From the NCBI GenBank assembly GCA_021797775.1, contig JAJZZC010000001.1, forward strand, positions 3,049 to 67,048: a DNA stretch of 64,000 nucleotides, written 5' to 3'. Made by a program: the position numbers and the translations under genes. Numbering within the stretch: the stretch's first letter is position 1; every line of letters starts with the position of its first letter. The stretch comes from Bacillota bacterium (GTDB lineage Bacteria > Bacillota > Sulfobacillia > RBS10-35 > JAJYVN01). Shown here piece after piece: positions 1 to 64,000 of this stretch. Below the pieces are notes generated by a model. The model ran no database searches. It saw only the letters and a list, made by a program, of their open reading frames with translations, and had not been told where the DNA came from.

Positions 1-2
1 CG

Positions 3-848
3 CAGGACGTCCCAACCGCAGTGCACGAGTTGGCGGAAGCCCTGCCCCTCGGCCACGCAGGGCCCGAAGTCGAGGACCAGGGTCTTCTCCAAAACGTCCC
101 CCGCTTGGAGTGTCAGATAACCGCGCGCTGGATCGTGCACGGCCTGATTCTGGGCCGCGTAGATCGAATCGCGCTCGCCGTTCAACGCCATGGCGCCGCT
201 GAGGCTGAGGAGGTCGATGCCGGTGGCACTCCCTGCCCCCCCGAGCGTCCACCAGAGGTCCTCCCCTGCCCCGGGCAACCGGATGCGCCCCGGCAGCACC
301 AGCAGGGTGAGCGCCAGCCGGCGGCCGCCGGCCGCCCACTCGACGTTGATGCCGGGCACGGGCAAGCGGTGCTCCTCGACCACCAAGACGGAGCCCGTTA
401 CGGGCGCCAGGCGAGGCACCAGGCGCTCGGGCGCCGCTGACGGGTTGCCGTTGTAACTGACGCCGGGGAGGGTCACCTTGGCCGCCGAACCGCTGGGGGT
501 GGGCAAGCGGGTGCCGAGCGTCACCCCAACCAGTGGGGAGTCGCCCCGGACCATCCAGCGGCGGGTGAGCCAGACCCGCTCCCCCCGCCACCGCCAGCCG
601 TCGGCAATGGCCACCGCCCCGGCCTCGGCGCGGACGTACATCTCCCCCTTGGCATCTTGCTCCCACGCCAAAGACCGTAGGGGAGCCGGCGCCAGATCCC
701 ACGGCCGCGCAAACGATAGCGGCGTAAAGTCTGCGTAGCGGAACGAAAGGACGCACGTCGGCTCCACCCCGCGCCAGCGCAGCGCGACCCTCAGGTCGTC
801 GCCGGTACCGCTGAACGCGACGGCGCGTTCCCGGCTGTCATCCCACAT
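3..848 (-). CDS. hypothetical protein, runs off the left window edge (partial)
   Basis: Open frame from ATG at 848 (MWDDSRERAVAFSG...VTLPGVSYNGNPSAAPERLVPRL...VVEEHRLPVPGINVEW...) with no stop before position 1 and GC3-rich codons. Absent from the ORF track because no stop falls in the window. Confidence 0.7.
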   Translation of the reverse strand, partial: MWDDSRERAVAFSGTGDDLRVALRWRGVEPTCVLSFRYADFTPLSFARPWDLAPAPLRSLAWEQDAKGEMYVRAEAGAVAIADGWRWRGERVWLTRRWMVRGDSPLVGVTLGTRLPTPSGSAAKVTLPGVSYNGNPSAAPERLVPRLAPVTGSVLVVEEHRLPVPGINVEWAAGGRRLALTLLVLPGRIRLPGAGEDLWWTLGGAGSATGIDLLSLSGAMALNGERDSIYAAQNQAVHDPARGYLTLQAGDVLEKTLVLDFGPCVAEGQGFRQLVHCGWDVL

Positions 849-1368
849 GGTGCACGGAACGCGCACCGCACGCTCGTCTGGGTGCTGTCCCCCCGGATCC
901 CCCACCGCAGCGCACCCCCTCCCAAACCGATGGCCCAGGACCGCCCGGGACCGTGCAGGCGGAACCGACCCCACGAAGTAGCGGTTGGCAGGCCACGCGA
1001 ACCCCGCAGCGGGCCGTGTCCAGCCCTTCCATGCCGGAAGGCGACGTCGGCGTCAGCCGCCGGTGGGTCCGTCGCTGCCGGGGATCACGCCGCACTCGGG
1101 GGGCGTTGGTCTGCACCCCGTTGGTACGCATGACCCCGGTGCCCCCCCCGCCGCCGAGAGGCTTTGCCGTGCTGGCCAGCCCGGCGGCGGGCGCGGGCCG
1201 ACCCTGTCGCCGCGGGCGGCATCGCGCCCCACCTAGCGAGCCCCGCAGCCGCCGTCGCGAGGGCGGTGATCGCAGGATGCCTCCCATCGCCGCCCCCTCT
1301 GCCGTACGCCCCGTCCTCTCCGCTGAGGTGAGGCGCCAGAAGCGTCCTGCCGCCCTGCCGCCAGAACC

Positions 1369-3423
1369 CTACCCGCCCACTTGGTAGAAGGCGGTCGGTG
1401 TGAAGCTGAGATGATCGAACACGACGCTGAGGTTGTTGCCACCGTTATTGGACCCCCAGATGCCAACCCAGCAGCCGGCCATTTCCAGGGCGGCCGGGGT
1501 GCCGGCCAGCGTCCAGGTCGTCCCGTCCAGAGACGTGTACGCGGTCCACCGGATGACGTCACGCACGAGTTTGAACCATACCGGATGCAACAGGTAGTTC
1601 TTGGGCTGGGGGGAAGTCGTGCGTGGGAGCAGCAGCCCTGCCTCGGGCAGCACCGCAGGCCCGCCGAAGCCACTCTCATCCGTCACCTGGACCTCGGGCA
1701 GCGGCCGGTTCCAGACGTGGACGCCGCGATTGATGGCGGCGGCCACCGTCATCACGGGGCAAGTGCCGCTGAGGTCCCCTCGGGCCATCAACCCGACCTT
1801 GGCTCCTGTCGATGGTCCACCGCCCACGCTGCCGATGGCCGTCAGGCGGCACGCAAATGTGCCCGTGCTGGACGTCCACGGCATACAGGCGAACGTCATG
1901 CCGTCGTTGATGGCCAGCGAGATACCATGACCAGAGCCGATGAGCGTGTACACTCCGTTCTTCACACTCACGGATCCCTTCGGCGCCAGCGTCGGTGCCC
2001 GCCCAAGGCCGGTCTTTGATGGCACGGGGAATGTCACCGCATGCTTGGCCTTCACCGCTTGACCCAGGACTCCCGCGAGCTTGGCCTCGGCACCAAGCGC
2101 CACGGCGGCGGTGGTCTCCAGGGCGTTGATTTGCTTCGCGGCGGCAGCGAATGCGCCGGCCACGGAAATGCTCTTGCTAAGAATCTTTCCGCCCCACGAA
2201 TTCAGGATATTGGTGGCCTCCGAAGGGAAGTACTCGAAGTCCGAGCGGATGGCCAGGTGTGAAGCCATCTGAGTCAGAACCCCCAGGTTCTTTCCCCGCA
2301 GCGGGGGCGCGTACTGCTCCAACGTAGCCACGTACTCTGGCCACAGCGCGTTCAATACCGGCCCTTGCAACTGGACCTTCATCATCCAGCGTTGCCATTC
2401 GGGCCGCGCGGACATCCAGTAGATGAAGGACCATGCGGCTGACGGCTGTTTGGTGATGGCGGAAACCGTGAGGGCATCGGGGCCCGAGTCGTTGAAGACC
2501 CCCCGCGGAAAGGAGGGCAGTGGCCAGAAGTCCCACTTCTGTCCCTGGAACCGCGCGGCAATCTGCGGCAGGGCGTTCATCCCAAAGATATCGGACACCG
2601 CGAGACCCTTCGCCCACTGCGCCGGAAAGGTGCTGGTGGTCAGCCAGGCCTTGCCGGACAGTAGCAAGTCGAAGAACCACTCGCCCGCAGCTATAGCCTC
2701 TGGACTATCCATGGTGCAATGCCGGGGATTCGTCGGGTCAACGTAGGAGCCGCCCCACCCATGCAGGTAACACGAGGCGGGGACGTTGCCTGCGGTGGCT
2801 TGGCCCAGCAACCCCCCCCCGTACACATGCTTCTTGGATGTGATACTCGTGCCCGCGGCCCAGAGCTTGGCGGCCTCCGCAACATCCCAGGTAGGAGAGG
2901 GATAAGGGAGACCGGCGGCGTCGAGCATGCCTTCGTTGACGATCATCCCGTAGGCGTTGGTGTTGTATGGGAGTCCCCACAGCGCACCCCCCGTCCGCCA
3001 GTGCCCCGCGATACCGTTCCACATCGCAAAGTCGACGTTGGCCTGCGAGGCGTATGGGGCCAGGTTCAGCAGAGCGCGCGCCTGCATCACCTCACCTGCA
3101 AAGCCGGTGCCGAAGACGTCGGGAGCTTGTCCGGAGAGCACGTCGCCCACAAACTGTGAATCGCCGATTCCCGGCACCCACCTGATCCTGATACCGCGGT
3201 TGGCGGCCAGAAAAGGCGCGATTCCTCGGTTGCCGATCTCGATCCACACCGGGGTCGTCCCGATAAGACTCACCTGCAGTTCCACCACACCCGACCCGGC
3301 GGTCGGTACCGCGGCCACCGCCGCCGGTCCGAGCAGACCGACCGCCAGCACAGCCCCGACACCCGTGGCTCCGGTTCCGATCAGGCGGCGGCGCGTTGCC
3401 GTGATCCCAGAAGTCCGCAACAC
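1369..3423 (-). CDS. Tat-signal extracellular solute-binding protein (family 1-like) fused to a C-terminal ConA-like beta-sandwich domain; paralogue 1
   Basis: TRRRLI twin-Arg followed by a hydrophobic stretch. SBP motifs: SGQAPDVF, LWGLPY, VNEGMLDAAGLPYP, KWDFWPLP, AAWSFIYWM. C-terminal domain motifs: AKVGLMARGDLS, YTSLDGTTWT, GCWVG. Start chosen at GTG 3423 after a GGGAGGGA RBS (ORF track extends to 3528). Confidence 0.85.
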   Translation of the reverse strand: MLRTSGITATRRRLIGTGATGVGAVLAVGLLGPAAVAAVPTAGSGVVELQVSLIGTTPVWIEIGNRGIAPFLAANRGIRIRWVPGIGDSQFVGDVLSGQAPDVFGTGFAGEVMQARALLNLAPYASQANVDFAMWNGIAGHWRTGGALWGLPYNTNAYGMIVNEGMLDAAGLPYPSPTWDVAEAAKLWAAGTSITSKKHVYGGGLLGQATAGNVPASCYLHGWGGSYVDPTNPRHCTMDSPEAIAAGEWFFDLLLSGKAWLTTSTFPAQWAKGLAVSDIFGMNALPQIAARFQGQKWDFWPLPSFPRGVFNDSGPDALTVSAITKQPSAAWSFIYWMSARPEWQRWMMKVQLQGPVLNALWPEYVATLEQYAPPLRGKNLGVLTQMASHLAIRSDFEYFPSEATNILNSWGGKILSKSISVAGAFAAAAKQINALETTAAVALGAEAKLAGVLGQAVKAKHAVTFPVPSKTGLGRAPTLAPKGSVSVKNGVYTLIGSGHGISLAINDGMTFACMPWTSSTGTFACRLTAIGSVGGGPSTGAKVGLMARGDLSGTCPVMTVAAAINRGVHVWNRPLPEVQVTDESGFGGPAVLPEAGLLLPRTTSPQPKNYLLHPVWFKLVRDVIRWTAYTSLDGTTWTLAGTPAALEMAGCWVGIWGSNNGGNNLSVVFDHLSFTPTAFYQVGG

Positions 3424-4962
3424 GGAATCGTCCCTCCCGTCCTGTGTGCCGATGGAAACAACCACATGCTCCGAGGGGTCGGCGTGGGGCCTCTGGACAA
3501 CGTGACATCTGGTGGTACCCACCGCCATCGCGCCCAGCCCCCAGCACCCTGGCTACAGTGACGACACTGCGCAGTACGTCGCGAGCCGAACCGCTCTGCT
3601 GCAAACCGCGGACACCTTGGGTGGACTCCGGCTGGCATGAGCGACCGGCCGGGGCCGGCGGGCAGGTGCGTGGATCGATGGCCCGCGCCGGGCCGCGGGC
3701 GAGTCGGCGCGCTGGCGCGAGCGCGGTAGGGACAAGTCGGACGGCTCCTTCACGCCATCGCAGGCGATCGTCCGGCGGCCCACGGCTTCCGCCCACCATA
3801 CGGCGCGCGGGGGCGGCGCCTCGCGGCGGCCCCGTGCGTACCGCTGCATGCGAGCCGGCTGGCGGGGAATGGAGGGTCCCTGGCGCGCGGCGTATGGCGC
3901 TTTGGCGGAGATCGCCTCACACGGCATGGTGACATGGAGAGGCCTGTGGGGAAGCGCGGCGCGGGTCGCGGTTGCGGAAGCCGGGGGATGCGCCGTTATC
4001 GACTAAGACTTCTCAACCAACACAAACAACCCCTCCATTCTCCCATCGTGTACCGCAAGGACAACGCCTGTATGGGTATACGCCGGGCGGGTAATGGGGC
4101 CGCCGTTTTATGGATACATCCCTAGTGCCATCGGATCTACCCTCGACCGCCACATGCCCGCCAGACTGCATGCGCGGTCGAGGCGGTACCGCAACGGAGA
4201 ACACCGCGAGTCTGGCACGCCCGAGGTGGTGCTGTCAACCCCCCATCGGTACACTTCACCGGTCAGCGGCCCGCGCGCATGGCCGCATCGTCCGGATGGG
4301 CGCCTCCCTCTCCGGCGGCAGCCACGACCGCGTTGCCCTCCACCTTCCACCGGCATCCTTCGCGGCAGAGACGATGGCGCGGGCGTGCAGCGGCGGAGAG
4401 ATATCCCGTCGGCAGTGCGCCCAGGGCCGAAGGCCCCCCTCCCGTGGGGCGGTCCGACTCGCCGCCTTGGGCCCGTGGGCCCCTTGGCACTGCCCACCCG
4501 ACTACACGCTGGGACCGGGCCCCACCGTCCGTATTCCTCTCGCGGGACCACGCCCGGCGCGCCCAACGTGTAGGGGCTCAGACTACGTGGCGGCAGCAAA
4601 CCTTTTCCCGCTCGGGAAGACCCTGTGCCGCCTGGCTGCTGCCGGGGTCAAGGCCGCGCGGCGGGTGTCAGCCCTTGGCCTTGACCCCAAGGCGGCCGGG
4701 CACGGGAGCGGCTACACCCCAGAGCCCGCCATCCCCTCCTCAGATCTCTCTGTATCGACATCCTGAGTTGTCTTGGCAGAGCCCCCCGGCCGACACGCCG
4801 TCTGAGGCGCGGTAGACGGCCCAGCGGTTGTGGCCGCTCCTGGCACGGACCGCTCACGCTTCCCCGGGCGCGCCGCCCCTCCACGGGGGATGGGGCGTGG
4901 AGATCCGCCCCCACCACCGTTGCCCGCGCCCTGAGGCGACGGCGGCGGGGGCGCGTCTTCTG

Positions 4963-4991
4963 TTGCACCGAACCGACACACCGCATATACT
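4963..4991 (+). promoter_or_regulatory. sigmaA-type promoter upstream of the NRAMP locus
   Basis: TTGCAC-17 bp-TATACT. The -10 lies inside the inverted repeat ACCGCA...TGCGGT. Confidence 0.6.
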
Positions 4992-5040
4992 CTGTGCGGT
5001 TGATTTAGCCATGGTGAAACGAAGGAGGTGATGCAGCGAA

Positions 5041-5202
5041 ATGGAGCGCCGGACAGCGGAAGACCACCTGGCGGACATCTGCCGCCCGTGGCGAGGGGCC
5101 TGGGCGCGACCACGGGCGCCAGCGCCGAGCGGCGCAGCATCAGTCCCACATCGCCCCCGCGAGGTGATGGCGGTTGGCCCGGAGCGGCCCGAAATGGCCT
5201 AG
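5041..5202 (+). CDS. putative 53-aa leader or small ORF
   Basis: AAGGAGGTGA Shine-Dalgarno upstream; MERRTAEDHLADICRPW...PERPEMA*. No recognisable family. Confidence 0.3.
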   Translation: MERRTAEDHLADICRPWRGAWARPRAPAPSGAASVPHRPREVMAVGPERPEMA

Positions 5203-5606
5203 GAGGACGAGAGGGTCCCGTTGGGCGAGCCCCATCCCACCGGGGTGGTGGCCTCGACGTCGGACGTGGCCCCACAGGTTGTGGCCGGTGCGGCCAAGAC
5301 CGCTTGCGGCGCGTCCTCGGAGGGACCGGCCCAGGTCGCTTGCCGGGCTGGCTCGGAAGCAAAGCGACCAAGCGACCGTGGCCGCGCGGCAGCGGACTTC
5401 GCGTCGGTCACCTACCGGGCCTACGAGGGCCGTGCTCCTGACCGACGAGAGGCCCGGCGGTCCCCACCGCGCACCTCCCACCGACACAGGCTGCGCGGAG
5501 CGGTCGTCGGCGATGGAATTGGGGCTCCCGTGGGCCACGCTCGGCGCGTCCGCGCTGCACCGCCTGACCGACCAGGCACCACAGACTGAGGGAGGGAGGA
5601 CCAGGC

Positions 5607-7013
5607 ATGCCCGAGCGCCCTTCTGCGGCGCCCGCCCCAGCAGGCCCGCCCACCGCGGCGGTCACCGGCGCGACCGCGTCCGATGGGATTGTGATCACGC
5701 ACGAGGACATCGACCGGGCCCGGGACCGGTTGGCGGTGGAACGCGCCCGCCGCGGCGGGCGGTTCGCCTGGACGCGGCTGCTCTGGTTGCTCGTCGGGCC
5801 GGGTATCCTCGTGATGCTGGGCGAAAACGACGCCCCGAGCATGCTGTCGTACGCGGCGACCGGTGCGCGGTTCGGGATCGGCTTCTTTGTGCCCTTTATC
5901 GTAGTGACGTTCATGATGGCCTACGTGGTGCAGGAGATGACGGTGCGCCTCGGCGCCACCACGCACCGGGGGCATGCGGAACTGATCTTCGACCGTTTCG
6001 GTCGGTTTTGGGGCTCCTTTGCCATGGGCGACCTTGTCCTCGGCAACTTCCTCACGCTGATTACGGAATTCATCGGCATCCGGGCGGGGCTTGGCTTCTT
6101 CGGCGTGCCGCCGCTCGTCTCGGTGAGCGCGGCCGTGTGCATCGTCATGGTCAGCGCCATGACGAGCCGCTATTGGACGTGGGAACGGCTGACGATCGGA
6201 CTCGCCATCTTCAACGGGCTCTTTATCCCGGTGGCCTTCCTCGTCCACCCCGCCTGGGGCACGGTCGGTCGTTCCCTCCTGACCTGGTCCCCGCTGCCCG
6301 GGCACCTGCTGAGCGGCGGTACGCTGACCATCCTCATGGCGGACATCGGGGCCACCGTCACCCCATGGATGCTCTTTTTCCAGCAGGGCGCGGTGGTCGA
6401 CAAGGGCCTGCAGCCCCGCGACGTCGGCAGCGGCCGGCTCGACACCGTCATTGGGGCCGTGCTGGCCAGCCTCTTCGCGGTCGCCTGCGTCGTGGCGACA
6501 TCCCCCCTACACACGCACGGCATCAACACCGGCGACTATCAGGCGGCGAACTTCGCGCGGGCGCTGCTGCCCTACGCCGGCCGTGTCGGAGCGACGCTGT
6601 TCGCGCTCGGTGTCTTCGAGGCCGGCCTGGTCGCCTCGATCACCATCTCCACCTCGTCGGCGTACGCGTTTGGCGAGGTGGCCGGAAGCGCGCACAGTCT
6701 CAACCGCCCGCTCGGCGAGGGCCGGCTCTTCTATGCCGTGCTGCTGGCCTCCGCGGTGAGCGCGGGGGCCCTGGTGCTCATCCCGCACGCACCCCTGGAA
6801 TTCGTGGTGCTGGTCGTCAACGTCATCGCGGTGCTGGCCATGCCTCCGGCCCTGATTTTCCTGGTGCTGCTGGTCAACGACCCTGAGCTGATGGGAGACC
6901 AGCGCTCGAGCCTCTGGTCGAACGTCGCGGTGATCACCACCACCGTGTTGTTGGTCGCGGCCGGACTGTTGTATGGAATCAGCGTGCTGTTTCCCAAGGC
7001 CTTGGGCGGATGA
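5607..7013 (+). CDS. NRAMP-family divalent metal transporter (Mg2+-transporter-like clade)
   Basis: GPGILVMLGENDA, VQEMTVRLGA, GATVTPWMLFFQQ motifs; about 11 TM segments; GGAGGA RBS. Confidence 0.9.
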   Translation: MPERPSAAPAPAGPPTAAVTGATASDGIVITHEDIDRARDRLAVERARRGGRFAWTRLLWLLVGPGILVMLGENDAPSMLSYAATGARFGIGFFVPFIVVTFMMAYVVQEMTVRLGATTHRGHAELIFDRFGRFWGSFAMGDLVLGNFLTLITEFIGIRAGLGFFGVPPLVSVSAAVCIVMVSAMTSRYWTWERLTIGLAIFNGLFIPVAFLVHPAWGTVGRSLLTWSPLPGHLLSGGTLTILMADIGATVTPWMLFFQQGAVVDKGLQPRDVGSGRLDTVIGAVLASLFAVACVVATSPLHTHGINTGDYQAANFARALLPYAGRVGATLFALGVFEAGLVASITISTSSAYAFGEVAGSAHSLNRPLGEGRLFYAVLLASAVSAGALVLIPHAPLEFVVLVVNVIAVLAMPPALIFLVLLVNDPELMGDQRSSLWSNVAVITTTVLLVAAGLLYGISVLFPKALGG

Positions 7014-7351
7014 CGCGCCGATCGGTACGGCAGCGGCCAGGGGGGAATCCCAGAGTGGCGAATGAAGAGCACCTGTTGGCTGGTGTGGCTGTCGCGCAAC
7101 GCGGCGTATCCGCCGGGGTCCCGCCCCGGGTCGCGGGTCCGCCGCCCGCGGCGGATCGGGAGCGTGACGCAGCCGTAGTCCTGACCGTGCTCGAGCCCGA
7201 CCAGCTCGTGGCCGCCAAGCGGTCGCGCTTCTGCCTGTGCCGCGTGTCGCCTGGGCTGGGGGGGGTCCTGTGGGGGCTCCGCTCATACGTGGTCTTCATG
7301 CTGGCGGTCGTGACGATTGAGGTGGTGAAGGGGCTCACCGGCCACGGATGA
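7010..7351 (+). CDS. small membrane protein translationally coupled to the NRAMP gene
   Basis: ATGA overlap with the NRAMP stop; C-terminal TM LWGLRSYVVFMLAVV, resembling small genes found after this NRAMP clade. Start uncertain. Confidence 0.6.
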   Translation: MTRRSVRQRPGGNPRVANEEHLLAGVAVAQRGVSAGVPPRVAGPPPAADRERDAAVVLTVLEPDQLVAAKRSRFCLCRVSPGLGGVLWGLRSYVVFMLAVVTIEVVKGLTGHG

Positions 7352-7860
7352 GCCCTCCGTACGGCGGGCGGCAGCACTGTCGGCCCGGCGTCATGCTTCG
7401 GCGCCACGGCTGGGACCGCGGGCGTTGGACGCGGGATTTCCGGCGTCGCGCCCGCACGCCGTTGGCCCCGCACTTGGCGCCGTGGAACCACGAGGAGTTG
7501 CGCCGCTGGCGGCCGAACCGCACCCCTGCGCCCGCCGCACGGGGAAGGACCGCCTTGGACCCCAACTGCGCGCGGACCTGGACGCCCTGCGCGCCGAAGC
7601 CGAGAGCCGCCGGCAGATGGTGGTCATGCTGGGCGCCCTGACCACCGGCCCACGGACCGAGATCGCCCTCACCGGCGCCGTGGCCGCGCTCCAGGTGGTG
7701 ACCGTCGCCCGCAAGGAAGCCCGCGTCCGGCACGAGGAGACATGGCAGAAGAACGACGCCCTGGGCGAAGGCTCTCCACCCACCAGCGCGAGGAGGCCGA
7801 CCGCGAGGAAGCCCTCCTCAACGCCCACATCGCGCCCCTAGAGGTCAGCGCCGCCAACCT

Positions 7861-8129
7861 CCATAAGCCCCCCATGCCGGCGGGGCCGGCGCCACGCGGC
7901 ATGAACCTGACTTTCGCAAAGGGGCGGCCGGTCGCCTTGGTGCCCAGGGGCCGGCCCCTCGCCACGAACTCACCCGCTGCCGTCGCGGGGTCCTTCTGCG
8001 CCAGCGGCGTCCGCCTGACACTGCGAGATTCAGGATGAAAACGCGGGCGGGTGTCGGCGACGGCGCCTAGTAGTCCTTGGCGCACATGACCACTACTGGT
8101 AGTGGCACCCGCGGCCTTTTTCGCAGGAG
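7861..8129. repeat. about 270-bp composite repeat (host repeat plus nested MITE), copy A
   Basis: Reverse complement aligns end to end with 43246-43513. Confidence 0.9.
7906..8034 (-). mobile_element. 129-bp MITE, copy 1
   Basis: Termini CCTGACTTTCGCA and TGCGAGATTCAGG; 5-bp direct repeat ATGAA on both sides. Confidence 0.9.
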
Positions 8130-8723
8130 GAGCGCATCACGGCCCTCCAGGGCAGGGAGCAACAGGACGACGGCGCCCCGCCGCGGGCGCTCCCCTCACC
8201 GCCCCCCGTCCCCGTCGGCGGGCCGCCATGGCATCGCCACCCACCAGCGTGCCCCCGGCAACCCCAGGGCACGAACCCCTTCCGCCGATTCTCGCACGAC
8301 CGGGGGTACGCCCGACGCCCGCGTCTTGCGCCACCGCCCCCAGGGCGTCCGCGACCGCCGCCAGTAACACGTCTCCCGCGGTGTTCCACCGGCTGGCGGC
8401 CAGCCCCGCGCAGGGCCGTCGTGACCGCCGCCACCTCGCCGAGGCTCCAGGTGGCGATGGCCGTCCCTCGACAGCATACCGCCGGATACGACGGCGCCGG
8501 CGCGGACAAGTCGCCGAGATGTGTGCATAATCAGCCGGGGGATGATCGCGCCGCGACGGGACGGGCAACGGCACATCCGCCTGTCGGCTGACGAACTCCC
8601 GCCCTGGAGGCCCTGCGGGGAGCCGTCGCGGCGCCCCGCTCACAGGCGGATGTCGTGGCGGCGTGCCTGCGGCGCGAACTCGCCACGCATCCGCGCGACG
8701 CCGCGAGCCAGGAGGCATGGAGC

Positions 8724-9044
8724 ATGTTGCAAGAAGAGGACGCTGAGCCCCGCGCTCGCTCGAGTCGGCCGGCGACCGCGCCGAAGCCCGTGGCGCGGCC
8801 AGCGCCGTCCCCGCAGCCTCCGGACCCCGTGCGAGTCGGCGCGCGGTTCGCTCATCGGACCTGGCGCGGCACACAGGGTGACGGGCCGCCCACGGTCTGC
8901 GTCGTGACCTCGGCCACGCCCAGAGAGGTCCGGTTCCACAAGGTCGGCCGCGGGGGCGGACAGGTCGGCCGGGAGTACCGCTGCCAGCGGGAGGAGTTTG
9001 GGTACGTTCACCTGGGCGCATGGCGTGGGAGCGCCGGCCAGTAG
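8724..9044 (+). CDS. hypothetical protein
   Basis: AGGAGG RBS upstream of ATG; globular-looking C-terminal half (VRVGARFAHRTW...VCVVTSATPREVRFHKV...EEFGYVHLGAW). Confidence 0.55.
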   Translation: MLQEEDAEPRARSSRPATAPKPVARPAPSPQPPDPVRVGARFAHRTWRGTQGDGPPTVCVVTSATPREVRFHKVGRGGGQVGREYRCQREEFGYVHLGAWRGSAGQ

Positions 9045-9630
9045 TCGCCTGGAGCTCGTGAGTATATCCACGCTGATCGGCGGGCGGGGCCCGGCTTGGC
9101 GCCGCTACCTGGCGTCTCTGGAACCCAAGTCGGCACAGCGGGATACGCCGGTAGTGACCGTCAGCACTCCACAACGGAGCCGGGAGGGCACCCACGTATC
9201 GGAAGCCTACCCGGCGCCCGTCCGGTACGTGGCGCCAGGTAGGCTTCGGCCGCTTGGCGAGTGAAGCCCGGGTCCTACGGAACGGTGCCGGAGTGGCCCA
9301 TTGGAGGCGCGCTTCGACTGGGACGGCGCCGATGTGGTGATCGCCCGGCCCGGGATCCCTCGAAATGGTGCGCCGTGACTTCGACCGCCAGAAACTCCAG
9401 ATCGTGGGCCTGCGGTCCGACGGACTCGACGCCCGGGCCGCGCCCGCCGCCAGGGCACGTCCGGCCCATGGCCCCACCACTCACTTCGCGACCCGCCCCC
9501 TACCCCCGGTGCGCCGCGAACAGGAGGTGGGCGCCGGTCTCCGGTGCACGCCGGCAGGCGTCCACCTCGGCCTCCTCCCCCGGCTTTAGCTATGGGGAGG
9601 TTCAGATCCCGGCTATCAGGCGCGCCAGCT

Positions 9631-9858
9631 TCAGCTGCGCACGCCCCGCTGGCGCTGGCGCCAGCGCCGCCAAGCCACGACCGCCCACACCGCTTCGACG
9701 ACGCCGAAGGGCCATGTCCTCGCCATCCACCCGTACGCGGAGGATGCCAGGCACGCAAAAGCGAAGGCCAGAGTAAAAGCGGGGGCCCGTTCTTCCAGAG
9801 CGTAAAAGACGAGCATGAGCAGCACGGCGCCGGCCCCGAAGAGGGTCAGTGGAGACAC
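9631..9858 (-). CDS. small integral membrane protein
   Basis: 75 aa with 3 TM segments (LMLVFYALEER...SAYGW...WPFGVVEAVWAVVAWRRW); GGAAGGGA RBS. Confidence 0.8.
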   Translation of the reverse strand: MSPLTLFGAGAVLLMLVFYALEERAPAFTLAFAFACLASSAYGWMARTWPFGVVEAVWAVVAWRRWRQRQRGVRS

Positions 9859-10311
9859 GTGGCCGCCATCCCTTCCGGCGGCGTCCCCGTTTCACACGTG
9901 GCGCGGGAATGGGCGATGGGCATTCGCCCGGGGGGGCGCCGCTCGTATGTCAGTCGATCCCACCGCGCGCGTCCGATCCCATTCGCCGCGGAACCGGCCC
10001 ATGTTCGCATCGGGGCGCTGCGCCACGCAATCCCTTGTGGGTGTTTCTGACACCGCCGGTCAGCACGCGGCGCGATAGGGCGCGACACCAGGGCGCAAGG
10101 CCGGGGAACGGGCCGCACCACCCTCCGCTCCCCCCGCCGGCCGCTCCTTCATCGCCTCGGCGGCAGCGGCGGCCCCCCCACGCTGCGTGCCATGATCGGG
10201 GGTTGGTGGCGCGGTGCCCGCCGCCGGTTGCCGAGCCGTCCTAACGGCCTGGGCGCCTGCCCCGGAGCGCCGCGCCCGGCGCCTCCGGGGCAGGCGGCGA
10301 GCCGCCCGCCT

Positions 10312-11592
10312 TCAGCCCGCGCGGGAAGGGGCCGGGTCCACCGTCCAAATCGGCGTGTCTAGCGCCACCCGCCCCCCGTGCCCCTGCGCCTCGACCTCCA
10401 GGAAGGCGGCGCGGTAGACACCCGGCTGGGCCTCCCACTCCACGGTCCACGGGGGCCCGCCGGCCAGCGCCGGCCCGGGACTCCAGCGCGCCTCCCGGAA
10501 GTCCATGGTCGGCTGCGAGCTCGCCCACAGCCGCGGGGGCGACGCGCTGGCCGGTCCATCGACGCGCACGCGCACCCGATCCGCCTCTCGGCGCAACTCC
10601 CAGCGCAGCGGGGCCAGCCCGCCTGCCCCCTCGTCCCCGCCGAGCGACAGATCCCAGAGCGCGGAGAGGGCCCCGGCCATGCGCTCGGGTTGGCCGAGCC
10701 CGTGCCCCGCGTTGGGGATGTATGTGACGTAGGTGGGGGCCGGCAGCGCGTCATGGTAGAGCCCCAGCGCATCCACCGGCCAGTACGGGTCGTTCGTGCC
10801 GAGGATCAGCCACTTGGGCATCGTCAAGCGCGCGCGGTGGGCGAAGGGATCGACCATCGCCAGCAGGTGATCGCCCCCCGGCGCCTCTATGCGCTCCAGG
10901 AGGCCGCGATCGGTGTAATCCGCGATCTCCGGGCTGTAGCCCCCGTCGAACACGTCCCGCTGCCGCCGCAGTTGGGCCCGCATGTCCAGGTTGTCGTAGA
11001 CCATGGGCGCGATAGCGCGCACGCGGGGATCCGCCGCGCCCGCCAGGTAGGTGGTCCAGCCGCGCTTGGAGGCCCCCGCCACGACGAAGCCATCAACGCG
11101 CACGCGCGCCGCCAGAAAGGTCTGCAGCGCGTCCATGGCGCGGACCGCGGCGCGCGTCATCGGCAGCAGCAGCGGCCAGGAGGGATCGCCATCCTCCAGG
11201 AAGCGATCGAAGGTGTGGGCGATGAGCGCGTCCTCGCGGAGATCGCCGAAGAGCGGCTGGTTGGGCACGTCGGCAAGCACGGCCACAGGGGCGGCGATGC
11301 GTAAGGCCAGCGCCTCCAGCAACGCCAGCTCGCCAGCGTGGTCGCCGCTGCCGGTGACATAGAGGAAGCAGCGGCTGGAGGCACCGGCGCCCTCCGGCAG
11401 GATGCAATACAGGCGGTGGGTCCAGGGCAGCCCGCGCCACCGCTGGGATGTGAGGCGCAGCGTGTGGAGCACTGCGGACGACGCGCGCGCAGCGGGCAGT
11501 TCCTCCTCCCAACTCCAGTCGCCTCCGCCGTCGCGCACCAACGCGTCGAGATCGGCCGATCCCCTGTTCACGGCGCCGTCGGCACTGCTCAT
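10312..11592 (-). CDS. PhoPQ-activated pathogenicity-related (PqaA-like) alpha/beta hydrolase family protein
   Basis: LTSQRW, VPNQPL, REDALIAHTF, WPLLLPMTRAAVRAMD, GASKRGWT, PNAGH motifs; start ATG 11592 after GGGGAG. Confidence 0.9.
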   Translation of the reverse strand: MSSADGAVNRGSADLDALVRDGGGDWSWEEELPAARASSAVLHTLRLTSQRWRGLPWTHRLYCILPEGAGASSRCFLYVTGSGDHAGELALLEALALRIAAPVAVLADVPNQPLFGDLREDALIAHTFDRFLEDGDPSWPLLLPMTRAAVRAMDALQTFLAARVRVDGFVVAGASKRGWTTYLAGAADPRVRAIAPMVYDNLDMRAQLRRQRDVFDGGYSPEIADYTDRGLLERIEAPGGDHLLAMVDPFAHRARLTMPKWLILGTNDPYWPVDALGLYHDALPAPTYVTYIPNAGHGLGQPERMAGALSALWDLSLGGDEGAGGLAPLRWELRREADRVRVRVDGPASASPPRLWASSQPTMDFREARWSPGPALAGGPPWTVEWEAQPGVYRAAFLEVEAQGHGGRVALDTPIWTVDPAPSRAG

Positions 11593-12028
11593 GCTGCTCC
11601 CCCGCTGGCGTTGTCGTGCGGTCCCGCGCACGGGACAGCGGTGGCGCGTGCGACGCACCTGGAGCCCCGCGTCGGCGCCCCGGCCCTGGCGCCGACGCGC
11701 CCCCTGACACCCGCGCCCCGGCCGACCCCGTCCGGGGCGGCGGCGGTAGGCGCGGGCAGTCTCCGATGTTCGGCAGCGCTCTGGCCGGCGTGGCACCCGC
11801 CCCCAGCCACCCGCCTTCGTAGCGTTCGCACAGGGTGCGGCGGCCCCCTGCCCCGGCGGCCCGCATGATGGTGTCGTGCAGGGGGCCCTCCCCCGCGGAC
11901 CGCCGGGCGAGCAGCCCACTTGAAGGGACTCGAAGAGGGTGTCGATCCCCTCCTCCGCTTCGCCACCGTGCGCCCCCTCATGCCCCCCACCGCGCCCCGG
12001 CGGCGTGGGCGCGGCGCACACGCCGTGC

Positions 12029-14206
12029 TCACGCCGCTGCCCGTTCCCCCTCCCCTTCCCCGCGCCGGCGCCCGGCGGCCAGCCCGAAGGGCCACCAGGT
12101 CGAGCGGCCCAACAGCGCGACGGAGGTGGGAACGAGGCATGTGCGCACGATCCAGGTGTCGAGCAGGATGGCGACGGTCATGCCCAGGGCCATCGTGCGC
12201 ATGAGCTGCAGGGGCGAGAGCAGCATGGCGGCGAAGGCCACCACCATCAGGAGACCCGCCCCGGTGATCATCCCCCCGGTCTCCCCGAGGCCGCGCCGCG
12301 CCGCCTCACGGGCGCCCGCGCCCGCCGCGGCATGCTCACGGATGCGGTGGATCAGGATGACCTCATAGTCCATGGACAACCCGAACAGGATGACGAAGAT
12401 GAGCGGCGTGATGCTGGCGTCCAGCGGCAGCGCCTCAAACCCCAGACGGCCGTGCTGCACGAAGAAGACCAGCAGCCCCGCCGTGGAGAGGGCCACCAGC
12501 CCGTCGAAGACAACCGCCAACAGGGCCACCCAGAGCGAACCGCTTGCCGCGAACAGCACCACCAGGGCCACGGCGGCTACGGCCAGTACCATAGCCGGCA
12601 GCGTGCGCGCCACCAAGCGGTTGAATCCAGCTAAGAGCGCGATCGGCCCGCCCACGCCAGCCCGCCAGCCGGAGGGCAACGTCCGGATGATGGCCTGCAC
12701 CTGATGCAGCAGGGCGAGCGTCCGCGAGCTGTCGGGCGCATAGCGCGAGGTCACCGAGAGGACCACCAGGTTGGGAGCCGCCGTCGCCGCGGCCAGGGCG
12801 GCGGGCGGCCCGCCCGGCGCAGCGAAGGCCTGGGCCAGCGCCGCCGCGGGGAGGCCGGACCCGGCGGGCGAGGCCACGGCGGCGGCGGCGGGCAGCGCCT
12901 CGATGCGGTGCGTCACTGCGGCCGCCCCGCGCCACGTGGCCGGGTCGGTCAGCGGCGCCGGCGCTCGCAGCACTACCGGAAGAGGCGCGATCGAGTCGGG
13001 GCCGTAGTCCTTCTGCTGCTGTTCCACCGCGAGCCGGAGCACGTCGTGCGGCGCGAGCATGGTCGCTACATTCGCCGGGGTGCTGACGGAGATGCCGGGC
13101 GCCTCCAAGGCAGGGATGGCCAGGAGCGTCGCGCCCACAACCAGCACCGCCACGGGCCGGCGCGTCACAAAGGCGGACAGGGCCGGCCAAAAGCGGGCGG
13201 CCGCCCGCGGCCGCGGCAGCCTGCCGCGTTCGCTCTGCGTGCCCAGCATGGCAAGCAGTGCTGGCAGCAGCGTGAGCGTGGCGAGGAGCACGGCGAGCAC
13301 GGCGACGCAGCCGCCCAGCGCCAGCCCGCTCCAGTACGCGGTGCGCGGCAGGAGCAGCGCGAGCATGGAGGCGCCCACCGCGAGCGCCGAGAAGAACACG
13401 GACCGCCCGGCCGTGCGCATGGCCTCGGACAGCGCCGCGACCACGGCATCCCGACCGCCGCGCGCCGGCCCGGCGCCATCCCCCGCGGCCTGCCGGCGCA
13501 GCGCACCGCGGAAGCGCGCACTGAGGAAGAGCGAGTAGTCGATCCCCACGCCCAGGGCCAGGAAGCTGACGATATTGGTCAGGTACACCGAGAGCCGCAT
13601 ATACGGCTCCAGCAGGTCGATCGCGGCCAGCGCCACCGCCGCGCCAACCAGCGCCACGAGGAGCGGGAGGACCGCGGCGACCGCCGAGTCGTAGACGAAC
13701 AGGAGCAGCACGGCGAGGACCGGCACGGCCACGAGCCCGGCCACCCGCAGGGTCGCCGTCGCCGCCTGGAGCACGCCGTTGCCCGCCGTGCCGAGGTTAA
13801 CGCCCTGGGCGCGCACCCCGCGCAGGCCGGCCAAGCGCGCGCGCAACGCCATCACGGCCGCCGTCGCGCGCGGACCCGGCAGGGCGTCCACCACCACCGC
13901 GTCGGCATGGCCCGGCAGCGCGGACAGGTGCGCCGTCGCCAGGGGAGTCCCCGCCGTCGCGGCGGCCGCCGCCCAGATCGGCCGCACACCGCTCACCGAC
14001 AACCCCTGCACCAGGGTGCTCAGGCCCGGTTCCCCGCTGGACGGCAGGCGCCGCAACTGCGTGTCCGCCCACGCCGCGGCGCTGCGCGGATCCTCGAAAC
14101 CGGACCCCACCAAACCGTGGGTCACGTGCAAGGCCCGCGGCAACGCCAGGGCCAGCACCGCCAGCCACAGCGCGAGGACCAGGAAACGGTAGCGGTACCA
14201 GCCCAT
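12029..14206 (-). CDS. MMPL family transporter
   Basis: ALGVGIDYSLF, TAGRSVFFS, ILFGLSMDYEV, ITGAGLLM motifs; start MGWYRYRFL after GGGGAGG. Confidence 0.92.
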   Translation of the reverse strand: MGWYRYRFLVLALWLAVLALALPRALHVTHGLVGSGFEDPRSAAAWADTQLRRLPSSGEPGLSTLVQGLSVSGVRPIWAAAAATAGTPLATAHLSALPGHADAVVVDALPGPRATAAVMALRARLAGLRGVRAQGVNLGTAGNGVLQAATATLRVAGLVAVPVLAVLLLFVYDSAVAAVLPLLVALVGAAVALAAIDLLEPYMRLSVYLTNIVSFLALGVGIDYSLFLSARFRGALRRQAAGDGAGPARGGRDAVVAALSEAMRTAGRSVFFSALAVGASMLALLLPRTAYWSGLALGGCVAVLAVLLATLTLLPALLAMLGTQSERGRLPRPRAAARFWPALSAFVTRRPVAVLVVGATLLAIPALEAPGISVSTPANVATMLAPHDVLRLAVEQQQKDYGPDSIAPLPVVLRAPAPLTDPATWRGAAAVTHRIEALPAAAAVASPAGSGLPAAALAQAFAAPGGPPAALAAATAAPNLVVLSVTSRYAPDSSRTLALLHQVQAIIRTLPSGWRAGVGGPIALLAGFNRLVARTLPAMVLAVAAVALVVLFAASGSLWVALLAVVFDGLVALSTAGLLVFFVQHGRLGFEALPLDASITPLIFVILFGLSMDYEVILIHRIREHAAAGAGAREAARRGLGETGGMITGAGLLMVVAFAAMLLSPLQLMRTMALGMTVAILLDTWIVRTCLVPTSVALLGRSTWWPFGLAAGRRRGEGEGERAAA

Positions 14207-14722
14207 CGCCGCCTCCCCACGAGTCACACACCCACGGATCATAGCCGAGCCACGGGGAAGCCACCACGCCTCGTATGCGCGGGCAGCACACCAGCGGCAG
14301 CCGGCGGACCGGGGCGAGACGCGGGCCGACGGCCCAGTGGCCGGGCCATGTACCCGCGCGACGCGGGGAAGGCGACGGGACGCGGGGCGACGACGATGCG
14401 CCCTGACCGCCTGGGAAACGGGGCGGTGGGCCCGCCTGTGGTCGCTTGGCGCCACCCCGCGCGCGGACGGCAACCCGTTTGTGTCCGGCCCCACGGCAGA
14501 GGCAGGTTCATCCGTGCGGCGCGTGCGAACCGGCCAGGGGGGACCTGGGCCCAGGCCGTGCCTAGATGGACCCAGCGGCGAACGTGGCGCGCCCTAGCTG
14601 GAGCGGGCCGAGCGCGCCGCGGCGAACCAGACGGGAGGGCCCGGAGCGACCGGGCCCCCAGCCCACCGGCGGGCTTGCCGTTACCCACAAGCCCTGGGTC
14701 CACTACCCCTGCTGTCTATAAT

Positions 14723-14851
14723 CCTGAATCTCGCAGTGTCAGGCGGACGCCGCTAGCGCAGAAGGATCCCGCGACGGCAGCGGGTGAGGTCGTGGCGAGG
14801 GGCCGGCCCCTGGACACCAAGGCGACCGGCCGCCCCTTTGCGAAAGTCAGG
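14723..14851 (+). mobile_element. 129-bp MITE, copy 2
   Basis: CCTGAATCTCGCA...TGCGAAAGTCAGG with ATAAT direct repeats. Confidence 0.9.
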
Positions 14852-15520
14852 ATAATGGCTGCGGAGCGCAACATCTAGGGGCTTGACGCCACCATAGCAC
14901 TCGCGGGTCGAGGTGTGGGTAACGATGAGACCGGCGGGGCAAGCGGCGGGCCGCCATGGCCGCACCCCCATGGCCGAAGCGCCGGAGCGCGGGCAGAGGG
15001 CGAACCGGCGGCCAGCGTGTGCCGGTCGGCAGGGATTCGCATCCCCGGGTAGCTGCCACCAGCCAGCGGCGGCGCGCGCGGCCCTGCCAGGGTCAGGGCT
15101 CTGGGAGAAGGGTCGGAAAGCCGGCGGACGGCACGGGTTGCCGCGAGGGGTGGTAGGTCCTCGTCCCGGATGCCCCGGCGGGGGGAGGACGGGGAGGGAT
15201 CGGGTCCGGCATGTTCGACCACTCTCTTTGGAACGACGCCACCTCGCGGCACGGCGCAGGCAACCGGATGGCGGAAGCCGAACCCCCGACAGGCCGCGGA
15301 TGACTCCAGCGGCGGGGGCACGGCCAAGGCAACGGCAGCTGGCCTTGCCAAGGTCTTCTGTCCGGGTGGCAGCGTCGGCGACCGCCCTGGTCACTCACCG
15401 CGGACACGGCAGTCGCCACCCGCCGCGCCGGGGGCCAATCGCAGGCGGAAAGGGGCGAAAGCCTGGCCGGGCAGGGTGCACCGCCGCACGGGTGGTTGGT
15501 GCCGGTTGCTCCCACCAGGC

Positions 15521-16357
15521 ATGCGCATGGACGCCGCCGACACGCGCGCCGTCCCGCTCTGGCCCGACGGCGCCGTCCCGCTCGGGGCAGGCTCGGGTCC
15601 GGCCGACCGCCCCTCCGTCACGCCATACCTCGTCCGCGAGGGGGACGTGCGCTCCGCGGTGGTCGTCTGCCCAGGCGGTGGCTACGCCGGGCTGGCGGAC
15701 CACGAGGGGGAGCCGGTGGCGCGTTGGCTGAACGCGCGCGGCCTGCACGCCTTCGTGCTGCGCTACCGCGTCGCCCCCTACCGGCACCCGGCCCCGCTCT
15801 GGGATGCCCAGCGGGCGATCCGCACGGTCCGCCACCACTGCGGCCCATGGCGGGTCGACCCAGGCCGCGTGGGCATCCTCGGCTTTTCGGCGGGTGGCCA
15901 CCTCAGCGCGACCGCCGGGACCCACTTCGACCACGGTGATCCCGCGGCGGCCGACCCGGTGGACCGCCAGGGGTGCCGCCCGGACTTCCTGATCCTCTGC
16001 TACGCCGTGATCAGCTTTGTCGCACACACGCACCAGGGCTCCATGACGAACCTGCTGGGGGCAGAGCCGCCCGAGGACCTGCGGCGGGCCTTGTCCAATG
16101 AAGAGCAGGTGACGGCAGCCACGCCGCGCACCTTCCTCTGGCACACCGCGGACGACGCTGGGGTCCCTGTCGAGAATAGCCTGGGCTTCGCGGCGGCCCT
16201 GTCCCGCCACCGCGTTCCCTTCGACCTGCATGTGTATGCCCACGGCGCGCACGGCCTGGGGCTGGCCGCCAACGATCCCCACGTCGGCAACTGGACGGCG
16301 GTCTGCGCGGCGTGGTTGACGGCGCAGGGACTCGACGGGGCGCGAACCGGCCGCTGA
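15521..16357 (+). CDS. alpha/beta hydrolase (acetyl esterase type)
   Basis: CPGGGY, GFSAGGH nucleophile elbow, DDAGVP, HGAHGLGL. Confidence 0.9.
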   Translation: MRMDAADTRAVPLWPDGAVPLGAGSGPADRPSVTPYLVREGDVRSAVVVCPGGGYAGLADHEGEPVARWLNARGLHAFVLRYRVAPYRHPAPLWDAQRAIRTVRHHCGPWRVDPGRVGILGFSAGGHLSATAGTHFDHGDPAAADPVDRQGCRPDFLILCYAVISFVAHTHQGSMTNLLGAEPPEDLRRALSNEEQVTAATPRTFLWHTADDAGVPVENSLGFAAALSRHRVPFDLHVYAHGAHGLGLAANDPHVGNWTAVCAAWLTAQGLDGARTGR

Positions 16358-16492
16358 CCCGCCCGGCCCCGGCGAAGCGCACGCGCGTGGCCGCCCGCGC
16401 CGTCCTCCCCTGTCGAGCAGGGACGGACCCGTGGCGGAGCCGGGTGGCAGGCATGGGGATGCGCCCGGGCGGTCGAGCGGCGCAGGGGGGGC

Positions 16493-16839
16493 CATGGCCA
16501 TACGGAAGAGGTATTGGAGCAGCGGTATCGGGTGATGCTCCAAGCATACAACGCGCATCCCGAACGCTTTAGCAAGCAACCCGAGCGCCAGCGCCTTCCC
16601 GAGTGCGTCTGGATCAACAGGCCCACAAGTGCCTCGTCCTGACCCAACCACCCGGGCACGGGCCCCGTCCGCAGGGGGCTACGGTCTGGTGTCGCAGGAA
16701 TCCTGTCGGCAAGCACCCGCGCTGCCCCCGCGGCATCCCGGGACCTGGAGAGGATAATGCCCAGTACCTGGTAGACCGACCGGCGGGCAAGAGCGAGCGA
16801 ATAGTGTCGAAGGTGTCTCACGGCGCTTGACAGGTTCCG
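16493..16839 (+). mobile_element. IS3-family remnant: transposase C-terminus and probable right end
   Basis: 16493-16642 translates HGHTEEVLEQRYRVMLQAYNAHPERF...LPECVWINRP*, the typical AYxxHPERF...VWINxP tail. An end-like motif GTGTCTCA...CTTGACAGGTTCCG ends at 16839. Confidence 0.7.
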
Positions 16840-17093
16840 CCACGGGCGCCGGGGCCGCATCGTGGGCCGAACCTGTGCGCGGCAAGTGGTGGCAGGCGCG
16901 AGCGGACCGGCGTACCGCTCCGAAGTCACCCCCGCTCGTGGCATCGTCTGGGTGAAGGCCCCCCGCCCGAATGACGCGACCCTGCCGCGCGGGCACCTCT
17001 TGAAGGAACCTGCCCTGGGCCGTCGAAACACCTTGCTCGGTTATCGCGCCCACCCGGGCCGTAACCGATAAGAAGGAGGCAGGCGGAGAAGCG

Positions 17094-19295
17094 ATGGCCT
17101 TGACGGGGGACGAATCGCCAGGCTCCGGTCCGCGCCTGACGCGGCGGCGCGCGTTAGGCTATGGTGCGCTGGTCGCCGGGGCGGTCGCGGCAGGCGGAGG
17201 GTCGGTCTCCACGGTCGCCGCGGCCGCGCCCACGGGGACGAACCCGGTCACCGTGGTGTGGTTCAACATCAACTGGCAGACCAACTGGAATCAAGCCGCG
17301 GTGACCCTGGTGCAGGACTTCACCGACGCGAATTTCAACTCCAAGCACAAGGGAATCCGCGCGCAGCCGACGACGGGGCCCTGGGGCAACGCCTCGGGCG
17401 TCTACGCGCAAGTGCTGGCGGGTGACGCGGCCAGCACGCCCGCCGTCCTCAGCAGTTGTTGCGGGGACTTCGCCATCGCCCTGCCCATGCTGGAGAATCT
17501 CAGTCCATGGTTTAGCAAGGACAACATCAACCCGCAGACCATGTACTCGCCCGGCCAGCTCCTCACCTTCACGGAACCGACGGGTCTGTACGGCGTGCCG
17601 GCGTACACCTGCGTGCAGCCGCTCTTCTACAGCCAGACGCTGTTGGATGACCTGGGGCTGGCTTACCCCGATCCAGCGTGGGACTACACCGAGGCCACCC
17701 GTCTCTGGCGTTCCATCGCCGGCAAGGCGAGCAATGGCCAGTGGCGCTACGGCAGCAGCATGCAGTGGTACCAGACGTATTTCGACGGAGGGCTATGGCT
17801 ACTCAAGGGCTTTGGTGGGGAACTGATGGATCCGACCCGTACGCGCTGCCTGCTGGGAATGCCCGAATCCATCGCCGCAGCCAACTGGATTTATCCATTG
17901 ATCTGGGACAAGGTGCTGATCAACCGCGGCGGCGCGGCGAACTGGACCAGCGTTGGCGGTCCCCTGCTCGCCGGCACGTGCGGCTTTACGCAGACCGCGG
18001 GCTTTGGGTTGAGCCACATGGCGGCCTATGTCGGCAACAAGATCAAGTGGGACATCGTGCCCATGCCCTCGTGGCCCGTGCGGCGCGCCAGCAACGTGCA
18101 GGTGGACTACTTCGGCATGAACGCCGCATACCCGAACAAGGAGCTGGCGTGGGAACTGTTCAAGTTCCTCGCCGTCGACCAGGCCACTGAGGCCTTCGTC
18201 ATCAAGCTGTCACTGACCGAGCCCAAGCTGCTGTCCATGTGGGATCAGTGGGAGGCGATCGTCACCGCGGCCGCGCCGCCGCTGCGCGGCAAGCAGTTGA
18301 AGTGGTACGCCATCGGCGCGCAGCAGGGTTGGGGTTTCGGGCACCAGTTTTGGAAGTATGACGACTCCACGGTGGAGTCCGCCATGGGCACGATCTTGGG
18401 CCAGATCTGGAATCATCAGATGGACCCCGCGGAGGGGTACCCGCTCCTCGCCAAGCAGATCGACGCGATGCAGGCGGCGGGACAGAAGACGAACGCCGTG
18501 TTGGCGACGGAGGAGGCTGCCCAAGCCAAGGCCCTGGCCGCCGTCAAGGTCGGACCCACCACCCAGTACCCCGCCCCCTCGATGACGGGGGTGGGAGTGC
18601 CACCGACCGAGGCCAAGAACCTGGTCGTCGTGGGGCCCGGTGGCAGCTACACCCTCTTGGGTGACGGCTGGGACATGTGGTCGTCGTCCGACAACACCGT
18701 TTTCGCCTGCGCCCCGATGACCGCGACAGAGGGCGAATGGTCCTGCCGGGTCACGATGGTGACCAACCTCACCTGCCCGCACCTGAGCCAGTGGTCCAAG
18801 GTCGGCATCGGGGCGTTCGGCGACTTGTCCGACGACAGCCCCGCGGCCTATCCCCACGTGACGGGCGCTCACCAGATCGAGTGGCAGTACCGTATCGTCC
18901 CCGGCCTTACACCCAGCGGCGCATCGGGCCTCTTACCGACCGGGGTGAAGAATCTCATGGCTCTCAACACCAAGCCCGCAGCCAACTACCTCTTGGCACC
19001 CCTCTGGCTGAAGATCAGCCGCAAGGGACAGGAGTGGACCCCGTGGGCATCCATGAATGGCAAGACCTGGACACAGATCAATCCGCCGGCCGTGGTGCGC
19101 ATGGCGGGCTGCTGGGTCGGGATCTACGCGTGCGCCCACAATGGCAGTTTCGGGAACAAAGGGTACATCCGGGCCACCATCGACAACCTGAGTTTCACGC
19201 CGACACACTTCATGCAAATGGGTAATACCGGTACACCGCCAGCGGCGGGACCGGTACCCAAGAACTGGGCCACGATGACGCCCGCGGGAATGTGA
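17094..19295 (+). CDS. Tat-signal solute-binding protein fused to a ConA-like domain; paralogue 2
   Basis: LTRRRAL signal, GLYGVPAY, LAYPDPAWD, ELAWELFKF, APPLRGKQL; C-terminal GDGWDMWSSSDN...NYLLAPLW...GCWVG; AAGGAGG RBS. Confidence 0.9.
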   Translation: MALTGDESPGSGPRLTRRRALGYGALVAGAVAAGGGSVSTVAAAAPTGTNPVTVVWFNINWQTNWNQAAVTLVQDFTDANFNSKHKGIRAQPTTGPWGNASGVYAQVLAGDAASTPAVLSSCCGDFAIALPMLENLSPWFSKDNINPQTMYSPGQLLTFTEPTGLYGVPAYTCVQPLFYSQTLLDDLGLAYPDPAWDYTEATRLWRSIAGKASNGQWRYGSSMQWYQTYFDGGLWLLKGFGGELMDPTRTRCLLGMPESIAAANWIYPLIWDKVLINRGGAANWTSVGGPLLAGTCGFTQTAGFGLSHMAAYVGNKIKWDIVPMPSWPVRRASNVQVDYFGMNAAYPNKELAWELFKFLAVDQATEAFVIKLSLTEPKLLSMWDQWEAIVTAAAPPLRGKQLKWYAIGAQQGWGFGHQFWKYDDSTVESAMGTILGQIWNHQMDPAEGYPLLAKQIDAMQAAGQKTNAVLATEEAAQAKALAAVKVGPTTQYPAPSMTGVGVPPTEAKNLVVVGPGGSYTLLGDGWDMWSSSDNTVFACAPMTATEGEWSCRVTMVTNLTCPHLSQWSKVGIGAFGDLSDDSPAAYPHVTGAHQIEWQYRIVPGLTPSGASGLLPTGVKNLMALNTKPAANYLLAPLWLKISRKGQEWTPWASMNGKTWTQINPPAVVRMAGCWVGIYACAHNGSFGNKGYIRATIDNLSFTPTHFMQMGNTGTPPAAGPVPKNWATMTPAGM

Positions 19296-19317
19296 TGCGG
19301 TCGCGCGGGTGCTGAAG

Positions 19318-19357
19318 GGCGGGCGCGTGCCACTCATCCAGGTGGCACGCGCCCGCC
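19318..19357 (+). terminator. 16-bp perfect stem-loop downstream of paralogue 2
   Basis: GGCGGGCGCGTGCCAC-8 nt-GTGGCACGCGCCCGCC; no U-tract. Confidence 0.5.
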
Positions 19358-19417
19358 GCCCCCGAGTCTGCCGTTCCACCGAGGGCACCGCCGCGCAGAG
19401 GGACCCCCGAGACGGAT

Positions 19418-19467
19418 GCGGGTACCTTCTCGGGCAGCGGCCCTCGCTTGGCACTGGGAGATTCAGG
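19418..19467 (-). mobile_element. degenerate solo end of the MITE family
   Basis: GCGGGTACCTTCT...CACTGGGAGATTCAGG matches about 39 of 50 nt of the end of MITE copy 1 without gaps. Confidence 0.65.
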
Positions 19468-19514
19468 CGCCCGTGGGGTGACGGGGGCACTGACGGCCGT
19501 ACGCGCCGAATTCG

Positions 19515-19555
19515 GCCTGTGGCGCAAGCGACTCGCCCAGAACGACGCGGCCCTG
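19515..19555 (+). repeat. 41-bp direct repeat, copy 1
   Basis: GCCTGTGGCGCAAGCGACTCGCCCAGAACGACGCGGCCCTG; 36/41 identical to 20985-21025. Confidence 0.75.
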
Positions 19556-20055
19556 GGGCGCAGAGCGGGCAAGGGGTCGTCACGTATGTTGGCGCGCAAG
19601 AAGATGCTGGGAGGCGCTAACCAGCTGCAGGAGCCCGGCGTCCGAGACGCGCCCGCTGGGCGCGCGCAGCCCTTGCGCCGCGTGCAGGCTCGTCTAGGCT
19701 AGGTGCCACAGGCGGCGCCACCGGCGGTGCCCATGGGGCTCGTGCATCCTGGAGCGGATCGGGGGAGCTTGCGGCACTGCGGGCCTGCCCGTGGTTCGGG
19801 AGCAGCGGTTGACCCGGCACACTGCCGGCGGCGCGGCTTTGCCTGGCGGGCCGCCTCGGCCGCCCGTTCTGGTAGTCGCTTGGCTGCGCCCTGCCGCTGC
19901 CGGGAGGGGCGGCAGTCAACGGGCCGGGCGCAGCGGCCGGAGCGGCGGGGATCTACGGTTTCGCCGTCTGCACGAGGTAGGTCGCCGCAGCGGGGTGAAG
20001 CACCGCCGTCGCGAACCGGAGGGGGGCGGTCCGATCGGTGCGAGAGCCGGGCACG

Positions 20056-20472
20056 ATGGGGGCAACCGTCGAGGCGGTCGTCAGCCACTTGGAGCGGGCG
20101 GGGTGGGCGCGAGATGACGCGCGGCGGGGCCTCCGGGAACTCGGCTGGGAGGCGCTGTTGCCCGCGGTGGCGGGTGACCTGACCCCGGAGGCGGTGGCCG
20201 ACGACCTGCGGCGCCACACGCGGTGCCAGATCTGCGGGCACCCGCTGCACCAGGTCGTAGGGGACGTCGACCTGCGCATCGCAGGCGTGGGGCGCATGGC
20301 GCGCCACCTGCCGCACACGGCGGCGTGCAGTTGCGGCTACGCGCGGCCGCTCGTCCCGGAGGTGTGGGCGGCCGTGGTGGGAGCGTACTTCCGCCGGCAT
20401 CCGGAGGCGAACGAGGTCGACGTCGCGGCGCCGGGGTTTTGGACGGAAGCGGAGGGCGGCACGACGCGGTAG
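20056..20472 (+). CDS. small protein with a CxxC...CxC putative zinc ribbon (YgiT/MqsA-like)
   Basis: RCQICG...VGDVDLRI...LPHTAACSCG...LVPEV; GGAGGGGG upstream. Confidence 0.65.
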   Translation: MGATVEAVVSHLERAGWARDDARRGLRELGWEALLPAVAGDLTPEAVADDLRRHTRCQICGHPLHQVVGDVDLRIAGVGRMARHLPHTAACSCGYARPLVPEVWAAVVGAYFRRHPEANEVDVAAPGFWTEAEGGTTR

Positions 20473-20645
20473 GCTGGGGCCCACGGGACGGAAGACGGTG
20501 CACCACGCACCGGGAGGGATCCACTGTCGGGGTCGAGGACCTGCAGGGGACCGTGCCGGCGCTCGGTCCCAGCGGGTCGATCCGTGAGGAACGGTCTCCG
20601 CGGGCTTCGGTGGAGGGGGCGGGCGTGCCACCCGCCCCCTCCACC

Positions 20646-20963
20646 TCAGACCCGGCGCAGCTTGCTCACCCGCTCGTCCGCCACCCACTCCACGACATAC
20701 AGGTCGCCACGGCTGTCCACGCAGGCGGCGTGCGGTGCGATGAAGCGCCCCGGCTGGCGCTGACCGGCCGGGATGTTGGGCCAACCCGTGCGTTCCCATG
20801 CACCGGAGTCATCGCCCAAGTGGCAGACATGCCGGTCGTCGGCGTCGAGGATGGTCACCCGTGCGTGCAGTTCGGGGACGACCAACTCCTCCCCGAACTG
20901 GTATGAGCAGCAGGGCAGGCGCAGTTCGCTCTGGATAAAGCCCATGTGCCGCCCGTCCAGCGT
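20646..20963 (-). pseudogene. C-terminal fragment of an NHL-repeat beta-propeller protein
   Basis: LVVPELHARVTILD...PGRFIAPHAACVDSRGDLYVVEWV...VSKLRRV*. Protein-like sequence ends upstream near the 41-bp repeat. Confidence 0.7.
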
Positions 20964-20984
20964 GATCGGCCTGCGCCCGCAATC

Positions 20985-21025
20985 GCCTGTGGCGCAAACG
21001 AATCGCCCAGAACAACGCGACCGTG
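20985..21025 (+). repeat. 41-bp direct repeat, copy 2
   Basis: GCCTGTGGCGCAAACGAATCGCCCAGAACAACGCGACCGTG. Confidence 0.75.
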
Positions 21026-21119
21026 AATGTACGACTGCTTCCCTCCCGTGTCGTACGGACGAAAACCGATGGTCGGGCGGCTTCGGCCGCGGAGCGCTGC
21101 TTTTTGGTACACATCGAGC

Positions 21120-21353
21120 AGGGCGGAGGAGGGTGTGCGAAAGCTGCGGGAGGCAGGGGCGGTCGTCGCCATCGTGTCCATCACGTGGCTGTTCGCGGTG
21201 GAGTGGTTTGCCGCGCGTCTGGGCGTTGCGCACTGCGCCGACACCAAGATGTTTGACAACGGCCGCATCGAACGCTCCGTCGCTCCGAACAAGCCGACAT
21301 GGGTATCCGGCGGTGTCACCGCACGCTGGACATACGCTGGCGGCACCGAGTAG
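21120..21353 (+). pseudogene. internal fragment of a HAD-family (phosphoserine phosphatase-like) hydrolase
   Basis: AEEGVRKLREAGAVVAIVSITWLFAVEWFAARLG (HAD motif II region); motif I and the GD motif are missing. Confidence 0.55.
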
Positions 21354-21993
21354 TGCGCCGCAGATCCGGGGCTTGCAGCCGGCCGCCCCGCGCCAGTTCC
21401 GCCCTTGTCAGGTGGAATCACAGCGCTCAGCATGGGACACCGTGCCGAGACGAGCCGAACCCCTCCCCTGCGAGCTGGCCGTCGCGCGTACCTCTGTGGT
21501 GGTTGCGGGCCTTGGTGGGCGGCGCCCCCGTCTCGCACCTCCCGGCCGATCAGCGCTCCCAACTCGGCGACCCACGCGCTCTCCTGTTCCCGTCGCTCCA
21601 CCGCTGCCCTAACGATTTCCGCCGCTGCGCATGACCAGCCACACCAGCCGTCCCCGCCCCGCCCAGGCCGCGAGCGCTTCCCTTCGGCCCTCCGCACCCT
21701 TTGCTCGCCTCTGCCCATCGCCCCGTTCCCACGGCCCTCGGATCGTCCCTCGGAGCCGGCCCTCGGCGACGCCAAGGGCACTTCGCGGTGTCGCCCCTCA
21801 TGGTCCCGCAGCGGCGGGCGCAACCACCCGCCGCCGACCGGGTCGCCGATCCCGCTCCCGGCCGTACCGGTCCCGGATCTTTGCCGAACGGTGCCGCGAG
21901 AGGGGGGCCGACGCGGCGCCCCGCCGGGCTCCCCCTCTCGCGCGCGCGGGCCGTGTCGCTACCCCCGCGGTCCGCTCGCGCCGCCGACCAGGG

Positions 21994-23121
21994 TCAGGGC
22001 TGTACGATCTGCTCCCCCGCCGTCAGCCCGCTCAGGACAGCCGTGGTGGAGTTGCCCTGCAGGCCGGTGGTCACCTGGACCTGGGTCACCACGCCCTTCT
22101 TGAGGACCTCGACGTAGTCCTGACCGTTGAGCTGCCGCACCACGTCGCTCGGCACGTAGAGCACATTCCGGGCCTGCCCGAGCACGATCAGCCCGCTGAA
22201 CGGCTCGCCGAGGGTGAGGGTGTGCCTGGGCCCGTTGAGCGCCACCGTCACGGTCGGGGTGGGCACCACATTGCCGTTGGTGCTCTGCTCGACCTGTAGC
22301 ACGGCAGCCTGTGAGGGCACGTATAGCGAGGCGACGTGCCCGCTGACGCGCTGGCCGCTGACGCCGTTGAGCGTCACCTCCACAGCCTGCCCCTTGTGCA
22401 ACTCGGAGGCGGTGGTATTGCCGATGTCGGCGATCAGCGCCTGGCTGTATGGGTCACTGAGCGTCATCACCGGCTGGAAGGCGATGATCTGGTCGCCCAG
22501 CGAGTTCGCGATCTGGCTGATCTGCCCCGAGAAGGGCGCGACGATCTGGTTCTGGTCATAGGAGGCGACCAGCGTCGCCAGGTTCTGTTCGTCATGGTGC
22601 AGCGCGAGATCCGCCCGCGCCAAGGCCAGGGACTGCTGCTGCGCCTGCGCCGCGTCCGTGGGCGGAGCCGACTGATCCTGGAGTTGGACAGACTGGATAT
22701 TCATCTTGTCCTGCTGCACGGCGTACTGGGCCGCCTGCACCTGGTAGATCAGCCCGCCGCTGTCAAGCGTGGCCAATACCTGGCCCTTTTTCACCATTTC
22801 CCCGTCATGCACAGACAGCGTGGCCAAGCGGCCGCTGATGGGGAAGTAGAGCTGGGCGACGTGCGTAGAGTTCACCTGACCCGCGATCTGGATCGACGAG
22901 GCGACGGCACCCCGCTGCACCGTGATCGTCGGGGGCGGCGGCTGCGGCGGGATCTTCAGGCTGAGCTGCCCGAGCGACACCGGCTCGCTGGGGAGCAGGC
23001 CGCACCCGCCGGCCGCCAGCATGGCAAGCAGCAGCACGGCCCCTCCGAGCACGGCACGGCGCGCACCACCCACTGGGTGGAGCGCCTGAGGCGGGTCATC
23101 GGGCCTAGGCCCGGCCGTCAT
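21994..23121 (-). CDS. efflux RND/ABC periplasmic adaptor subunit (HlyD/MacA-like), probable lipoprotein
   Basis: AAGGC lipobox-like motif, GEMVKKGQVLATLD, IVAPFSG, VLYVPSDVV, VLSGLTAGEQIV. Confidence 0.9.
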   Translation of the reverse strand: MTAGPRPDDPPQALHPVGGARRAVLGGAVLLLAMLAAGGCGLLPSEPVSLGQLSLKIPPQPPPPTITVQRGAVASSIQIAGQVNSTHVAQLYFPISGRLATLSVHDGEMVKKGQVLATLDSGGLIYQVQAAQYAVQQDKMNIQSVQLQDQSAPPTDAAQAQQQSLALARADLALHHDEQNLATLVASYDQNQIVAPFSGQISQIANSLGDQIIAFQPVMTLSDPYSQALIADIGNTTASELHKGQAVEVTLNGVSGQRVSGHVASLYVPSQAAVLQVEQSTNGNVVPTPTVTVALNGPRHTLTLGEPFSGLIVLGQARNVLYVPSDVVRQLNGQDYVEVLKKGVVTQVQVTTGLQGNSTTAVLSGLTAGEQIVQP

Positions 23122-23562
23122 CGCTTCGCGGCGCGGCCATCTGCACTCCCGGCTTCTGCCGTGGGCCAAGCCGCGCCTTCCTCCCTCCCTGTGTGATACG
23201 ACGCAAACCCACCTTGGTAACCACCCGTGAGGCGCCGGCACCGGGGTGAGCGTCAGGGCAGAAACCCCTCGCGGCATGCGCGGCGGGCACGCACCCTCCA
23301 CAGGCAGCGACTCGCCGGAAACCGTTTTGGGCACAGGCGCACATCCCTTGCCAGCCGGACTGTGCGTTCTGGCCGCGGACCCACGCCAGTTGGCCCGTTG
23401 GGCACGAGCCGGTAGCCGCGAACCCGCGTCCTCAGCCGCCGGATCCAGAGGTCCCCGCGCTCAGCGCACACCCTGGGGGCGCTCGCTACAAGAGCGATAC
23501 GCCACACCCCCACCCGATTCCCCCAGGGGGGGCCCCCCGGTTCGCAGAAACGCCTGGGGGCT

Positions 23563-23737
23563 TCACGCGCCGCGCTGCGCTTGCCGGGCATACCCCGCCG
23601 CCGCGAGGACGGCGGCGCGCATACCCCGCGGGTCCGCCCGGCCGGCCTCGGCGATATCGAACGCGGTGCCGTGGTCCGGGGATGTGCGCACGATGGGCAA
23701 GCCCAGGGTGACGTTCACCCGCGCCCGCTGTGGCCAT
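23563..23737 (-). pseudogene. pdxA: pdxA-family dehydrogenase remnant
   Basis: 23718-23563 translates [37 protein letters not shown]...*, the PdxA C-terminal signature. An out-of-frame GGAGG plus ATG at 23737 lies just upstream. Confidence 0.85.
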
Positions 23738-23856
23738 CCGCCACCTCCGCGCCGCCATGGTGCCCAGGCTCAAACACAGCCTGCGCCTCACCCCCGACGA
23801 CCCACGCCCGTCGGTGGGCAGGGCGGTGCCCGCAGACGGGCTACGCCCCCGCCGCG

Positions 23857-24666
23857 CTACAGGGCGAAGACGCGGCGCAGATATTGGCGGCTCATCTTCA
23901 GGTCATCCACGGTGCGGCGCGTCAGCTTGGTCGCCGCCTCATACGTCGGCTCCCAGACGACGCGCACGTCCTGCTTCAGGGGCCGCACGACCTTGTCGAT
24001 TGGCCGGTAGTCGATGTCGCCCTCACCGAAGTCCTCTAGCCACACCCCGCCCCGCATCTGCCGGACGTGCAACGTACGCAGCCGCTCCTTAAACTCCCCG
24101 AGCAACGCGGGCGCGTCGACGCCGGCCCGAACCAGCCATGCGGCGTCGGCGCACAACCCCACGTTCTGCGCCGTCGTATGAGCCAACAGGAAGCGTAGCT
24201 CGCGCGCGCCGTCCCGGCTCAGCGCCTCGTCGTTATGCAGCCCGAGATAGACGCCGCGACGGCCCAGGCCGGCGCCCAGTTCCTCGATCTTGCCGGCCAG
24301 CTTGGTCAGCTGCTCCTCGCTGCGCGGGCCGGCCGCCGGAGCCGGGGTGAAGCTCACGCCCATAAACTGGATATCACGGGCCTTGGCGCGCTGGGCGCAG
24401 GCGCCGATGTTCAGCAGATCCTTGGCCGCGCTTTGCTCGCTCAATTCGGCCTGCTGCCAGGCCGTCCACATCTGTTGGTTGTCCACCCGCAGGGCGGCGG
24501 AAAACGCCTCCGCGGTCTGATTCGTCGCAAAGTACTTGTCTAGGCAACCCTCCACGGCGGTGAACTGACCGACGGACATCTCCGCCAGGCAGGCCCGCAT
24601 GTCGGTGTCGCGCCCCTGCTGCTGGTACAGGACCAAGGAAACCGCCAGCCCGCGGTACAACGGCAC
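23857..24666 (-). CDS. sugar phosphate isomerase/epimerase (xylose isomerase-like TIM barrel)
   Basis: LGLHND, VGLCADAAW, LHVRQ, FGEGDIDY, VVWE motifs; start GTG 24666 after GAGAGGGG. Confidence 0.85.
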   Translation of the reverse strand: MPLYRGLAVSLVLYQQQGRDTDMRACLAEMSVGQFTAVEGCLDKYFATNQTAEAFSAALRVDNQQMWTAWQQAELSEQSAAKDLLNIGACAQRAKARDIQFMGVSFTPAPAAGPRSEEQLTKLAGKIEELGAGLGRRGVYLGLHNDEALSRDGARELRFLLAHTTAQNVGLCADAAWLVRAGVDAPALLGEFKERLRTLHVRQMRGGVWLEDFGEGDIDYRPIDKVVRPLKQDVRVVWEPTYEAATKLTRRTVDDLKMSRQYLRRVFAL

Positions 24667-25747
24667 CCTACCCCTCTCGTGCTTGCACCCGTCGTCGAGC
24701 AGGGCGGTGGGTCGCGCCCGCCCCGCCCACCCGCAAGCGGAGACTTCGCCGTCAGAGGTCGGGCGGACCTTCCTGTCGCGCGGAACGAGGAGCGGGATGT
24801 TCGGGGACGAGGCCCGTCGGCGGCCGGCAGACCGTGCGGCGGAAGCCCTCGGCGCGCGCCCCCCGGAGAAGAGCACCTGCGGTCTTTGCCGCGTCACGGG
24901 GCCTTGGTCTGGTGGTGATGGCGCGCCAGCCGGCACCGAGCCACTGTGGGTGCACGCGTTCTGACGGCGCGCGGCGAACCCCGCCGTCCCGGCGCGCGGG
25001 ACGGCGGCCGTGCAGCGCGTGAGGACGGATCCGACCGCGCACCGCCGCGGCGCGCCCCGCGGCGAAGAGTGGCCCCTGTGTCTCTCACCGCCGTCCACGG
25101 GGTGAGCCCACGGCTCGGCGACGCCGGGGGACGGGCTCCCGTTGCCGGGCCCGGCCGGGCCCGGGGCGCTGGACCGAGCGCTCGCGGCCACAAGCTCGCG
25201 CCGCCTCCCCCGGTGGCCGTCGGGGGACATCCAGTGCCCGCCACCACCCTCACGGGGCGCGGGGTGGGGCGCCGCGACGGCGCGGGTACCCGAGGGGCCG
25301 TAACCGGCCCCTGTGGGCCGGAAGGAGGTGCCGGCGGTCGCGCGAAGACCCGATCGATCCGCGGCGCAGCCGCACAGGTGGGGGGATCCGGGGTGGCTGC
25401 GCGCCAGCCCGCGCGGTTGCGCCGCGGGCCAAGCCACCGTTACCATACGTCGGAAGGGCGCGAATGGCGGCGGCTGCCCCGGGGAGGGTGCCGGCAAAGC
25501 CCGGTGCGGAGCGGATCGGTCGTGCTCCGCGCTGGGCGGGACCATCAAGGCTGGCCGTCTGCCACCCATGGCAAGTGGTGTGGCTACGCCCCCCGGCTGC
25601 AGGGCAAGCATTGTTGCTGAAGCGCCTGTCCTGTGGTACCTCTTTGGGTGCGGACGGAACCTGCGAAACCTGCGGCGGGCCCTCTGCGGTGCCTGCCCCG
25701 AGGGCGGTGTGCCGGTGGTCGTAGCCCACAGCGCTTCCGGGCTCTCC

Positions 25748-26575
25748 ATGCTCCACGCCGTCATCCTCAGCGCGCTGCAGGGCTTCACCGAGCTATTTCC
25801 CTTCTCCAGTCTCGGGGTGCAGGTCATCGTGCCCCGGCTGCTGCACTGGAACTTCATCCAGTCCAGCCCGCAGTTCCTCCCCTTCGTCGTCAGCCTGCAC
25901 GTCGGCACGGCCCTCGGCCTCCTCCTCTATTTCTGGCGTGACTGGCTCCGGCTCATCCGCGCCTGGTGGGACAGCCTGCGGGACGAGCTGGCCTCGGTGC
26001 GGCGCGTGCCCGAGCAGAAGACCATCTGGCTGCTCATCGTGGCGACGATCCCGGCGGGGCTCGTCGGCTTGGCCTTCCGCCATCCCCTGGCGCGCCTGTT
26101 CGCCGCGCCGCTGGCCGCAGCGGTCATGCTCATCGTCAACGGCGCGATCATGGCTTTGGGCGAGCGCATGGTGCGGCACCGTGAAGAGGACATTGCGGGC
26201 ATGGGCTTCGGCCAGGCGGTGGGCATCGGTGTCTCGCAGGTGCTGGCCCTGGTGCCCGGGCTCTCCCGCTCCGGCGTAACCATGGTCGGCGGCCTCTCGG
26301 TGGGTCTCAGCTATGAGACCGCCGCCCGCTTCTCGTTCCTCATGGCCACCCCCATCATCCTCGCGGCCGGCGCGCTGGAGGTGAAGCACCTCCACGGGGG
26401 GGCCCACGGCCTGCTGCACCAAGCCGCCGTCGGCTTCGTGGTCGCGGCTGTCGTCGCCTACCTATCGGTCCGCTACCTCATGCGCTACTTCCAGACCCAG
26501 CGCCTGCTGCCGCTGGCGATCATCAGTGCGGCCGCGGGCGTGCTGTTTACCGCCCTCCTCCTCGCGGGGGTGTAG
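25748..26575 (+). CDS. uppP: undecaprenyl-diphosphate phosphatase
   Basis: LQGFTELFPFSSLG, LHVGT, ATIPAG, PGLSRSG, ARFSFLM. Alternative start GTG 25709. Confidence 0.93.
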   Translation: MLHAVILSALQGFTELFPFSSLGVQVIVPRLLHWNFIQSSPQFLPFVVSLHVGTALGLLLYFWRDWLRLIRAWWDSLRDELASVRRVPEQKTIWLLIVATIPAGLVGLAFRHPLARLFAAPLAAAVMLIVNGAIMALGERMVRHREEDIAGMGFGQAVGIGVSQVLALVPGLSRSGVTMVGGLSVGLSYETAARFSFLMATPIILAAGALEVKHLHGGAHGLLHQAAVGFVVAAVVAYLSVRYLMRYFQTQRLLPLAIISAAAGVLFTALLLAGV

Positions 26576-26912
26576 GCGGGTCGCCCGCTTGTGGCGCGTG
26601 GCCAACCACCGTCGCAGCGCCGTGGCGGGGATGGGCCTCCTGCCCACCTCGCCACGGCGGGGTCCACGGTTGCTTGTCGCCGGTCTGCTACAATGCCGGT
26701 GACGGCTGTGGTCACACTTGGCCCGCCTGCCGGCAGGGGATCAGGCGGAGCACGGCGACCGTCCAGGGCGTCGCGGGCGGGCGCCTGTGCGGCCAGCTTG
26801 CGGGTCGGGAACACGCAGAGGCGGCCCGGGACGGTCCCGTGATGCCCGTAGCCCCGGCTTGCGGCCCGGATGAGCACCAAGGCCGCCCGGAGGGCGACCC
26901 CGTAAGGAGCGG

Positions 26913-27935
26913 ATGGACGTGCGCTACCGGGTCCTGGCCGGGACCAGCCTCCGCGTATCGGAGATCGGCTTCGGGGTCTGGTCCGTCGCCACCACCTGGT
27001 GGGGCGTGCGGGATCCTGGCCTCGCCCGCGATCTGCTCAGCGAGGCGCTGGACCTGGGAATCACCTTCTTCGACACCGCTGACGTGTATGGGGAAGGCAT
27101 GGGAGAAACACTGCTCGGAGAGGTGTTTCGCGGGCGGCGTGACCGCGTGGTCATTGCCACCAAGTTCGGCTACGACGTCGACCACCACCCCGGCCCGCGC
27201 ACCGGCCACCGCGAGTTGCCTCAGGACTGGTCCCCGGCGCACCTGCGCCGCGCCTTGGAGGCCAGTCTACGCCGCCTCGGCACCGACTACGTCGACCTCT
27301 ACCAGTTGCATAACCCCCGGATCGAGGCCATCGCCGACGCAGGCCTGTGGGACGAGATCGACCGCCTCCGGGCCGAGGGTAAGATCCGCGCGGCGGGGGT
27401 GGCCCTGGGACCGGACGTCGGCTGGAGGGAGGAGGGCCTGGCCGCGCTGGGCGGCGGGCGCGCGCACATGGCGCAGATCATCTATAACGCGATCGAGCGC
27501 GAGCCAGCCCTGGACTTCATCGACGCCGCGCGCGCGACCGGCCGCGGTCTGGTGGCGCGCGTTCCCCACGCCTCCGGCCTGCTCGACGGCTCCTACGACC
27601 CCGTGGCTCACTTCGATCGCTCCGACCACCGCAGCCACCGGCCCCGGGCCTGGATGCAGGCCGGGCTGCGCGTCCGCGAGCGGATGCCGCTGGCGCCGGG
27701 GCGCACGCTAGGACAGACCGCCCTGCTGTTCTGCCTGGCGCCAGGCGAGATCGCCAGCGTCCTGCCCAACATCACGAACAGGGACAACCTGCGCGAGTTC
27801 GCGACCACAGGCGACCTGCCGGCGCTGGACGCCGAGGAGATGCAGGTCCTGAACCAGGTCTGGCGCGACACGCGCGCGGACCTGGCCCAGCCGTGGTCAG
27901 ACAGCCGGAGCAAGCCGACCCCCGTCGCGAGGTAG
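26913..27935 (+). CDS. aldo/keto reductase
   Basis: VSEIGFG, FFDTADVYG, IATKFG, SLRRLGTDYVDLYQLHNP. Confidence 0.95.
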   Translation: MDVRYRVLAGTSLRVSEIGFGVWSVATTWWGVRDPGLARDLLSEALDLGITFFDTADVYGEGMGETLLGEVFRGRRDRVVIATKFGYDVDHHPGPRTGHRELPQDWSPAHLRRALEASLRRLGTDYVDLYQLHNPRIEAIADAGLWDEIDRLRAEGKIRAAGVALGPDVGWREEGLAALGGGRAHMAQIIYNAIEREPALDFIDAARATGRGLVARVPHASGLLDGSYDPVAHFDRSDHRSHRPRAWMQAGLRVRERMPLAPGRTLGQTALLFCLAPGEIASVLPNITNRDNLREFATTGDLPALDAEEMQVLNQVWRDTRADLAQPWSDSRSKPTPVAR

Positions 27936-27960
27936 GCGGGGCGGGCAGATCGGAAGGGGT

Positions 27961-28332
27961 GTGCTTACCGTGGCGGCCGCCCGTCTGGTCCGCTGCCGCC
28001 GTTGCCGCCGCATGTTCATCGCCGCAGGGCGCGAACGGCTGTGCCCGGAATGCGCCCGCGAGACGGGGATGCCGCAGGGCGCCGGTTGGCGCCGCAGCGG
28101 TCGGGCCGGCGGCCTGCGCGCATCCCGTCCGGTCGTGGCGCCCTGGGGTCGCGGGGCGCAGTGGGGACGGCCCTGGCGCGGGCCCTCGTCCACGTGGCGA
28201 CCGCTGGCGATGGCCTGCGGGGGGGCGATCGTGGCCGGCCTGCTGCTGGGGGTGCTGAACCCGAACTGGGTGCACACCGCCACCTGGGCCGGCTTTGCCG
28301 GCGGCATGTACTTGGCGGACAAGCCCTACTGA
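27961..28332 (+). CDS. zinc-ribbon plus C-terminal membrane protein
   Basis: CRRCRRMF...LCPEC N-terminus, C-terminal hydrophobic helices, GGAAGGGG RBS. Confidence 0.6.
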   Translation: MLTVAAARLVRCRRCRRMFIAAGRERLCPECARETGMPQGAGWRRSGRAGGLRASRPVVAPWGRGAQWGRPWRGPSSTWRPLAMACGGAIVAGLLLGVLNPNWVHTATWAGFAGGMYLADKPY

Positions 28333-29591
28333 TCCCCGCCCGCAGGCGCGGCCTCCGACTCGGCGCGGTGAGCACGCACCGCCACTTCGGCCTCGCCGTC
28401 GCAGGCGCGAATGAAGTTCTTATACACCTGTTGCAACTCCCACACGATGCCGCCCGGACCCAGGGCCCACCACTCGCGCGGGGTGAAGTACGCCGAGACC
28501 TGGGCCTGGTCATCGCTGCGGCCGAACCACTGCGTGAGGTGTAGCACGTCGGACTGGGTCAGTTGGACCGCCAGTGCCTCCAACCGGGGGTCACCCGTCA
28601 GCAGCGCCTTGTTGTAGGCGTGGTGCATCAGCTGGAAGAGGGCCTGCTGCACCGGGTTGCCGAGGAAGAAGCCCATGCCGCCGTCCCCCGCCCAGGTCGA
28701 GGAGAAGGCCGGCAGCGGCAGTTCGTGCGCCCGCTGCCGGTAGCGGGCGATGGCCTCGCTGGCCGTGAGGCAGCCGACGCCCCGTCGTGCCAGTTCGCCC
28801 GGTAGCGCATCGAGGAACTGGAAAATGCCGCTATCGGCCCAGTGATGCTCGCCGAACGTCTCGAAGTCCCAGCCAACGAACACCAGGTCCCCTACGGCCG
28901 CTGCGATCCACTCCGCGTAACGGGGGGCCATCAGGGGGAACCCGCTCCACGAGCGGTCGGAGAACCGGTAGCCGACGTCGTCACTCAGGTCGGTGTGCCG
29001 ACAGAGCAGGTGCAGGTCCAGGAGGTGCCGGTAGAGGTGGGTGCTCCGCCGCCAGTCCATGACCCAGGGACGGCCGTCCATCAACCCGCCGTCGAAGCCG
29101 GCCTCGGCCAGGGCGAAGTAGAGATCGTTGCTCATACACATCTCGGTGGTGTCCGACACGCGCACGGGCACGCCAAACTCCCGCTCCAGGCGCGCGCGCT
29201 GGGCACGCATCTCACGCACGAAGCGCCGGATGTCCAGGTAGAACAGGAAGCTGTGCTCGGGCTCGACCCCGATTAGCTCCACCCCGGGCTCGCGCACCAA
29301 CGCCCGGAACGCCTCCAGCAGGGGCGGGTCCCACGCGGCCATCTGTTCGAGGGCCGAACCGGAGAAGCCGATGCAGAGGCGGAACCCCCGGCGCACCAAC
29401 CGCTGGAAGGCGGCGCACGCGGGCCGGTAGCAGCGGTCGGCCACGCGTTGGAAGTAGCGCTGATCCATCGCCCGGTCGAACAGGCAACGGGCGATGTCCT
29501 CGGGGCTTGCGCCCTCAGGAATGGGCTGGGCAGGCAGCTTCAGGCGGTGGGGCTGGTGCACGATGGTATAGACGACCAGACTCTCGGCCAC
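28326..29591 (-). CDS. glycoside hydrolase family 57 (alpha-amylase-like)
   Basis: VHQPHRL, RVADRCYRP, LSDDVGYRFS, DFETFGEHH; start GTG after GGGAGG. Confidence 0.92.
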   Translation of the reverse strand: MAESLVVYTIVHQPHRLKLPAQPIPEGASPEDIARCLFDRAMDQRYFQRVADRCYRPACAAFQRLVRRGFRLCIGFSGSALEQMAAWDPPLLEAFRALVREPGVELIGVEPEHSFLFYLDIRRFVREMRAQRARLEREFGVPVRVSDTTEMCMSNDLYFALAEAGFDGGLMDGRPWVMDWRRSTHLYRHLLDLHLLCRHTDLSDDVGYRFSDRSWSGFPLMAPRYAEWIAAAVGDLVFVGWDFETFGEHHWADSGIFQFLDALPGELARRGVGCLTASEAIARYRQRAHELPLPAFSSTWAGDGGMGFFLGNPVQQALFQLMHHAYNKALLTGDPRLEALAVQLTQSDVLHLTQWFGRSDDQAQVSAYFTPREWWALGPGGIVWELQQVYKNFIRACDGEAEVAVRAHRAESEAAPAGGDQ

Positions 29592-29712
29592 GGCGTGCCA
29601 CCTCCCGCTGGACGGTGCGGACGGGGGCGACCCGGCGCGCCGCCCAGCGGACGGCCCGGACCGTCCCATCCACCTTCTGGACCCACTCGTTCGGGGACCA
29701 CGCGCCGCGGCA

Positions 29713-30999
29713 TCAGCGCAGAGCGGCCCCGGCCAGATAGTCGAGGCGGTGGAAAAGGACCTCCAGCACGGCGGGCCAGGTGTACTCCCTCGCGGTGGCG
29801 GCGGCGCCCCCCCGGATGCGGACGGCCCACTCCGGCTGATCGGCCAGTTGTCGCCAGTAGCCGGCGATCTCACCGGGGTCGTCCGTCTCCAGCACGATCG
29901 CGTTGCGCAGGGGCCGGGCATAGTCCTCGCCGGTGGAGCCCGTGAACACGAGAGCCCCAGCCGCCATGGCCTCCAGTCCGACAAGGCCGAACGGCTCCAT
30001 ACCGCTGTTGGCCAGCACGGCGTCGCCCGCGGCATACAGGCTCTGCAACAGCCGCGCGGACAGAAAGCCACGCAGGTTGACGACGTCCGCGTCGGTGGCG
30101 CGCAGGGCATCGGCCAGCGCCGTTGCGCCGGCATCGGCCGGCAGTGCCACGTCGCGCACCCGCAGGCCGAGTGCGCCGGCCAACGCAAGCACTTCGGCCT
30201 GATGGGGCTCGATCCCCCCTTTGGCCAGCAGCCGCGCAGGCACGCCCGCAGCCCGCAGGTGCGCCACGGCGCGGACCGCCATCAGCCAGCGCTTGTCCGG
30301 GTCCCAGCGGGCGATCTTGACAAAGACGGGCCCGCTCCCCGCCTCGCGCAGCGCCGCCCGCAGCATCTCGACGTCTGCCCGCGCCAGCGGCGCGACCAGC
30401 TCCGCCGGGATCCCGTTGGCGATGACCAGTGGATTGCAGCCGATGCCCCACATGTGGTGCTTCATGTAGCGGCTGACCGTCGTCAGGTTGGCGACGAAGC
30501 CGAGGCGCCCCCAGTTGATGCGCTCAAAGCCCATGGGGTTGTTGGCGTTCCAAACGAAGGTCGCCTGCGCGCGCAGGCCCTCGACGTGCAGCGCGTCCGA
30601 GCAGCGGCACAGGGCCTCGGCCGTGTGCCAGTCCTCGCCGAGCACGAACAGTCTACGGCCCGCCGCCGCCGCCGGTCGCGCCACGTGGGCCGCTAGGTGC
30701 GCGGGCACCGACTCGTTGTAGTCGAAGAGCTTGGCCTCTTCCCCCTGGTACACACCCTGGGGGTAGTAGCGGCTGATCCACTGCGACCACCGATGCAACA
30801 CCAACCTGCCATCGACTCGGCGCTCCTCCCCGGGGGCATCCGGGTCCCCCACGAAGTAGAGGTGCGTCTCCGCACCGGCACTGGCGAGCGCGGCGGTCAG
30901 ACCACTCACCCGTGACCCCAGTCCACCGGCAAGCGCGTACCGGTCAGGGCCTTCGAAGCAGAGCACGGCGAACACGGCATCCTGCGGCCGAAGGCCCAC
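29713..30999 (-). CDS. glycosyltransferase family 4 (glycogen-synthase-like)
   Basis: AGGLG, EDWHT, ARWDPDK, EPFGLVGLEAMAAG. Confidence 0.92.
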   Translation of the reverse strand: MGLRPQDAVFAVLCFEGPDRYALAGGLGSRVSGLTAALASAGAETHLYFVGDPDAPGEERRVDGRLVLHRWSQWISRYYPQGVYQGEEAKLFDYNESVPAHLAAHVARPAAAAGRRLFVLGEDWHTAEALCRCSDALHVEGLRAQATFVWNANNPMGFERINWGRLGFVANLTTVSRYMKHHMWGIGCNPLVIANGIPAELVAPLARADVEMLRAALREAGSGPVFVKIARWDPDKRWLMAVRAVAHLRAAGVPARLLAKGGIEPHQAEVLALAGALGLRVRDVALPADAGATALADALRATDADVVNLRGFLSARLLQSLYAAGDAVLANSGMEPFGLVGLEAMAAGALVFTGSTGEDYARPLRNAIVLETDDPGEIAGYWRQLADQPEWAVRIRGGAAATAREYTWPAVLEVLFHRLDYLAGAALR

Positions 31000-31746
31000 G
31001 GTCGCTCCCCCGTTCCGAACGGGCCCTGCGGACGGGCCCCCCTCCTCCCTTCGCGCCGCCGCATCCAGAACCTGCCGACCCCCTGGGGCGGCTCCAGGGG
31101 CCACCGGGCTCCGGTGGGTAGGCGCCGGAGCCGCCGGTGCCGCAGGGGGCCGCCGTGGCCGCGTCGCCGTCGCCGCCGCCCGCGGCGCGCGCGCGCCCGC
31201 ATCGGGACGGGCCGCGCGGGCGCGCCCCTCCCCCACACTGTTTTCCACCTGCCGACCGCGGGACGGCGCGGCAGTTGCCCGTCCCCGCGGCGCGGCCGTT
31301 CGGGCGGCGGCGGACCGATCCGGCGCATTCCCAGGACCCGACTCACGCTGGCGCGGCAATCCCACCCCGTCCCTCCGCCATGTCCTGGCGCTCGTGCACT
31401 GTCCATCACCTGTCGCCGCCGCCCGGTCCGCCATGCCAGCGCCCTCTACCGAAGATGGTCCCCGCGCCACGCGGCGGGGGCGGCGAAAGCCCCGTCGCGT
31501 GGCGCCCTCATGCCCCGGGTTCCACTGCCCCAGGGTCTTGGGTGCGGGCGCGGCAGCGGCCCGCCCGTAGGAGCACCGTCCTAGTCTCCACCCGAACGCC
31601 GCGCGGCATGCCTTCCCCGATGCGAGGCGCGTGACGCACCAGCGCCACCGCCCACAGCATTCCGACGGTATGATGCGCGCATGCCCGACAGCGAGCCGGC
31701 CCTCGGTTGGCGGCCCCGGACGCGCTCCACCAGCGGCGCCGGGCGG

Positions 31747-32176
31747 ATGCTCCGTGTTCGGCTGGCTGGTCCGGCGCCTTACGCCGTTGCGGCGGCTCTC
31801 GCCGTTTTGAGCCTGCGCTTGGTCACGCCGCGCGATGTCGCCTCGGTGTTCACGCTGACTTGGGACGCCACGCTGACCCTGGTCGCGCTGATGATCCTCT
31901 CCCGGCTGCTCGCCGAGGCCGGCCTCTTCCGCTGGGCGGCGTGGCGGGCGGTCCGCGCCTTCCTGTCCCAGCGTGGGCACACGGCGCCACGGGGAACGCG
32001 CCATATCGGTGGCCATGCTGGTGACGATACCGCCCGGTCACGGCGGACTGGCTGCGCTGGCTTTGCCAGGCTGGGCGAACGTCTGGCTGACCGGCCCACT
32101 GCGGCCAAGCCTGATGGGGATCGCTTCATCCGCCCGGGGGCGGAAAGGCCGCGCCCTCTGGCTGCATAGGCGCTAG
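31747..32176 (+). pseudogene. ArsB/NhaD-type transporter fragment
   Basis: WDATLTLVALMILSRLLAEAGLFRWAA matches the ArsB-family N-terminus; the frame then degenerates. Confidence 0.65.
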
Positions 32177-32242
32177 CGCCCGCGGATCCCGCACCTGGGG
32201 CTGCGGTCCCCCGCGTCGGCCCGCGGCGTGGCCCGGTTGGTG

Positions 32243-33100
32243 TCAGGGATCGGCGCCGGCAGCCCCCGGGGCGTCGAGAGGCCCGCCCGCCCACAGATCC
32301 TCGGCACGCGCCAGCGGCGCGAGCCGCTGCACCATGGGCAGGTTGGCGGCGGGCCACTCCAACGCGGCCAGGCGATCAGGTGGGAACCACCCCAGCACGT
32401 CCGCGGCGAACGGCTGCGGGTCGCCCTCCTCGATGCGGCAGGCGTAGAAGCGCAGCAGCACGGGCCCGCGCGTGTCGGGATAGGTGTAGCGGCTCTCGCC
32501 GACCAAGGGGCCCACCCGCACGCGTACCCCGAGTTCCTCCTGCAGTTCACGGGAGAGGGTTTCCTCCCAGCCTTCTCCCGCCTCCCGCTTGCCGCCTGGG
32601 AACTCCCAACGGCCGCCCATGTGGTCGCCTTGCCGCCGGCGCGCCAATAGGAAGCCGCGCGGACCGACAATCACACCTGCGGCGACCTCCAGCGGGAGTA
32701 CCCCGTCGTCCGCCCCTGGGCCTTCGGTCGGCTCCCGCGCATGCAGAGGCAGGTCAACCCGGCCGACCGACCGCCATACCGCCTCGTCCTCTTCCCACAC
32801 GCTGGCCCAGATCACCGGATCCCGCGGATAGAGGTCCGACCCCGCCTCCAGGTCGAAGCGCACATCGGCAACTTCGGCCTGCCGGAAGCGATCCGGGTCT
32901 AGGAGCCTGCGCACCACCTCGCGGGCGAGGGTTTCCGCTTCCCCGTCCGCGAGGCGGCGTTCGCCCGCCCCGTCCCGGCAATTGTGCCGGAAGACGTCGG
33001 CCAGGGCCGCCACGACGCCCGGCTCCCGCGCGGCATGCGCAACCTCCGGCGCCAGGGGGTCCTCGCCGTGAGGCCCCTCGCCGCCCATGCCCGTGGACAA
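32243..33100 (-). CDS. NUDIX hydrolase (MutT-like) with N-terminal extension
   Basis: WEFPGGKREAGE...RELQEELG Nudix box; WPAAN C-terminus. Confidence 0.88.
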   Translation of the reverse strand: MSTGMGGEGPHGEDPLAPEVAHAAREPGVVAALADVFRHNCRDGAGERRLADGEAETLAREVVRRLLDPDRFRQAEVADVRFDLEAGSDLYPRDPVIWASVWEEDEAVWRSVGRVDLPLHAREPTEGPGADDGVLPLEVAAGVIVGPRGFLLARRRQGDHMGGRWEFPGGKREAGEGWEETLSRELQEELGVRVRVGPLVGESRYTYPDTRGPVLLRFYACRIEEGDPQPFAADVLGWFPPDRLAALEWPAANLPMVQRLAPLARAEDLWAGGPLDAPGAAGADP

Positions 33101-33767
33101 CGGTACACCGTCCCTTGCTTAGGGTTGTCCCGCGGCCCGCTTGCCCGTGCCGCACGCGGCCCACCCGGAAGAGCCGTTCGTGTCCATCGCCGCGGTCGGC
33201 ACTGACGGCAGGCACTGCCAGCCGCAGGGGAGGGACGCCGCCGACCGGCGACAGTTCCCGCTCTCGGTCCCCAACCCCTGTGCCCCACAGGGCCTGACCC
33301 TATGGCATCGTTCCGGTGGGGGCCGGTCGCCCCGCTGCGCCGCACCCCACCGGCCAAAGATCGGGCGCGCGGTCGCCCGGGCCGACGCACAACCGGCCCG
33401 AGCGACCGGAGGGGTACCGGACCCCCAGGGTCCGACCGCAGGGCGCCCCGGCGGCGCGCCACCGGGTCCCCCGTCGCCACGGAGCAGACCGCTCCCGCCG
33501 CGACGACAGCGGCCAGAGACGCGGATGGTTCCGTCCCACGATTGTGGCGCAAGCAGGCTGGCTTGATCCCCGCAACGCAGCGGTCGGAGCACCGAGCGCC
33601 CGCGGGGCTCGGTGCTCCACGCGGACTTCAAGCGGCAGGGCAGAGAGGGGGCGGCTTGAGCCCTGCGGCTGGAACGCGCGGACGGCGAAATGCTGTGCGC
33701 GACGTCCTGCCCCTCAGTAGTGGGCTGCAGCCGGCGCAGCCCCGTGCCGGCGTTGTACACTGCCGGC

Positions 33768-34190
33768 ATGGAAGATACGCACTCGGCACGGCCCCGCGTC
33801 CTCGTCGTCGCGGCTGAGCTGATGGCGTCCTCCCGCGTAGAGGCCGTGCTGGCGCCCCTCGGCTGCGCGTTGCGCTTCGCTGTGCCCGCTCCGGCCGAGG
33901 TGGCGGCAGACTGTGCGACCGGTGGCTTCGCGGCCGCCGTGCTCGACTTGGCGGTGTCAGCGGAGGTCCGAGCCGCCACCCTCGCCGCCACCCTCGCAGC
34001 GGGCGTGCCGCTGATCGCCTTCGGCTCGCACGTCGAGACCGGCGTACTGGATCAGGCGCGCACGGCCGGTGCCCAGGTGCTGACGCGGGGCGAACTGGCG
34101 CGTCACCTGCCCCTGCTGCTCGCCAAGCACATCGCGGGGGCGACCGGGCTGGACTGCGCGGGCGAGGCACCTGCCACACGTCAAGCGTGA
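33768..34190 (+). CDS. stand-alone receiver-like domain protein
   Basis: VLVV...AAVLDL...PLIAFGSHVE...ARTAGAQVLTR pattern. TACACT lies 6 nt before the ATG, so it may be leaderless. Confidence 0.75.
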   Translation: MEDTHSARPRVLVVAAELMASSRVEAVLAPLGCALRFAVPAPAEVAADCATGGFAAAVLDLAVSAEVRAATLAATLAAGVPLIAFGSHVETGVLDQARTAGAQVLTRGELARHLPLLLAKHIAGATGLDCAGEAPATRQA

Positions 34191-34436
34191 GCCGCGCGGC
34201 ACCCCGGTGCCAGCAGACGTGGCCCGGATCCGGGGGAACGGCTAGGCGCGGGCGGCCGCCCGCAGGCTCCAGGCTCTTCGGCCGCGTGACGGGTGCCAAC
34301 CGGCACCCGGCCGCACCGGACCTCGACATGGCGGTGGCCCGATCGACCGAGCCCTGACCGGCCAGTGTCCCGGTACGAGGTCCCCGGAGCGGCCAAAGGA
34401 CAAGCGCCCGACGCCACGGCGCACACCCGGGACGGT

Positions 34437-35819
34437 CTAGGGCTTGCCCCCGTTGCCCGCGGGGTTGTACCCCGGTGCGGTGCCCTCCGGGCTCAGGGAC
34501 GGGGTCACGGTGATGACGCCGGAGGCGTCGAACAGCTGCCCGGGCCGCGTGCCGGCCACGCCGGTTTGACCGTACTGCCAGACGATCCGCCCGCTCGTGG
34601 GGCCGGTCGGCTGCACGACGATGATGCGGTCATTGTGGTCGTCACAGATCAGCACGTCGCCGTTCTCCAGTAACTGGGCCGAAGAAGGGTGGTTCAGCGC
34701 CTGGGCTCCGGTAGGCGTGTAGGCCCAGCGGACGTGGCCGTGCGGTCCAAAGAGGTAGATGTGGCCCGGATGCACCCAGTCGGCGACCAGCAGCGAGCCG
34801 TCCGGCATCTTGAGGGTGTCGGAGGGGTATTGCAGCGGAAACGCCATCCGCCAGAGGATACGGCCGGACGGGCTCACCTCCTGCACAGAGTGGCTGTTCG
34901 CTACCGCGTTGTTGCCGACGTTGGTAATCAGCACATTGCCGTCGGCTTGGGGGACATCGTCGTTGGGGCCGATGAGGTAGCCGGGGATCGTGCCGGGGAC
35001 GCCGATGTGTGTGCTCGGGGCCACCGTCCCATACTGCCAGACGACCTGACCCGAGGGGGTGACGACCAGCACGCGTTGGTTGTTGGCATCGTCGATCAGC
35101 ACGTCGTGATTCGGCAACATGTAGGAGTCGTCCGGGTTGTTGATGTAGCCGGTCCCGGTCAGTGTGGCGGCCCGCGGCCCCAGCGAGGGCTTGCCCAGGT
35201 GCCCGTACGACCAGGTGATCGCCTTGGTGCGCATGTCAATCGCCACCACGCGGTTGTAGCTTTCCTGGTTGACAAGCAGCTTGCCGGGCGCGTACACCTG
35301 GATGTCGTCCGGGTCCTGGATCCCCTTGAGCTCCCACACGATCTTCTTCTTGACGTTGACCTCGATAATGCGATTGGCCTTGCCATCGGCGATGAGGATG
35401 TTGGCAGGCAGCGGGCCCGCCGCGGGGTTGGGACGGACGTAGGGCTCCAACTCGTACACCCCGTCCACCGTCTTGCCGAGGTGCGTGCTCATCTGCTGCG
35501 TGGTCGCCTCAATCCACGGCACGTGGCTCTTCGCCAGTTGGGTCGGGTCGAAGGCCACCGAGCCCGGAAAGGCCGACGGGGCGGCGGTGGTCGTGGGGGT
35601 CGTTACGGGCGTCTGCGGCGCGCCGCCGCCAGAAGCCTGGCGGGTGGAGCCGGGCGCGTCGGCGGCGCGGGACGCGACATGGCCGCTTCCGGCCGACGGC
35701 GCGCTGGTGGCCACCGCGCCGCAACCGGCGGCCAGCACCAGCAGGGATGCGCACGGGATCAGGGCGGCCGCGGCGCGCGCGCGCCGGGCGCGGTCGCGAG
35801 GCTGCTCTCCTGGAGTCAA
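34437..35819 (-). CDS. beta-propeller (NHL/PQQ-like repeat) lipoprotein
   Basis: LAAGC lipobox, Ala/Thr/Pro linker, repeated blades (ILIADG..NRIIEV..IVW; PDD; LIDD..N.RV..V...G.VVWQYG); start TTG after GGAGG. Confidence 0.85.
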   Translation of the reverse strand: MTPGEQPRDRARRARAAAALIPCASLLVLAAGCGAVATSAPSAGSGHVASRAADAPGSTRQASGGGAPQTPVTTPTTTAAPSAFPGSVAFDPTQLAKSHVPWIEATTQQMSTHLGKTVDGVYELEPYVRPNPAAGPLPANILIADGKANRIIEVNVKKKIVWELKGIQDPDDIQVYAPGKLLVNQESYNRVVAIDMRTKAITWSYGHLGKPSLGPRAATLTGTGYINNPDDSYMLPNHDVLIDDANNQRVLVVTPSGQVVWQYGTVAPSTHIGVPGTIPGYLIGPNDDVPQADGNVLITNVGNNAVANSHSVQEVSPSGRILWRMAFPLQYPSDTLKMPDGSLLVADWVHPGHIYLFGPHGHVRWAYTPTGAQALNHPSSAQLLENGDVLICDDHNDRIIVVQPTGPTSGRIVWQYGQTGVAGTRPGQLFDASGVITVTPSLSPEGTAPGYNPAGNGGKP

Positions 35820-36250
35820 GCCGTCGACCTCCGTATAGCCGTCTCGCCTTGGCGGCTCGCATCCGCCGCAACGGGCGCAAGAGCGCGGCCCCGGGCGGCA
35901 GGCGCCGCCCGCACGGACGCCGCCGGCTGCATCCACCATGGCACCCTGCGACACTACCATGCCTGTCCCCGGAGCGCAAAAGGCCACATTGCGACAGCGT
36001 TGCTGCTCTCTGGCGACCCAGCCGGCGCGAGGGACTCCCCAAGCCGGCGGGCCAGGCGCCACCCGCCCCGGTGGGTCCGCCCGTGCCCGTGGGGCCCGAG
36101 CGCCCCCCCCCCGCAACCGCTCCCGGTCGCGGCCGCAAGAGCCACCCACGGATGGGTTAGGGGACCCCAAGATCCCATCATGCGGCTCCGGCGCCGCGGA
36201 CCAGGCACAGTGGACGGCGATCTCCAGGGAACCGGTCATGGCATGCTGGA

Positions 36251-37477
36251 TCAGCCGCCCAGGTGGAGCCAGAGCACCCGCGCGCGCTGGAACACCCCCA
36301 GCGCGGCCATACAGGCGACCAGGAAGCCCAGGGTGCAGGCCAGCAACGCGCAGGACCGCTCCACGGTGGTGGCCCACGGCCACCACGGCACGGCACCGGC
36401 GACGCGAGCCAACGCCGGCACCGCCGCTGCCGTGCGGGCCCACGCGGGGTTCCAGAACCAGAAGGTCAGCGCGCCGGCGAGCAACGCGTGCAACATGCGG
36501 GCGAACACATAGGGCCGCATCGACAGCCCCGTGCCTTGGGTCACGGCGGCCACCTGGGCCAGGACGGAGATACCGCTCCAAGCGATAATGGCGTTGGCAA
36601 CCATGAGACGCTGCAGCAACGGCCCGCCGGCCTCGCTCGCCGCCTTGACGCCAATGGTGATCTCAAAGAACCCGCTGACCAGCGCCGCGGCGCCGCGGGC
36701 GCTCACCCCGATCGGTCGGAGCACGACGGCCAGGGCCGATGCCATCACACCCACCGCGCCAGCGCGCGCCAAGACGTCGATGATGACGGCGAAGAGAATG
36801 ATCAGCCCGCCCACCAGCAGCAGGGTTTGAACGGAGTCGCGCACGGCGTCACCCAGCACCTGCCCAAAGGGGCGCCCATCACGTTGGCGCGCCGCGAGCA
36901 GCTCCGCCGTGGCGCGGCGGACGATGCCTTCCCGTCCCTCCGCGTTCCTGTCCGGGCTGCGCTCGCTCGCACGGTGGAAGCGGAGCACCAGGCCCGTCCC
37001 GAGGGCGGCCAGGTAGTGGCTGGCCATGATGGCACCGGCGAGCTGCGGGCTATGGAAGAAACCGACCGCCACCGCGCCTGCCATGAATAGCGGATCAGCC
37101 GTATTACAAAAACTCATCAAGCGCTCGCCCTCGGCGACGTGCAACTGCCCTTCGCGCAGCAGCTTCGCGGTCAGCACGGCGCCGATAGGATAGCCAGAGG
37201 CCAGTCCCATGGCGACCACGAAGGCTCCGACCCCCGGCACGTTGAAGAGCGGGCGCATGAACCGTTCCAGCAGGACCCCGAGAAAGTGGACGACACCCAG
37301 AGCCATCAGCACTTGGCCGGCGATGAAGAACGGCAGCAGGGCGGGGAAGACCACGAACCACCAGATGCGCAGCCCGCGCAGCGCGGAGCGGAAGGCGAGG
37401 TCCGGGTAGAGGACGAGGCAGACGGTCATGGCCACCGCGACTCCGGCCACCAGCAAGTCGGAACGGTTCGCCCGCAC
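36251..37477 (-). CDS. ylbJ: sporulation integral membrane protein YlbJ
   Basis: VFPALLPFF, MRPLFNVPG, GLASGYPIGA, EGERLMSF, FFEITIG, AWSGISVLAQV. Confidence 0.93.
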   Translation of the reverse strand: MRANRSDLLVAGVAVAMTVCLVLYPDLAFRSALRGLRIWWFVVFPALLPFFIAGQVLMALGVVHFLGVLLERFMRPLFNVPGVGAFVVAMGLASGYPIGAVLTAKLLREGQLHVAEGERLMSFCNTADPLFMAGAVAVGFFHSPQLAGAIMASHYLAALGTGLVLRFHRASERSPDRNAEGREGIVRRATAELLAARQRDGRPFGQVLGDAVRDSVQTLLLVGGLIILFAVIIDVLARAGAVGVMASALAVVLRPIGVSARGAAALVSGFFEITIGVKAASEAGGPLLQRLMVANAIIAWSGISVLAQVAAVTQGTGLSMRPYVFARMLHALLAGALTFWFWNPAWARTAAAVPALARVAGAVPWWPWATTVERSCALLACTLGFLVACMAALGVFQRARVLWLHLGG

Positions 37478-38426
37478 TGGACAGGCCTCCCGCCCTGCGG
37501 CGCGCTCGTGGCGGGCCTGCCCGCCACGCGGCCGGCATCCAGTGCTATGCCCGGGACCATCCCCGTAGAGACGCCGGCTTCCCGCGACACGCCGACCTCG
37601 GGGGTGGCGGCGGCGCAGCGACGTGGGCGCCGGACGGGCAGCCACGCCGGCGGCCGCACCCGGAGCGCTACCCCCTGCAGGGCGGCCGGCACCCGCAAGA
37701 ACGACGCCACCCCGATAAGCGGTACCGGGCCACGTCACTCTCAGCGGCTGGCCTATACGACGGCGATTGCCGGGCACGTCAGCCACCAGGGCGTACATCG
37801 GCCGGGAGGTGCTCAGAGGTAAAGAGGCGCGCGTGTGCCCGGTGGGGCCCCCACAGGCGCCGCCCAGGCGCCTCCAAGGACCATCACATCGCATCGGGGG
37901 GGTGTGCACCCGCGCCCCGGCGGGGCCACCGTCCCCTGGGCAAAGACACCGCCCCGCTCAGCGGGACAGGACTGTGACGCTCCTGGCGAACAGCTTGAGC
38001 TTCAGGGCATGGCAGGGAGCGGGCGAAACGGGAGCGGACGTGCGCCCGTGGATTGCGGGCTGGACGCCCCCGTCGCCGCCGCCAGCGGAACCGCCTGTGG
38101 CCCAAGCCGGTGGGGCGCAGGCGCGGGCGCGGGCAACCGGCGCGCCGCGCCTGCCGGGAACTCGGCACGGCGCCGCCACGGCCAAGGGCCTCCCGGCAGC
38201 GCCCCCTCCGAAGCAAAATTCGACTGCAGGACTCCGCCGCACGACAGCGAATAGCCGCAATCGCCTCTGTAGCATTTTTTGCCTGTGCGGGCACGAAGGG
38301 GGATCATGAGCGGGGTTAGAGCCGAGTCGGCCAGGTTCATCCGACCACCGCGGGATCACGGCCCTGAGCGAAGCGGTTGTCGTCCCTTAGACGAGCCCCA
38401 AGCATGCGGTAGAGGGGGTGTCGCAC

Positions 38427-38534
38427 ATGAAGATGGTAAGGCTGCTCCGGGTGATGTTCCTCGTCGCCGGTGTGCTGGCGGTCGTAGCCGCTGGGCACCC
38501 GGGCCCGTTCGACATTTGGATTCCCGGCCTGTAG
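38427..38534 (+). CDS. 35-aa putative exported signalling peptide precursor
   Basis: AGAGGGGGTG RBS; MKMVRLLRVMFLVAGVLAVVAAGHPGPFDIWIPGL*, with a basic n-region, a hydrophobic h-region and a polar/aromatic tail. Below the ORF-track size cutoff. Confidence 0.7.
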   Translation: MKMVRLLRVMFLVAGVLAVVAAGHPGPFDIWIPGL

Positions 38535-38601
38535 GGGTCCGCCCGAATTTCCGCGGGGTCGGTATTTTTCGGACATCGCTCTGGCGAGGGAGCGCAACGC
38601 G

Positions 38602-39882
38602 GTGGGCGACCGGCGTGCCAAGGTGGCATTCAACGGTTTGGCCGTCTTGCTGTGGTTGGGCGTAGTTGTGGCGTTCCTCGGTTCGCCGCCCTGGGCCCCT
38701 GGCAGCCTGCTCCTGCTGGCGGTGTTCGCCGCCGCGACAGCCCTGTTCACCGGCCTGCGCGTCCGCATGGGCCGCTTCGATGTCTCCAGCGCGGCGCTGG
38801 TCGGTTACATCTCCATCGCCGTCATCGGCCCCCGCGCCGCCGCGCTCGTCAAGCTCGCCAGCGGGCTCGGCATGGCGTGGGACAACGGGCGCGGCATGTC
38901 TGGGCCCCGCACCAGCCTGCGGTGGTTCGCCTACCAGGCGCCGACGGCCATGCTGATGACGCTGCTGGCCGGCATCGCCTACGTGGCGCTAGGCGGTCCC
39001 GTGGGCCCCACGCCCCACAGGGGTCCCGGCTGGATCCTGCCCTACCTGGTGATGGAGGTCGTCTACACCCTGGTCAACGTCGCCGTCCTCTCCCTGCAGG
39101 CGGCCTGCAAGGAATGGCGCCGTCCCACCGGGTTTGCGCGCGACCTCCTGCGCCGGGTCGGCGCCAGCGTTGGCGTCTTCGCCGTGGTCGGCGTCGTGCT
39201 GCAGTCCATGTACTACCAACTGGGCCCCATCAGCCTGGCCTTCATGGTGGGCCTGCTACTACTGGCCCGCCTGGTCGTGCGGCTGTACGCCGAGAACCAG
39301 GATGTCGTCTCCGAGATGTCCTCCACCCTGGCGCGCATGCTGACGATGCGCGACCCGTACACCGGGGGGCATTCCCGCCGCGTCGCCGACCTAGCGGTCA
39401 CCATCGGCCGCGTCCTCGGCCTCACGGACGCCCAGCTCGAACGGCTGCGCAATTCCGCCTTGGTGCACGACATCGGTAAGGTGGCGGTGCCGGACGCGGT
39501 GCTGCGCAAGCCGGGCCCCCTCGATCCCGACGAATGGGTCTCCATGGACGTGCACGTGGAGGCGGGCGGCGAACTCCTGGAACACTCGCCCCACCTGCGC
39601 CACCTGGCCGAATACGTGCGTGGCCACCACGTCGACTACGGGGCGAGCGAGCCCCAAGGAACCGGCGCGGTCCGCGGTCTCCCGCTGGAGGCCCGCATCA
39701 TCGCGGTGGCCGACGCATTCGACGCGATGACCAGCGACCGCCCCTACCGCAACGCCCTCCCCGTGGCGGAGGCCGTGCGCCGACTACGCGCAGGATGCGG
39801 CTCGCAGTTCGACCCCGCGTGCGTGGACGGGCTCGTACGGGGGCTTGGCCTGGGTAGCGTCCCTGGTCCCGCGCCTCACTGA
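38602..39882 (+). CDS. membrane-sensor HD-GYP-like phosphohydrolase
   Basis: About 6-7 N-terminal TM segments; RDPYTGGHSRRV, HDIGK, LRKPGPL, ARIIAVADAFDAMTSDRPYR, GSQFDP. Confidence 0.92.
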   Translation: MGDRRAKVAFNGLAVLLWLGVVVAFLGSPPWAPGSLLLLAVFAAATALFTGLRVRMGRFDVSSAALVGYISIAVIGPRAAALVKLASGLGMAWDNGRGMSGPRTSLRWFAYQAPTAMLMTLLAGIAYVALGGPVGPTPHRGPGWILPYLVMEVVYTLVNVAVLSLQAACKEWRRPTGFARDLLRRVGASVGVFAVVGVVLQSMYYQLGPISLAFMVGLLLLARLVVRLYAENQDVVSEMSSTLARMLTMRDPYTGGHSRRVADLAVTIGRVLGLTDAQLERLRNSALVHDIGKVAVPDAVLRKPGPLDPDEWVSMDVHVEAGGELLEHSPHLRHLAEYVRGHHVDYGASEPQGTGAVRGLPLEARIIAVADAFDAMTSDRPYRNALPVAEAVRRLRAGCGSQFDPACVDGLVRGLGLGSVPGPAPH

Positions 39883-39910
39883 TCCCTGCTGCACTCTTCC
39901 CGGCTATCCG

Positions 39911-40447
39911 CTAGCCGGCGGGGCGCCGGGATGGTTGCGGTTGTTCGGCGAGATCCGTACGCTGGGCCGGCGTCTCCTCTCCGGCGGCAGCCGCCTGTCC
40001 CATACCCAGTTCCTCGCGCCCCTGACGAATGACGGCGACCGCCTTCATCATGTGCGACTCCACGCGCTCCATGAGTTCATCGGCGTAGTCGCGGGCGGCC
40101 AACCGGATCTCTCTGCTCACGCGCCGGGCCTCCTCCATGACCCGGTCCGCCTCCTCCTGTGCCTTCTGGGTGATGGCCGACTCCCGCGCCATCTTCTCCG
40201 CGTAGACCCGCGACTCGTTGATGAGCGCGTCACCCTCCTCGCGGGCCTGTTGCAGCAGACGATCACGCTCGCGGTTGACCTTTTGCGCCTGATGCAGGGC
40301 TTCGGGAATGGATTGGCGGAGGCGGTCGATGATCTCGAACACCTCCTGTTCGTTGACCATGAGCCTGCCGGTCAACGGGATACGGCTGGAATCGGCCAGG
40401 TACCCCTCCAGCTCGTCGAGCAACGCAAGAAGGTCCTGCTCACCCAT
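39911..40447 (-). CDS. conserved coiled-coil protein downstream of coaD (DivIVA/ATP synthase b-like)
   Basis: LLDELE...IPLTGRLMV...IDRLRQSIPEAL...RDYADE; usual neighbour of coaD. Confidence 0.85.
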   Translation of the reverse strand: MGEQDLLALLDELEGYLADSSRIPLTGRLMVNEQEVFEIIDRLRQSIPEALHQAQKVNRERDRLLQQAREEGDALINESRVYAEKMARESAITQKAQEEADRVMEEARRVSREIRLAARDYADELMERVESHMMKAVAVIRQGREELGMGQAAAAGEETPAQRTDLAEQPQPSRRPAG

Positions 40448-40498
40448 CCCCAGCCATTCCCCCGCTTCGGTGTCCGACGTTGCTTGGGTGCCATGGCG

Positions 40499-40990
40499 TC
40501 AGTTCCGCGCCGTGCCGAATTTCTCCCTCAGGCGGCAGCTGACGTGATCGGGGACGAGGCCGGAGATGTCGCCGCCCCAGCGGGCCACTTCCTTTACCAG
40601 CGACGAACTGAGAAACGAGTGCGCCGGGCGCGTCATCATGAAGAGGGTCTCCAGCTCCGCATAGAGCTGCTTGTTCATCTCCGCCATGGCCAGCTCGTAC
40701 TCGAAGTCAGAAACCGCCCGCAGCCCCCGTAGCACGATGCGGATCCCCCGGTCCCGCGCGTAGGCCGTGAGCAAGCCCGATGCGGCCTCGACGCGCACGT
40801 TGGGTAGGTGCGCGGTGGCTACGCGCAGCATGTCCACCCGTTCAGCCGCCGTGAAGAGGGGCGACTTCCCCATATTGGTAAACACAGCAACATACAGCAG
40901 ATCGACGACGGGCGCCGCCCGCTCAATGACGTCCAGGTGCCCGTTGGTCACCGGATCAAAGCTGCCCGGGCAAAGAGCCGAGCCCTGCAC
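40499..40990 (-). CDS. coaD: pantetheine-phosphate adenylyltransferase
   Basis: PGSFDPVTNGHLD, RGLRAVSDFEYE, SSSLVKEVA. Confidence 0.97.
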   Translation of the reverse strand: MQGSALCPGSFDPVTNGHLDVIERAAPVVDLLYVAVFTNMGKSPLFTAAERVDMLRVATAHLPNVRVEAASGLLTAYARDRGIRIVLRGLRAVSDFEYELAMAEMNKQLYAELETLFMMTRPAHSFLSSSLVKEVARWGGDISGLVPDHVSCRLREKFGTARN

Positions 40991-41003
40991 AGTGGCCCTC
41001 TTT

Positions 41004-41567
41004 CTAGGTACCGGCCCACCGCCACCTGTAAATAGAAAGGCCGGTGCCGCCGTATGTCCGGCTCCAGATGCGCTCTAGGTTCCCGCTGTCGGGCGGCAAT
41101 TCCTCCCTCGCCAGGTGCTCCACGGCCAGCAGGCCGCTGGCGGGGCCCGCGGCACTGCGGCCCAAGCGGCCGACCAGCGCGGCGGCGCCGAGCGCGTAGG
41201 GCGGATCGGCCAGCACCAGATCGAAGTGCTCGGAGGTCGCGCGTGGCGAGTCCAGGAATCGTCCGACGTCACCCGACACCACGGTCGCACGGTCCTCCAC
41301 GCCCAGCGTGCGCAGGTTGTGGCGCAGGGCACGCAGGGCGACGGGACCTCGCTCCACGAAACACGCGCGGGCGAAGCCGCGCGAGAGCGCCTCGATGCCC
41401 AGCGCCCCGCTACCGGCATAGAGGTCAAGGACCGCACCGCCGCCGGGGTACAGGGGCGCCAATACGTCGAAAAGCGCCTCCCGCACGCGTGCCGCCGTCG
41501 GGCGCGTTCGATCGTCGCCGGGCGCCACCAGCCGCCGCCCGCGCAGGTCTCCGGCGAGGACGCGCAC
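41004..41567 (-). CDS. rsmD: 16S rRNA m2G966 methyltransferase
   Basis: RPTAARVREALF, LDLYAGSGALGIEALSRG, DPPY. Confidence 0.95.
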   Translation of the reverse strand: MRVLAGDLRGRRLVAPGDDRTRPTAARVREALFDVLAPLYPGGGAVLDLYAGSGALGIEALSRGFARACFVERGPVALRALRHNLRTLGVEDRATVVSGDVGRFLDSPRATSEHFDLVLADPPYALGAAALVGRLGRSAAGPASGLLAVEHLAREELPPDSGNLERIWSRTYGGTGLSIYRWRWAGT

Positions 41568-41804
41568 CCCGGGCGCCCCCTTTTCCGCGCCGTTCCGGCG
41601 GACGCAGCCACCCCGCGCCGCTCCGTTGGCGAGGATGTGAGCGTACCATGGGGAACGGCAGGAAGCCGGACTCCTCGGTGCCGGCCCCGCGCCCGTCCCT
41701 CGGTCCGTGTGCCGTGCCCCGGAACGCGGCGCCGGCTCCCACACAAACCGCGGGTCCCCCGCCGCCGGCCCCGTCCTCTCCCAGCCCCGCCCCGGCGCAG
41801 CCAT

Positions 41805-41834
41805 GCATATGCGGCATGCGCGCCGATGACGCTA
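41805..41834 (+). promoter_or_regulatory. sigmaG/sigmaF-like forespore promoter of gpr
   Basis: GCATA-18 bp-GACGCTA, compared with the sigmaG consensus GHATR-N18-CATWHTA. Confidence 0.5.
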
Positions 41835-41865
41835 CGCCGCGGAGCAGTCGGCAGGGCAAAGAGGG

Positions 41866-42891
41866 GTGGCGCGCGCGTTGGGCAGGGACGGCGGCCGTGC
41901 GATGAGGGGGTGGTCCGCGGTCCCGGCAGGGGGCGGCGGTCCGCTGGCGGAGGTGGGCGACTCACCGCGTACCGACCTCGCGGTCGAGGCCGTGGAACGA
42001 CCGCACCGCGTGGAAGGCATCGACGTCGAAGAGGGGCACGAGGGCGAGGTGGCGGTGACACGGGTTCGCGTTCGCAGTGACGAGGCGGAGCGCGTAGTGG
42101 GTAAGCCCCGCGGTACGTATGTGACGCTGGACGCCCCCGGCCTCTTGCGTCGCGACACCATGGTCCAGGAACAGGTGGCGCGGGCGCTGGCCCGCGAACT
42201 TGGCGCGTTGCTACCCCTGGATGCGGATAGCCACGTCTTCGTCGTCGGCCTCGGCAACTGGAACGCCACGCCCGACGCCCTGGGCCCGCGCGTGGTCGGC
42301 GAGATCCTGGTGACCCGGCACCTCGCCGACCAGGTCCCTGAAAACCTCGCGGGCCAAGTGCGCCGCGTGTCGGCCCTCGCCCCGGGCGTGCTCGGCCTCA
42401 CCGGCATTGAGACGGGGGAGATCATCCGCGGCATCGTCGCCCGTATCAAACCCGACGCGGTGGTCGTGGTGGACGCGCTCGCCTCACGTAGCGTCGAGCG
42501 CCTGGGCCGGACCATCCAGGTAGCGGACAGCGGCATCCAACCGGGGTCCGGTGTTGGCAACCACCGCAGTGGCATCGACGCCCAGACCATCGGGGTGCCA
42601 GTGGTGGCGGTCGGCGTGCCCACGGTCGTGCACGCGGCCACCATCGCCGCCGACACCATCGACCTGCTGGCGGCCGAACTGGACGGGCAGCCCGCGTACG
42701 CCGGTCTGCGCCTGCTCCACGGAGACGACAAGAGGCAATTGATCGCCCGGGTGCTGGCCCCTGCCGTTGGAGACCTCATGGTGACGCCTAAGGAAATTGA
42801 CCTATTGCTGGATGATCTTTCTAGCGTCGTCGCCGCCGGCGTCAACGCCGCCCTGCATCCGAAAGTCGCAGCGCAGGAGAGCCTGCTCTAG
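41866..42891 (+). CDS. gpr: germination protease (GPR endopeptidase)
   Basis: RTDLAVE, VGLGNWNATPDALGP, PGVLGLTGIET, VDALAS, GVPTVV, LMVTPKEID. Start could be ATG 41902. Confidence 0.93.
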   Translation: MARALGRDGGRAMRGWSAVPAGGGGPLAEVGDSPRTDLAVEAVERPHRVEGIDVEEGHEGEVAVTRVRVRSDEAERVVGKPRGTYVTLDAPGLLRRDTMVQEQVARALARELGALLPLDADSHVFVVGLGNWNATPDALGPRVVGEILVTRHLADQVPENLAGQVRRVSALAPGVLGLTGIETGEIIRGIVARIKPDAVVVVDALASRSVERLGRTIQVADSGIQPGSGVGNHRSGIDAQTIGVPVVAVGVPTVVHAATIAADTIDLLAAELDGQPAYAGLRLLHGDDKRQLIARVLAPAVGDLMVTPKEIDLLLDDLSSVVAAGVNAALHPKVAAQESLL

Positions 42892-43245
42892 CGGCCCACC
42901 CCAATGGCTGACTGGAGGCCCGTGGGGGGCGCCCCCACCCCACGCCGGGCGCTGGTCGGAGCAAGCGCGAGACAGGGGCCCCGCCATGAGCGGGGCCCTC
43001 CGTCCCGATCCCTGAGCCCCAACGGTTGCCGGTGGTTAGCGCACCCTGACAGAACGGGAGAGACGCGCAGGGGGGACGGCCAGTGCGCTCTGGGGCCGAC
43101 GGGAAAACGGCCCCCTGTCCTCCCACACGACAACCAGGGACCCACGGCTGCGCCAGGCGGTGCCGTCCCGGCGGGGGTTGCGCACGCGGAGCGTCTCCCT
43201 TCCCCGGCGGTCACGGTGCGGTCAGCTGCCGCCCTGCCGCAAGGT

Positions 43246-43513
43246 CTCCTGCGAAAAGGCCGCGGGCGCCACTACCAGTAGTGGTCATGTGCGCCAAGGA
43301 CTACTAGGCGCCGTCGCCGACACCCGCCCGCGTTTTCATCCTGAATCTCGCAGTGTCAGGCGGGCGCCGCTGTCGCAGAAGGACCCTGCCATACGAGCGG
43401 GTGAGGTCGTGGCGAGGGGCCGGCGCCTGGGCGCCAAGGCGCCGGGCAGCCCCTTTGCGAAAATCAGGTTCATGCCGCGTGGCGCCGGCCCCGCCGGCAT
43501 GGGGGGCTTGTGG
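43246..43513. repeat. about 270-bp composite repeat, copy B
   Basis: Inverted copy of 7861-8129. Confidence 0.9.
43340..43468 (+). mobile_element. 129-bp MITE, copy 3
   Basis: CCTGAATCTCGCA...TGCGAAAATCAGG with TTCAT direct repeats. Confidence 0.9.
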
Positions 43514-44080
43514 GTCAGAGGCGTTCGAACGGGACGCGGCCGACACCCGGTTGCTCCACACGCACTTCACCGGAACATGCCCGCGGCGGCAAGCGACGCG
43601 CCGCCATCCTCATGCTGACGCGGTGCGCGGTCAATCGTCAGGATGGCGCGCGGATCCGAACCGAGACGCCGCCGGGGCCTTTGCGCCCGGGCCGGGCGGG
43701 GAAACGGGGGCGGGGTACGGCCGGCGTCGCGCGGCTGCCGCCCCCTGGCCCACGGACAACACCCAGCGCAGCACGGCGCCGCCTGCACACAATGCGCCAA
43801 GGCCTCCTCCGGGGCGCCTGCCTCGCCCAGCGGGCCGGGAAGGGAGCGTGCCGTCGCGGTGGCAGGGAGGGCGGTGAGCCAGTGGGCCCGCGTCGGTCCC
43901 GCACCATCTCCCCCGCAAAGTGGCGCAGGCGATCCGGTGCGTACCCCGGCGAGGGGGGCGAGCGGGCCACCACCCTTCGCTCGCACGCCACGGGGCACGC
44001 AGGGTCCCGCCCGTCGTCCGCCAGGGGGTGAGACCACCGAGCCGCGATCGCCAGTGAACACGGCCCGACGGCGGGCCGCC

Positions 44081-44758
44081 ATGCGCTCATTGCTCGGCGC
44101 GTGCCAGAGGGGCTCCGACCTGGCGTTCGCTCCCCTGGTGCGCCGCGCGGCGGCGCTCCTCGCCCCGGCGGTGCAAACACCCCCACACTTCATCTACCTA
44201 TTGCTCACGGTCGAGGACAAGCGCTTCATCTTACACGGCGGCATCGACCCGCTGGCTGCGGCCCGCGCCGCACTGCACAATCTGACGGGGCGCGGCGGGC
44301 TCCAGGGGGCCAGCACCATCACGCAGCAACTTTACAATGTGACCCGGGAGGAGGCGGGTCTACGCCGCAGCCGCACCATGCCAGCCAAGTGGCGGCAGGG
44401 GCTCTGGGCCCTGGGCCACCAGTGCCGGCACTCCAAGCGCGAGATCCTCGCCGCCTACCTGGACCGCGTTTACTGGGGCCGCTCGTACCACGGGCTCGAC
44501 GCCGCGGCCCATGGATACTGCGGGGTGACCCGCCCCGCATTGTCGCTGGCGCAGAGCTTCTTTCTCGTCGAGCGCCTCGCCACCCCCAACCTGCTGCGCC
44601 CCCGGCGCATCGCGGCCCTGCTGCGCCGGCGGTCCATCGCCCCGCTCTTCGCCCGGCGCATCGGTGCCCGCGCCGAGTTGCTTTCGCTCTACGACCGCCA
44701 CTTCGCCGCCGGCACCCGCCTCCGGCGGGAACTCGCCTCGCCCCCCACCCAGCAGTGA
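44081..44758 (+). CDS. monofunctional peptidoglycan transglycosylase (GT51) domain protein
   Basis: EDKRF..HGGID, QGASTITQQL, SKREILAAYL..VYWG. No transpeptidase domain; start uncertain. Confidence 0.8.
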   Translation: MRSLLGACQRGSDLAFAPLVRRAAALLAPAVQTPPHFIYLLLTVEDKRFILHGGIDPLAAARAALHNLTGRGGLQGASTITQQLYNVTREEAGLRRSRTMPAKWRQGLWALGHQCRHSKREILAAYLDRVYWGRSYHGLDAAAHGYCGVTRPALSLAQSFFLVERLATPNLLRPRRIAALLRRRSIAPLFARRIGARAELLSLYDRHFAAGTRLRRELASPPTQQ

Positions 44759-45393
44759 CGCGCGCCATGCGCCCGCAGGGGGATCCGCGCGGCCGCTGCC
44801 GCCGGCCGACCTCCTGGAACCGCGGCCGCAGCGCGGCGTCCAGGGCCCACCTTAGGCACTGGGGGCAGTCGGTTCGACCGGGTCGGGCGCAACCTCGCGC
44901 AGCGGCGCCCGACCCTCCGGTTCCCGTGGACGAGGATGCAGGCAGATCGCCGCGGGGCAGCCGCGGCCAGGCGACGGGGAGCCAGACGGCAGGGCCCGAA
45001 GACGCTGGCCGGGACGCCGGGTCAGGCGGCCCGCCTGCGGTCGCGGGGAGGGCCCCGGGTTTGGCCGCGGTGGCGCCCGCCGTGGCGCCAGGGCAATCCC
45101 CGCCCGCCCCCATCATCGGCGGATTGCCCTGGGGGCCTGGACGCACCGGGGGGGGCACGCACCGCCCCACGCAACGCACCCCCGGTCGGCCGCTGTGGTG
45201 CGCGCGGCTGGCGCACTGGCCACGCCCACCGCGCGCCCCCCCGGACGCCGGGCGCGGCGGCTGCGTTTCGCCGCCGGGCAGGGCCCTCCACTTCTGCCGC
45301 CGCCTCCCAGGATGCACTAGAGGACGCGTCGTATCCCCAGCAGCGAGGTGGTTGTGTGCGTGCTCCCGCCGTGCCGGACCCGCGCTCCCGGCA

Positions 45394-47523
45394 GTGAGCG
45401 CGACCCTGCAGCGCCGCGTCTGGAGCCTGCCGAGCGAGCCGTCCGCCGCGTGGACGCAGTCGATGGTCACGGACCTTGGAATCCCCGCGCTGGTGGCGCG
45501 TGTGCTCTATGCGCGCGGCTACCACACAGCGGCTGAGGCTTCCGCCTTCCTGGACCCCCCTCAGCCTCCCGATCCCATGGGTCTGCCCGGCATGCCCGCC
45601 GCCCTTGAGCGCCTGTGCCGTGCCCGCGCCCACGGCGAAGGGGTGCTCGTGTACGGGGACTACGATTGCGACGGGGTCTGTGCCGCGGCGCTAGCCCAAG
45701 GCGCCTTGCGCGCGCTGGGTTGGCAGGCGCGCGTCCACCTGCCGTACCGCGCCGACGGGTACGGCCTGCGCGAGGACACACTGGTCTCCTTGGCCCAGCG
45801 CGCCGATTGCCGCCTGGTCCTCGCCGTTGACAACGGCTCCACGGCGCACGCCGCCATCGCCGCCGCGGCGCGCGCCGGCGTGGAGGTGCTCGTTGCCGAC
45901 CATCACCGCTTGGCGGCCGATCTGCCCCCGGCGACGGCCGTGGTCAATCCCCTGCGCGCCCCTGACTCGCCCTTCGTCTTCCTGGCCGGCGTCGGGGTCG
46001 CCTGGTGCTTGGCGCGGTCGCTCGGCGCCGCCGTGGGCGCCGAACCCCCATCCGACATCGAACTGGTGGCGATCGGGACCATCGCCGACGTGGTGCCGTT
46101 GCGCGGCGCCAACCGCTGGCTGGTGCGCGCGGGGCTGCGCGCCATGGCCGGGCCCGGCGTCCGCCCGGGCGTGCGCGCCTTGCTCGCCGCCTGCGGGGTC
46201 GCGCCGGGGAGCGCGCCCACGGAACGCGACATCTCCCACGGCGTGGCGCCCCGCCTCAACGCCCCCGGGCGCGTCGACGGACCAGGCGCGGCGTTCGATC
46301 TGCTTTCGGCGCCGGGAGAGGCCGAGGCCCGGGCCGCACTGGCCATCGTCGACCAGTGCAACGAGCGTCGCAGGGCCATCGGCGCGGAGGTCCTGGCGAC
46401 CGCGGAGCGTGCCCTGCGCGCACTGCCCTCGCCCCCACCCCCACCCGCCGTGGTCTTGGCCGATCCGGGCTGGCACCCGGGCCTGGTGGGACCGGCGGCC
46501 GCGGTGCTCGCCGAACGGTTGGGCGTCCCGGTACTCCTGGCGGCGATTGACGAGCAGGGGCTGTGCCGCGGATCGGGGCGGGCCAGCCCAGGCTGGGACC
46601 TGGTCGACGTCCTGGGCCGGTGCGCGTCCCATCTCCTGCGCTTCGGCGGGCACACGCAAGCGGCCGGTTTCGAGGTGCGGCTAGAGCGTTTGGAGGGGCT
46701 GCGGGCGGCGTTCACCGCGGAGTGTGCCGCGCCGCAGGCCGCGGGCCGGGCGCCGGTGCTCCCGCTAGATGGGGCGCTGGAGGCGGGGGCCGGCGACGTG
46801 CGGCACGATGTGGCCGCGGCCATGGAGCGGTTGGCGCCCTTCGGCGCCGGCGCCCCCCCTCCCACGTTCCTGCTCCGGGGCGCGCTCATCTCCGGGGCGG
46901 CGCGCATGGGCGAAACGGGGCGCCACGCGCGCCTGCGCCTGCGGGTCACGGGCGCAGGGGCACCGGCAGGCTCCGATCGGTCGCCAGCATGGGGGCGTGA
47001 TGCCCCGGCGGGAGAGGTGCAGGCCGTGGCCTTCGGCCTGGGCCTCTGGACGGAGGGCTTTGCCTCCGGCGGCCCGTTCGACCTGGCCGTCCAGATGACG
47101 GTGAACCGCTACCGGGGGCGCGAGGCGTTGCAGTTGCTCGTGGTCGACGCAGCCCCCTCGGACGGCGACTGGAGCCGATTCCTGACTGCAGTCCACGCGG
47201 CGGTGCCGCGACGCCACCCGGATCGGGACGGGCTGGCCGCGGCCTTCCGCAGGCTGGCCACGCTCGGGCGTGGCGGTGGCCCCCTGCCGCCTGACACCTC
47301 GTTGACGGCCCACCTGGTACCGGCCTGCCTGCCAGACGGCGAAGCCGCCCAGGCCGCGCTGGCGATCTTGCGGGATCTGGGCATCCTCACCGATGACGGC
47401 CGATTCCTCCCTCCGCCTGCCGGGACGCGGCTCGACCTGGAGGACAGTCCGCGCTACCGGGCGGCGGCCGCAGCCCGGACGGCCGTCGCCGAACTGGCGG
47501 CCGCGGTGGAAGCGACCGGGTAA
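45394..47523 (+). CDS. recJ: single-stranded-DNA-specific exonuclease RecJ
   Basis: YGDYDCDG, VDNGS, DHH, GTIADVVPL, PRLNAPGR, GSGR, FGGH..AAG. Confidence 0.93.
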   Translation: MSATLQRRVWSLPSEPSAAWTQSMVTDLGIPALVARVLYARGYHTAAEASAFLDPPQPPDPMGLPGMPAALERLCRARAHGEGVLVYGDYDCDGVCAAALAQGALRALGWQARVHLPYRADGYGLREDTLVSLAQRADCRLVLAVDNGSTAHAAIAAAARAGVEVLVADHHRLAADLPPATAVVNPLRAPDSPFVFLAGVGVAWCLARSLGAAVGAEPPSDIELVAIGTIADVVPLRGANRWLVRAGLRAMAGPGVRPGVRALLAACGVAPGSAPTERDISHGVAPRLNAPGRVDGPGAAFDLLSAPGEAEARAALAIVDQCNERRRAIGAEVLATAERALRALPSPPPPPAVVLADPGWHPGLVGPAAAVLAERLGVPVLLAAIDEQGLCRGSGRASPGWDLVDVLGRCASHLLRFGGHTQAAGFEVRLERLEGLRAAFTAECAAPQAAGRAPVLPLDGALEAGAGDVRHDVAAAMERLAPFGAGAPPPTFLLRGALISGAARMGETGRHARLRLRVTGAGAPAGSDRSPAWGRDAPAGEVQAVAFGLGLWTEGFASGGPFDLAVQMTVNRYRGREALQLLVVDAAPSDGDWSRFLTAVHAAVPRRHPDRDGLAAAFRRLATLGRGGGPLPPDTSLTAHLVPACLPDGEAAQAALAILRDLGILTDDGRFLPPPAGTRLDLEDSPRYRAAAAARTAVAELAAAVEATG

Positions 47524-47822
47524 GCGCCGGGCTGCCAGCGTGACGCGGCGGCCAGCATGTACCGGCGGCAACCACCGTTCACGGCCGCTGCCCGGCGGGC
47601 CCCGCCAAGTCCATTCGGGTGGGCCGGGATGCACGCCGTGTGGCGCCTGTCCCGCCGCGTGGCGCGGGAGACCGGACGCGGCGCGTTCCCCCAAGGGCGG
47701 CCATTGGCTGAGCGGGGGGGCGCACGATCGCCGCGGGCCTTGCGTCTGCCGGCGCGCCCCGCGGCGGACTCGGCCGCGGGGCCCCCCGACGGCATCACGT
47801 CTGCGCGTCTCCGGCCACCCCG

Positions 47823-48620
47823 TCAAGCCCCCGCCCCGCCATCCCCCACCTCCCAGGTCCCGTCGCGCCAGGTGTACACCATGGCGGACAGGCGGTAGGC
47901 ATGGCGGGCCGCGGGCTCCACCAAGTGGCGCCGTAGCCGCCGCTCCCGTTCCTCCTCGCCGGGGACGTACGCCACCGCGAAGCCGCGGAAGGGTACCTCC
48001 ACCTGCAGGAGGCTCTCTTCGCACAGTTCGGCCACATGGCGCATCTGGTCGGGCAGCAGGACCTGCACGGCGTTGAGGTGGGGCCGTTCCCCTCCGCTAA
48101 AGGCATAGGCCCGACCGGGAACGACACAGGTGGGGGCCGCAGCCGCCGCGGCGAGGTTGGCGAGGGACATATCGAAGAGATCACCCTCACTCACGCCCCA
48201 GGACTGGCGCATGCCCTCGGTCACTACGACCAGTTGCCACCAGTCGTCGCTGTCGAGCACGTAGGCGAGATCCAAGCCGGCCAGCCAGCACCGTCCCACC
48301 CCGCGCCCGGCCGCCAAGCCCTCGGGCAGGAACTGGGGAAAGACATGGGGCCGGGCGAACTCAAAGTCGGCCGCGTGCTCGATGACCGCGGCCATGCCCT
48401 CCGACTGGGTCACCAGTGTGCGCGCCAACTCGGCGATGGGCTCCGGGGCCGGGAGACCGGCGGTATACGCACGGTAGAGTTCGCGGGTGTCGAGGTGTGA
48501 GCACACCCCGTCGCACATCACCTCAACACCCCCCGCCAGCGGCCGAAACGCGGCGCGGCCAGCGGCGATCCGGTTGGCCTGCTCGGAGAGCTCCCGGTTG
48601 AAGGCTTCCTCGCTGAGCAT
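47823..48620 (-). CDS. hypothetical protein (DUF1444-like)
   Basis: GAAGGGAGG RBS; VFPQF...LDLAYVLD...SWGVSEGDLFDMSLANL. Confidence 0.75.
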   Translation of the reverse strand: MLSEEAFNRELSEQANRIAAGRAAFRPLAGGVEVMCDGVCSHLDTRELYRAYTAGLPAPEPIAELARTLVTQSEGMAAVIEHAADFEFARPHVFPQFLPEGLAAGRGVGRCWLAGLDLAYVLDSDDWWQLVVVTEGMRQSWGVSEGDLFDMSLANLAAAAAAPTCVVPGRAYAFSGGERPHLNAVQVLLPDQMRHVAELCEESLLQVEVPFRGFAVAYVPGEEERERRLRRHLVEPAARHAYRLSAMVYTWRDGTWEVGDGGAGA

Positions 48621-49100
48621 CGCGGGCCTCCCTTCCGCCCCGCATGTTACGACAAACCCCAAGGGTATGGGGGATGGTCTTCGCCGCCACAGCCAAACGG
48701 GCGGGGCCGCGCGATGGTGGGGGTCAACGCCGGGCTAAGCGGGCCGTCTCTCGGGGTCGCCGCCCACAACACTACGCACCGCCCCGGACTGGCGCCGCGC
48801 AGTGTTGTGGGCGGCCGGAAAACGAACATACACTCCCTCACCGACGCCTGCGGCGCCTGCACGGCGCCGCGCCGGGCCCGCTGTCCGCTGGGACGCCAGG
48901 TCCGGTGCCCCCGGGCTGGGACCCTGGCTCTACGTGGCAGCCACCGCCGCGACGCCCACAGGTCTGCGGTCGCGCCCGCCCCGGACGGAAGGCACGGGTC
49001 GCGCCACGGGCGCCCGCGCGCGAAGCCGACGTACGCGGACCATGGCAAACGCCGCACGCGCCTGCCGACCCCAAGGAAGGCGCGGCTGTGTATCATTTGA

Positions 49101-49643
<543 letters not shown>

Positions 49644-49825
49644 GCCCCGTCGCGGTGTCGCCGCCCTGCCACCCGAGCGGCGAGGGGGTCGCGGTCGCCA
49701 CCCACGCGTCATCCAGCGCCTGTGGACCCCCGGACAGACTTGCAGATTGGTAGTACGGGGTACGCGCAGACTTGAGGGCGGCGACCATACCCGGTCGTCG
49801 CCCTCAAGCTCACACTTGGACCGGG

Positions 49826-50056
49826 CTAACGGACCCTTGCGCCCGACCGGCCGGCGAGATTCTGCTCGGCGATCTCAATCATCTTGCGCACCATGTGCCC
49901 GCCGACAGCGCCACATTGGCGGGAGGAGAGATCGCCCCAGTAGCCGTCCGCCGGCGGGTTCACACCGATCTCCGCCGCGGTTTCGTACTTGAAATGATCG
50001 AGAGCGGGACCGGCTTCACGGACCAGGGCACGATTGCTGGTGGAGCCTCTGGCCAT
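49826..50056 (-). CDS. alpha/beta-type small acid-soluble spore protein
   Basis: ALDHFKYETAAEIG...GDLSSRQCGAVGGHMVRKMI; AAGGGGGTG RBS. Confidence 0.95.
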   Translation of the reverse strand: MARGSTSNRALVREAGPALDHFKYETAAEIGVNPPADGYWGDLSSRQCGAVGGHMVRKMIEIAEQNLAGRSGARVR

Positions 50057-50080
50057 GCCTGTCACCCCCTTTGTCGCCAG

Positions 50081-50110
50081 TAGCATCGGCAAGGCGCCTC
50101 CCGCACATGC
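50081..50110 (-). promoter_or_regulatory. sigmaG-like promoter of the SASP gene
   Basis: Minus strand GCATG-18 bp-GATGCTA. Confidence 0.55.
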
Positions 50111-50201
50111 TGGAATCGCCCGGGAAGCGCGCCAGTGCCGGGACAGCGGCTGCGCTAAGCCAACGCTTCGCACCCCCCGTGGCGCGGACGGCGCTTTTGA
50201 T

Positions 50202-50328
50202 CCTGAATCTCGCAGTGTCAGGCTGGCGCCGCTGCGCAGAAGGACCCCGCGACACGAGCGGGTGAGATCGTGGCGAGGGGCCGGCCCTGGGCACCAAGGC
50301 GACCGGCCGCCCCTTTGCGAAAGTCAGG
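50202..50328 (+). mobile_element. 127-bp MITE, copy 4
   Basis: CCTGAATCTCGCA...TGCGAAAGTCAGG with TTGAT direct repeats. Confidence 0.9.
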
Positions 50329-50738
50329 TTGATTCGTATAGGCGTGGGAGACGGGGGCGGCTGGCACGCCACGCATGGCGGCGCACCGGCGCGCGGACCC
50401 CAGAGCGTACGGCCGGTGGCGCAAAGGCGCGCTGGGCCGGCCGGCGCAAACCGGATCGGTATGGCCGACGGCATCGCGAGACCCCGCAGACAAGGGCAAT
50501 CACGCTGGCGGACCGCGGTCGCAGGCGCCAAACCGGGCAGCGCTCCCCCGGTGGCGTCCCCGCCCGACCGGCGCGAGGCTCACGGAACCGGCCCTCGCAC
50601 TGGCCATCGACCGTGTCTCCACCGGGCGCCTCGCCCTCGCAGCCTGAAGGGCGACCACGCGCTGCGCCACATTCCCCTCCTCCGGAGGGGCTAGGGGGCT
50701 CGGGGACCCGCCTGGAACGGGTCCCCAAGCCCCCCCGC

Positions 50739-51509
50739 CTAGCCCTCGGGCCGCTCGGCCACACACAGGAAACGGCCGCTGTCCCGCGCCAGGGGCTGGA
50801 GTTGCAGGTCACCGACCAGCAGGATGTCCAGACCCGCTTGGTCCAGCAATTGCGTGATCTCCGCCAGCGGATAGGCGCGCTCGCGGTGCACCTCGCGGAT
50901 CTGGCGGTAGAGACCGTCGCCCTGACGGACAAATGCGGTGAGAACCAACGTGTTCACATCGGTCTCGTGGTCGTGGGTGCTCTGCCAGGCGACAAAGATA
51001 TCGTCGTCCGGCGTCTCGATCCGCTCGCTGGTGCCCCACTCCTCGGCGAGGCCCGCCCGCGTGTTCATGTCGAAGACGAACAGCCCGCCGGGCCGGAGGC
51101 AGTCATGCACGCACTTGAAGGCCGAACCCAGTTCCTCTGCGGTCAGCAGGTAGTTGAGGGCGTCGAACATGCAGGTGACCGCGTCCACCTGGCGCTGCAG
51201 CACGAAGTCGCGCGCATCGGCCTGCAGCCACTCCACGCGCACGCCCGCGGACGCGCCCAGCGCCCGCGCCTCCGCCAGCATGCGGGCGGAGATGTCGATG
51301 CCGGTGACGTCGTAACCCTCCCGTGCCAGTTGGATCGCGGCGTCACCGGTGCCGCAGGCCAGGTCGCAGATGCGCCGCGGCCTGCGCCCGAAGCGATCGA
51401 ACAGTTCGGGCAGGCGCACCGCCAGCGCCCGGCTGAACCGGGTGAAACCCGCCCTCCGATAGATCGTTGCCAGTTCCTCGTACGTGCCCGCGCCCGTCGG
51501 CGCCCCCAC
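50739..51509 (-). CDS. class I SAM-dependent methyltransferase
   Basis: CDLACGTG, GIDIS..ML, DALNYL, LRPGGLFVFD. Confidence 0.92.
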   Translation of the reverse strand: MGAPTGAGTYEELATIYRRAGFTRFSRALAVRLPELFDRFGRRPRRICDLACGTGDAAIQLAREGYDVTGIDISARMLAEARALGASAGVRVEWLQADARDFVLQRQVDAVTCMFDALNYLLTAEELGSAFKCVHDCLRPGGLFVFDMNTRAGLAEEWGTSERIETPDDDIFVAWQSTHDHETDVNTLVLTAFVRQGDGLYRQIREVHRERAYPLAEITQLLDQAGLDILLVGDLQLQPLARDSGRFLCVAERPEG

Positions 51510-51558
51510 CCCGTCACCGCTCCTCTCCCGCTGCGGACGACCGGTCCCCGCGGCGGCC

Positions 51559-52727
51559 TCATCGTCGCTGTGCCCGATGACCCAAGCCCTCCAACACGGC
51601 GAGCGCGGCGTCGGCCTCCCCGGCCGTCGCGAAACCCAGGCGCAAGGTGCCGCCTTCTCCCTCACGCAGCCGCAGGATCTCGATGTCCTGCACGTTGATC
51701 CCGCGCTCCCCCAGGGCACCGCACAGGTGCCCCAACACCCCGGGCCGGTCGGGGACGAAGAGCACCAGGTCGTGGTAGGCCGGAAGGAGGCCCTTGCCGC
51801 GCGCGGGGAGCCGTCCACGCACCGCGCGGGCATCCGTGAAGTGGCGCGTGAGGGACGCCCGGTCTCCGGCGGCCACCGCGCGCCGCACGTCGGTGAGCAG
51901 GGCCTGGACGGCGTCGATCCCGGCGACGACGCGGTCGCGATTGGTATCCAGGACATCGAGCCAGAAGTCCGCGGGGCTCTGCGCGATCCGCGTGGTGTCG
52001 CGAAAGCCGCCGCCGGCCAGGGCCAGCACGCCCGGGTCACCACCCTCGGCCAGGCCGGCGGCCTCCGCCAGGGCCACGGCCACGAGCTGGGGCAGGTGGC
52101 TGATGGCCGCCACCCGCGCGTCATGCCGCTCGGCGTCCAGGGCGACCGGATGCGCCCCGGTAGCCTCCACCAGCTCGCGCAGCTTGGCTGTCGCCCATTC
52201 CGGCCCACCCGGTTCCGCGCAGATCACCCACACCGCCTGTTCGAAGAGGTACGGGTCGGCCGCTTCGACGCCGGCACGCTCGCTCCCGGCCATGGGGTGA
52301 CCGCCGACGAAGACGGGGGGGGCACGGCCGCGGCGTGCCCGCGGAGGGCCGCCGCCATGGCGGCGGCGATGGCGGCCTTGGTGCTCCCGACGTCCGTGAT
52401 CAGGCAGCCGGGATCCGCCGCCGCCGCCACCTCCGGGGCCATGGCGATGCACGCCCGGATCGGCGCGCCGAGCACGACGACGTCGGCGCCGCGCACCGCC
52501 GAGGGCAGATCCACCGCCACCTCGTCCACGGCCCCCAACTCCAGAGACCGACGAAGCCGCTCGGGCGTGCGGGAGAAACCGACCACACGGCCCACCGCGC
52601 CGCGCTGCCGCCAGCGCAACCCCAGGCTGCCGCCGATCAGGCCGACCCCCAGGATCGCCGCACGCGCCGCGACGGGGGTTTGGGCCGGTTCCCCCGCGTC
52701 CCCGGACGGGCCCGCCCGCTCAGGCAT
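51559..52727 (-). pseudogene. tyrA: prephenate dehydrogenase with ACT domain, frameshifted at a C8 tract
   Basis: The N-half (GVGLIGGS, TDVGSTK) and the C-half (GGHPMAGSE, HD..VAAISHLP, FRDTTRIA, PDRPG ACT) are in different frames, switching at the G8 run 52315-52322. Confidence 0.88.
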
Positions 52728-53763
52728 GGGCAGCAGGCGAGCGCGCGGGGTGAAGTTCGCGGTCGATAGCCGCGGCCACACGCTGGACGTCGGCGGCCAT
52801 GTGCGCAAAGGCCGCGAAGTTGAGGGTCTGGGGGCCGTCGGAAAGGGCCTCGGCCGGGTTGGGATGGACCTCGACGATCAACCCGTCCGCCCCCGCGGCT
52901 ACTCCGGCCCGCGCCAGGGCCGGCACCAGCGCGGAACGGCCGGTTCCGTGGCTCGGATCGACGATGACCGGCAGGTGGCACATCTCCTTGACGACCGGCA
53001 CCGCGTTGAGGTCGAGGGTGAAGCGTGTGGCCGTCTCGAACGTCCGGATGCCCCGCTCACAGAGGATCACGTCGTGATTGCCGCCGGCCAGCAGGTACTC
53101 GGCGGCCATGAGCCACTCCTGGATGGTGGCGGCGAGGCCGCGCTTGAGCAACACGGGCATCTTCGTACTGCCCACCTCGCGCAACAGGTCGTAGTTCTGC
53201 ATGTTGCGCGCACCGATCTGCAGGCAGTCCGCGACCCGCGCCACCCGTTCGACGGCTTGCGGGCTCATGACTTCGGTCACGATGGGCAGGCCGACCTCCG
53301 CCCGCACTTCGGCCAGCAGATCCAGGCCCTCCTCGCCGAGGCCGTGGAAGCCGTAGGGCGACGTGCGGGGCTTGTACGCACCGCCGCGCAGGATGCGCGC
53401 CCCGGCGGCCTTCACGGCGTGCGCCGTCTGCAGCAACTGCTCACGGCTCTCCACGGAACAGGGCCCCGCGATGAGCACCACCTCGGGTCCGCCGACCTCG
53501 ACGCCGGCCACACGGACCAGCGTGGGTTCGGGATGGCCCTCGCGGCTCGCCAGCTTGAACGGTTGGCGGATGGGTACCACCTTCTCCACGCCGTCCATCG
53601 CCTCCAGGTCTGTGCCGGGCAGCACGTTCTTGTCGCCGACTGCGCCGATCACCGTGCGTTCGGAGCCGCGCGAGATGTGGGCGTCAAAGCCCAGGTCCCG
53701 CAGCCGGCCGGCCACACGGGCGACGGCCGCATCGTCCGCGCCGGGCCTCATGACCACAATCAC
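52720..53763 (-). CDS. aroF: DAHP synthase (type I-beta)
   Basis: [51 protein letters not shown]. Confidence 0.96.
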
Positions 53764-53861
53764 GACGCGCACCCCCTGCAGTGGTTCCCCGGCCTCGCGC
53801 CAACGGTCCGGCTGGCGCCAAAAGGACGTCCTCCCCGGCAGGCGCCGACGGCCCGCCGGGG

Positions 53862-54170
53862 CAAAAAAAAGCCCCCGCCCGTCGTTAGGGGCGGAGGAAC
53901 CGCGGTACCACCCTAGTGTTCCATACGGCATAGCAGCCAGCGCCGTGGAACGCTTTGCCGCCCGCACGGCCGCCCTCGCGGCTCGTCGTGGGCTGTCCCT
54001 TACCGCGGGACCAACGCCCGGCCATACTGGGCCGTTCCACCGCCGCGGAGGCGACGGAACACCGTTCCTGCCGGGAGCCTCGGGGTGTATTCACGCGCGT
54101 CCAGCACCGGGCTCCCACCGTCCCCGGCTCGCTAGCGCCGACCTGCCACGCTACTCTGCCCCGTCATAGG
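53862..54170 (-). promoter_or_regulatory. T-box riboswitch (probable Tyr specifier) with terminator
   Basis: AGGGTGGTACCGCG T-box followed by a hairpin plus T8; GAA-TAC-A specifier context at 54089-54087; lies upstream of aroF-tyrA. Confidence 0.9.
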
Positions 54171-54182
54171 TGGATCATCGCC

Positions 54183-54212
54183 AGTATAGGCAGGCCGCGG
54201 CGGGCCCGTCAA
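54183..54212 (-). promoter_or_regulatory. sigmaA promoter for the T-box/aroF operon
   Basis: TTGACG-18 bp-TATACT on the minus strand. Confidence 0.75.
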
Positions 54213-54324
54213 CGGCGGGACGCGAGCCACAGCTGGACGCGGCGCCGCCGCTGCCGGCCCGAGGTGGGCGGCGGTGGGGCGGTGACCGGCGGCGCAACCG
54301 CCCCGGCGGCCCTTGCCCGATCCA

Positions 54325-54451
54325 CCTGATTGCCGCGAAGGGGCGGTCCGTCGCCTTGTCGCCCGGGGGCCGGCCCCTCCCCACCACCTCACCCGCCCGC
54401 GTCGGGGGGCCTTCCGCGCCAGCGCCGTCCCCTGACTTTGGCAGGTTCAGG
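54325..54451 (-). mobile_element. diverged 127-bp MITE, copy 5
   Basis: CCTGA...AAGGGGCGG..GTCGCCTT...GGCCGGCCCCT...CTCACCCGC...TTCAGG; flanks ATCCA and ATCAA (near-duplication). Confidence 0.75.
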
Positions 54452-54553
54452 ATCAACCTGCGCGGCCAGTCCGCCTCGACCGCCCCCCTAGGACCACGCG
54501 CCCAGGGCCTGCCGCTCGCAAAGATCCAGGACGCGCCTTCGCGCCTGCGGTGC

Positions 54554-56725
54554 TCAGGTCACGCCCACGGTGACGAACCGGTCCGGCTGGAAGCCGGCGA
54601 CATGGTCGAAGATCGCCAGGACGTTGTTGCCGCCGTGGGGGGTCGCGTAGACTCCCACCCAGCAGCCCAGGAAGCCCATGCCCACTGGCGCGTAGGCCTG
54701 GGTCCAGTCCGTCCCGTCGAGTGACGTATACGCCGTCCAGTGATCAACCTCGAAGTCGAGCCGCAGCCACACCGGGCGCAGAAGGTAGTTGTGCGCCGGC
54801 CGGGTCGCACGGCGCAGGATCACGTCCTTGCCGATCAGGCCCGTCGGGTTGCTGTTCGAGGGCGGGCGGTGATCCCCGAGCGAGGTGCCCGCGAACGGCC
54901 GGGTGTGCATGTGTACGCCTCTGCCCACCGCCACCTCGATGCCGATCTCCCCCGCCATGCTGGAGAGGTCGCTGCGCGCCATCAGGCCGATCTTGGCGCC
55001 GTCCGTCAGGCTGTGGCCCACGTGTGCGGCAATAGAGGCCAGGCGGCAGACGAACCGGCCGCGGCCCGCCACGTAGGCCTGGGCGGCGAAGGTCATGCTG
55101 TCGAGGGCGCCAGCCACCCCCCCGCCCTCGCCGATGACCGTCACCGTGCCGGATCTCTTGTTGACCCACGCCAGGGAAGGGGACGGGACCGGAGGCAACC
55201 CCAGGCCGCCGACCGGCGGCTCAGGGAAGCGGATGGCGCGCCCGGCACCCTCCGCGGCCATCCCCGCGGCCACCGCGGCACGGAAGCGGCGCCGCGCCTG
55301 CGCCCGTGACGCGGCGGCGCCGCCGGCCGCCTGCTGCGCCGCGTCGATCCGCTGCGTCATCTCGCGAAAGGCGGCGTCCACGCCGATGGTCTGCGCCTCC
55401 AGCATCCGGGCGTAACGCGCGATGATGCCTTTGACCTCCACGGCGGCGTAGCGGAAGGCGCGGCCGAAATACGGTTCGCCGTTGCGCACCGGCAGGACGA
55501 AGGCGTCCAGGTTCTTGTCCCGGAGTGGCGGCGCGAACTGCACCACGATCCGCTTCCATTCCTCCCACAGCGCCGCCTGGTTGGGTCCGGCCAGAGCGGT
55601 ACGCATGACCAGGCGCTGCCAGTCGGGACCGAACGCCATCCACTTCAGCAACGCCCACGCCTGCTCGGGGTGGCGCGTCCCGGACCACACCCCGTAGAAG
55701 TCGCTGGCTGCGTACGCGCTGCGCCGCACCGGCCAGGCAGGATCGGGGAAGAAGTCCCAGCGGAAACCCTTCCACCGCTCCGCCTCGGCGACCTGGCCCC
55801 CGTATGTGCCCGTGTTATGGGTACAGACCACTTTGCCCTTGACGAAGTCGCCGAAGCCGGCGACGCCGTCCCAGAGGAGTTGGTAGCGGGCGCGCCCACA
55901 GGCCAAAGACCCCGGGCTGCTGAGATAACAGCGCGTCGGATCGACGGGGTCCACGTATTCTCCCCCGTAACCCCAGAGCCGGTACGGTGTGATCATGTTA
56001 TAACTGTAGTCATAGCCCGCGTTGTCGAGGTCTGTGCCAAACCGCTGGCGCCTGCCGCGGCCGGGCCGTACCGTCACCGCCTCCCACAGCCGGGTCCAGT
56101 CCTGCACCGTCCAGTCCGGCTGTGGCGATAGGTGGCCGACGCCGTCCACGGCGCTGAGGTTCACGGCATAAGCCTGGGTATGCACGTACGCGGGTACGGC
56201 GAAGAGAGCGTGGGGCTGGCCGGGCGCGAACTGGCCGGCCTCCTGGAAAAACGTCATCTCCCCGGGCGGGAAGATGTCCAGCTGCAGGCGATCGCGCTGG
56301 ATGTAGGGAGCGAGATCCAGCATCAGGTCGTTCTGGACGAACGGGCGGAGGATCCAGTCGGAGAAGACATCCGGGCCCGTGCCGGCCAGCATGGCCGCCT
56401 GCGTGGCCCCCTGGTATCCCTGGTCGGTGAACAGCCGGACCTCTACGCCCGGATGATCCGCGAAGAACGACCCCATCCCCGCGGAAAGCAACTCCCAGAG
56501 TGCGGGGCCGACAGCCGTGGGCCAGGCCTGGGAGGGCAGAAGATAGAGCACCACGGGCGCCGCCGCCGCAGGCGTGGGGCGGCTCGACACGGGGCGCCGG
56601 GCCCCGCCGCAGGCCACCAACAGCGTGCCGGCAGCGGCTGCGCCCGTCCCGGCCAGCGCCGCCCGCAAGGCACGACGGCGGGTCCACCCTCCCTCGGCGG
56701 CCGCCGCGCCCCGCCTGGAGAGCAT
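54554..56725 (-). CDS. Tat/lipoprotein solute-binding protein fused to a ConA-like domain; paralogue 3
   Basis: WTRRRAL plus LLVAC lipobox, AGTGPDVF, LDLAPYI, HPEQAWALLKW, APPLRDKNL; C-terminal AKIGLMARSDLS, NYLLRPVW, YTSLDGTDWT, GCWVG. Confidence 0.88.
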   Translation of the reverse strand: MLSRRGAAAAEGGWTRRRALRAALAGTGAAAAGTLLVACGGARRPVSSRPTPAAAAPVVLYLLPSQAWPTAVGPALWELLSAGMGSFFADHPGVEVRLFTDQGYQGATQAAMLAGTGPDVFSDWILRPFVQNDLMLDLAPYIQRDRLQLDIFPPGEMTFFQEAGQFAPGQPHALFAVPAYVHTQAYAVNLSAVDGVGHLSPQPDWTVQDWTRLWEAVTVRPGRGRRQRFGTDLDNAGYDYSYNMITPYRLWGYGGEYVDPVDPTRCYLSSPGSLACGRARYQLLWDGVAGFGDFVKGKVVCTHNTGTYGGQVAEAERWKGFRWDFFPDPAWPVRRSAYAASDFYGVWSGTRHPEQAWALLKWMAFGPDWQRLVMRTALAGPNQAALWEEWKRIVVQFAPPLRDKNLDAFVLPVRNGEPYFGRAFRYAAVEVKGIIARYARMLEAQTIGVDAAFREMTQRIDAAQQAAGGAAASRAQARRRFRAAVAAGMAAEGAGRAIRFPEPPVGGLGLPPVPSPSLAWVNKRSGTVTVIGEGGGVAGALDSMTFAAQAYVAGRGRFVCRLASIAAHVGHSLTDGAKIGLMARSDLSSMAGEIGIEVAVGRGVHMHTRPFAGTSLGDHRPPSNSNPTGLIGKDVILRRATRPAHNYLLRPVWLRLDFEVDHWTAYTSLDGTDWTQAYAPVGMGFLGCWVGVYATPHGGNNVLAIFDHVAGFQPDRFVTVGVT

Positions 56726-57160
56726 CCATCCTCTGCCCAAGCCGTCCACTCCTTGGCGGGGAAGCCGTCCCGCCGAGCCTGCACCAGAGCCGTCCCCCTT
56801 CCGCCAAGCGCGCGGACGGCGCCCCGTCGCGGCACGTTCCCCCCGGCCGGACGCCTCCTTTGTTCGCACCACGGGCGGCCGACACCTGCCCCGCAGGGCG
56901 GACGACGAGCGGGGAGGCATGGGCCGGGGGGAGGCGATGCAAGGCACGGACCGGCCTGTGGCGGCCCGCGGCCCAGGGGCACCGCACGGATCGCGCTGCG
57001 CGCGGGACCCCTTTGCGCACGGGCCCGCCGCTGCGCCGGGAGCAGCCCGGCGGGGGGGCTGCCGCGCCAGCGGGCGACGCGGCGCGGGGCAAGGGGAGCG
57101 CGCGCCGACCGGGGACGGCCACGCCCCGGCCGGCGGCTCGGACGGGCAGGGGGTCCGGCG

Positions 57161-59941
57161 TCACGAGAGCCCGGAGCCTGAGGCGCCGCGCAAGCGGACT
57201 TCAGCGACGACCCCCGCGCAGCGCGCGCACAAGCCGTCGGCCACCGCGGGCCGGTGCCGCCAGCAGCGTGGGCAGCGCGGGTCGGCGGTCCGCTCCGCGG
57301 CGATGGCCGGCTCGCCCGGCAGGAGCCGCACGCCGGCCACCAGCAGCAGGTCGGCCAGTTCGTCCGCCAAGGGCTGGAGCGAGGTGTACACGGCCTCGGG
57401 AAGCGTCGCCGTCACAGCGGCCTCCGCCGCCTTCCCGATCCGGCCAGCCGCGACTTCGGCCTCCACCGCGCGGGCCACCTCCGCCCGCAGGCGCAGCAGC
57501 GCATTCCACCGCTCCTCCGCCGCCGGATCCCACGCCGCCGCTGGGGGATCCCCCCACAGCAGCAGGTGCACGGAATCGGGGTCGCCGGGCCGGTGCGGCA
57601 GGTGGCCCCAGGCCTCGTCCGCCGTATACGGCAGGATCGGCGCGATGGCCAGCAGGACGCCGCGCGCCACCTCATACATCGCGGCCTGGCTGGCGCGACG
57701 AGCTGGCGCGTCAGGGGCCTCGCAGTAGAGGCGGTCCTTGGCCACGTCCAGGTAGAAGCTGGACAGGTCCTGGACGCAGAACTCCTGCAACAGATGGTAG
57801 ACGGCGTTGTAGCGGTAGCCTTCGTAGGCCTGGACGGCTCGGGTGAGGAAACGGCGCAGGCGCTCCAGCACCCAACGGTCGCGCTCCGGGAGTCCCGCCG
57901 GGTCGAACAGAGCGGCCGGCTCGAACCCGGCAAGGTTCCCCAACAGAAACCGCACCGTGTTACGCACCTTGCGATAGACCTCGCCGACCTGCGCCATGAT
58001 CGGCTCGGAGACGCGCACGTCGGCGGTGTAGTCGACCGACGCCACCCACAGGCGCAACACGTCGGCGCCCCAGCGGGGCAGAAGGTCCTGCGGTGTGATC
58101 ACGTTGCCCAGCGACTTATGCATCGCCCGCCCCTGGCCGTCGAGCACCCAGCCGTGGCAGACCACGCCGCGGTAGGGCGCTTCGCCGCGCACCGCTACTG
58201 ACGTCAGTAGCGAGGACTGGAACCAACCGCGGAACTGGTCCGGCCCCTCCAGGTAGAGATCGGCCGGCCACCGCAGCTGCGCGTGGTGGGGTAGGACGGC
58301 CAGATGGCTACAGCCGCTGTCGAACCAGACGTCGAGGATGTCGGGGTCCTTGCGTACCGCCGTGCCGCCGCAGCGGGGACAGGAGACGCCCGCGGGGAGG
58401 AAGTCCGCCGCGGGGCGGCGCCACCACGCGTCCGCGCCCTCGGCGCGCACGACGTCCGCCACGCGGCCGAAGACCTCCGGGCACAGCAGGGGCTCGCCGC
58501 ACCCCTCGCAGTGCAACACCGGGATCGGCACGCCCCACACCCGCTGCCGCGACAGGCACCAGTCCCCGCGCCCGCGCAGCATGTCGACCATGCGCTGCTC
58601 GCCCCAGGCTGGGTGCCACCGCACCGCGCGCGCCGCGGCCTCCGCCCGTTCGCGGAACGCCTCCACGTTGCAGAACCACTGCTCGGTGGCGCGCCAGACC
58701 ACCGGCTTGCGGCAACGCCAGCAGTGCGCGTACTCGTGCCGCACGCGCCCGGCGTGCCAGAGGGCGCCGCGGCCGCGCAGGAGATCGAGGATGCGTGGCT
58801 CCGCCTCGGTGTACAGCAGTCCCGCGACCGGCCCGCCCTCGGCGGTGAAGCGCCCCTGCGGATCGAGCGGCTGGATGACCGGCAAACCGTACCGCCGCCC
58901 GGTGTCGAAGTCCTCGCGGCCGTGGCCGGGGGCCGTGTGCACGAGGCCGGTGCCCTCGTCGGCGCTCACGTAGTCCGCCAGGACGATGGGGCTGTCGCGA
59001 TCGAGGAAGGGGTGGGTGCAGACGATGCCCTGCAGATCCGCTCCTTGGAAGGAGGCCAGCGTGTCGCCCGGCGTGACGCCCTCGGGGGAAAGGGGGGCGA
59101 AGGTGGCCGCGACGCAGGTCGCGGCCAGCAGGATCGGCCCGCGCGCGCTCTGCACCACCACATAGCGCAGGTCGGGGTGGACGGCGATCGCCACGTTGGC
59201 CGGCAGGGTCCAGGGCGTGGTCGTCCAGATCGCCGCACGCGTGCCCTCGGGGAGTCGGGCCCGGCCGTCGCGCACCGGGAAGAGCACGGTGACGCCCAAG
59301 GACTCGGTGTCGCGGAATTCGACCTCGGCCTCGGCCAGCGCGGTCGTGCAGTCGACGCACCAGTACACGGGCCGCAGGCCCCGGTAGATCCGGCCGTCCA
59401 CCGCCATCCGCCCGAAGGCGGCGATCTCCTCCGCCTCAAACGCGGGGTCCAGTGTGGTGTAGGGGTGGGCCCAGTCGGCCGTCACGCCAAGGCGCGCGAA
59501 CTGGGCGGTCATCGTGTCGAGGAACTGCAGGGCGAAGGCGCGGCAGCGCGCTCGGATCTCCAGGGGCTCGGTACGCGCGCGGTCCATCTTGTAGTGGCGC
59601 AGGGCCTGGAGTTCGATCGGCAGGCCGTGGGTGTCCCACCCGGGAACGTTGGGGGCGTCGTAGCCGCGCAGGGTCGCGAAGCGCACGACGAAGTCCTTCA
59701 GCGACTTGCCCAGCGCCGTGCCCATGTGGATATTGCCGTTCACGTAGGGCGGGCCGTCGTGCAGGATGAAAGGCGGCCGACCCGCTCGGGCGGCGCGCGT
59801 ACGCCCGTACAGGTCCCCCTCCTCCCAACGCCGCTGGATCGCCGGCTCGCGGCGCGGCAAATCCGCCTTCATCGAGAAATCGGTACGCGGCAGGTTGAGC
59901 GTGGCGCGCCACTGTTCGGGCTCGTCGGGCAAGGCCGTCAC
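57161..59941 (-). CDS. ileS: isoleucine--tRNA ligase
   Basis: HDGPPY, HMGT (HIGH-like), WDTHGLPIE, DVWFDSG, AMHKS (KMSKS-like), C-terminal CPRCW zinc finger. Confidence 0.97.
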   Translation of the reverse strand: MTALPDEPEQWRATLNLPRTDFSMKADLPRREPAIQRRWEEGDLYGRTRAARAGRPPFILHDGPPYVNGNIHMGTALGKSLKDFVVRFATLRGYDAPNVPGWDTHGLPIELQALRHYKMDRARTEPLEIRARCRAFALQFLDTMTAQFARLGVTADWAHPYTTLDPAFEAEEIAAFGRMAVDGRIYRGLRPVYWCVDCTTALAEAEVEFRDTESLGVTVLFPVRDGRARLPEGTRAAIWTTTPWTLPANVAIAVHPDLRYVVVQSARGPILLAATCVAATFAPLSPEGVTPGDTLASFQGADLQGIVCTHPFLDRDSPIVLADYVSADEGTGLVHTAPGHGREDFDTGRRYGLPVIQPLDPQGRFTAEGGPVAGLLYTEAEPRILDLLRGRGALWHAGRVRHEYAHCWRCRKPVVWRATEQWFCNVEAFRERAEAAARAVRWHPAWGEQRMVDMLRGRGDWCLSRQRVWGVPIPVLHCEGCGEPLLCPEVFGRVADVVRAEGADAWWRRPAADFLPAGVSCPRCGGTAVRKDPDILDVWFDSGCSHLAVLPHHAQLRWPADLYLEGPDQFRGWFQSSLLTSVAVRGEAPYRGVVCHGWVLDGQGRAMHKSLGNVITPQDLLPRWGADVLRLWVASVDYTADVRVSEPIMAQVGEVYRKVRNTVRFLLGNLAGFEPAALFDPAGLPERDRWVLERLRRFLTRAVQAYEGYRYNAVYHLLQEFCVQDLSSFYLDVAKDRLYCEAPDAPARRASQAAMYEVARGVLLAIAPILPYTADEAWGHLPHRPGDPDSVHLLLWGDPPAAAWDPAAEERWNALLRLRAEVARAVEAEVAAGRIGKAAEAAVTATLPEAVYTSLQPLADELADLLLVAGVRLLPGEPAIAAERTADPRCPRCWRHRPAVADGLCARCAGVVAEVRLRGASGSGLS

Positions 59942-59949
59942 CCCCGCTT

Positions 59950-60195
59950 AAACGACAAGGCCCCCCACCCACAAAGGGCGGAGGGATTCCGCGGTACCAC
60001 CTTTCCTGCGATCCCCCACATGGGGGCACGCCACTCAGAAGCGCCCGCTATCGCCGGGCCGCGCGCCGCCGCGGGCGCGACGGAAGAAGCCGGGGTGATG
60101 CGCCGATCGCAGCGGACCGCCGGGCTTCCACCTCGCCCCGGCTCTCTGACGGCCCACGTCCGCGATGCGCCCGTCCCCGACCCGTGGAGCGTATC
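59950..60195 (-). promoter_or_regulatory. T-box riboswitch (probable Ile specifier)
   Basis: AAAGGTGGTACCGCG T-box, AGAGAG and GGTGGAAG stem I elements, ATC-A specifier context; lies upstream of ileS. Confidence 0.88.
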
Positions 60196-60905
60196 GCGCC
60201 GGAGTGAGGGGCGCAAGGGCGGGGGGCGCGGGCCAGCGCCCGCCGAAGAGGCCGTCATGTGCGCCCCGCCCCGGGGGTAAACGGCGTTGGAAACGCATTC
60301 CGCGTGTCGAACATCACGATCTGCGAAGCCATGATGAGGAATGCCTCAAGGTCGGCATCCTCCCCAAGCCAGTTCCTCAGATACACCCGAGGCAGCGGTC
60401 GGGAGCAAGCGAGCGCACTTGGCATGATCGCTCCCTCGCGGCAGTGACCATGGCGCTCGCGTCCGCAGACCAGCGCGAGAGGCACTGGACGAGCACATCG
60501 AGCGGAGAAACCGCAACGCGCGCTCCCCCCGCATCCGATCCGTCCACGACGCACGGTCGCGCCGTCGTAGGCGCAGCGAGGTGCAGAGCGACGTGGGGGG
60601 TGGGGCGAAGGGGGCCGCGTCTCTCCGGAACCCCTTCGCCCGCGCGCGAGGCAGCGGCGACCCTGGGGGATCCCACCTGTACATCCAGACGGCGCGAGGC
60701 GGCGATTTGCGTGGTCCGAGCCCGTACGTTTGCGCCCTGCCCCCCCGCCCCGCAGAAGGTCGGGCTGGCGCTATGGCGGGTGCCGCGACGGCCGTCGCGC
60801 CTCAGCTACGCCCGGGGCGGGGAGCCTCCGCGGAAAGCGAGCGGGGGGACGGATCTAGCGGTCGGCGCGCCCAGTCCAGCGGACGGGCGCCCCAGCCGGC
60901 GCCCG

Positions 60906-62132
60906 CTACCCGCCCCGCGCGCCCGTGGCATGCGCCTCTTCGGGCGGGGGCGCGTCCTTGAACGCGTACCAGTAGGCCACCAGGTTGGCGCCCATGAACA
61001 GCGCAGCCCCATAGAGCGGCGTGTCCAGAAACGACTCCATCAGCACACCACCGATGGCGGGACTGATGGTCGACGTGACCTGGGCGGGCAGCGAGCCCAG
61101 CGCCGCGACCGCGCCGCGCCGGCGTTCGTCCGCCACGCCCATGGCGTACGACTGCCGCGCGGGCATGCCCAGGGAATTAAACGCCATGCGCAGCGCGTAG
61201 AGGGCACCGGCCAGGGCGAAGGTGGGCATCCAGGCCATCACGATCAGGGTCGCCACCGAAACGGTCCGCGTGACCGTCACAGCACGCACCACTCCAAGGC
61301 GCTCGGCCAGGCGGGCGGCCCCCAGGTAGGGCAGGGCGGTCACCAGGTTGGTCACGGTATACAGAACGCCGAGCGCCCCAGGACCGACACCGTACCGGAC
61401 ATGGAACCAGTAGGTGAGCAGGGGCCCGAGGAAGCCGAAGCCGAGGCCGTTCAGCGAGTTGGTCAGCCCCAGCCTGCCGATAAGCTGCCTGGTGGAAAGG
61501 GCCGCAGCCTGCTGGGGAGAGGTGAAGGGCTCGGGCGGGGTTTCGCGCAGAGGCAGGGTCACCGCCAGCATGGCCAGGGACACCAGCGCACCGAGCAGGA
61601 ACATCAGCCGGTAGGCGTGCAGCCAGGTCCAGCCGGAGGCGTGCAGGGCATCGGGCACATAGGCCACGAGCGAGCCCAGCGCACCGGCCATGACGCCGAC
61701 GAACGAGATCCGGCCGAAGGCCGCCGTCCGCTGCCGGGCGTCCACCGAGGCCGCGACCAGGGGCTGCTCAGCGGGAAAGACCGGCCCCCAGGACCCGCCG
61801 CTGCCCGCCCCCCCTCCGCGCCCGACCCCGCCGAGGCCGCTGGCGAAGGCGATCGCGACCACGTTGGCGGACAGGCCCATCAGCAGGCCGCCCAGGACGC
61901 CGAGCACGCCGAGCATCAGCAACATGCGCCGACGGCCGTGGCGATCGCCGGCGAGCCCGACCACCAGCACCAGCGCGGCCGTGGCGACCCCGCCGACCGT
62001 GAGCAGGCCGCCAATGGCGGCGCTGCGGTAGCCGGCGGCGGCTAGGTACAGCGGGAATACCACGGTGAGGAACGCGGTGCCAAAGCTGCGCAGGGCCCGC
62101 CCCGCATACAGCCAGACGAGGTTGTCGCCCAA
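60906..62132 (-). CDS. MFS transporter
   Basis: About 12 TM segments, GDRHGRRR motif A; start TTG after GGGAGG. Confidence 0.92.
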   Translation of the reverse strand: MGDNLVWLYAGRALRSFGTAFLTVVFPLYLAAAGYRSAAIGGLLTVGGVATAALVLVVGLAGDRHGRRRMLLMLGVLGVLGGLLMGLSANVVAIAFASGLGGVGRGGGAGSGGSWGPVFPAEQPLVAASVDARQRTAAFGRISFVGVMAGALGSLVAYVPDALHASGWTWLHAYRLMFLLGALVSLAMLAVTLPLRETPPEPFTSPQQAAALSTRQLIGRLGLTNSLNGLGFGFLGPLLTYWFHVRYGVGPGALGVLYTVTNLVTALPYLGAARLAERLGVVRAVTVTRTVSVATLIVMAWMPTFALAGALYALRMAFNSLGMPARQSYAMGVADERRRGAVAALGSLPAQVTSTISPAIGGVLMESFLDTPLYGAALFMGANLVAYWYAFKDAPPPEEAHATGARGG

Positions 62133-62281
62133 CGTCCGCCTCCCGGTCGCATGGCCGGCGCGCCGGCGCGCGCCACGGACCCGCCCGCCACCACGGGCCA
62201 AGGGGCATGTCGCGGCGGTCGGAGTCCCGCTGCCGCCCAGCCTTCGCTGGAGGGTGGGACAGCCCCCCCACCGCCAGCGGG

Positions 62282-62605
62282 TCAGCCAGACCGCTCATCC
62301 GTCCGGTGGGCGGCCATCGCGTCCTCGTGCACGAACACGCGATGGCGAGGCGGGCCCTGCAGGAGGTCCTCCCCGAGGGCAACCGCCGCTCGAAAACCGC
62401 TGGACTTCGTGAAGGCCCGGAAGTCCTCCCGCCGATCCCACTCCGAATACACCAGATACGAGCCCGGCCGGTGCACGTCCCGGTAGAGACGGGTGTCGCG
62501 GTGGCCGCGGAGCGTGCCCAAGGCATCGAGCACCTCCGCCATCGCGCGTTCGAACCGCGCTTCCTCCCCTGGCTTGACGTCATAGTTCAACCCAAACGTG
62601 ACCAT
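62282..62605 (-). CDS. antibiotic biosynthesis monooxygenase (ABM) family protein
   Basis: YDVKPGEEARFE...LYRDV...YLVYSEW...F.AF. Confidence 0.88.
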   Translation of the reverse strand: MVTFGLNYDVKPGEEARFERAMAEVLDALGTLRGHRDTRLYRDVHRPGSYLVYSEWDRREDFRAFTKSSGFRAAVALGEDLLQGPPRHRVFVHEDAMAAHRTDERSG

Positions 62606-62804
62606 CTTGGCCTGGTTGAGCCGGGTGCACACGGACCGATGGCCTCGATCCGTGCTCCAGTCGCCCTGACCAGGCTTCCGCCCCTTTCCGGCCTGCGATT
62701 CGCCCTTTCCGAGGCACCAGGCCACCGCTCTGGTTTCGGCCGAAGGGACGCCCGGCTACGGGAGGCCGTCGTCCCGAGGGGTCAGCGCCGCGGGCTGCGG
62801 CACG

Positions 62805-63371
62805 TTACAGCCTGCCCACGTACTGCCCCGTGCGCGTATCCACCTTGACGCGCTGGCCCTTGTCGATGAACAGTGGAACCTGGACGACAGCCCCGGTGTC
62901 GATGGTCGCTGGTTTGGTCGCGTTGTTCACCGTGTCCCCGCGCACGCCCGGCGCTGTATCGGCGATGGTGGTCTCGATGGTCGTGGGCAGTTCGACGTCG
63001 ACGATGCCGCCCTTGTACGTGGTGACCACAAGCCGCATGCCCTCCTGCAGGAAGCGGCGCTGCTCGCCGATGCTGTCGCCCGCGACGGGAAACTGCTCGT
63101 AGGACTCGGTGTCCATCAGGTTGTACTGCCCGTCCGCCTCGTAGAGGAACTGCATGTCCCTGCGCTCCACGAGGGCGGCCGGCACCTTCTCCGCCGAGCG
63201 GAAGGTTCGCTCGAAGATCGCGCCCGTCTGCAGGTTCTTCAGCCGGGCGCGCACAAAGGCCGGGCCCTTCCCCGGCTTGATGTGCTGGCTCTCCAAAACG
63301 AGAATCGGCGCGCCGTCCAGCTCGACGGTCATCCCCCCGCGCCAATCCGTGGTCGAGGTCATCTCGGCCAT
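62805..63371 (-). CDS. efp: elongation factor P
   Basis: HIKPGKGPAFVR, MDTESYEQ, PGVRGDT, TKPAT, VPLFI. Confidence 0.97.
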   Translation of the reverse strand: MAEMTSTTDWRGGMTVELDGAPILVLESQHIKPGKGPAFVRARLKNLQTGAIFERTFRSAEKVPAALVERRDMQFLYEADGQYNLMDTESYEQFPVAGDSIGEQRRFLQEGMRLVVTTYKGGIVDVELPTTIETTIADTAPGVRGDTVNNATKPATIDTGAVVQVPLFIDKGQRVKVDTRTGQYVGRL

Positions 63372-63470
63372 GTCCTTCTCCCCTTTTGCAGCATGGAAAC
63401 GTCACCGGGCCGCGCGCTCATGCGCCGCCGCGGCCCGCCCAGAGAAAGCGCCCCAAGGTGCCTCTCTCCG

Positions 63471-63938
63471 CTACGTGCGCGCCGCGGCCGCGCCGCCGCC
63501 CAGCAGGGTGGCCAGTCCGCGCAGCGCCAGCAGGTAACCCACCGCGCCGAAGCCGGCGACGCTGCCCCGGCAGACGGGGGCCACCAGGGAGACCTGACGA
63601 AACGGCTCACGCGCGCTAGGTTGAGAGAGGTGCACCTCGACGGCCGGCACCCCGAGCTCACCCACCGCGGCGAGCGCGTCCCGGATGGCGACGCTGGTGT
63701 GGGTGTAGCCCGCGGGGTTGATCACGATCCCCGCGCAGCGGCCCTCAGCGCCCTGGATGGCGTCGACGATGGCGCCCTCGCCGTTGTGCTGGACCGACTC
63801 CACCTCCAGGGCCAGGTCCCGTCCGAGCTGTGCCAAGGCCCTGTCGATTTCGGCCAGCGTCGACCGGCCGTACACGCCCGGCTCGCGACGGCCGAGTAGA
63901 TTCAGGTTCGGCCCGTGGATCACCAGCACCCTGGGCAC
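63471..63938 (-). CDS. aroQ: type II 3-dehydroquinate dehydratase
   Basis: HGPNLNLLGRREPGVYG, NPAGYTHTSVAIRDA, VEVHLS. Confidence 0.97.
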   Translation of the reverse strand: MPRVLVIHGPNLNLLGRREPGVYGRSTLAEIDRALAQLGRDLALEVESVQHNGEGAIVDAIQGAEGRCAGIVINPAGYTHTSVAIRDALAAVGELGVPAVEVHLSQPSAREPFRQVSLVAPVCRGSVAGFGAVGYLLALRGLATLLGGGAAAART

Positions 63939-64000
63939 GAGCGGCTCACCCCGCAGCAGCAGTGGACTTGGCGACGGCCGTTCCGGCCCATCGCCGCGTG

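Follow-up and report, generated by a model that had tools for sequence, protein, structure and literature searches.

The three genes picked out in a 64,000-nucleotide stretch of DNA (the window, by which we mean the whole stretch that was analysed) encode proteins of one common architecture. We put at roughly one half the probability that they are members of a large exported family of CUT1-type oligosaccharide-binding proteins confined to one bacterial family and, jointly with this, that such proteins serve as individually regulated oligosaccharide receptors feeding a small set of CUT1 permeases in common, the C-terminal beta-sandwich being an accessory module that binds glycan or the envelope. 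The features of the three genes are listed here.

1369..3423, minus strand: paralogue 1 (P0001), Tat-signal SBP fused to a DUF1349-like domain, GTG start at 3423
2410..3213, minus strand: SBP_bac_1 match of paralogue 1, residues 106–373 of the 719-aa ORF (Pfam)
1372..2043, minus strand: PxPxxxGxG linker and beta-sandwich of paralogue 1, 224 aa (AF2 model, Foldseek, VIA-align)
17094..19295, plus strand: paralogue 2 (P0002), 733 aa, Tat-signal SBP, DUF1349-like domain and conserved C-terminal tail
17307..18185, plus strand: SBP_bac_1 match of paralogue 2, residues 72–364 (Pfam)
18426..18542, plus strand: long Ala-rich helix joining the SBP of paralogue 2 to the beta-sandwich, residues 445–483, 39 residues (DSSP on the full-length model)
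18555..19292, plus strand: linker, beta-sandwich and tail of paralogue 2 (multiple alignment of family domains)
19224..19292, plus strand: tail of paralogue 2, residues 711–733, motif G.PP..G.VP..WAT
54554..56725, minus strand: paralogue 3 (P0003), Tat signal, lipobox LVAC, SBP and DUF1349-like domain, ATG start at 56725
55598..56515, minus strand: SBP_bac_1/SBP_bac_8 matches of paralogue 3, residues 145–450 of the 797-aa ORF (Pfam)
54557..55240, minus strand: linker and beta-sandwich of paralogue 3 (multiple alignment of family domains), GH43_C2 match of 17.2 bits

The longest ORF of P0001 spans 1369–3528 on the minus strand (719 aa, start ATG 3528) and that of P0003 spans 54554–56947 on the same strand (797 aa); the in-frame starts GTG 3423 and ATG 56725 have the SD-like sequences GGGAGGG and AGAGGA upstream, respectively. 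The identity of the other two window proteins to P0001 was 31% and 35%. A twin-arginine signal, a family-1 SBP, a helix, the PxPxxxGxG linker and a beta-sandwich of about 220 aa were present in all three proteins, as a preliminary description of this DNA had proposed, and every motif named there was invariant in a three-way alignment: TRRR, APPLR.K.L (A407–L415), P501/P503/G507/G509, C560–R561, D585–L586–S587, NYLL.P.W (N644–W651), S666/G669/W672 and GCWVG (G685–G689). SBP_bac_1 (PF01547) matched P0001, P0002 and P0003 with 46.8, 56.8 and 37.6 bits, all above the Pfam gathering cut-off of 26 bits. Matches of the C-terminal part were sub-threshold, with DUF1349 (PF07081) scoring 15.1 bits in P0001 and 17.9 bits in P0002 against a gathering cut-off of 32.4, and GH43_C2 (PF17851) falling under its cut-off of 22.7 bits in P0003, for which Pfam gave no DUF1349 match.

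The C-terminal domain had been suggested to be an independent ConA-like/DUF1349-like fold, and structure prediction bore this out. When modelled alone with AF2, the P0001 domain folded with a pLDDT of 93.0 and a pTM of 0.91, and its nearest solved fold among 48,161 chains was 3mep_A (VIA-align, rank 1, Z 18.8, rmsd 2.2, 163 aligned). The top Foldseek matches were 3o12 (rank 1, E 2.8e-7) and again 3mep, so that the fold is shared with solved DUF1349 members; next came GH43 C-terminal domains (including those of GH43 xylosidases), CBM66 and lectins. Across the paralogues, 23 of the 24 domains matched DUF1349 in Pfam at E ≤ 0.1 (best E 1.8e-5). The domain resembles DUF1349 proteins (3mep, ECA2234; 3o12, a yeast protein) and GH43_C2 in being closest to them in structure, but differs from DUF1349 in that the window proteins score under the Pfam gathering value and carry a family-specific PxPxxxGxG lead-in, a CR motif and a WAT tail. 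In our literature search the word DUF1349 turned up in 12 papers, in none of them in the title or abstract.

The AF2 model of full-length P0002 (pLDDT 91.2, pTM 0.84) shows a two-lobed periplasmic-binding-protein fold followed by the helix. In Foldseek the SBP part aligned over about 420–440 columns with CbpB (7x0i), Lmo0181 (5f7v), MalE and AbnE, with TM scores by target of 0.7–0.8. No solved structure with a natural arrangement of SBP and sandwich was found by Foldseek, where the only matches over the whole length came from artificial MBP fusion constructs. In the model the sandwich is apparently held at a fixed position on the SBP, and a sandwich mounted so rigidly could block the permease-docking face.

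The source genome is a draft of 407 contigs (89.7% complete, 6.7% contamination) of an uncultured, high-GC, spore-forming host. The three paralogues that the preliminary description had counted are indeed present in the window, but as a measure of family size this was a large undercount, since the genome holds 24 fused genes (22 full ORFs and two cut by contig ends), together with 13–14 close relatives that are not fused and a minimum of 10 truncated or frameshifted pieces. The description of the paralogues as highly diverged was confirmed by a mean pairwise identity of 32% among the 22 full proteins, with a maximum of 52%. All 22 carry an RR motif as detected by regular expression, and TatC is encoded in the genome (E 4.4e-56). 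The Pfam and NCBIfam Tat-signal (TAT_signal) models gave no match in the window proteins at E ≤ 1; the Tat assignment is based on the motif.

The absence of a permease or ATPase beside the three genes, also claimed before, extended to their whole contig, which carries 0 of the 29 BPD_transp_1 and 0 of the 66 ABC_tran matches of the genome; neither was found among the 54 ORFs scanned in the window. The 29 BPD_transp_1 matches lie on 16 contigs, 10 of which also carry an SBP_bac_1 match, and only about 10 permease loci in the draft genome adjoin a family-1 SBP. Counting the C-terminal domain genome-wide against the permeases, as had been advised, gave 41 matches (E ≤ 1e-10), and SBP_bac_1 gave 51; there is an excess of SBPs and no parity. 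A fused gene and a permease match occurred together on a single contig (C105), which leaves 23 of the 24 fused genes without a permease match on their contig, and no MalF/MalG-type permease pair was found encoded with the fused genes. Among 108 neighbour ORFs at 20 loci, permeases were detected only on C105, 3 kb away from the fused gene, and on C242, where an unfused member of the subfamily sits within a canonical SBP-permease-permease operon. Since the genome is a draft and several fused genes lie less than 2 kb from a contig end, some permeases may be unassembled.

The C-terminal domain was found in all five further genomes of the bacterial family (3–14 matches each), in 0 of 35 genomes of sister families and in 2 of 400 samples from the phylum, both matches being weak, and the earlier claim of a lineage-specific family agrees with this distribution. 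Four of the relatives (G002–G005) likewise have more SBPs than permeases, with 20/11, 34/12, 55/38 and 64/22 matches to SBP_bac_1 and BPD_transp_1, respectively. No permease was seen near family loci in 82 neighbour ORFs at 10 loci of the related genomes, in 24 ORFs at 18 further short loci, or in 23 ORFs at four metagenome loci, two of them fused. In the family tree orthologues from different genera are interleaved, and one nine-member clade is restricted to the source genome. The order panC–fused SBP–panD is common to the source genome, G005 and a 123-kb metagenome contig, and full fused proteins make up 71 of the best 150 database representatives.

The neighbours of the family genes included regulators of the LacI/GntR type more often than expected, with 7 of the 13 Peripla_BP_3 regulators in the genome lying within 2 kb of a family member (binomial P about 8e-7), and one pair of LacI gene and fused SBP gene (contig C355) was kept in its G004 orthologue. 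Other neighbours encode GH38, GH84, GH13, alpha-L-fucosidase and sulfatases. GFO/IDH/MocA oxidoreductases, with 77 matches in the genome, stood at 6 of 21 loci against 3.3 expected (P 0.098), and this adjacency is not above chance.

Among known systems the family is closest to CUT1 SBPs (family-1, cluster B/D), such as CbpB of Clostridium thermocellum, Lmo0181 and MalE1-3 of T. maritima, with which it shares an SBP_bac_1 match above cut-off, the bilobal fold, an N-terminal export signal and, in the C242 member, the operon. It differs from them in the lack of linked permeases and in the length of the fused proteins, which the long helix and the beta-sandwich make about 250–300 aa longer. Orphan-SBP expansions are known from the TTT class, for which an over-representation of SBPs is reported, with 434 in Rhodoplanes sp. 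Z2-YC6860 (PMC5994714). The TTT orphan SBPs (Bordetella 'Bug') resemble the present family in a lineage-specific receptor expansion far exceeding the membrane components and in genes scattered over the genome, sometimes by regulators (PMC5994714, PMC11452294, PMC5812351). Our case differs in being of the ABC CUT1 class, with sugar-type SBPs in a Bacillota-like spore former rather than in Proteobacteria, and in that the expanded unit bears a fused lectin-fold domain. A use of many receptors by few translocators, as proposed here, is described for Pseudomonas aeruginosa, in which the five peptide SBPs DppA1-A5 work with one ABC permease, DppBCDF (PMC4206461); here about 37 sugar-type SBPs of one subfamily would be involved, and the many-to-few use is our inference. 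The family resembles expansions of the Bug/TTT kind, the new element being an ABC sugar-family case with a fused sandwich. No paper describing a fusion of an SBP with a DUF1349-like sandwich was found in our literature search. We encountered neither an earlier description of the family, nor cognate permeases equal in number to the paralogues, nor a C-terminal domain without a fold of its own, the three outcomes that the preliminary description had named as speaking against it.

The reading that we prefer, in which individually regulated receptors feed shared permeases, would start from an SBP subfamily already ending in a long helix that gained a DUF1349-like ConA-fold beta-sandwich, after which copies of the fused gene would have increased in number, drifted apart and in part decayed, in a birth-and-death process. 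Each protein would be exported by Tat, as the motif and the presence of TatC suggest, and signal peptidase I would free most copies, which have no lipobox, from the membrane. The variable SBP cleft, judging from fold and family, would take a particular oligosaccharide and pass it to one of a small number of CUT1 permease pairs encoded at other loci, with few translocators serving many receptors. The adjacent LacI/GntR-type regulator would switch on many of the copies individually, and the sandwich, which is conserved beyond the SBP core and apparently fixed in its position there, would be their common accessory module for a polymeric glycan or the cell envelope.

It is possible, though less probable than the preferred reading, that transport was kept and that the sandwich, perhaps with the WAT tail, binds no substrate and instead anchors lipid-free SBPs non-covalently to the wall or S-layer of a cell that lacks an outer membrane. 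A lipobox Cys was found in only two of the 22 fused proteins, P0003 being one of them and P0001 and P0002 being without, and the genome has 51 SLH matches, with Omp85 not found at its 89.7% completeness. The lipobox is, however, also absent from 8–9 of the 14 unfused relatives and from most operon-encoded SBPs of the genome, and its loss in the fused forms gave a Fisher P of 0.084, or 0.036 when one doubtful lipobox was counted. The sandwich is conserved beyond the SBP core (mean pairwise identity 39.8% versus 29.9%), and D533, R552, R575, R600, R643, S653 and D655 are conserved at 86–100% in 58 domains from six genomes; several kept Arg and Asp residues are what one common ligand would lead one to expect, but the greater conservation may simply come from the unlike constraints under which a beta-sandwich and an alpha/beta fold evolve. 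The tail motif occurs in 12 of the 24 domains, and in the P0002 model the tail blocks have a pLDDT of 91–97. The family profile also matches giant secreted proteins (E 1e-25 to 1e-45), in which repeats labelled DUF1349 by Pfam are combined with fn3, PA14, CHB_HEX_C and F5/8-C domains, an arrangement that suits substrate binding equally. A catalytic sandwich, whose ConA fold would form a lyase or hydrolase similar to PL7 or GH16 and which the SBP would target to its substrate, is very improbable. PL7 alginate lyases and GH16 enzymes are among the structural matches with Z 10–13, but the non-catalytic DUF1349 and GH43 C-terminal domains reach Z 14–19, no Asp/Glu pair was invariant in the alignment of the 24 paralogue domains, and Pfam gave no match to a lyase or GH16 family.

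We think it unlikely that the link to ABC transport has been lost altogether, the proteins then being co-sensors or glycan-binding proteins, secreted or at the surface, which would signal by way of another membrane partner or simply sequester glycans. Such a loss would agree with the lack of permeases beside fused genes in six genomes and at the two fused metagenome loci (that on C105 being at a distance), with the housekeeping panC/panD position retained by one copy across genera, with the GGDEF-methyltransferase genes downstream of two copies (L004 and L016) and with the MIP channel gene immediately upstream of one copy in G002. Regulators of the LacI/GntR type with sugar-binding domains normally answer to imported sugar, and the adjacent regulators are of this cytoplasmic kind, which argues for transport, as does the operon in which the unfused C242 member still stands. 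SBPs of the TTT expansion have been reported near sensors and regulators (PMC5994714), but no recurring sensor kinase or chemoreceptor was seen beside family genes at the loci of the source and related genomes, and all-against-all BLAST revealed no recurrent partner among 37 unannotated neighbours. That contamination, a mixture of strains or errors in assembling the genome from metagenome data raised the copy number artificially is hardly credible. The contamination, the fragmentation into contigs and the truncated or frameshifted pieces would allow it, but a closest full pair at 52% identity is not a strain duplicate, and the family recurs in all five related genomes, with orthologues and synteny common to different genera and with full fused proteins among the database representatives.

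A more speculative extension of the preferred reading, to which we give a low probability, is that these proteins are the equivalent, within the ABC family, of the Bug/TTT systems, with dozens of Tat-exported oligosaccharide receptors, many of them individually LacI-regulated, that feed at most 10 permeases, and in which the conserved sandwich and not the variable SBP is the adaptor recognised by a shared partner. That partner could be a wall polymer that gathers the receptors at the membrane; it could also be the very translocator or sensor that they share. If this is true, the sandwich adaptor would link a large and rapidly evolving set of receptors to an uptake apparatus that is small and fixed, which would be a new kind of coupling, in a cell that has no outer membrane.

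The three genes for which the preliminary description had proposed a single architecture, joining a twin-arginine signal and a sugar-type solute-binding protein (SBP) to a beta-rich C-terminal domain, occupy open frames in the ORF listing as follows:

1369-3528, minus strand: paralogue 1; the shorter start proposed earlier is GTG 3423
17094-19295, plus strand: paralogue 2, with ATG 17094 behind AAGGAGG
18555-19292, plus strand: the part of the paralogue 2 frame that encodes the sandwich region, with a conserved tail at 19224-19292
54554-56947, minus strand: paralogue 3; the shorter start proposed earlier is ATG 56725

Both shorter starts proved to be in-frame start codons, preceded by the SD-like sequences GGGAGGG and AGAGGA, respectively. 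The other two products showed 31% and 35% identity to that of paralogue 1, and all of the motifs named previously (TRRR, APPLR.K.L, P.P...G.G, CR, DLS, NYLL.P.W, S..G..W and GCWVG) were invariant in the three. The family-1 SBP domain SBP_bac_1 was detected above the Pfam cut-off in each of them, the C-terminal 200-odd residues gave only sub-threshold Pfam matches to DUF1349 or GH43_C2, and NCBIfam held no model for the three window proteins. Neither the permease domain BPD_transp_1 nor the ATPase domain ABC_tran matched any of the 54 window ORFs, and the entire contig, C155, carried none of the genome's 29 BPD_transp_1 and 66 ABC_tran matches. The flanking genes are housekeeping or unrelated (esterase-like hydrolase, class-I tRNA synthetase, DAHP synthase). 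The ORFs, motifs, Pfam matches and missing transporter genes thus confirmed what had been described for the three window genes. Elsewhere in the window (10312-14494, minus strand) a gene for an MMPL-family transporter is followed directly downstream by a homologue of PhoPQ-activated pathogenicity-related protein (PF10142).

The C-terminal 224 residues of paralogue 1, modelled alone from an alignment of 24 paralogue domains, gave an all-beta structure with a pLDDT of 93.0 and a pTM of 0.91, so that this part of the protein is an independent domain. A Foldseek search with this model placed 3o12 and 3mep, which we take to be the two solved DUF1349 proteins, at the top, followed by the C-terminal domains of GH43 beta-xylosidases and then by legume lectins. 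In the all-against-representatives structure search 3mep was again ranked first (Z 18.8, rmsd 2.2, 163 residues), and GH43 C-terminal domains (Z 14-17) and then CBM66, GH16 and PL7 (Z 10-13) followed. A sequence profile of the domain found only chance-level matches in the PDB (E 0.6 and 1.2). The full-length model of paralogue 2 (733 residues, alignment of 80 sequences, pLDDT 91.2, pTM 0.84) runs from a disordered signal region (1-45) through a bilobal SBP and a single 39-residue helix (445-483) to the sandwich. Since a pTM of 0.84 is high for a chain of this length, the SBP and the sandwich probably hold a defined mutual position. The SBP half resembled oligosaccharide receptors in the structure search (CbpB, Lmo0181, MalE1-3, AbnE and cyclodextrin-type binders), and no natural two-domain SBP-sandwich counterpart was found in the PDB. 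The tail G.PP..G.VP..WAT closes 12 of the 24 sandwich domains, those of paralogue 2 and 11 others; in the model, the last 23 residues of paralogue 2 are placed confidently (pLDDT 91-97) without regular secondary structure.

To count the family we ran HMMs built from the window's domains over all six-frame ORFs of the genome, a 5.55-Mb draft of 407 contigs with 72% G+C, 89.7% complete and 6.7% contaminated. The genome-wide count suggested earlier for the C-terminal domain, obtained in an independent search, yielded 41 sandwich matches at E<=1e-10. Fused ORFs, containing SBP and sandwich, numbered 22 at a length of 700 aa or more, and two others were cut at contig ends; 13-14 unfused close relatives (426-560 aa) stop after the long helix, and five ORFs (212-275 aa) contain the sandwich only. 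Ten or more pieces, truncated or frameshifted, lie in contig interiors. Such remnants, some of them internally deleted, are either pseudogenes of birth-and-death turnover or assembly errors. They were found on contigs C304, C124, C332, C134, C111, C9, C274, C302, C343, C196, C215 and C143, and in the case of C124 and C332 a complete sandwich is attached to a short piece from the SBP N terminus. That the family size is itself an artefact of the fragmented assembly is considered very unlikely. The 22 full paralogues share a mean pairwise identity of 32%, and the closest pair is only 52% identical, so that strain duplicates are ruled out as the source of the copies; the full paralogues are old. 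By gene content the organism itself is a spore former: a germination protease gene (Gpr, Peptidase_A25; window 41866-42891, plus strand) and a SpoVT-like regulator (L011:7882-8769, minus strand) in a genome of this composition mark a lineage of endospore formers whose G+C content is very high.

The expansion was found to be restricted to one lineage. The sandwich profile matched each of the five further species-level genomes available for this taxonomic family (6, 6, 4, 14 and 3 matches); in 35 genomes that represent its sister families in the order or class, it had no match. Among 400 genomes across the phylum, with at most six candidates scored per genome, two were matched, weakly (E about 1e-12). 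A search of genome contigs with one family alignment detected four related loci, none of them fused, and a metagenome scan detected 10, two of them fused. In a tree of 58 sandwich domains (29 from the window's genome and 29 from relatives, partial matches excluded), orthologues of different genera interleave. A nine-member clade exclusive to the window's genome (SH-aLRT 100) contains paralogues 1 and 3, and paralogue 2 falls in another clade. Fused and unfused forms interleave in the SBP tree, a pattern suggesting that the sandwich was lost repeatedly; well-supported branches force at least six changes, a soft count because a contig end truncates one or more of the "unfused" copies (C273). Since paralogue 3 and the copies on C168 and C288 were placed differently in the SBP and C-domain trees, domain shuffling between paralogues was considered; it was not shown, as the conflict was not significant: with the C-domain data, the AU test did not reject the grouping of the SBP tree (p 0.223).

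Receptor genes of this type outnumber the CUT1-like permease loci. BPD_transp_1 matches were located on 16 contigs, 10 of which also carry an SBP_bac_1 match, giving about ten CUT1-like loci (C171, C242, C349, C377, C216, C181, C284, C276, C196 and C105). The 51 SBP_bac_1 matches correspond to roughly 47 genes, about 37 of them in one orphan subfamily, and half of this subfamily has the lectin-fold domain built in. Several fused genes lie on short contigs less than 2 kb from a contig end, and within this scope the only fused-gene contig with permease matches was C105, where they lie about 3 kb upstream, beyond an oppositely oriented gene. Only one unfused relative, the C242 copy, belongs to a classical SBP-permease-permease operon. 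No permease was detected among 82 neighbour ORFs at 10 loci with fused genes in the relatives, among 24 ORFs at 18 short loci or among 23 ORFs at four metagenome loci. A surplus of family-1 SBPs relative to permease domains characterises the taxonomic family as a whole (SBP_bac_1/BPD_transp_1 matches of 20/11, 34/12, 55/38 and 64/22 in relatives G002-G005, and 6/10 in G001); the fused form is dominant only in the window's genome and common in G004. One fused copy stays between panC and panD in the window's genome, in G005 and on a 123-kb metagenome contig, which makes the orphan state an old and stable one. The loci with this panC/panB-panD copy are L007 (G000:C168:1-7521, in the window's genome), L033 (G005) and the metagenomic L063 and L059, with DnaE downstream in two of them.

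The strongest new clue to function is the adjacency of regulators. The genome contains only 13 matches to Peripla_BP_3, the LacI/GntR-type sugar regulator domain, and 7 of these 13 regulators lie less than 2 kb from a member of the SBP family (binomial P about 8e-7):

C136, C288, C307, C337, C355: full fused genes adjoined by a regulator (five copies)
C208: sandwich-only ORF adjoined by a regulator
C48: unfused copy adjoined by a regulator

The LacI-fused SBP pair of C355 is kept at the orthologue in G004, which belongs to another genus (L041:2-1009). At loci L016, L013, L008, L010, L011 and L020 regulator and receptor form permease-free modules of two genes. The neighbourhoods repeatedly contain glycan-active enzymes (GH38, GH84, two GH13, two alpha-L-fucosidases, sulfatases and a GH5/GH2-like fragment), which would make fucosylated, sulfated, mannosidic, GlcNAc-containing and alpha-glucan oligosaccharides candidate ligands. 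Other repeated neighbours are GFO/IDH/MocA oxidoreductases and xylose-isomerase-like TIM barrels; being so numerous in the genome (77 and 44 matches), they are not adjacent above chance, and enrichment of GFO/IDH/MocA neighbours was not significant (P 0.098). These totals are very high for a 5.5-Mb genome and hint at a lifestyle of oxidative sugar or glycoside catabolism. In an all-against-all BLAST of 37 unannotated flanking ORFs no family recurred beside the fused genes. Other neighbours included two similar GGDEF-methyltransferase fusions, one with PAS, just downstream of fused SBP genes (L004:9173-11122 and L016:7856-9898); in one case, a MIP-family channel gene immediately upstream of a fused gene and co-oriented with it (L057:120-992, G002); and, near fused genes, an ORF in which a DruA (Druantia) match is combined with a DDE transposase domain of the ISAZ013 type (L017:10814-12973, plus strand) and an ORF with DruA alone (L005:6247-6819, plus strand).

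The substrate range of ABC importers is set by their binding proteins. The fused proteins are most likely oligosaccharide receptors under inducible control that supply a small set of shared CUT1 permeases, a reading to which we assign a probability of about one half. The ligand would be bound by the receptor and then passed to one of these permeases, and the sandwich would serve as an accessory module binding polymeric glycan or the envelope. Mean identity between paralogues is 39.8% in the sandwich and 29.9% in the SBP core, and a set of charged sandwich residues is kept in 86-100% of 58 domains; this conservation agrees with a single shared role of the sandwich and with SBPs that differ in their ligands. 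A catalytic sandwich is an unlikely alternative, with GH16 and PL7 placed behind DUF1349 and the GH43 C-terminal domains among the structural matches. The fused proteins might also, less probably, have a non-transport role in sensing or sequestering, a reading in keeping with the missing permeases.

A further alternative, compatible with transport, is that the sandwich acts as an envelope anchor. All 22 full fused proteins have an RR motif with a hydrophobic stretch behind it, and TatC is present in the genome, so Tat export is predicted. A lipobox was found in two of the 22, paralogue 3 included, and was absent from 8-9 of the 14 unfused relatives and from most operon-encoded SBPs of the genome as well. 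From these counts in fused, unfused and operon-encoded SBPs, a role of the sandwich as replacement for a lipid anchor could not be confirmed. The genome gave 51 SLH matches and, at 89.7% completeness, no Omp85 match.

In public protein data the sandwich profile matched 11,023 representative proteins at E<=1e-3, of which 570 remained with the cut-off set to E<=1e-30. The best 150 comprised 71 full SBP-sandwich fusions (585-973 aa), 13 partial ones, 56 long proteins without an SBP and 10 short ones. All 11 scanned long proteins without an SBP carry above-threshold DUF1349, usually repeated, together with fn3, PA14, CHB_HEX_C, Laminin_G_3 or dockerin domains. Structure search of the ESM Atlas also led to modules of the DUF1349 type that belong to multidomain carbohydrate-binding proteins, predominantly of Planctomycetota and Acidobacteriota, and the whole protein retrieved only generic SBP clusters (scores <=0.88). 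In a cluster look-up the fusions bore automatic names only ("glycerol-3-phosphate...", "multiple sugar transport system substrate-binding protein"). We found no description of the fusion in the literature outside subscription journals and supplements, where it may still be in print, and no paper with DUF1349 in its title or abstract.

The nearest published parallel is the TTT family, whose orphan SBPs are reported to be over-represented, as in the Bug proteins of Bordetella and 434 genes in Rhodoplanes (PMC5994714). The evolutionary pattern is the same; here, in contrast, it concerns a sugar ABC family in a Bacillota-like lineage, and the expanded unit has a lectin-fold domain built in. Several SBPs acting on one ABC permease are known from DppA1-A5 (PMC4206461).

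The concentration of about 37 of roughly 47 family-1 SBP genes in a single orphan subfamily suggests that uptake relies on many receptors and few channels. Such a strategy is known for the TTT systems of Proteobacteria, and we found no description of it for sugar ABC systems or for Bacillota. To our knowledge, DUF1349 is widespread, with two solved structures and no known function; joined to a sugar receptor and, as predicted here, switched by sugar regulators, it gains a specific setting that can be tested. As compact modules, the regulator-receptor pairs could serve as a source of specific glycan sensors or binders.

Follow-up and report, generated by a model that had tools for sequence, protein, structure and literature searches.

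The small gene and its place in the window

The window, by which we mean the whole stretch of 64,000 nucleotides that was analysed, carries on its forward strand a small gene of 35 codons (38427..38534, +), which starts with an ATG at 38427 and ends with a TAG at 38534. The purine-rich ribosome-binding site GAGGGGG (38412..38418, +) precedes it, with 8 nt between the end of this site and the ATG, and purine-rich sites at a similar spacing were found 5' of the homologous small ORFs in most of 26 loci. The encoded peptide has a basic N-terminus, then a hydrophobic stretch, and then a 12-residue Pro/Trp tail encoded by the last 12 codons (38496..38531, +). A spacer of 67 nt (38535..38601, +), which contains the next ribosome-binding site (38586-38592), leads to the gene of a putative membrane-sensor HD-family enzyme (38602..39882, +; 426 aa, GTG start at 38602). 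The first-pass annotation had described a 35-aa ORF with a strong ribosome-binding site and a codirectional multi-TM HD-GYP gene 67 bp downstream, and the coordinates and anatomy read from the DNA agreed with both descriptions.

The pair is flanked by ylbJ (TIGR02871; 36251-37909, -), a coiled-coil ORF (39911-40447, -) and coaD (40499-40990, -). It had been taken for an inserted cassette. The orientation opposite to the minus-strand ylbJ and coaD neighbours was confirmed, but the insertion is not recent, since other genera of the window's family share the placement: ylbJ lies upstream in loci L002, L004 and L005, and coaD lies downstream of the pair in loci L004, L005 and L006.

The small gene is mostly uncalled in annotation. 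Searches of Pfam and NCBIfam with the window peptide and the peptides of two relatives gave nothing above chance. The exact window peptide is contained in the ESM Atlas, where the nearest clusters are unnamed, and two of ten peptides were present in a collection of 15 billion proteins, neither of them named. Six DNA data sets were listed as containing the sequence, four of them from one mine-drainage study and one of them the possible source, and no RNA data set was listed.

The membrane sensor and the HD domain

The AF2 model of the putative enzyme (mean pLDDT 89.6) showed a helical membrane domain at residues 2-250. The N-terminal integral-membrane sensor domain (residues 1-240; 38602..39321, +) is MASE9-type by orthology, with a predicted fold that resembles ECF S components. 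The Pfam family MASE9 (PF20972) was matched by 18 of the 26 aligned orthologues (best E 3e-12) and ECF-ribofla_trS by 8 of them (best E 3.5e-6); the alignment of the 26 orthologues is continuous over the sensor domain, and the window's protein gave no match to MASE9 (at E <= 1) or to ECF-ribofla_trS. A fold search with the sensor domain gave 5d0y_A as the best match (Z 13.6, rmsd 2.9, 153 of 155 aligned), with further S-component matches to 4hzu_S (Z 13.1), 5kbw_A (Z 13.0) and 4m5c_A (Z 13.0) over residues 6-210; these values come from a predicted model, and a Z of about 13 for helical bundles is at the edge of the safe range. The sequence profile searched against PDB sequences gave only an E of 0.98 to 4hzu_S, and no EcfT or EcfA genes were present among the window neighbours. 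Small ligands are bound on the outside of the membrane by proteins of this fold, and the likeness suggests a binding place for a ligand or for the peptide tail.

The C-terminal part is an HD_5/HD-GYP-type domain (residues 242-406; 39325..39819, +; Pfam HD_5, E 1.7e-30), whose fold matched 9rbz_A (Z 21.3), 4mcw_A (Z 19.9) and 4r8z_B (Z 19.6). The metal-binding His and Asp residues are retained, H257, H289, D290, H318, H342, H343 and D371 being invariant in 26 sequences. However, the earlier description as HD-GYP-like held for the HD fold and the metal ligands and not for the GYP motif: at residues 342-361 (39625..39684, +) the His-His pair is kept, while the following Glu and the Gly-Tyr-Pro are absent. 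Both were also absent from the paralogue and five other sequences, that is, from 7 of 7 sequences of the window's family, whereas the canonical motif and Glu were present in 19 order- and class-level orthologues; the loss of GYP in this family is one change on the tree. The Tyr of the GYP motif contacts c-di-GMP (10.1101/2021.11.05.467447). Because the motif and the Glu after His-His were lost family-wide, the turnover of c-di-NMP proposed earlier for the window's protein is uncertain as judged from these residues. The window's family shows an output domain that is drifting away from canonical HD-GYP chemistry.

Conservation, linkage and relocation of the small gene

The regions upstream of the enzyme gene homologues were scanned by rule, and one look-alike hydrophobic small ORF was found 16-170 nt upstream in 26 of 30 loci, whereas of 346 equally sized control windows drawn from these loci the rule picked out 2. 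Short hydrophobic ORFs upstream of the homologues, which the first-pass annotation had proposed to look for, were thus present; the variable Trp-containing tails that it expected were not, the tails being conserved across families and classes instead. In the reverse test, a 25-position peptide profile was searched in six frames at E <= 1e-3. It matched 84 of 151 genomes in the window's class (86 rows) and 68 of 301 in the phylum sample, most of them with a single match, and it matched the window's own copy with an E of 1.7e-5. The window peptide is a divergent, long-tailed member of this conserved family of peptides of 24-30 residues. The pair, with a peptide of 25-35 residues, occurs in many spore-forming bacteria.

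The enzyme gene was directly downstream on the same strand in 29 of the 30 best class loci, the remaining locus being cut by a contig end, and directly downstream in 28 of 29 phylum-sample loci, the remaining one lying 545 nt from a contig end. Combined, 57 of 59 examined peptide loci have the enzyme gene directly downstream, and the other two are near contig ends. No other gene is as closely linked to the small gene as that of the membrane-sensor enzyme.

Wider taxa were also searched with the full-length enzyme alignment, which mainly returned unrelated HD-GYP proteins from many phyla. Of 80 loci, the 13 with matches extending deepest into the membrane domain were scanned with the hydrophobicity threshold loosened from 2.2 to 2.0, and a candidate small ORF was found in 3 of them (L150, L151 and L168). 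In one locus from Actinomycetota, two peptide genes lie in tandem.

The pN/pS of the small ORF, computed over 102 non-independent pairs, was 0.27 in frame, compared with 1.35 and 3.27 in the shifted frames, and the entropies of the three codon positions were 1.17, 0.66 and 1.75 bits. Frames rich in Ala, Val and Leu arise often in GC-rich genomes, and the ORF might on that account be a product of chance. This explanation is refuted by the conservation across genomes, seen in the upstream scan and in the profile matches, together with the coding signal, and its probability is negligible. By comparison of the sequences, the small ORF is a real gene whose peptide is kept by purifying selection.

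Column conservation was counted over 68 unique peptides. Ala17 was present in 65, Gly19 in 66 and Ala20 in 62, and the hydrophobic helix ends in a nearly invariant AGGA. Basic residues occupied position 3 in 59 and position 6 in 54 of the 68, Trp was found at position 24 in 38/68 and among the last four residues in 41/68, and the length from the profile start was 24-26 residues in 65/68. Across the class the columns show a hydrophobic run of about 14 residues followed by small residues, and the hydrophobic part is conserved position by position. The short tail has likewise not diversified. The sequence features of the 68 members are those of small single-pass membrane regulators, namely fewer than 50 aa, one hydrophobic helix, basic residues on the N-side and a short outer tail, and the pattern of column conservation fits a packed helix. 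None of the 68 unique peptides was fused to the enzyme, a fusion that the expected topologies would not permit.

In other lineages the usual neighbour of the pair is DUF5317, a membrane protein. It was found in 83 of 84 peptide-positive genomes of the class, compared with 27 of the remaining 67. Among 17 sequences it has two invariant aspartates, one of them in an SxGD motif. Its AF2 model (pLDDT 90.7) was compared with 48,161 chains and gave a best Z of 7.7, none reaching 8, and thus no structural relative. In the window's family (f1) the pair lies between ylbJ and coaD, and DUF5317 is elsewhere, between a recN-like gene and spoIVB, without a peptide gene. This family serves as a natural experiment, since here the peptide and the enzyme have stayed together apart from DUF5317. 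Genome G025 (96% complete) has the peptide and the enzyme and gave no DUF5317 match, and in contig C398 of genome G000 a peptide-like ORF follows a DUF5317 remnant.

In G000 the pair is duplicated as a unit, with a second copy on contig C159, where the enzyme gene likewise has a small ORF upstream. Identity between the two copies is 38% upstream of the small gene's ribosome-binding site and 70% at that site, where their homology starts. Nucleotide identity between them was 79% in the tail, 56% in the hydrophobic part and 60% in the spacer. The hydrophobic part differs by a 4-codon indel between these two copies from the window's genus, and the C159 peptide has only about 13 hydrophobic residues. 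An origin of the C159 copy from a second strain in the bin was considered and is unsupported because ylbJ and gpr are single-copy in G000, although the contamination of 6.7% leaves it some probability.

Function of the peptide and comparison with known systems

The data are best read as a functional link of the peptide with the sensor, because the linkage persists across the class and part of the phylum and through relocation and duplication. As the partner or the signal of the sensor, the peptide is thus a strong candidate. An earlier proposal had made the processed tail of a secreted peptide, or the membrane-embedded peptide itself, the ligand by which the sensor reports cell density. Linkage and selection uphold the functional link in that proposal; the pheromone part is not upheld, since the tail is conserved, the length is nearly fixed and no export or processing gene is a neighbour in the window. 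More specifically, we give a probability of about 0.5 to the reading that the peptide is a membrane-targeted micro-protein working with the MASE9-type domain of the enzyme encoded downstream. Both proteins would be made from one transcript. The peptide would insert with its N-terminus inside and its C-terminus outside and remain in the membrane, the small-residue face of its helix would pack against the sensor, and its short aromatic tail would lie where the S-component-like domain faces outwards, so that the peptide might set or relay the state of the cytoplasmic HD domain. Here we infer the membrane insertion and topology, the physical contact with the sensor and the effect on catalysis. Complex prediction for the peptide with sensor residues 1-240, run without controls, spoke neither for nor against binding (scores 0.10, 0.35 and 0.02, the mark being 0.32).

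Several observations weigh against the membrane-partner reading. The hydrophobic part is less conserved than the tail in the window's genus (56% and 79%, respectively). The hydrophobic run of about 13 residues in the C159 copy is more like a signal peptide than an anchor, and the class-wide run of about 14 residues followed by small residues also fits a site of the signal-peptidase type. DUF5317, a usual member of the module, could process the peptide. The two tandem peptide genes of the Actinomycetota locus are unusual for a 1:1 subunit.

The same features could be explained if the hydrophobic part were an export or anchor signal, cut at or after the AGGA-type site by a membrane peptidase (signal peptidase I or DUF5317), and if the S-component-like pocket of the sensor bound the released aromatic tail of 5-12 residues as an autocrine or population signal. 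We hold this explanation, taken as a whole, to be rather unlikely. In its favour, an n-region, a short h-region and small residues preceding the tail can be recognised in the peptide, and within the window's genus conservation is higher in the tail than in the hydrophobic part; the co-occurrence of DUF5317 with the peptide, its two invariant aspartates, the ligands bound outside by S-component folds and the tandem peptide genes would also agree with it. However, families and classes share a conserved tail, whereas known pheromones diversify, and the hydrophobic part is conserved position by position as well. In addition, the peptide of the window's family stays with the enzyme and not with DUF5317, G025 lacks a DUF5317 match, the window has neither a transporter gene nor a known processing gene next to the pair, and the co-occurrence of three genes in one operon cannot show which of them interact. 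A more detailed version, to which we give somewhat less credence still, is that DUF5317 might be a two-aspartate intramembrane peptidase that cuts a lipobox-like, cysteine-free site, after which the Trp tail would be captured by the MASE9 domain with its vitamin-transporter-like fold and switch the c-di-GMP-type enzyme. If this were true, a peptide-to-second-messenger pathway would be spread over spore-forming Bacillota and other phyla, and the module would have been rewired in the window's family, with DUF5317 unlinked, the tail longer and the output without a GYP motif.

The peptide might instead serve DUF5317 or another membrane component as a substrate, cofactor or assembly factor, its adjacency to the enzyme gene coming from a shared operon or shared regulation. 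The strong three-way co-occurrence with DUF5317 and the peptide-like ORF after the DUF5317 remnant in C398 are in its favour, but in the window's family it is with the enzyme gene that the peptide gene has moved and been duplicated, and nearly every peptide locus has that gene directly downstream, so we consider such a role improbable. It is even less probable that the small ORF is a cis-acting leader whose translation, possibly with a Trp-dependent pause, controls the downstream gene without any function of the peptide in trans. The position directly upstream of the enzyme gene and the Trp in the last four residues of most unique peptides would suit a leader. However, no unusual RNA fold was found (z +0.94 for 38380-38640 and z +0.49 for 38130-38430; mean z 0.03 over 25 homologous loci), there was no Rfam match in 37700-38750, and neither a sigma-70-like promoter nor a + strand terminator, including any such site between the two genes, was flagged in 37850-40000. 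The enzyme gene also has its own ribosome-binding site, the gap between the two genes varies from 1 to 154 nt across loci, and the whole hydrophobic helix is conserved, which a pause signal does not need.

We know of no identified input for most membrane-bound c-di-GMP enzymes. This phylum-wide, strictly linked and mostly uncalled micro-protein gene is a testable candidate for the input of MASE9 or for a missing subunit.

The module was compared with known systems. Phr, AgrD and ComX are short pheromone precursors encoded beside the receptor gene, and the small gene resembles them in its place beside a presumed receptor gene. Here, however, there is no RRNPP or histidine-kinase receptor, the presumed receptor being an HD-family enzyme; a pro-region and an adjacent processing gene of the AgrB or ComQ type are both absent. 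The would-be mature part is conserved across classes and is not strain-specific. In the family libraries, the peptide of one relative matched PhrK at chance level (E 0.022; 15 bits, where the cut-off is 35).

No published description of the peptide-enzyme module was found in the literature, and a 2025 review (PMC12648545) makes no mention of c-di-GMP, phosphodiesterase, HD-GYP or diguanylate. MASE9-HD-GYP proteins include T. maritima TM1467 and S. venezuelae HdgA (bioRxiv 10.1101/2021.11.05.467447). Like them, the putative enzyme has a polytopic membrane domain followed by an HD-GYP-type domain, as its MASE9-matching orthologues also do; it differs in lying below the Pfam model and in lacking the GYP motif. 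The MASE9 paper proposes that a ligand is bound within the membrane, without naming one, and the terms 'upstream', 'small protein' and 'ECF' never occur in its main text (10.1101/2021.11.05.467447).

The likeness to ECF S components is in the predicted sensor fold, which matches nearly the whole length of 5d0y, 4hzu, 4m5c and 5x3x. However, the domain is fused here to a signalling output, EcfT and EcfA genes are not adjacent, and the sequence similarity is weak, amounting to the single profile match and the minority of orthologues noted above. CbiM-type S components work with the small membrane protein CbiN, which has two helices and a loop, whereas the window peptide has one helix.

The mechanism we favour, by analogy, is action of the kind known for MgrB and SafA; both are small membrane proteins with a single pass, and both regulate the sensor kinase PhoQ (PMC8404706). 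The peptide would resemble them as a very small single-helix membrane protein with a short outer part that acts on a signalling protein at its membrane or periplasmic part. The presumed target differs, being an HD domain enzyme with a polytopic MASE9 sensor and not a histidine kinase, and the peptides of the window's peptide family have 24-35 aa, compared with 47 for MgrB. Furthermore, the gene of the peptide studied here always lies immediately before that of the presumed target.

Layout and reciprocal linkage of the peptide and enzyme genes

The region around the small gene was read on the forward strand. A purine-rich ribosome-binding site (38412-38418) stands ahead of the ATG at 38427, from which a 35-residue ORF runs to the end of its frame at 38534. 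The enzyme gene, which has its own ribosome-binding site, begins with GTG at 38602, 67 nt past the small ORF, and spans 426 codons, a layout in agreement with the first-pass annotation. Pfam placed an HD_5 domain at residues 242-406 of the enzyme, and the AF2 model (mean pLDDT 89.6) contained a helical membrane domain N-terminal to it. The flanking genes were ylbJ, a coiled-coil ORF, coaD, rsmD and gpr, neighbours that mark the host as an endospore-former. The coiled-coil protein (39911-40447, reverse strand; 178 residues) weakly resembled ATP-synthase b and DivIVA models, and it was conserved, again with the enzyme gene on one side and coaD on the other, in at least two further genera of the window's family, f1 (loci L004 and L005).

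Enzyme homologues were gathered from 40 related genomes, and one set of criteria was applied to the DNA upstream of each: the ORF could have no more than 60 codons and had to contain a 14-residue stretch averaging 2.2 or more in hydropathy, preceded by a basic residue. Exactly one such ORF was found in 26 of the 30 homologous loci, and all were similar; the rule was satisfied in only 2 of 346 control windows from the same loci. The expectation that small hydrophobic ORFs would lie upstream of enzyme homologues was upheld. The distance to the estimated enzyme gene start was 16-170 nt in the 26 loci. The four misses were L031, the second pair in the window's genome (G000), where a homologous ORF fell below the hydropathy threshold; L022, truncated by a contig end; L024, a paralogue whose genome has its peptide match beside a different enzyme gene copy; and L037, a distant paralogue.

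For the reverse test, the 26 peptides were turned into a 25-position profile that was searched in six frames. The profile matched 84 of 151 class genomes at E <= 1e-3 (86 rows by our count). It also matched 68 of 301 genomes in a phylum-wide sample, 60 of them from outside the class, in which many families had no match at all. Among the best 30 class peptide loci the enzyme gene lay directly downstream on the same strand in 29, and the other was truncated by a contig end. The phylum sample gave 28 of 29, the remaining locus being 545 nt from a contig end.

Module order, relocation and motif loss

The usual order in the class was hpf, a gene of about 215-260 codons, the peptide gene, the enzyme gene in one or two copies, DUF5317 and secA. 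The gene after hpf (for example 495-1181 in locus L019 and 574-1221 in L028) was conserved at class level without a Pfam or NCBIfam family, and did not adjoin the pair in f1. Two tandem enzyme gene copies were present in several class genomes, such as G039 (contig C14), G027 (C34), G024 (C2), G034 (C253) and G040 (C50); in G039 and G034, the two compared by coordinates, a single peptide gene preceded the copies and DUF5317 followed them. Within f1, the peptide-enzyme pair was located between ylbJ and coaD, and DUF5317 lay away from it, in genome G004 between a recN-like gene and spoIVB. No peptide gene adjoined DUF5317 in the two f1 loci inspected (G004 and G001).

DUF5317 was present in 83 of 84 peptide-positive class genomes versus 27 of the 67 others (our cross-count), a co-occurrence that overstates the support because related genomes are non-independent samples. 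Several of the 27 had weak peptide matches beside DUF5317. Seventeen DUF5317 sequences shared an invariant Asn, Met-Pro-Val and two Asp, one of these within an SxGD motif. The predicted model was confident (pLDDT 90.7), and a fold search with it gave no clear structural relative (best Z only 7.7). The sole DUF5317 matches in G000 (contig C398, locus L183, 341-1059) were split across two reading frames, the cause being a frameshift or else misassembly. Some 250 nt further on, the same long frame ended in a stretch similar to f1 peptides that the peptide profile did not pick up.

The second pair in G000, on contig C159, adjoins a GGDEF-methyltransferase gene, and the two enzymes were 85% identical. 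Outside the coding parts, identity between the copies was 38% upstream, 70% in the ribosome-binding site and 60% in the spacer; within them it was 79% both in the tail part of the peptide gene and at the enzyme gene start, and 56% in the hydrophobic part, where the copies differ by a 12-nt in-frame indel. Since G000 has one copy each of ylbJ and gpr, the second pair is most simply explained by the two genes having been duplicated together. The GGDEF-methyltransferase fusion family was strongly expanded in G000, being found at L031 (2092-3357, reverse strand) and in 11 other places (12 matches at E <= 1e-20, nine nearly full length).

The canonical His-His-Glu ... Gly-Tyr/Phe-Pro motif was present in order- and class-level orthologues of the enzyme. 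The seven f1 sequences all lacked the GYP motif as well as the Glu that follows His-His, and retained every metal ligand; the motif region is at 39625-39684 in the window, and the same loss was seen in loci L002-L006 and L031. On a quick maximum-likelihood tree the loss was one change, with f1 clade support of 99 and another family, f5, as sister. The loss coincides with the relocation that parted the pair from DUF5317.

Predicted fold of the sensor domain

Pfam MASE9 was matched by 18 of 26 aligned orthologues (best E 3e-12), and the window's own enzyme gave no MASE9 match. MASE9 is defined as a membrane sensor; in the available portion of the defining preprint (10.1101/2021.11.05.467447) its ligand is not named and the term 'ECF' is absent. 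The predicted model of enzyme residues 1-240 (38602-39321) aligned with solved ECF-transporter S components over nearly the whole length of the latter, namely FolT 5d0y_A (Z 13.6, rmsd 2.9, 153 aligned of 155), 4hzu_S (Z 13.1), RibU 5kbw_A (Z 13.0) and the NikM/CbiM-type chain 4m5c_A (Z 13.0 over residues 6-210, first helix included). Pfam ECF-ribofla_trS was matched by 8 of the 26 orthologues (best E 3.5e-6). Judged from the model, the MASE9-type domain is likely homologous to ECF S components, and this stays short of proven because a sequence profile against PDB sequences gave only E 0.98 (to 4hzu_S). The literature search found no publication joining HD-GYP with an S component, or a MASE9-type domain with the S-component fold.

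Peptide anatomy and candidate roles

Over 20 anchored codons of 70 unique peptide genes, pN/pS from non-independent pairs was 0.27 in frame versus 1.35 and 3.27 in the two alternative frames, and variation was greatest at third codon positions; these values point to a clear coding signal, and that the ORF is there by chance is exceedingly improbable. RNA folding was unexceptional in the window and across 25 loci (mean z 0.03), an Rfam search of the window region around the ORF gave no match, and no RNA-level alternative was found; a role as a cis-acting leader ORF is quite unlikely. The gene is mostly uncalled: 2 of 10 peptides were present in a 15-billion-protein collection, neither named, and no Pfam or NCBIfam model covers the peptide.

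Among 68 unique peptides, basic residues occupied profile position 3 in 59 and position 6 in 54. A hydrophobic run with small residues at every 3-4 positions comes next and terminates in a near-invariant AGGA (A 65/68; G 52, with 14 Ala; G 66/68; A 62/68). In the tail a polar residue comes first, then one that is aromatic or aliphatic, then Gln/Arg/Lys, Trp (38/68) and Gly (42/68) before the stop, and 65 of the 68 peptides span 24-26 residues from the profile start. No other member is as long or as divergent as the window's peptide, whose 12-residue Pro/Trp tail is common to the paralogue on contig C159. An Actinomycetota MAG record (PMKX01000159.1, locus L150, 2554-2845) held two tandem small ORFs of peptide-like design, with a basic start, a hydrophobic run, small residues and a Lys-Trp-Ser end, ahead of a full-length enzyme homologue (31% identity over residues 4-412).

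We favour, at a probability of about 0.5, the reading that the peptide would stay in the membrane as a partner to the MASE9 domain, because its helix is conserved position by position, its length is fixed, interface-type residues stand at both ends, and its linkage to the enzyme outlasts the break-up of the module. A secreted or processed peptide is a weaker candidate, at perhaps half those odds; it draws on the signal-peptide-like proportions, the bias of conservation to the tail in the window's genus and the presence of DUF5317 in the module. That the peptide acts mainly with DUF5317, from which the pair is separated in f1, is less likely again.

A published account of the peptide-enzyme-DUF5317 module was not found in the literature search, nor, by name, any publication on DUF5317. 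The search likewise found no description of an HD-GYP module with a small membrane protein, as judged partly from brief mentions, and no publication on a c-di-GMP phosphodiesterase with a small transmembrane protein; four c-di-GMP-related terms were absent from a 2025 review (PMC12648545) devoted to small membrane proteins in bacteria. What is new here is the reciprocal, controlled linkage test of peptide and enzyme genes in the window's lineage, the S-component-like predicted fold of the sensor domain, the loss of the GYP motif in f1, and the natural separation of the peptide-enzyme pair from DUF5317.
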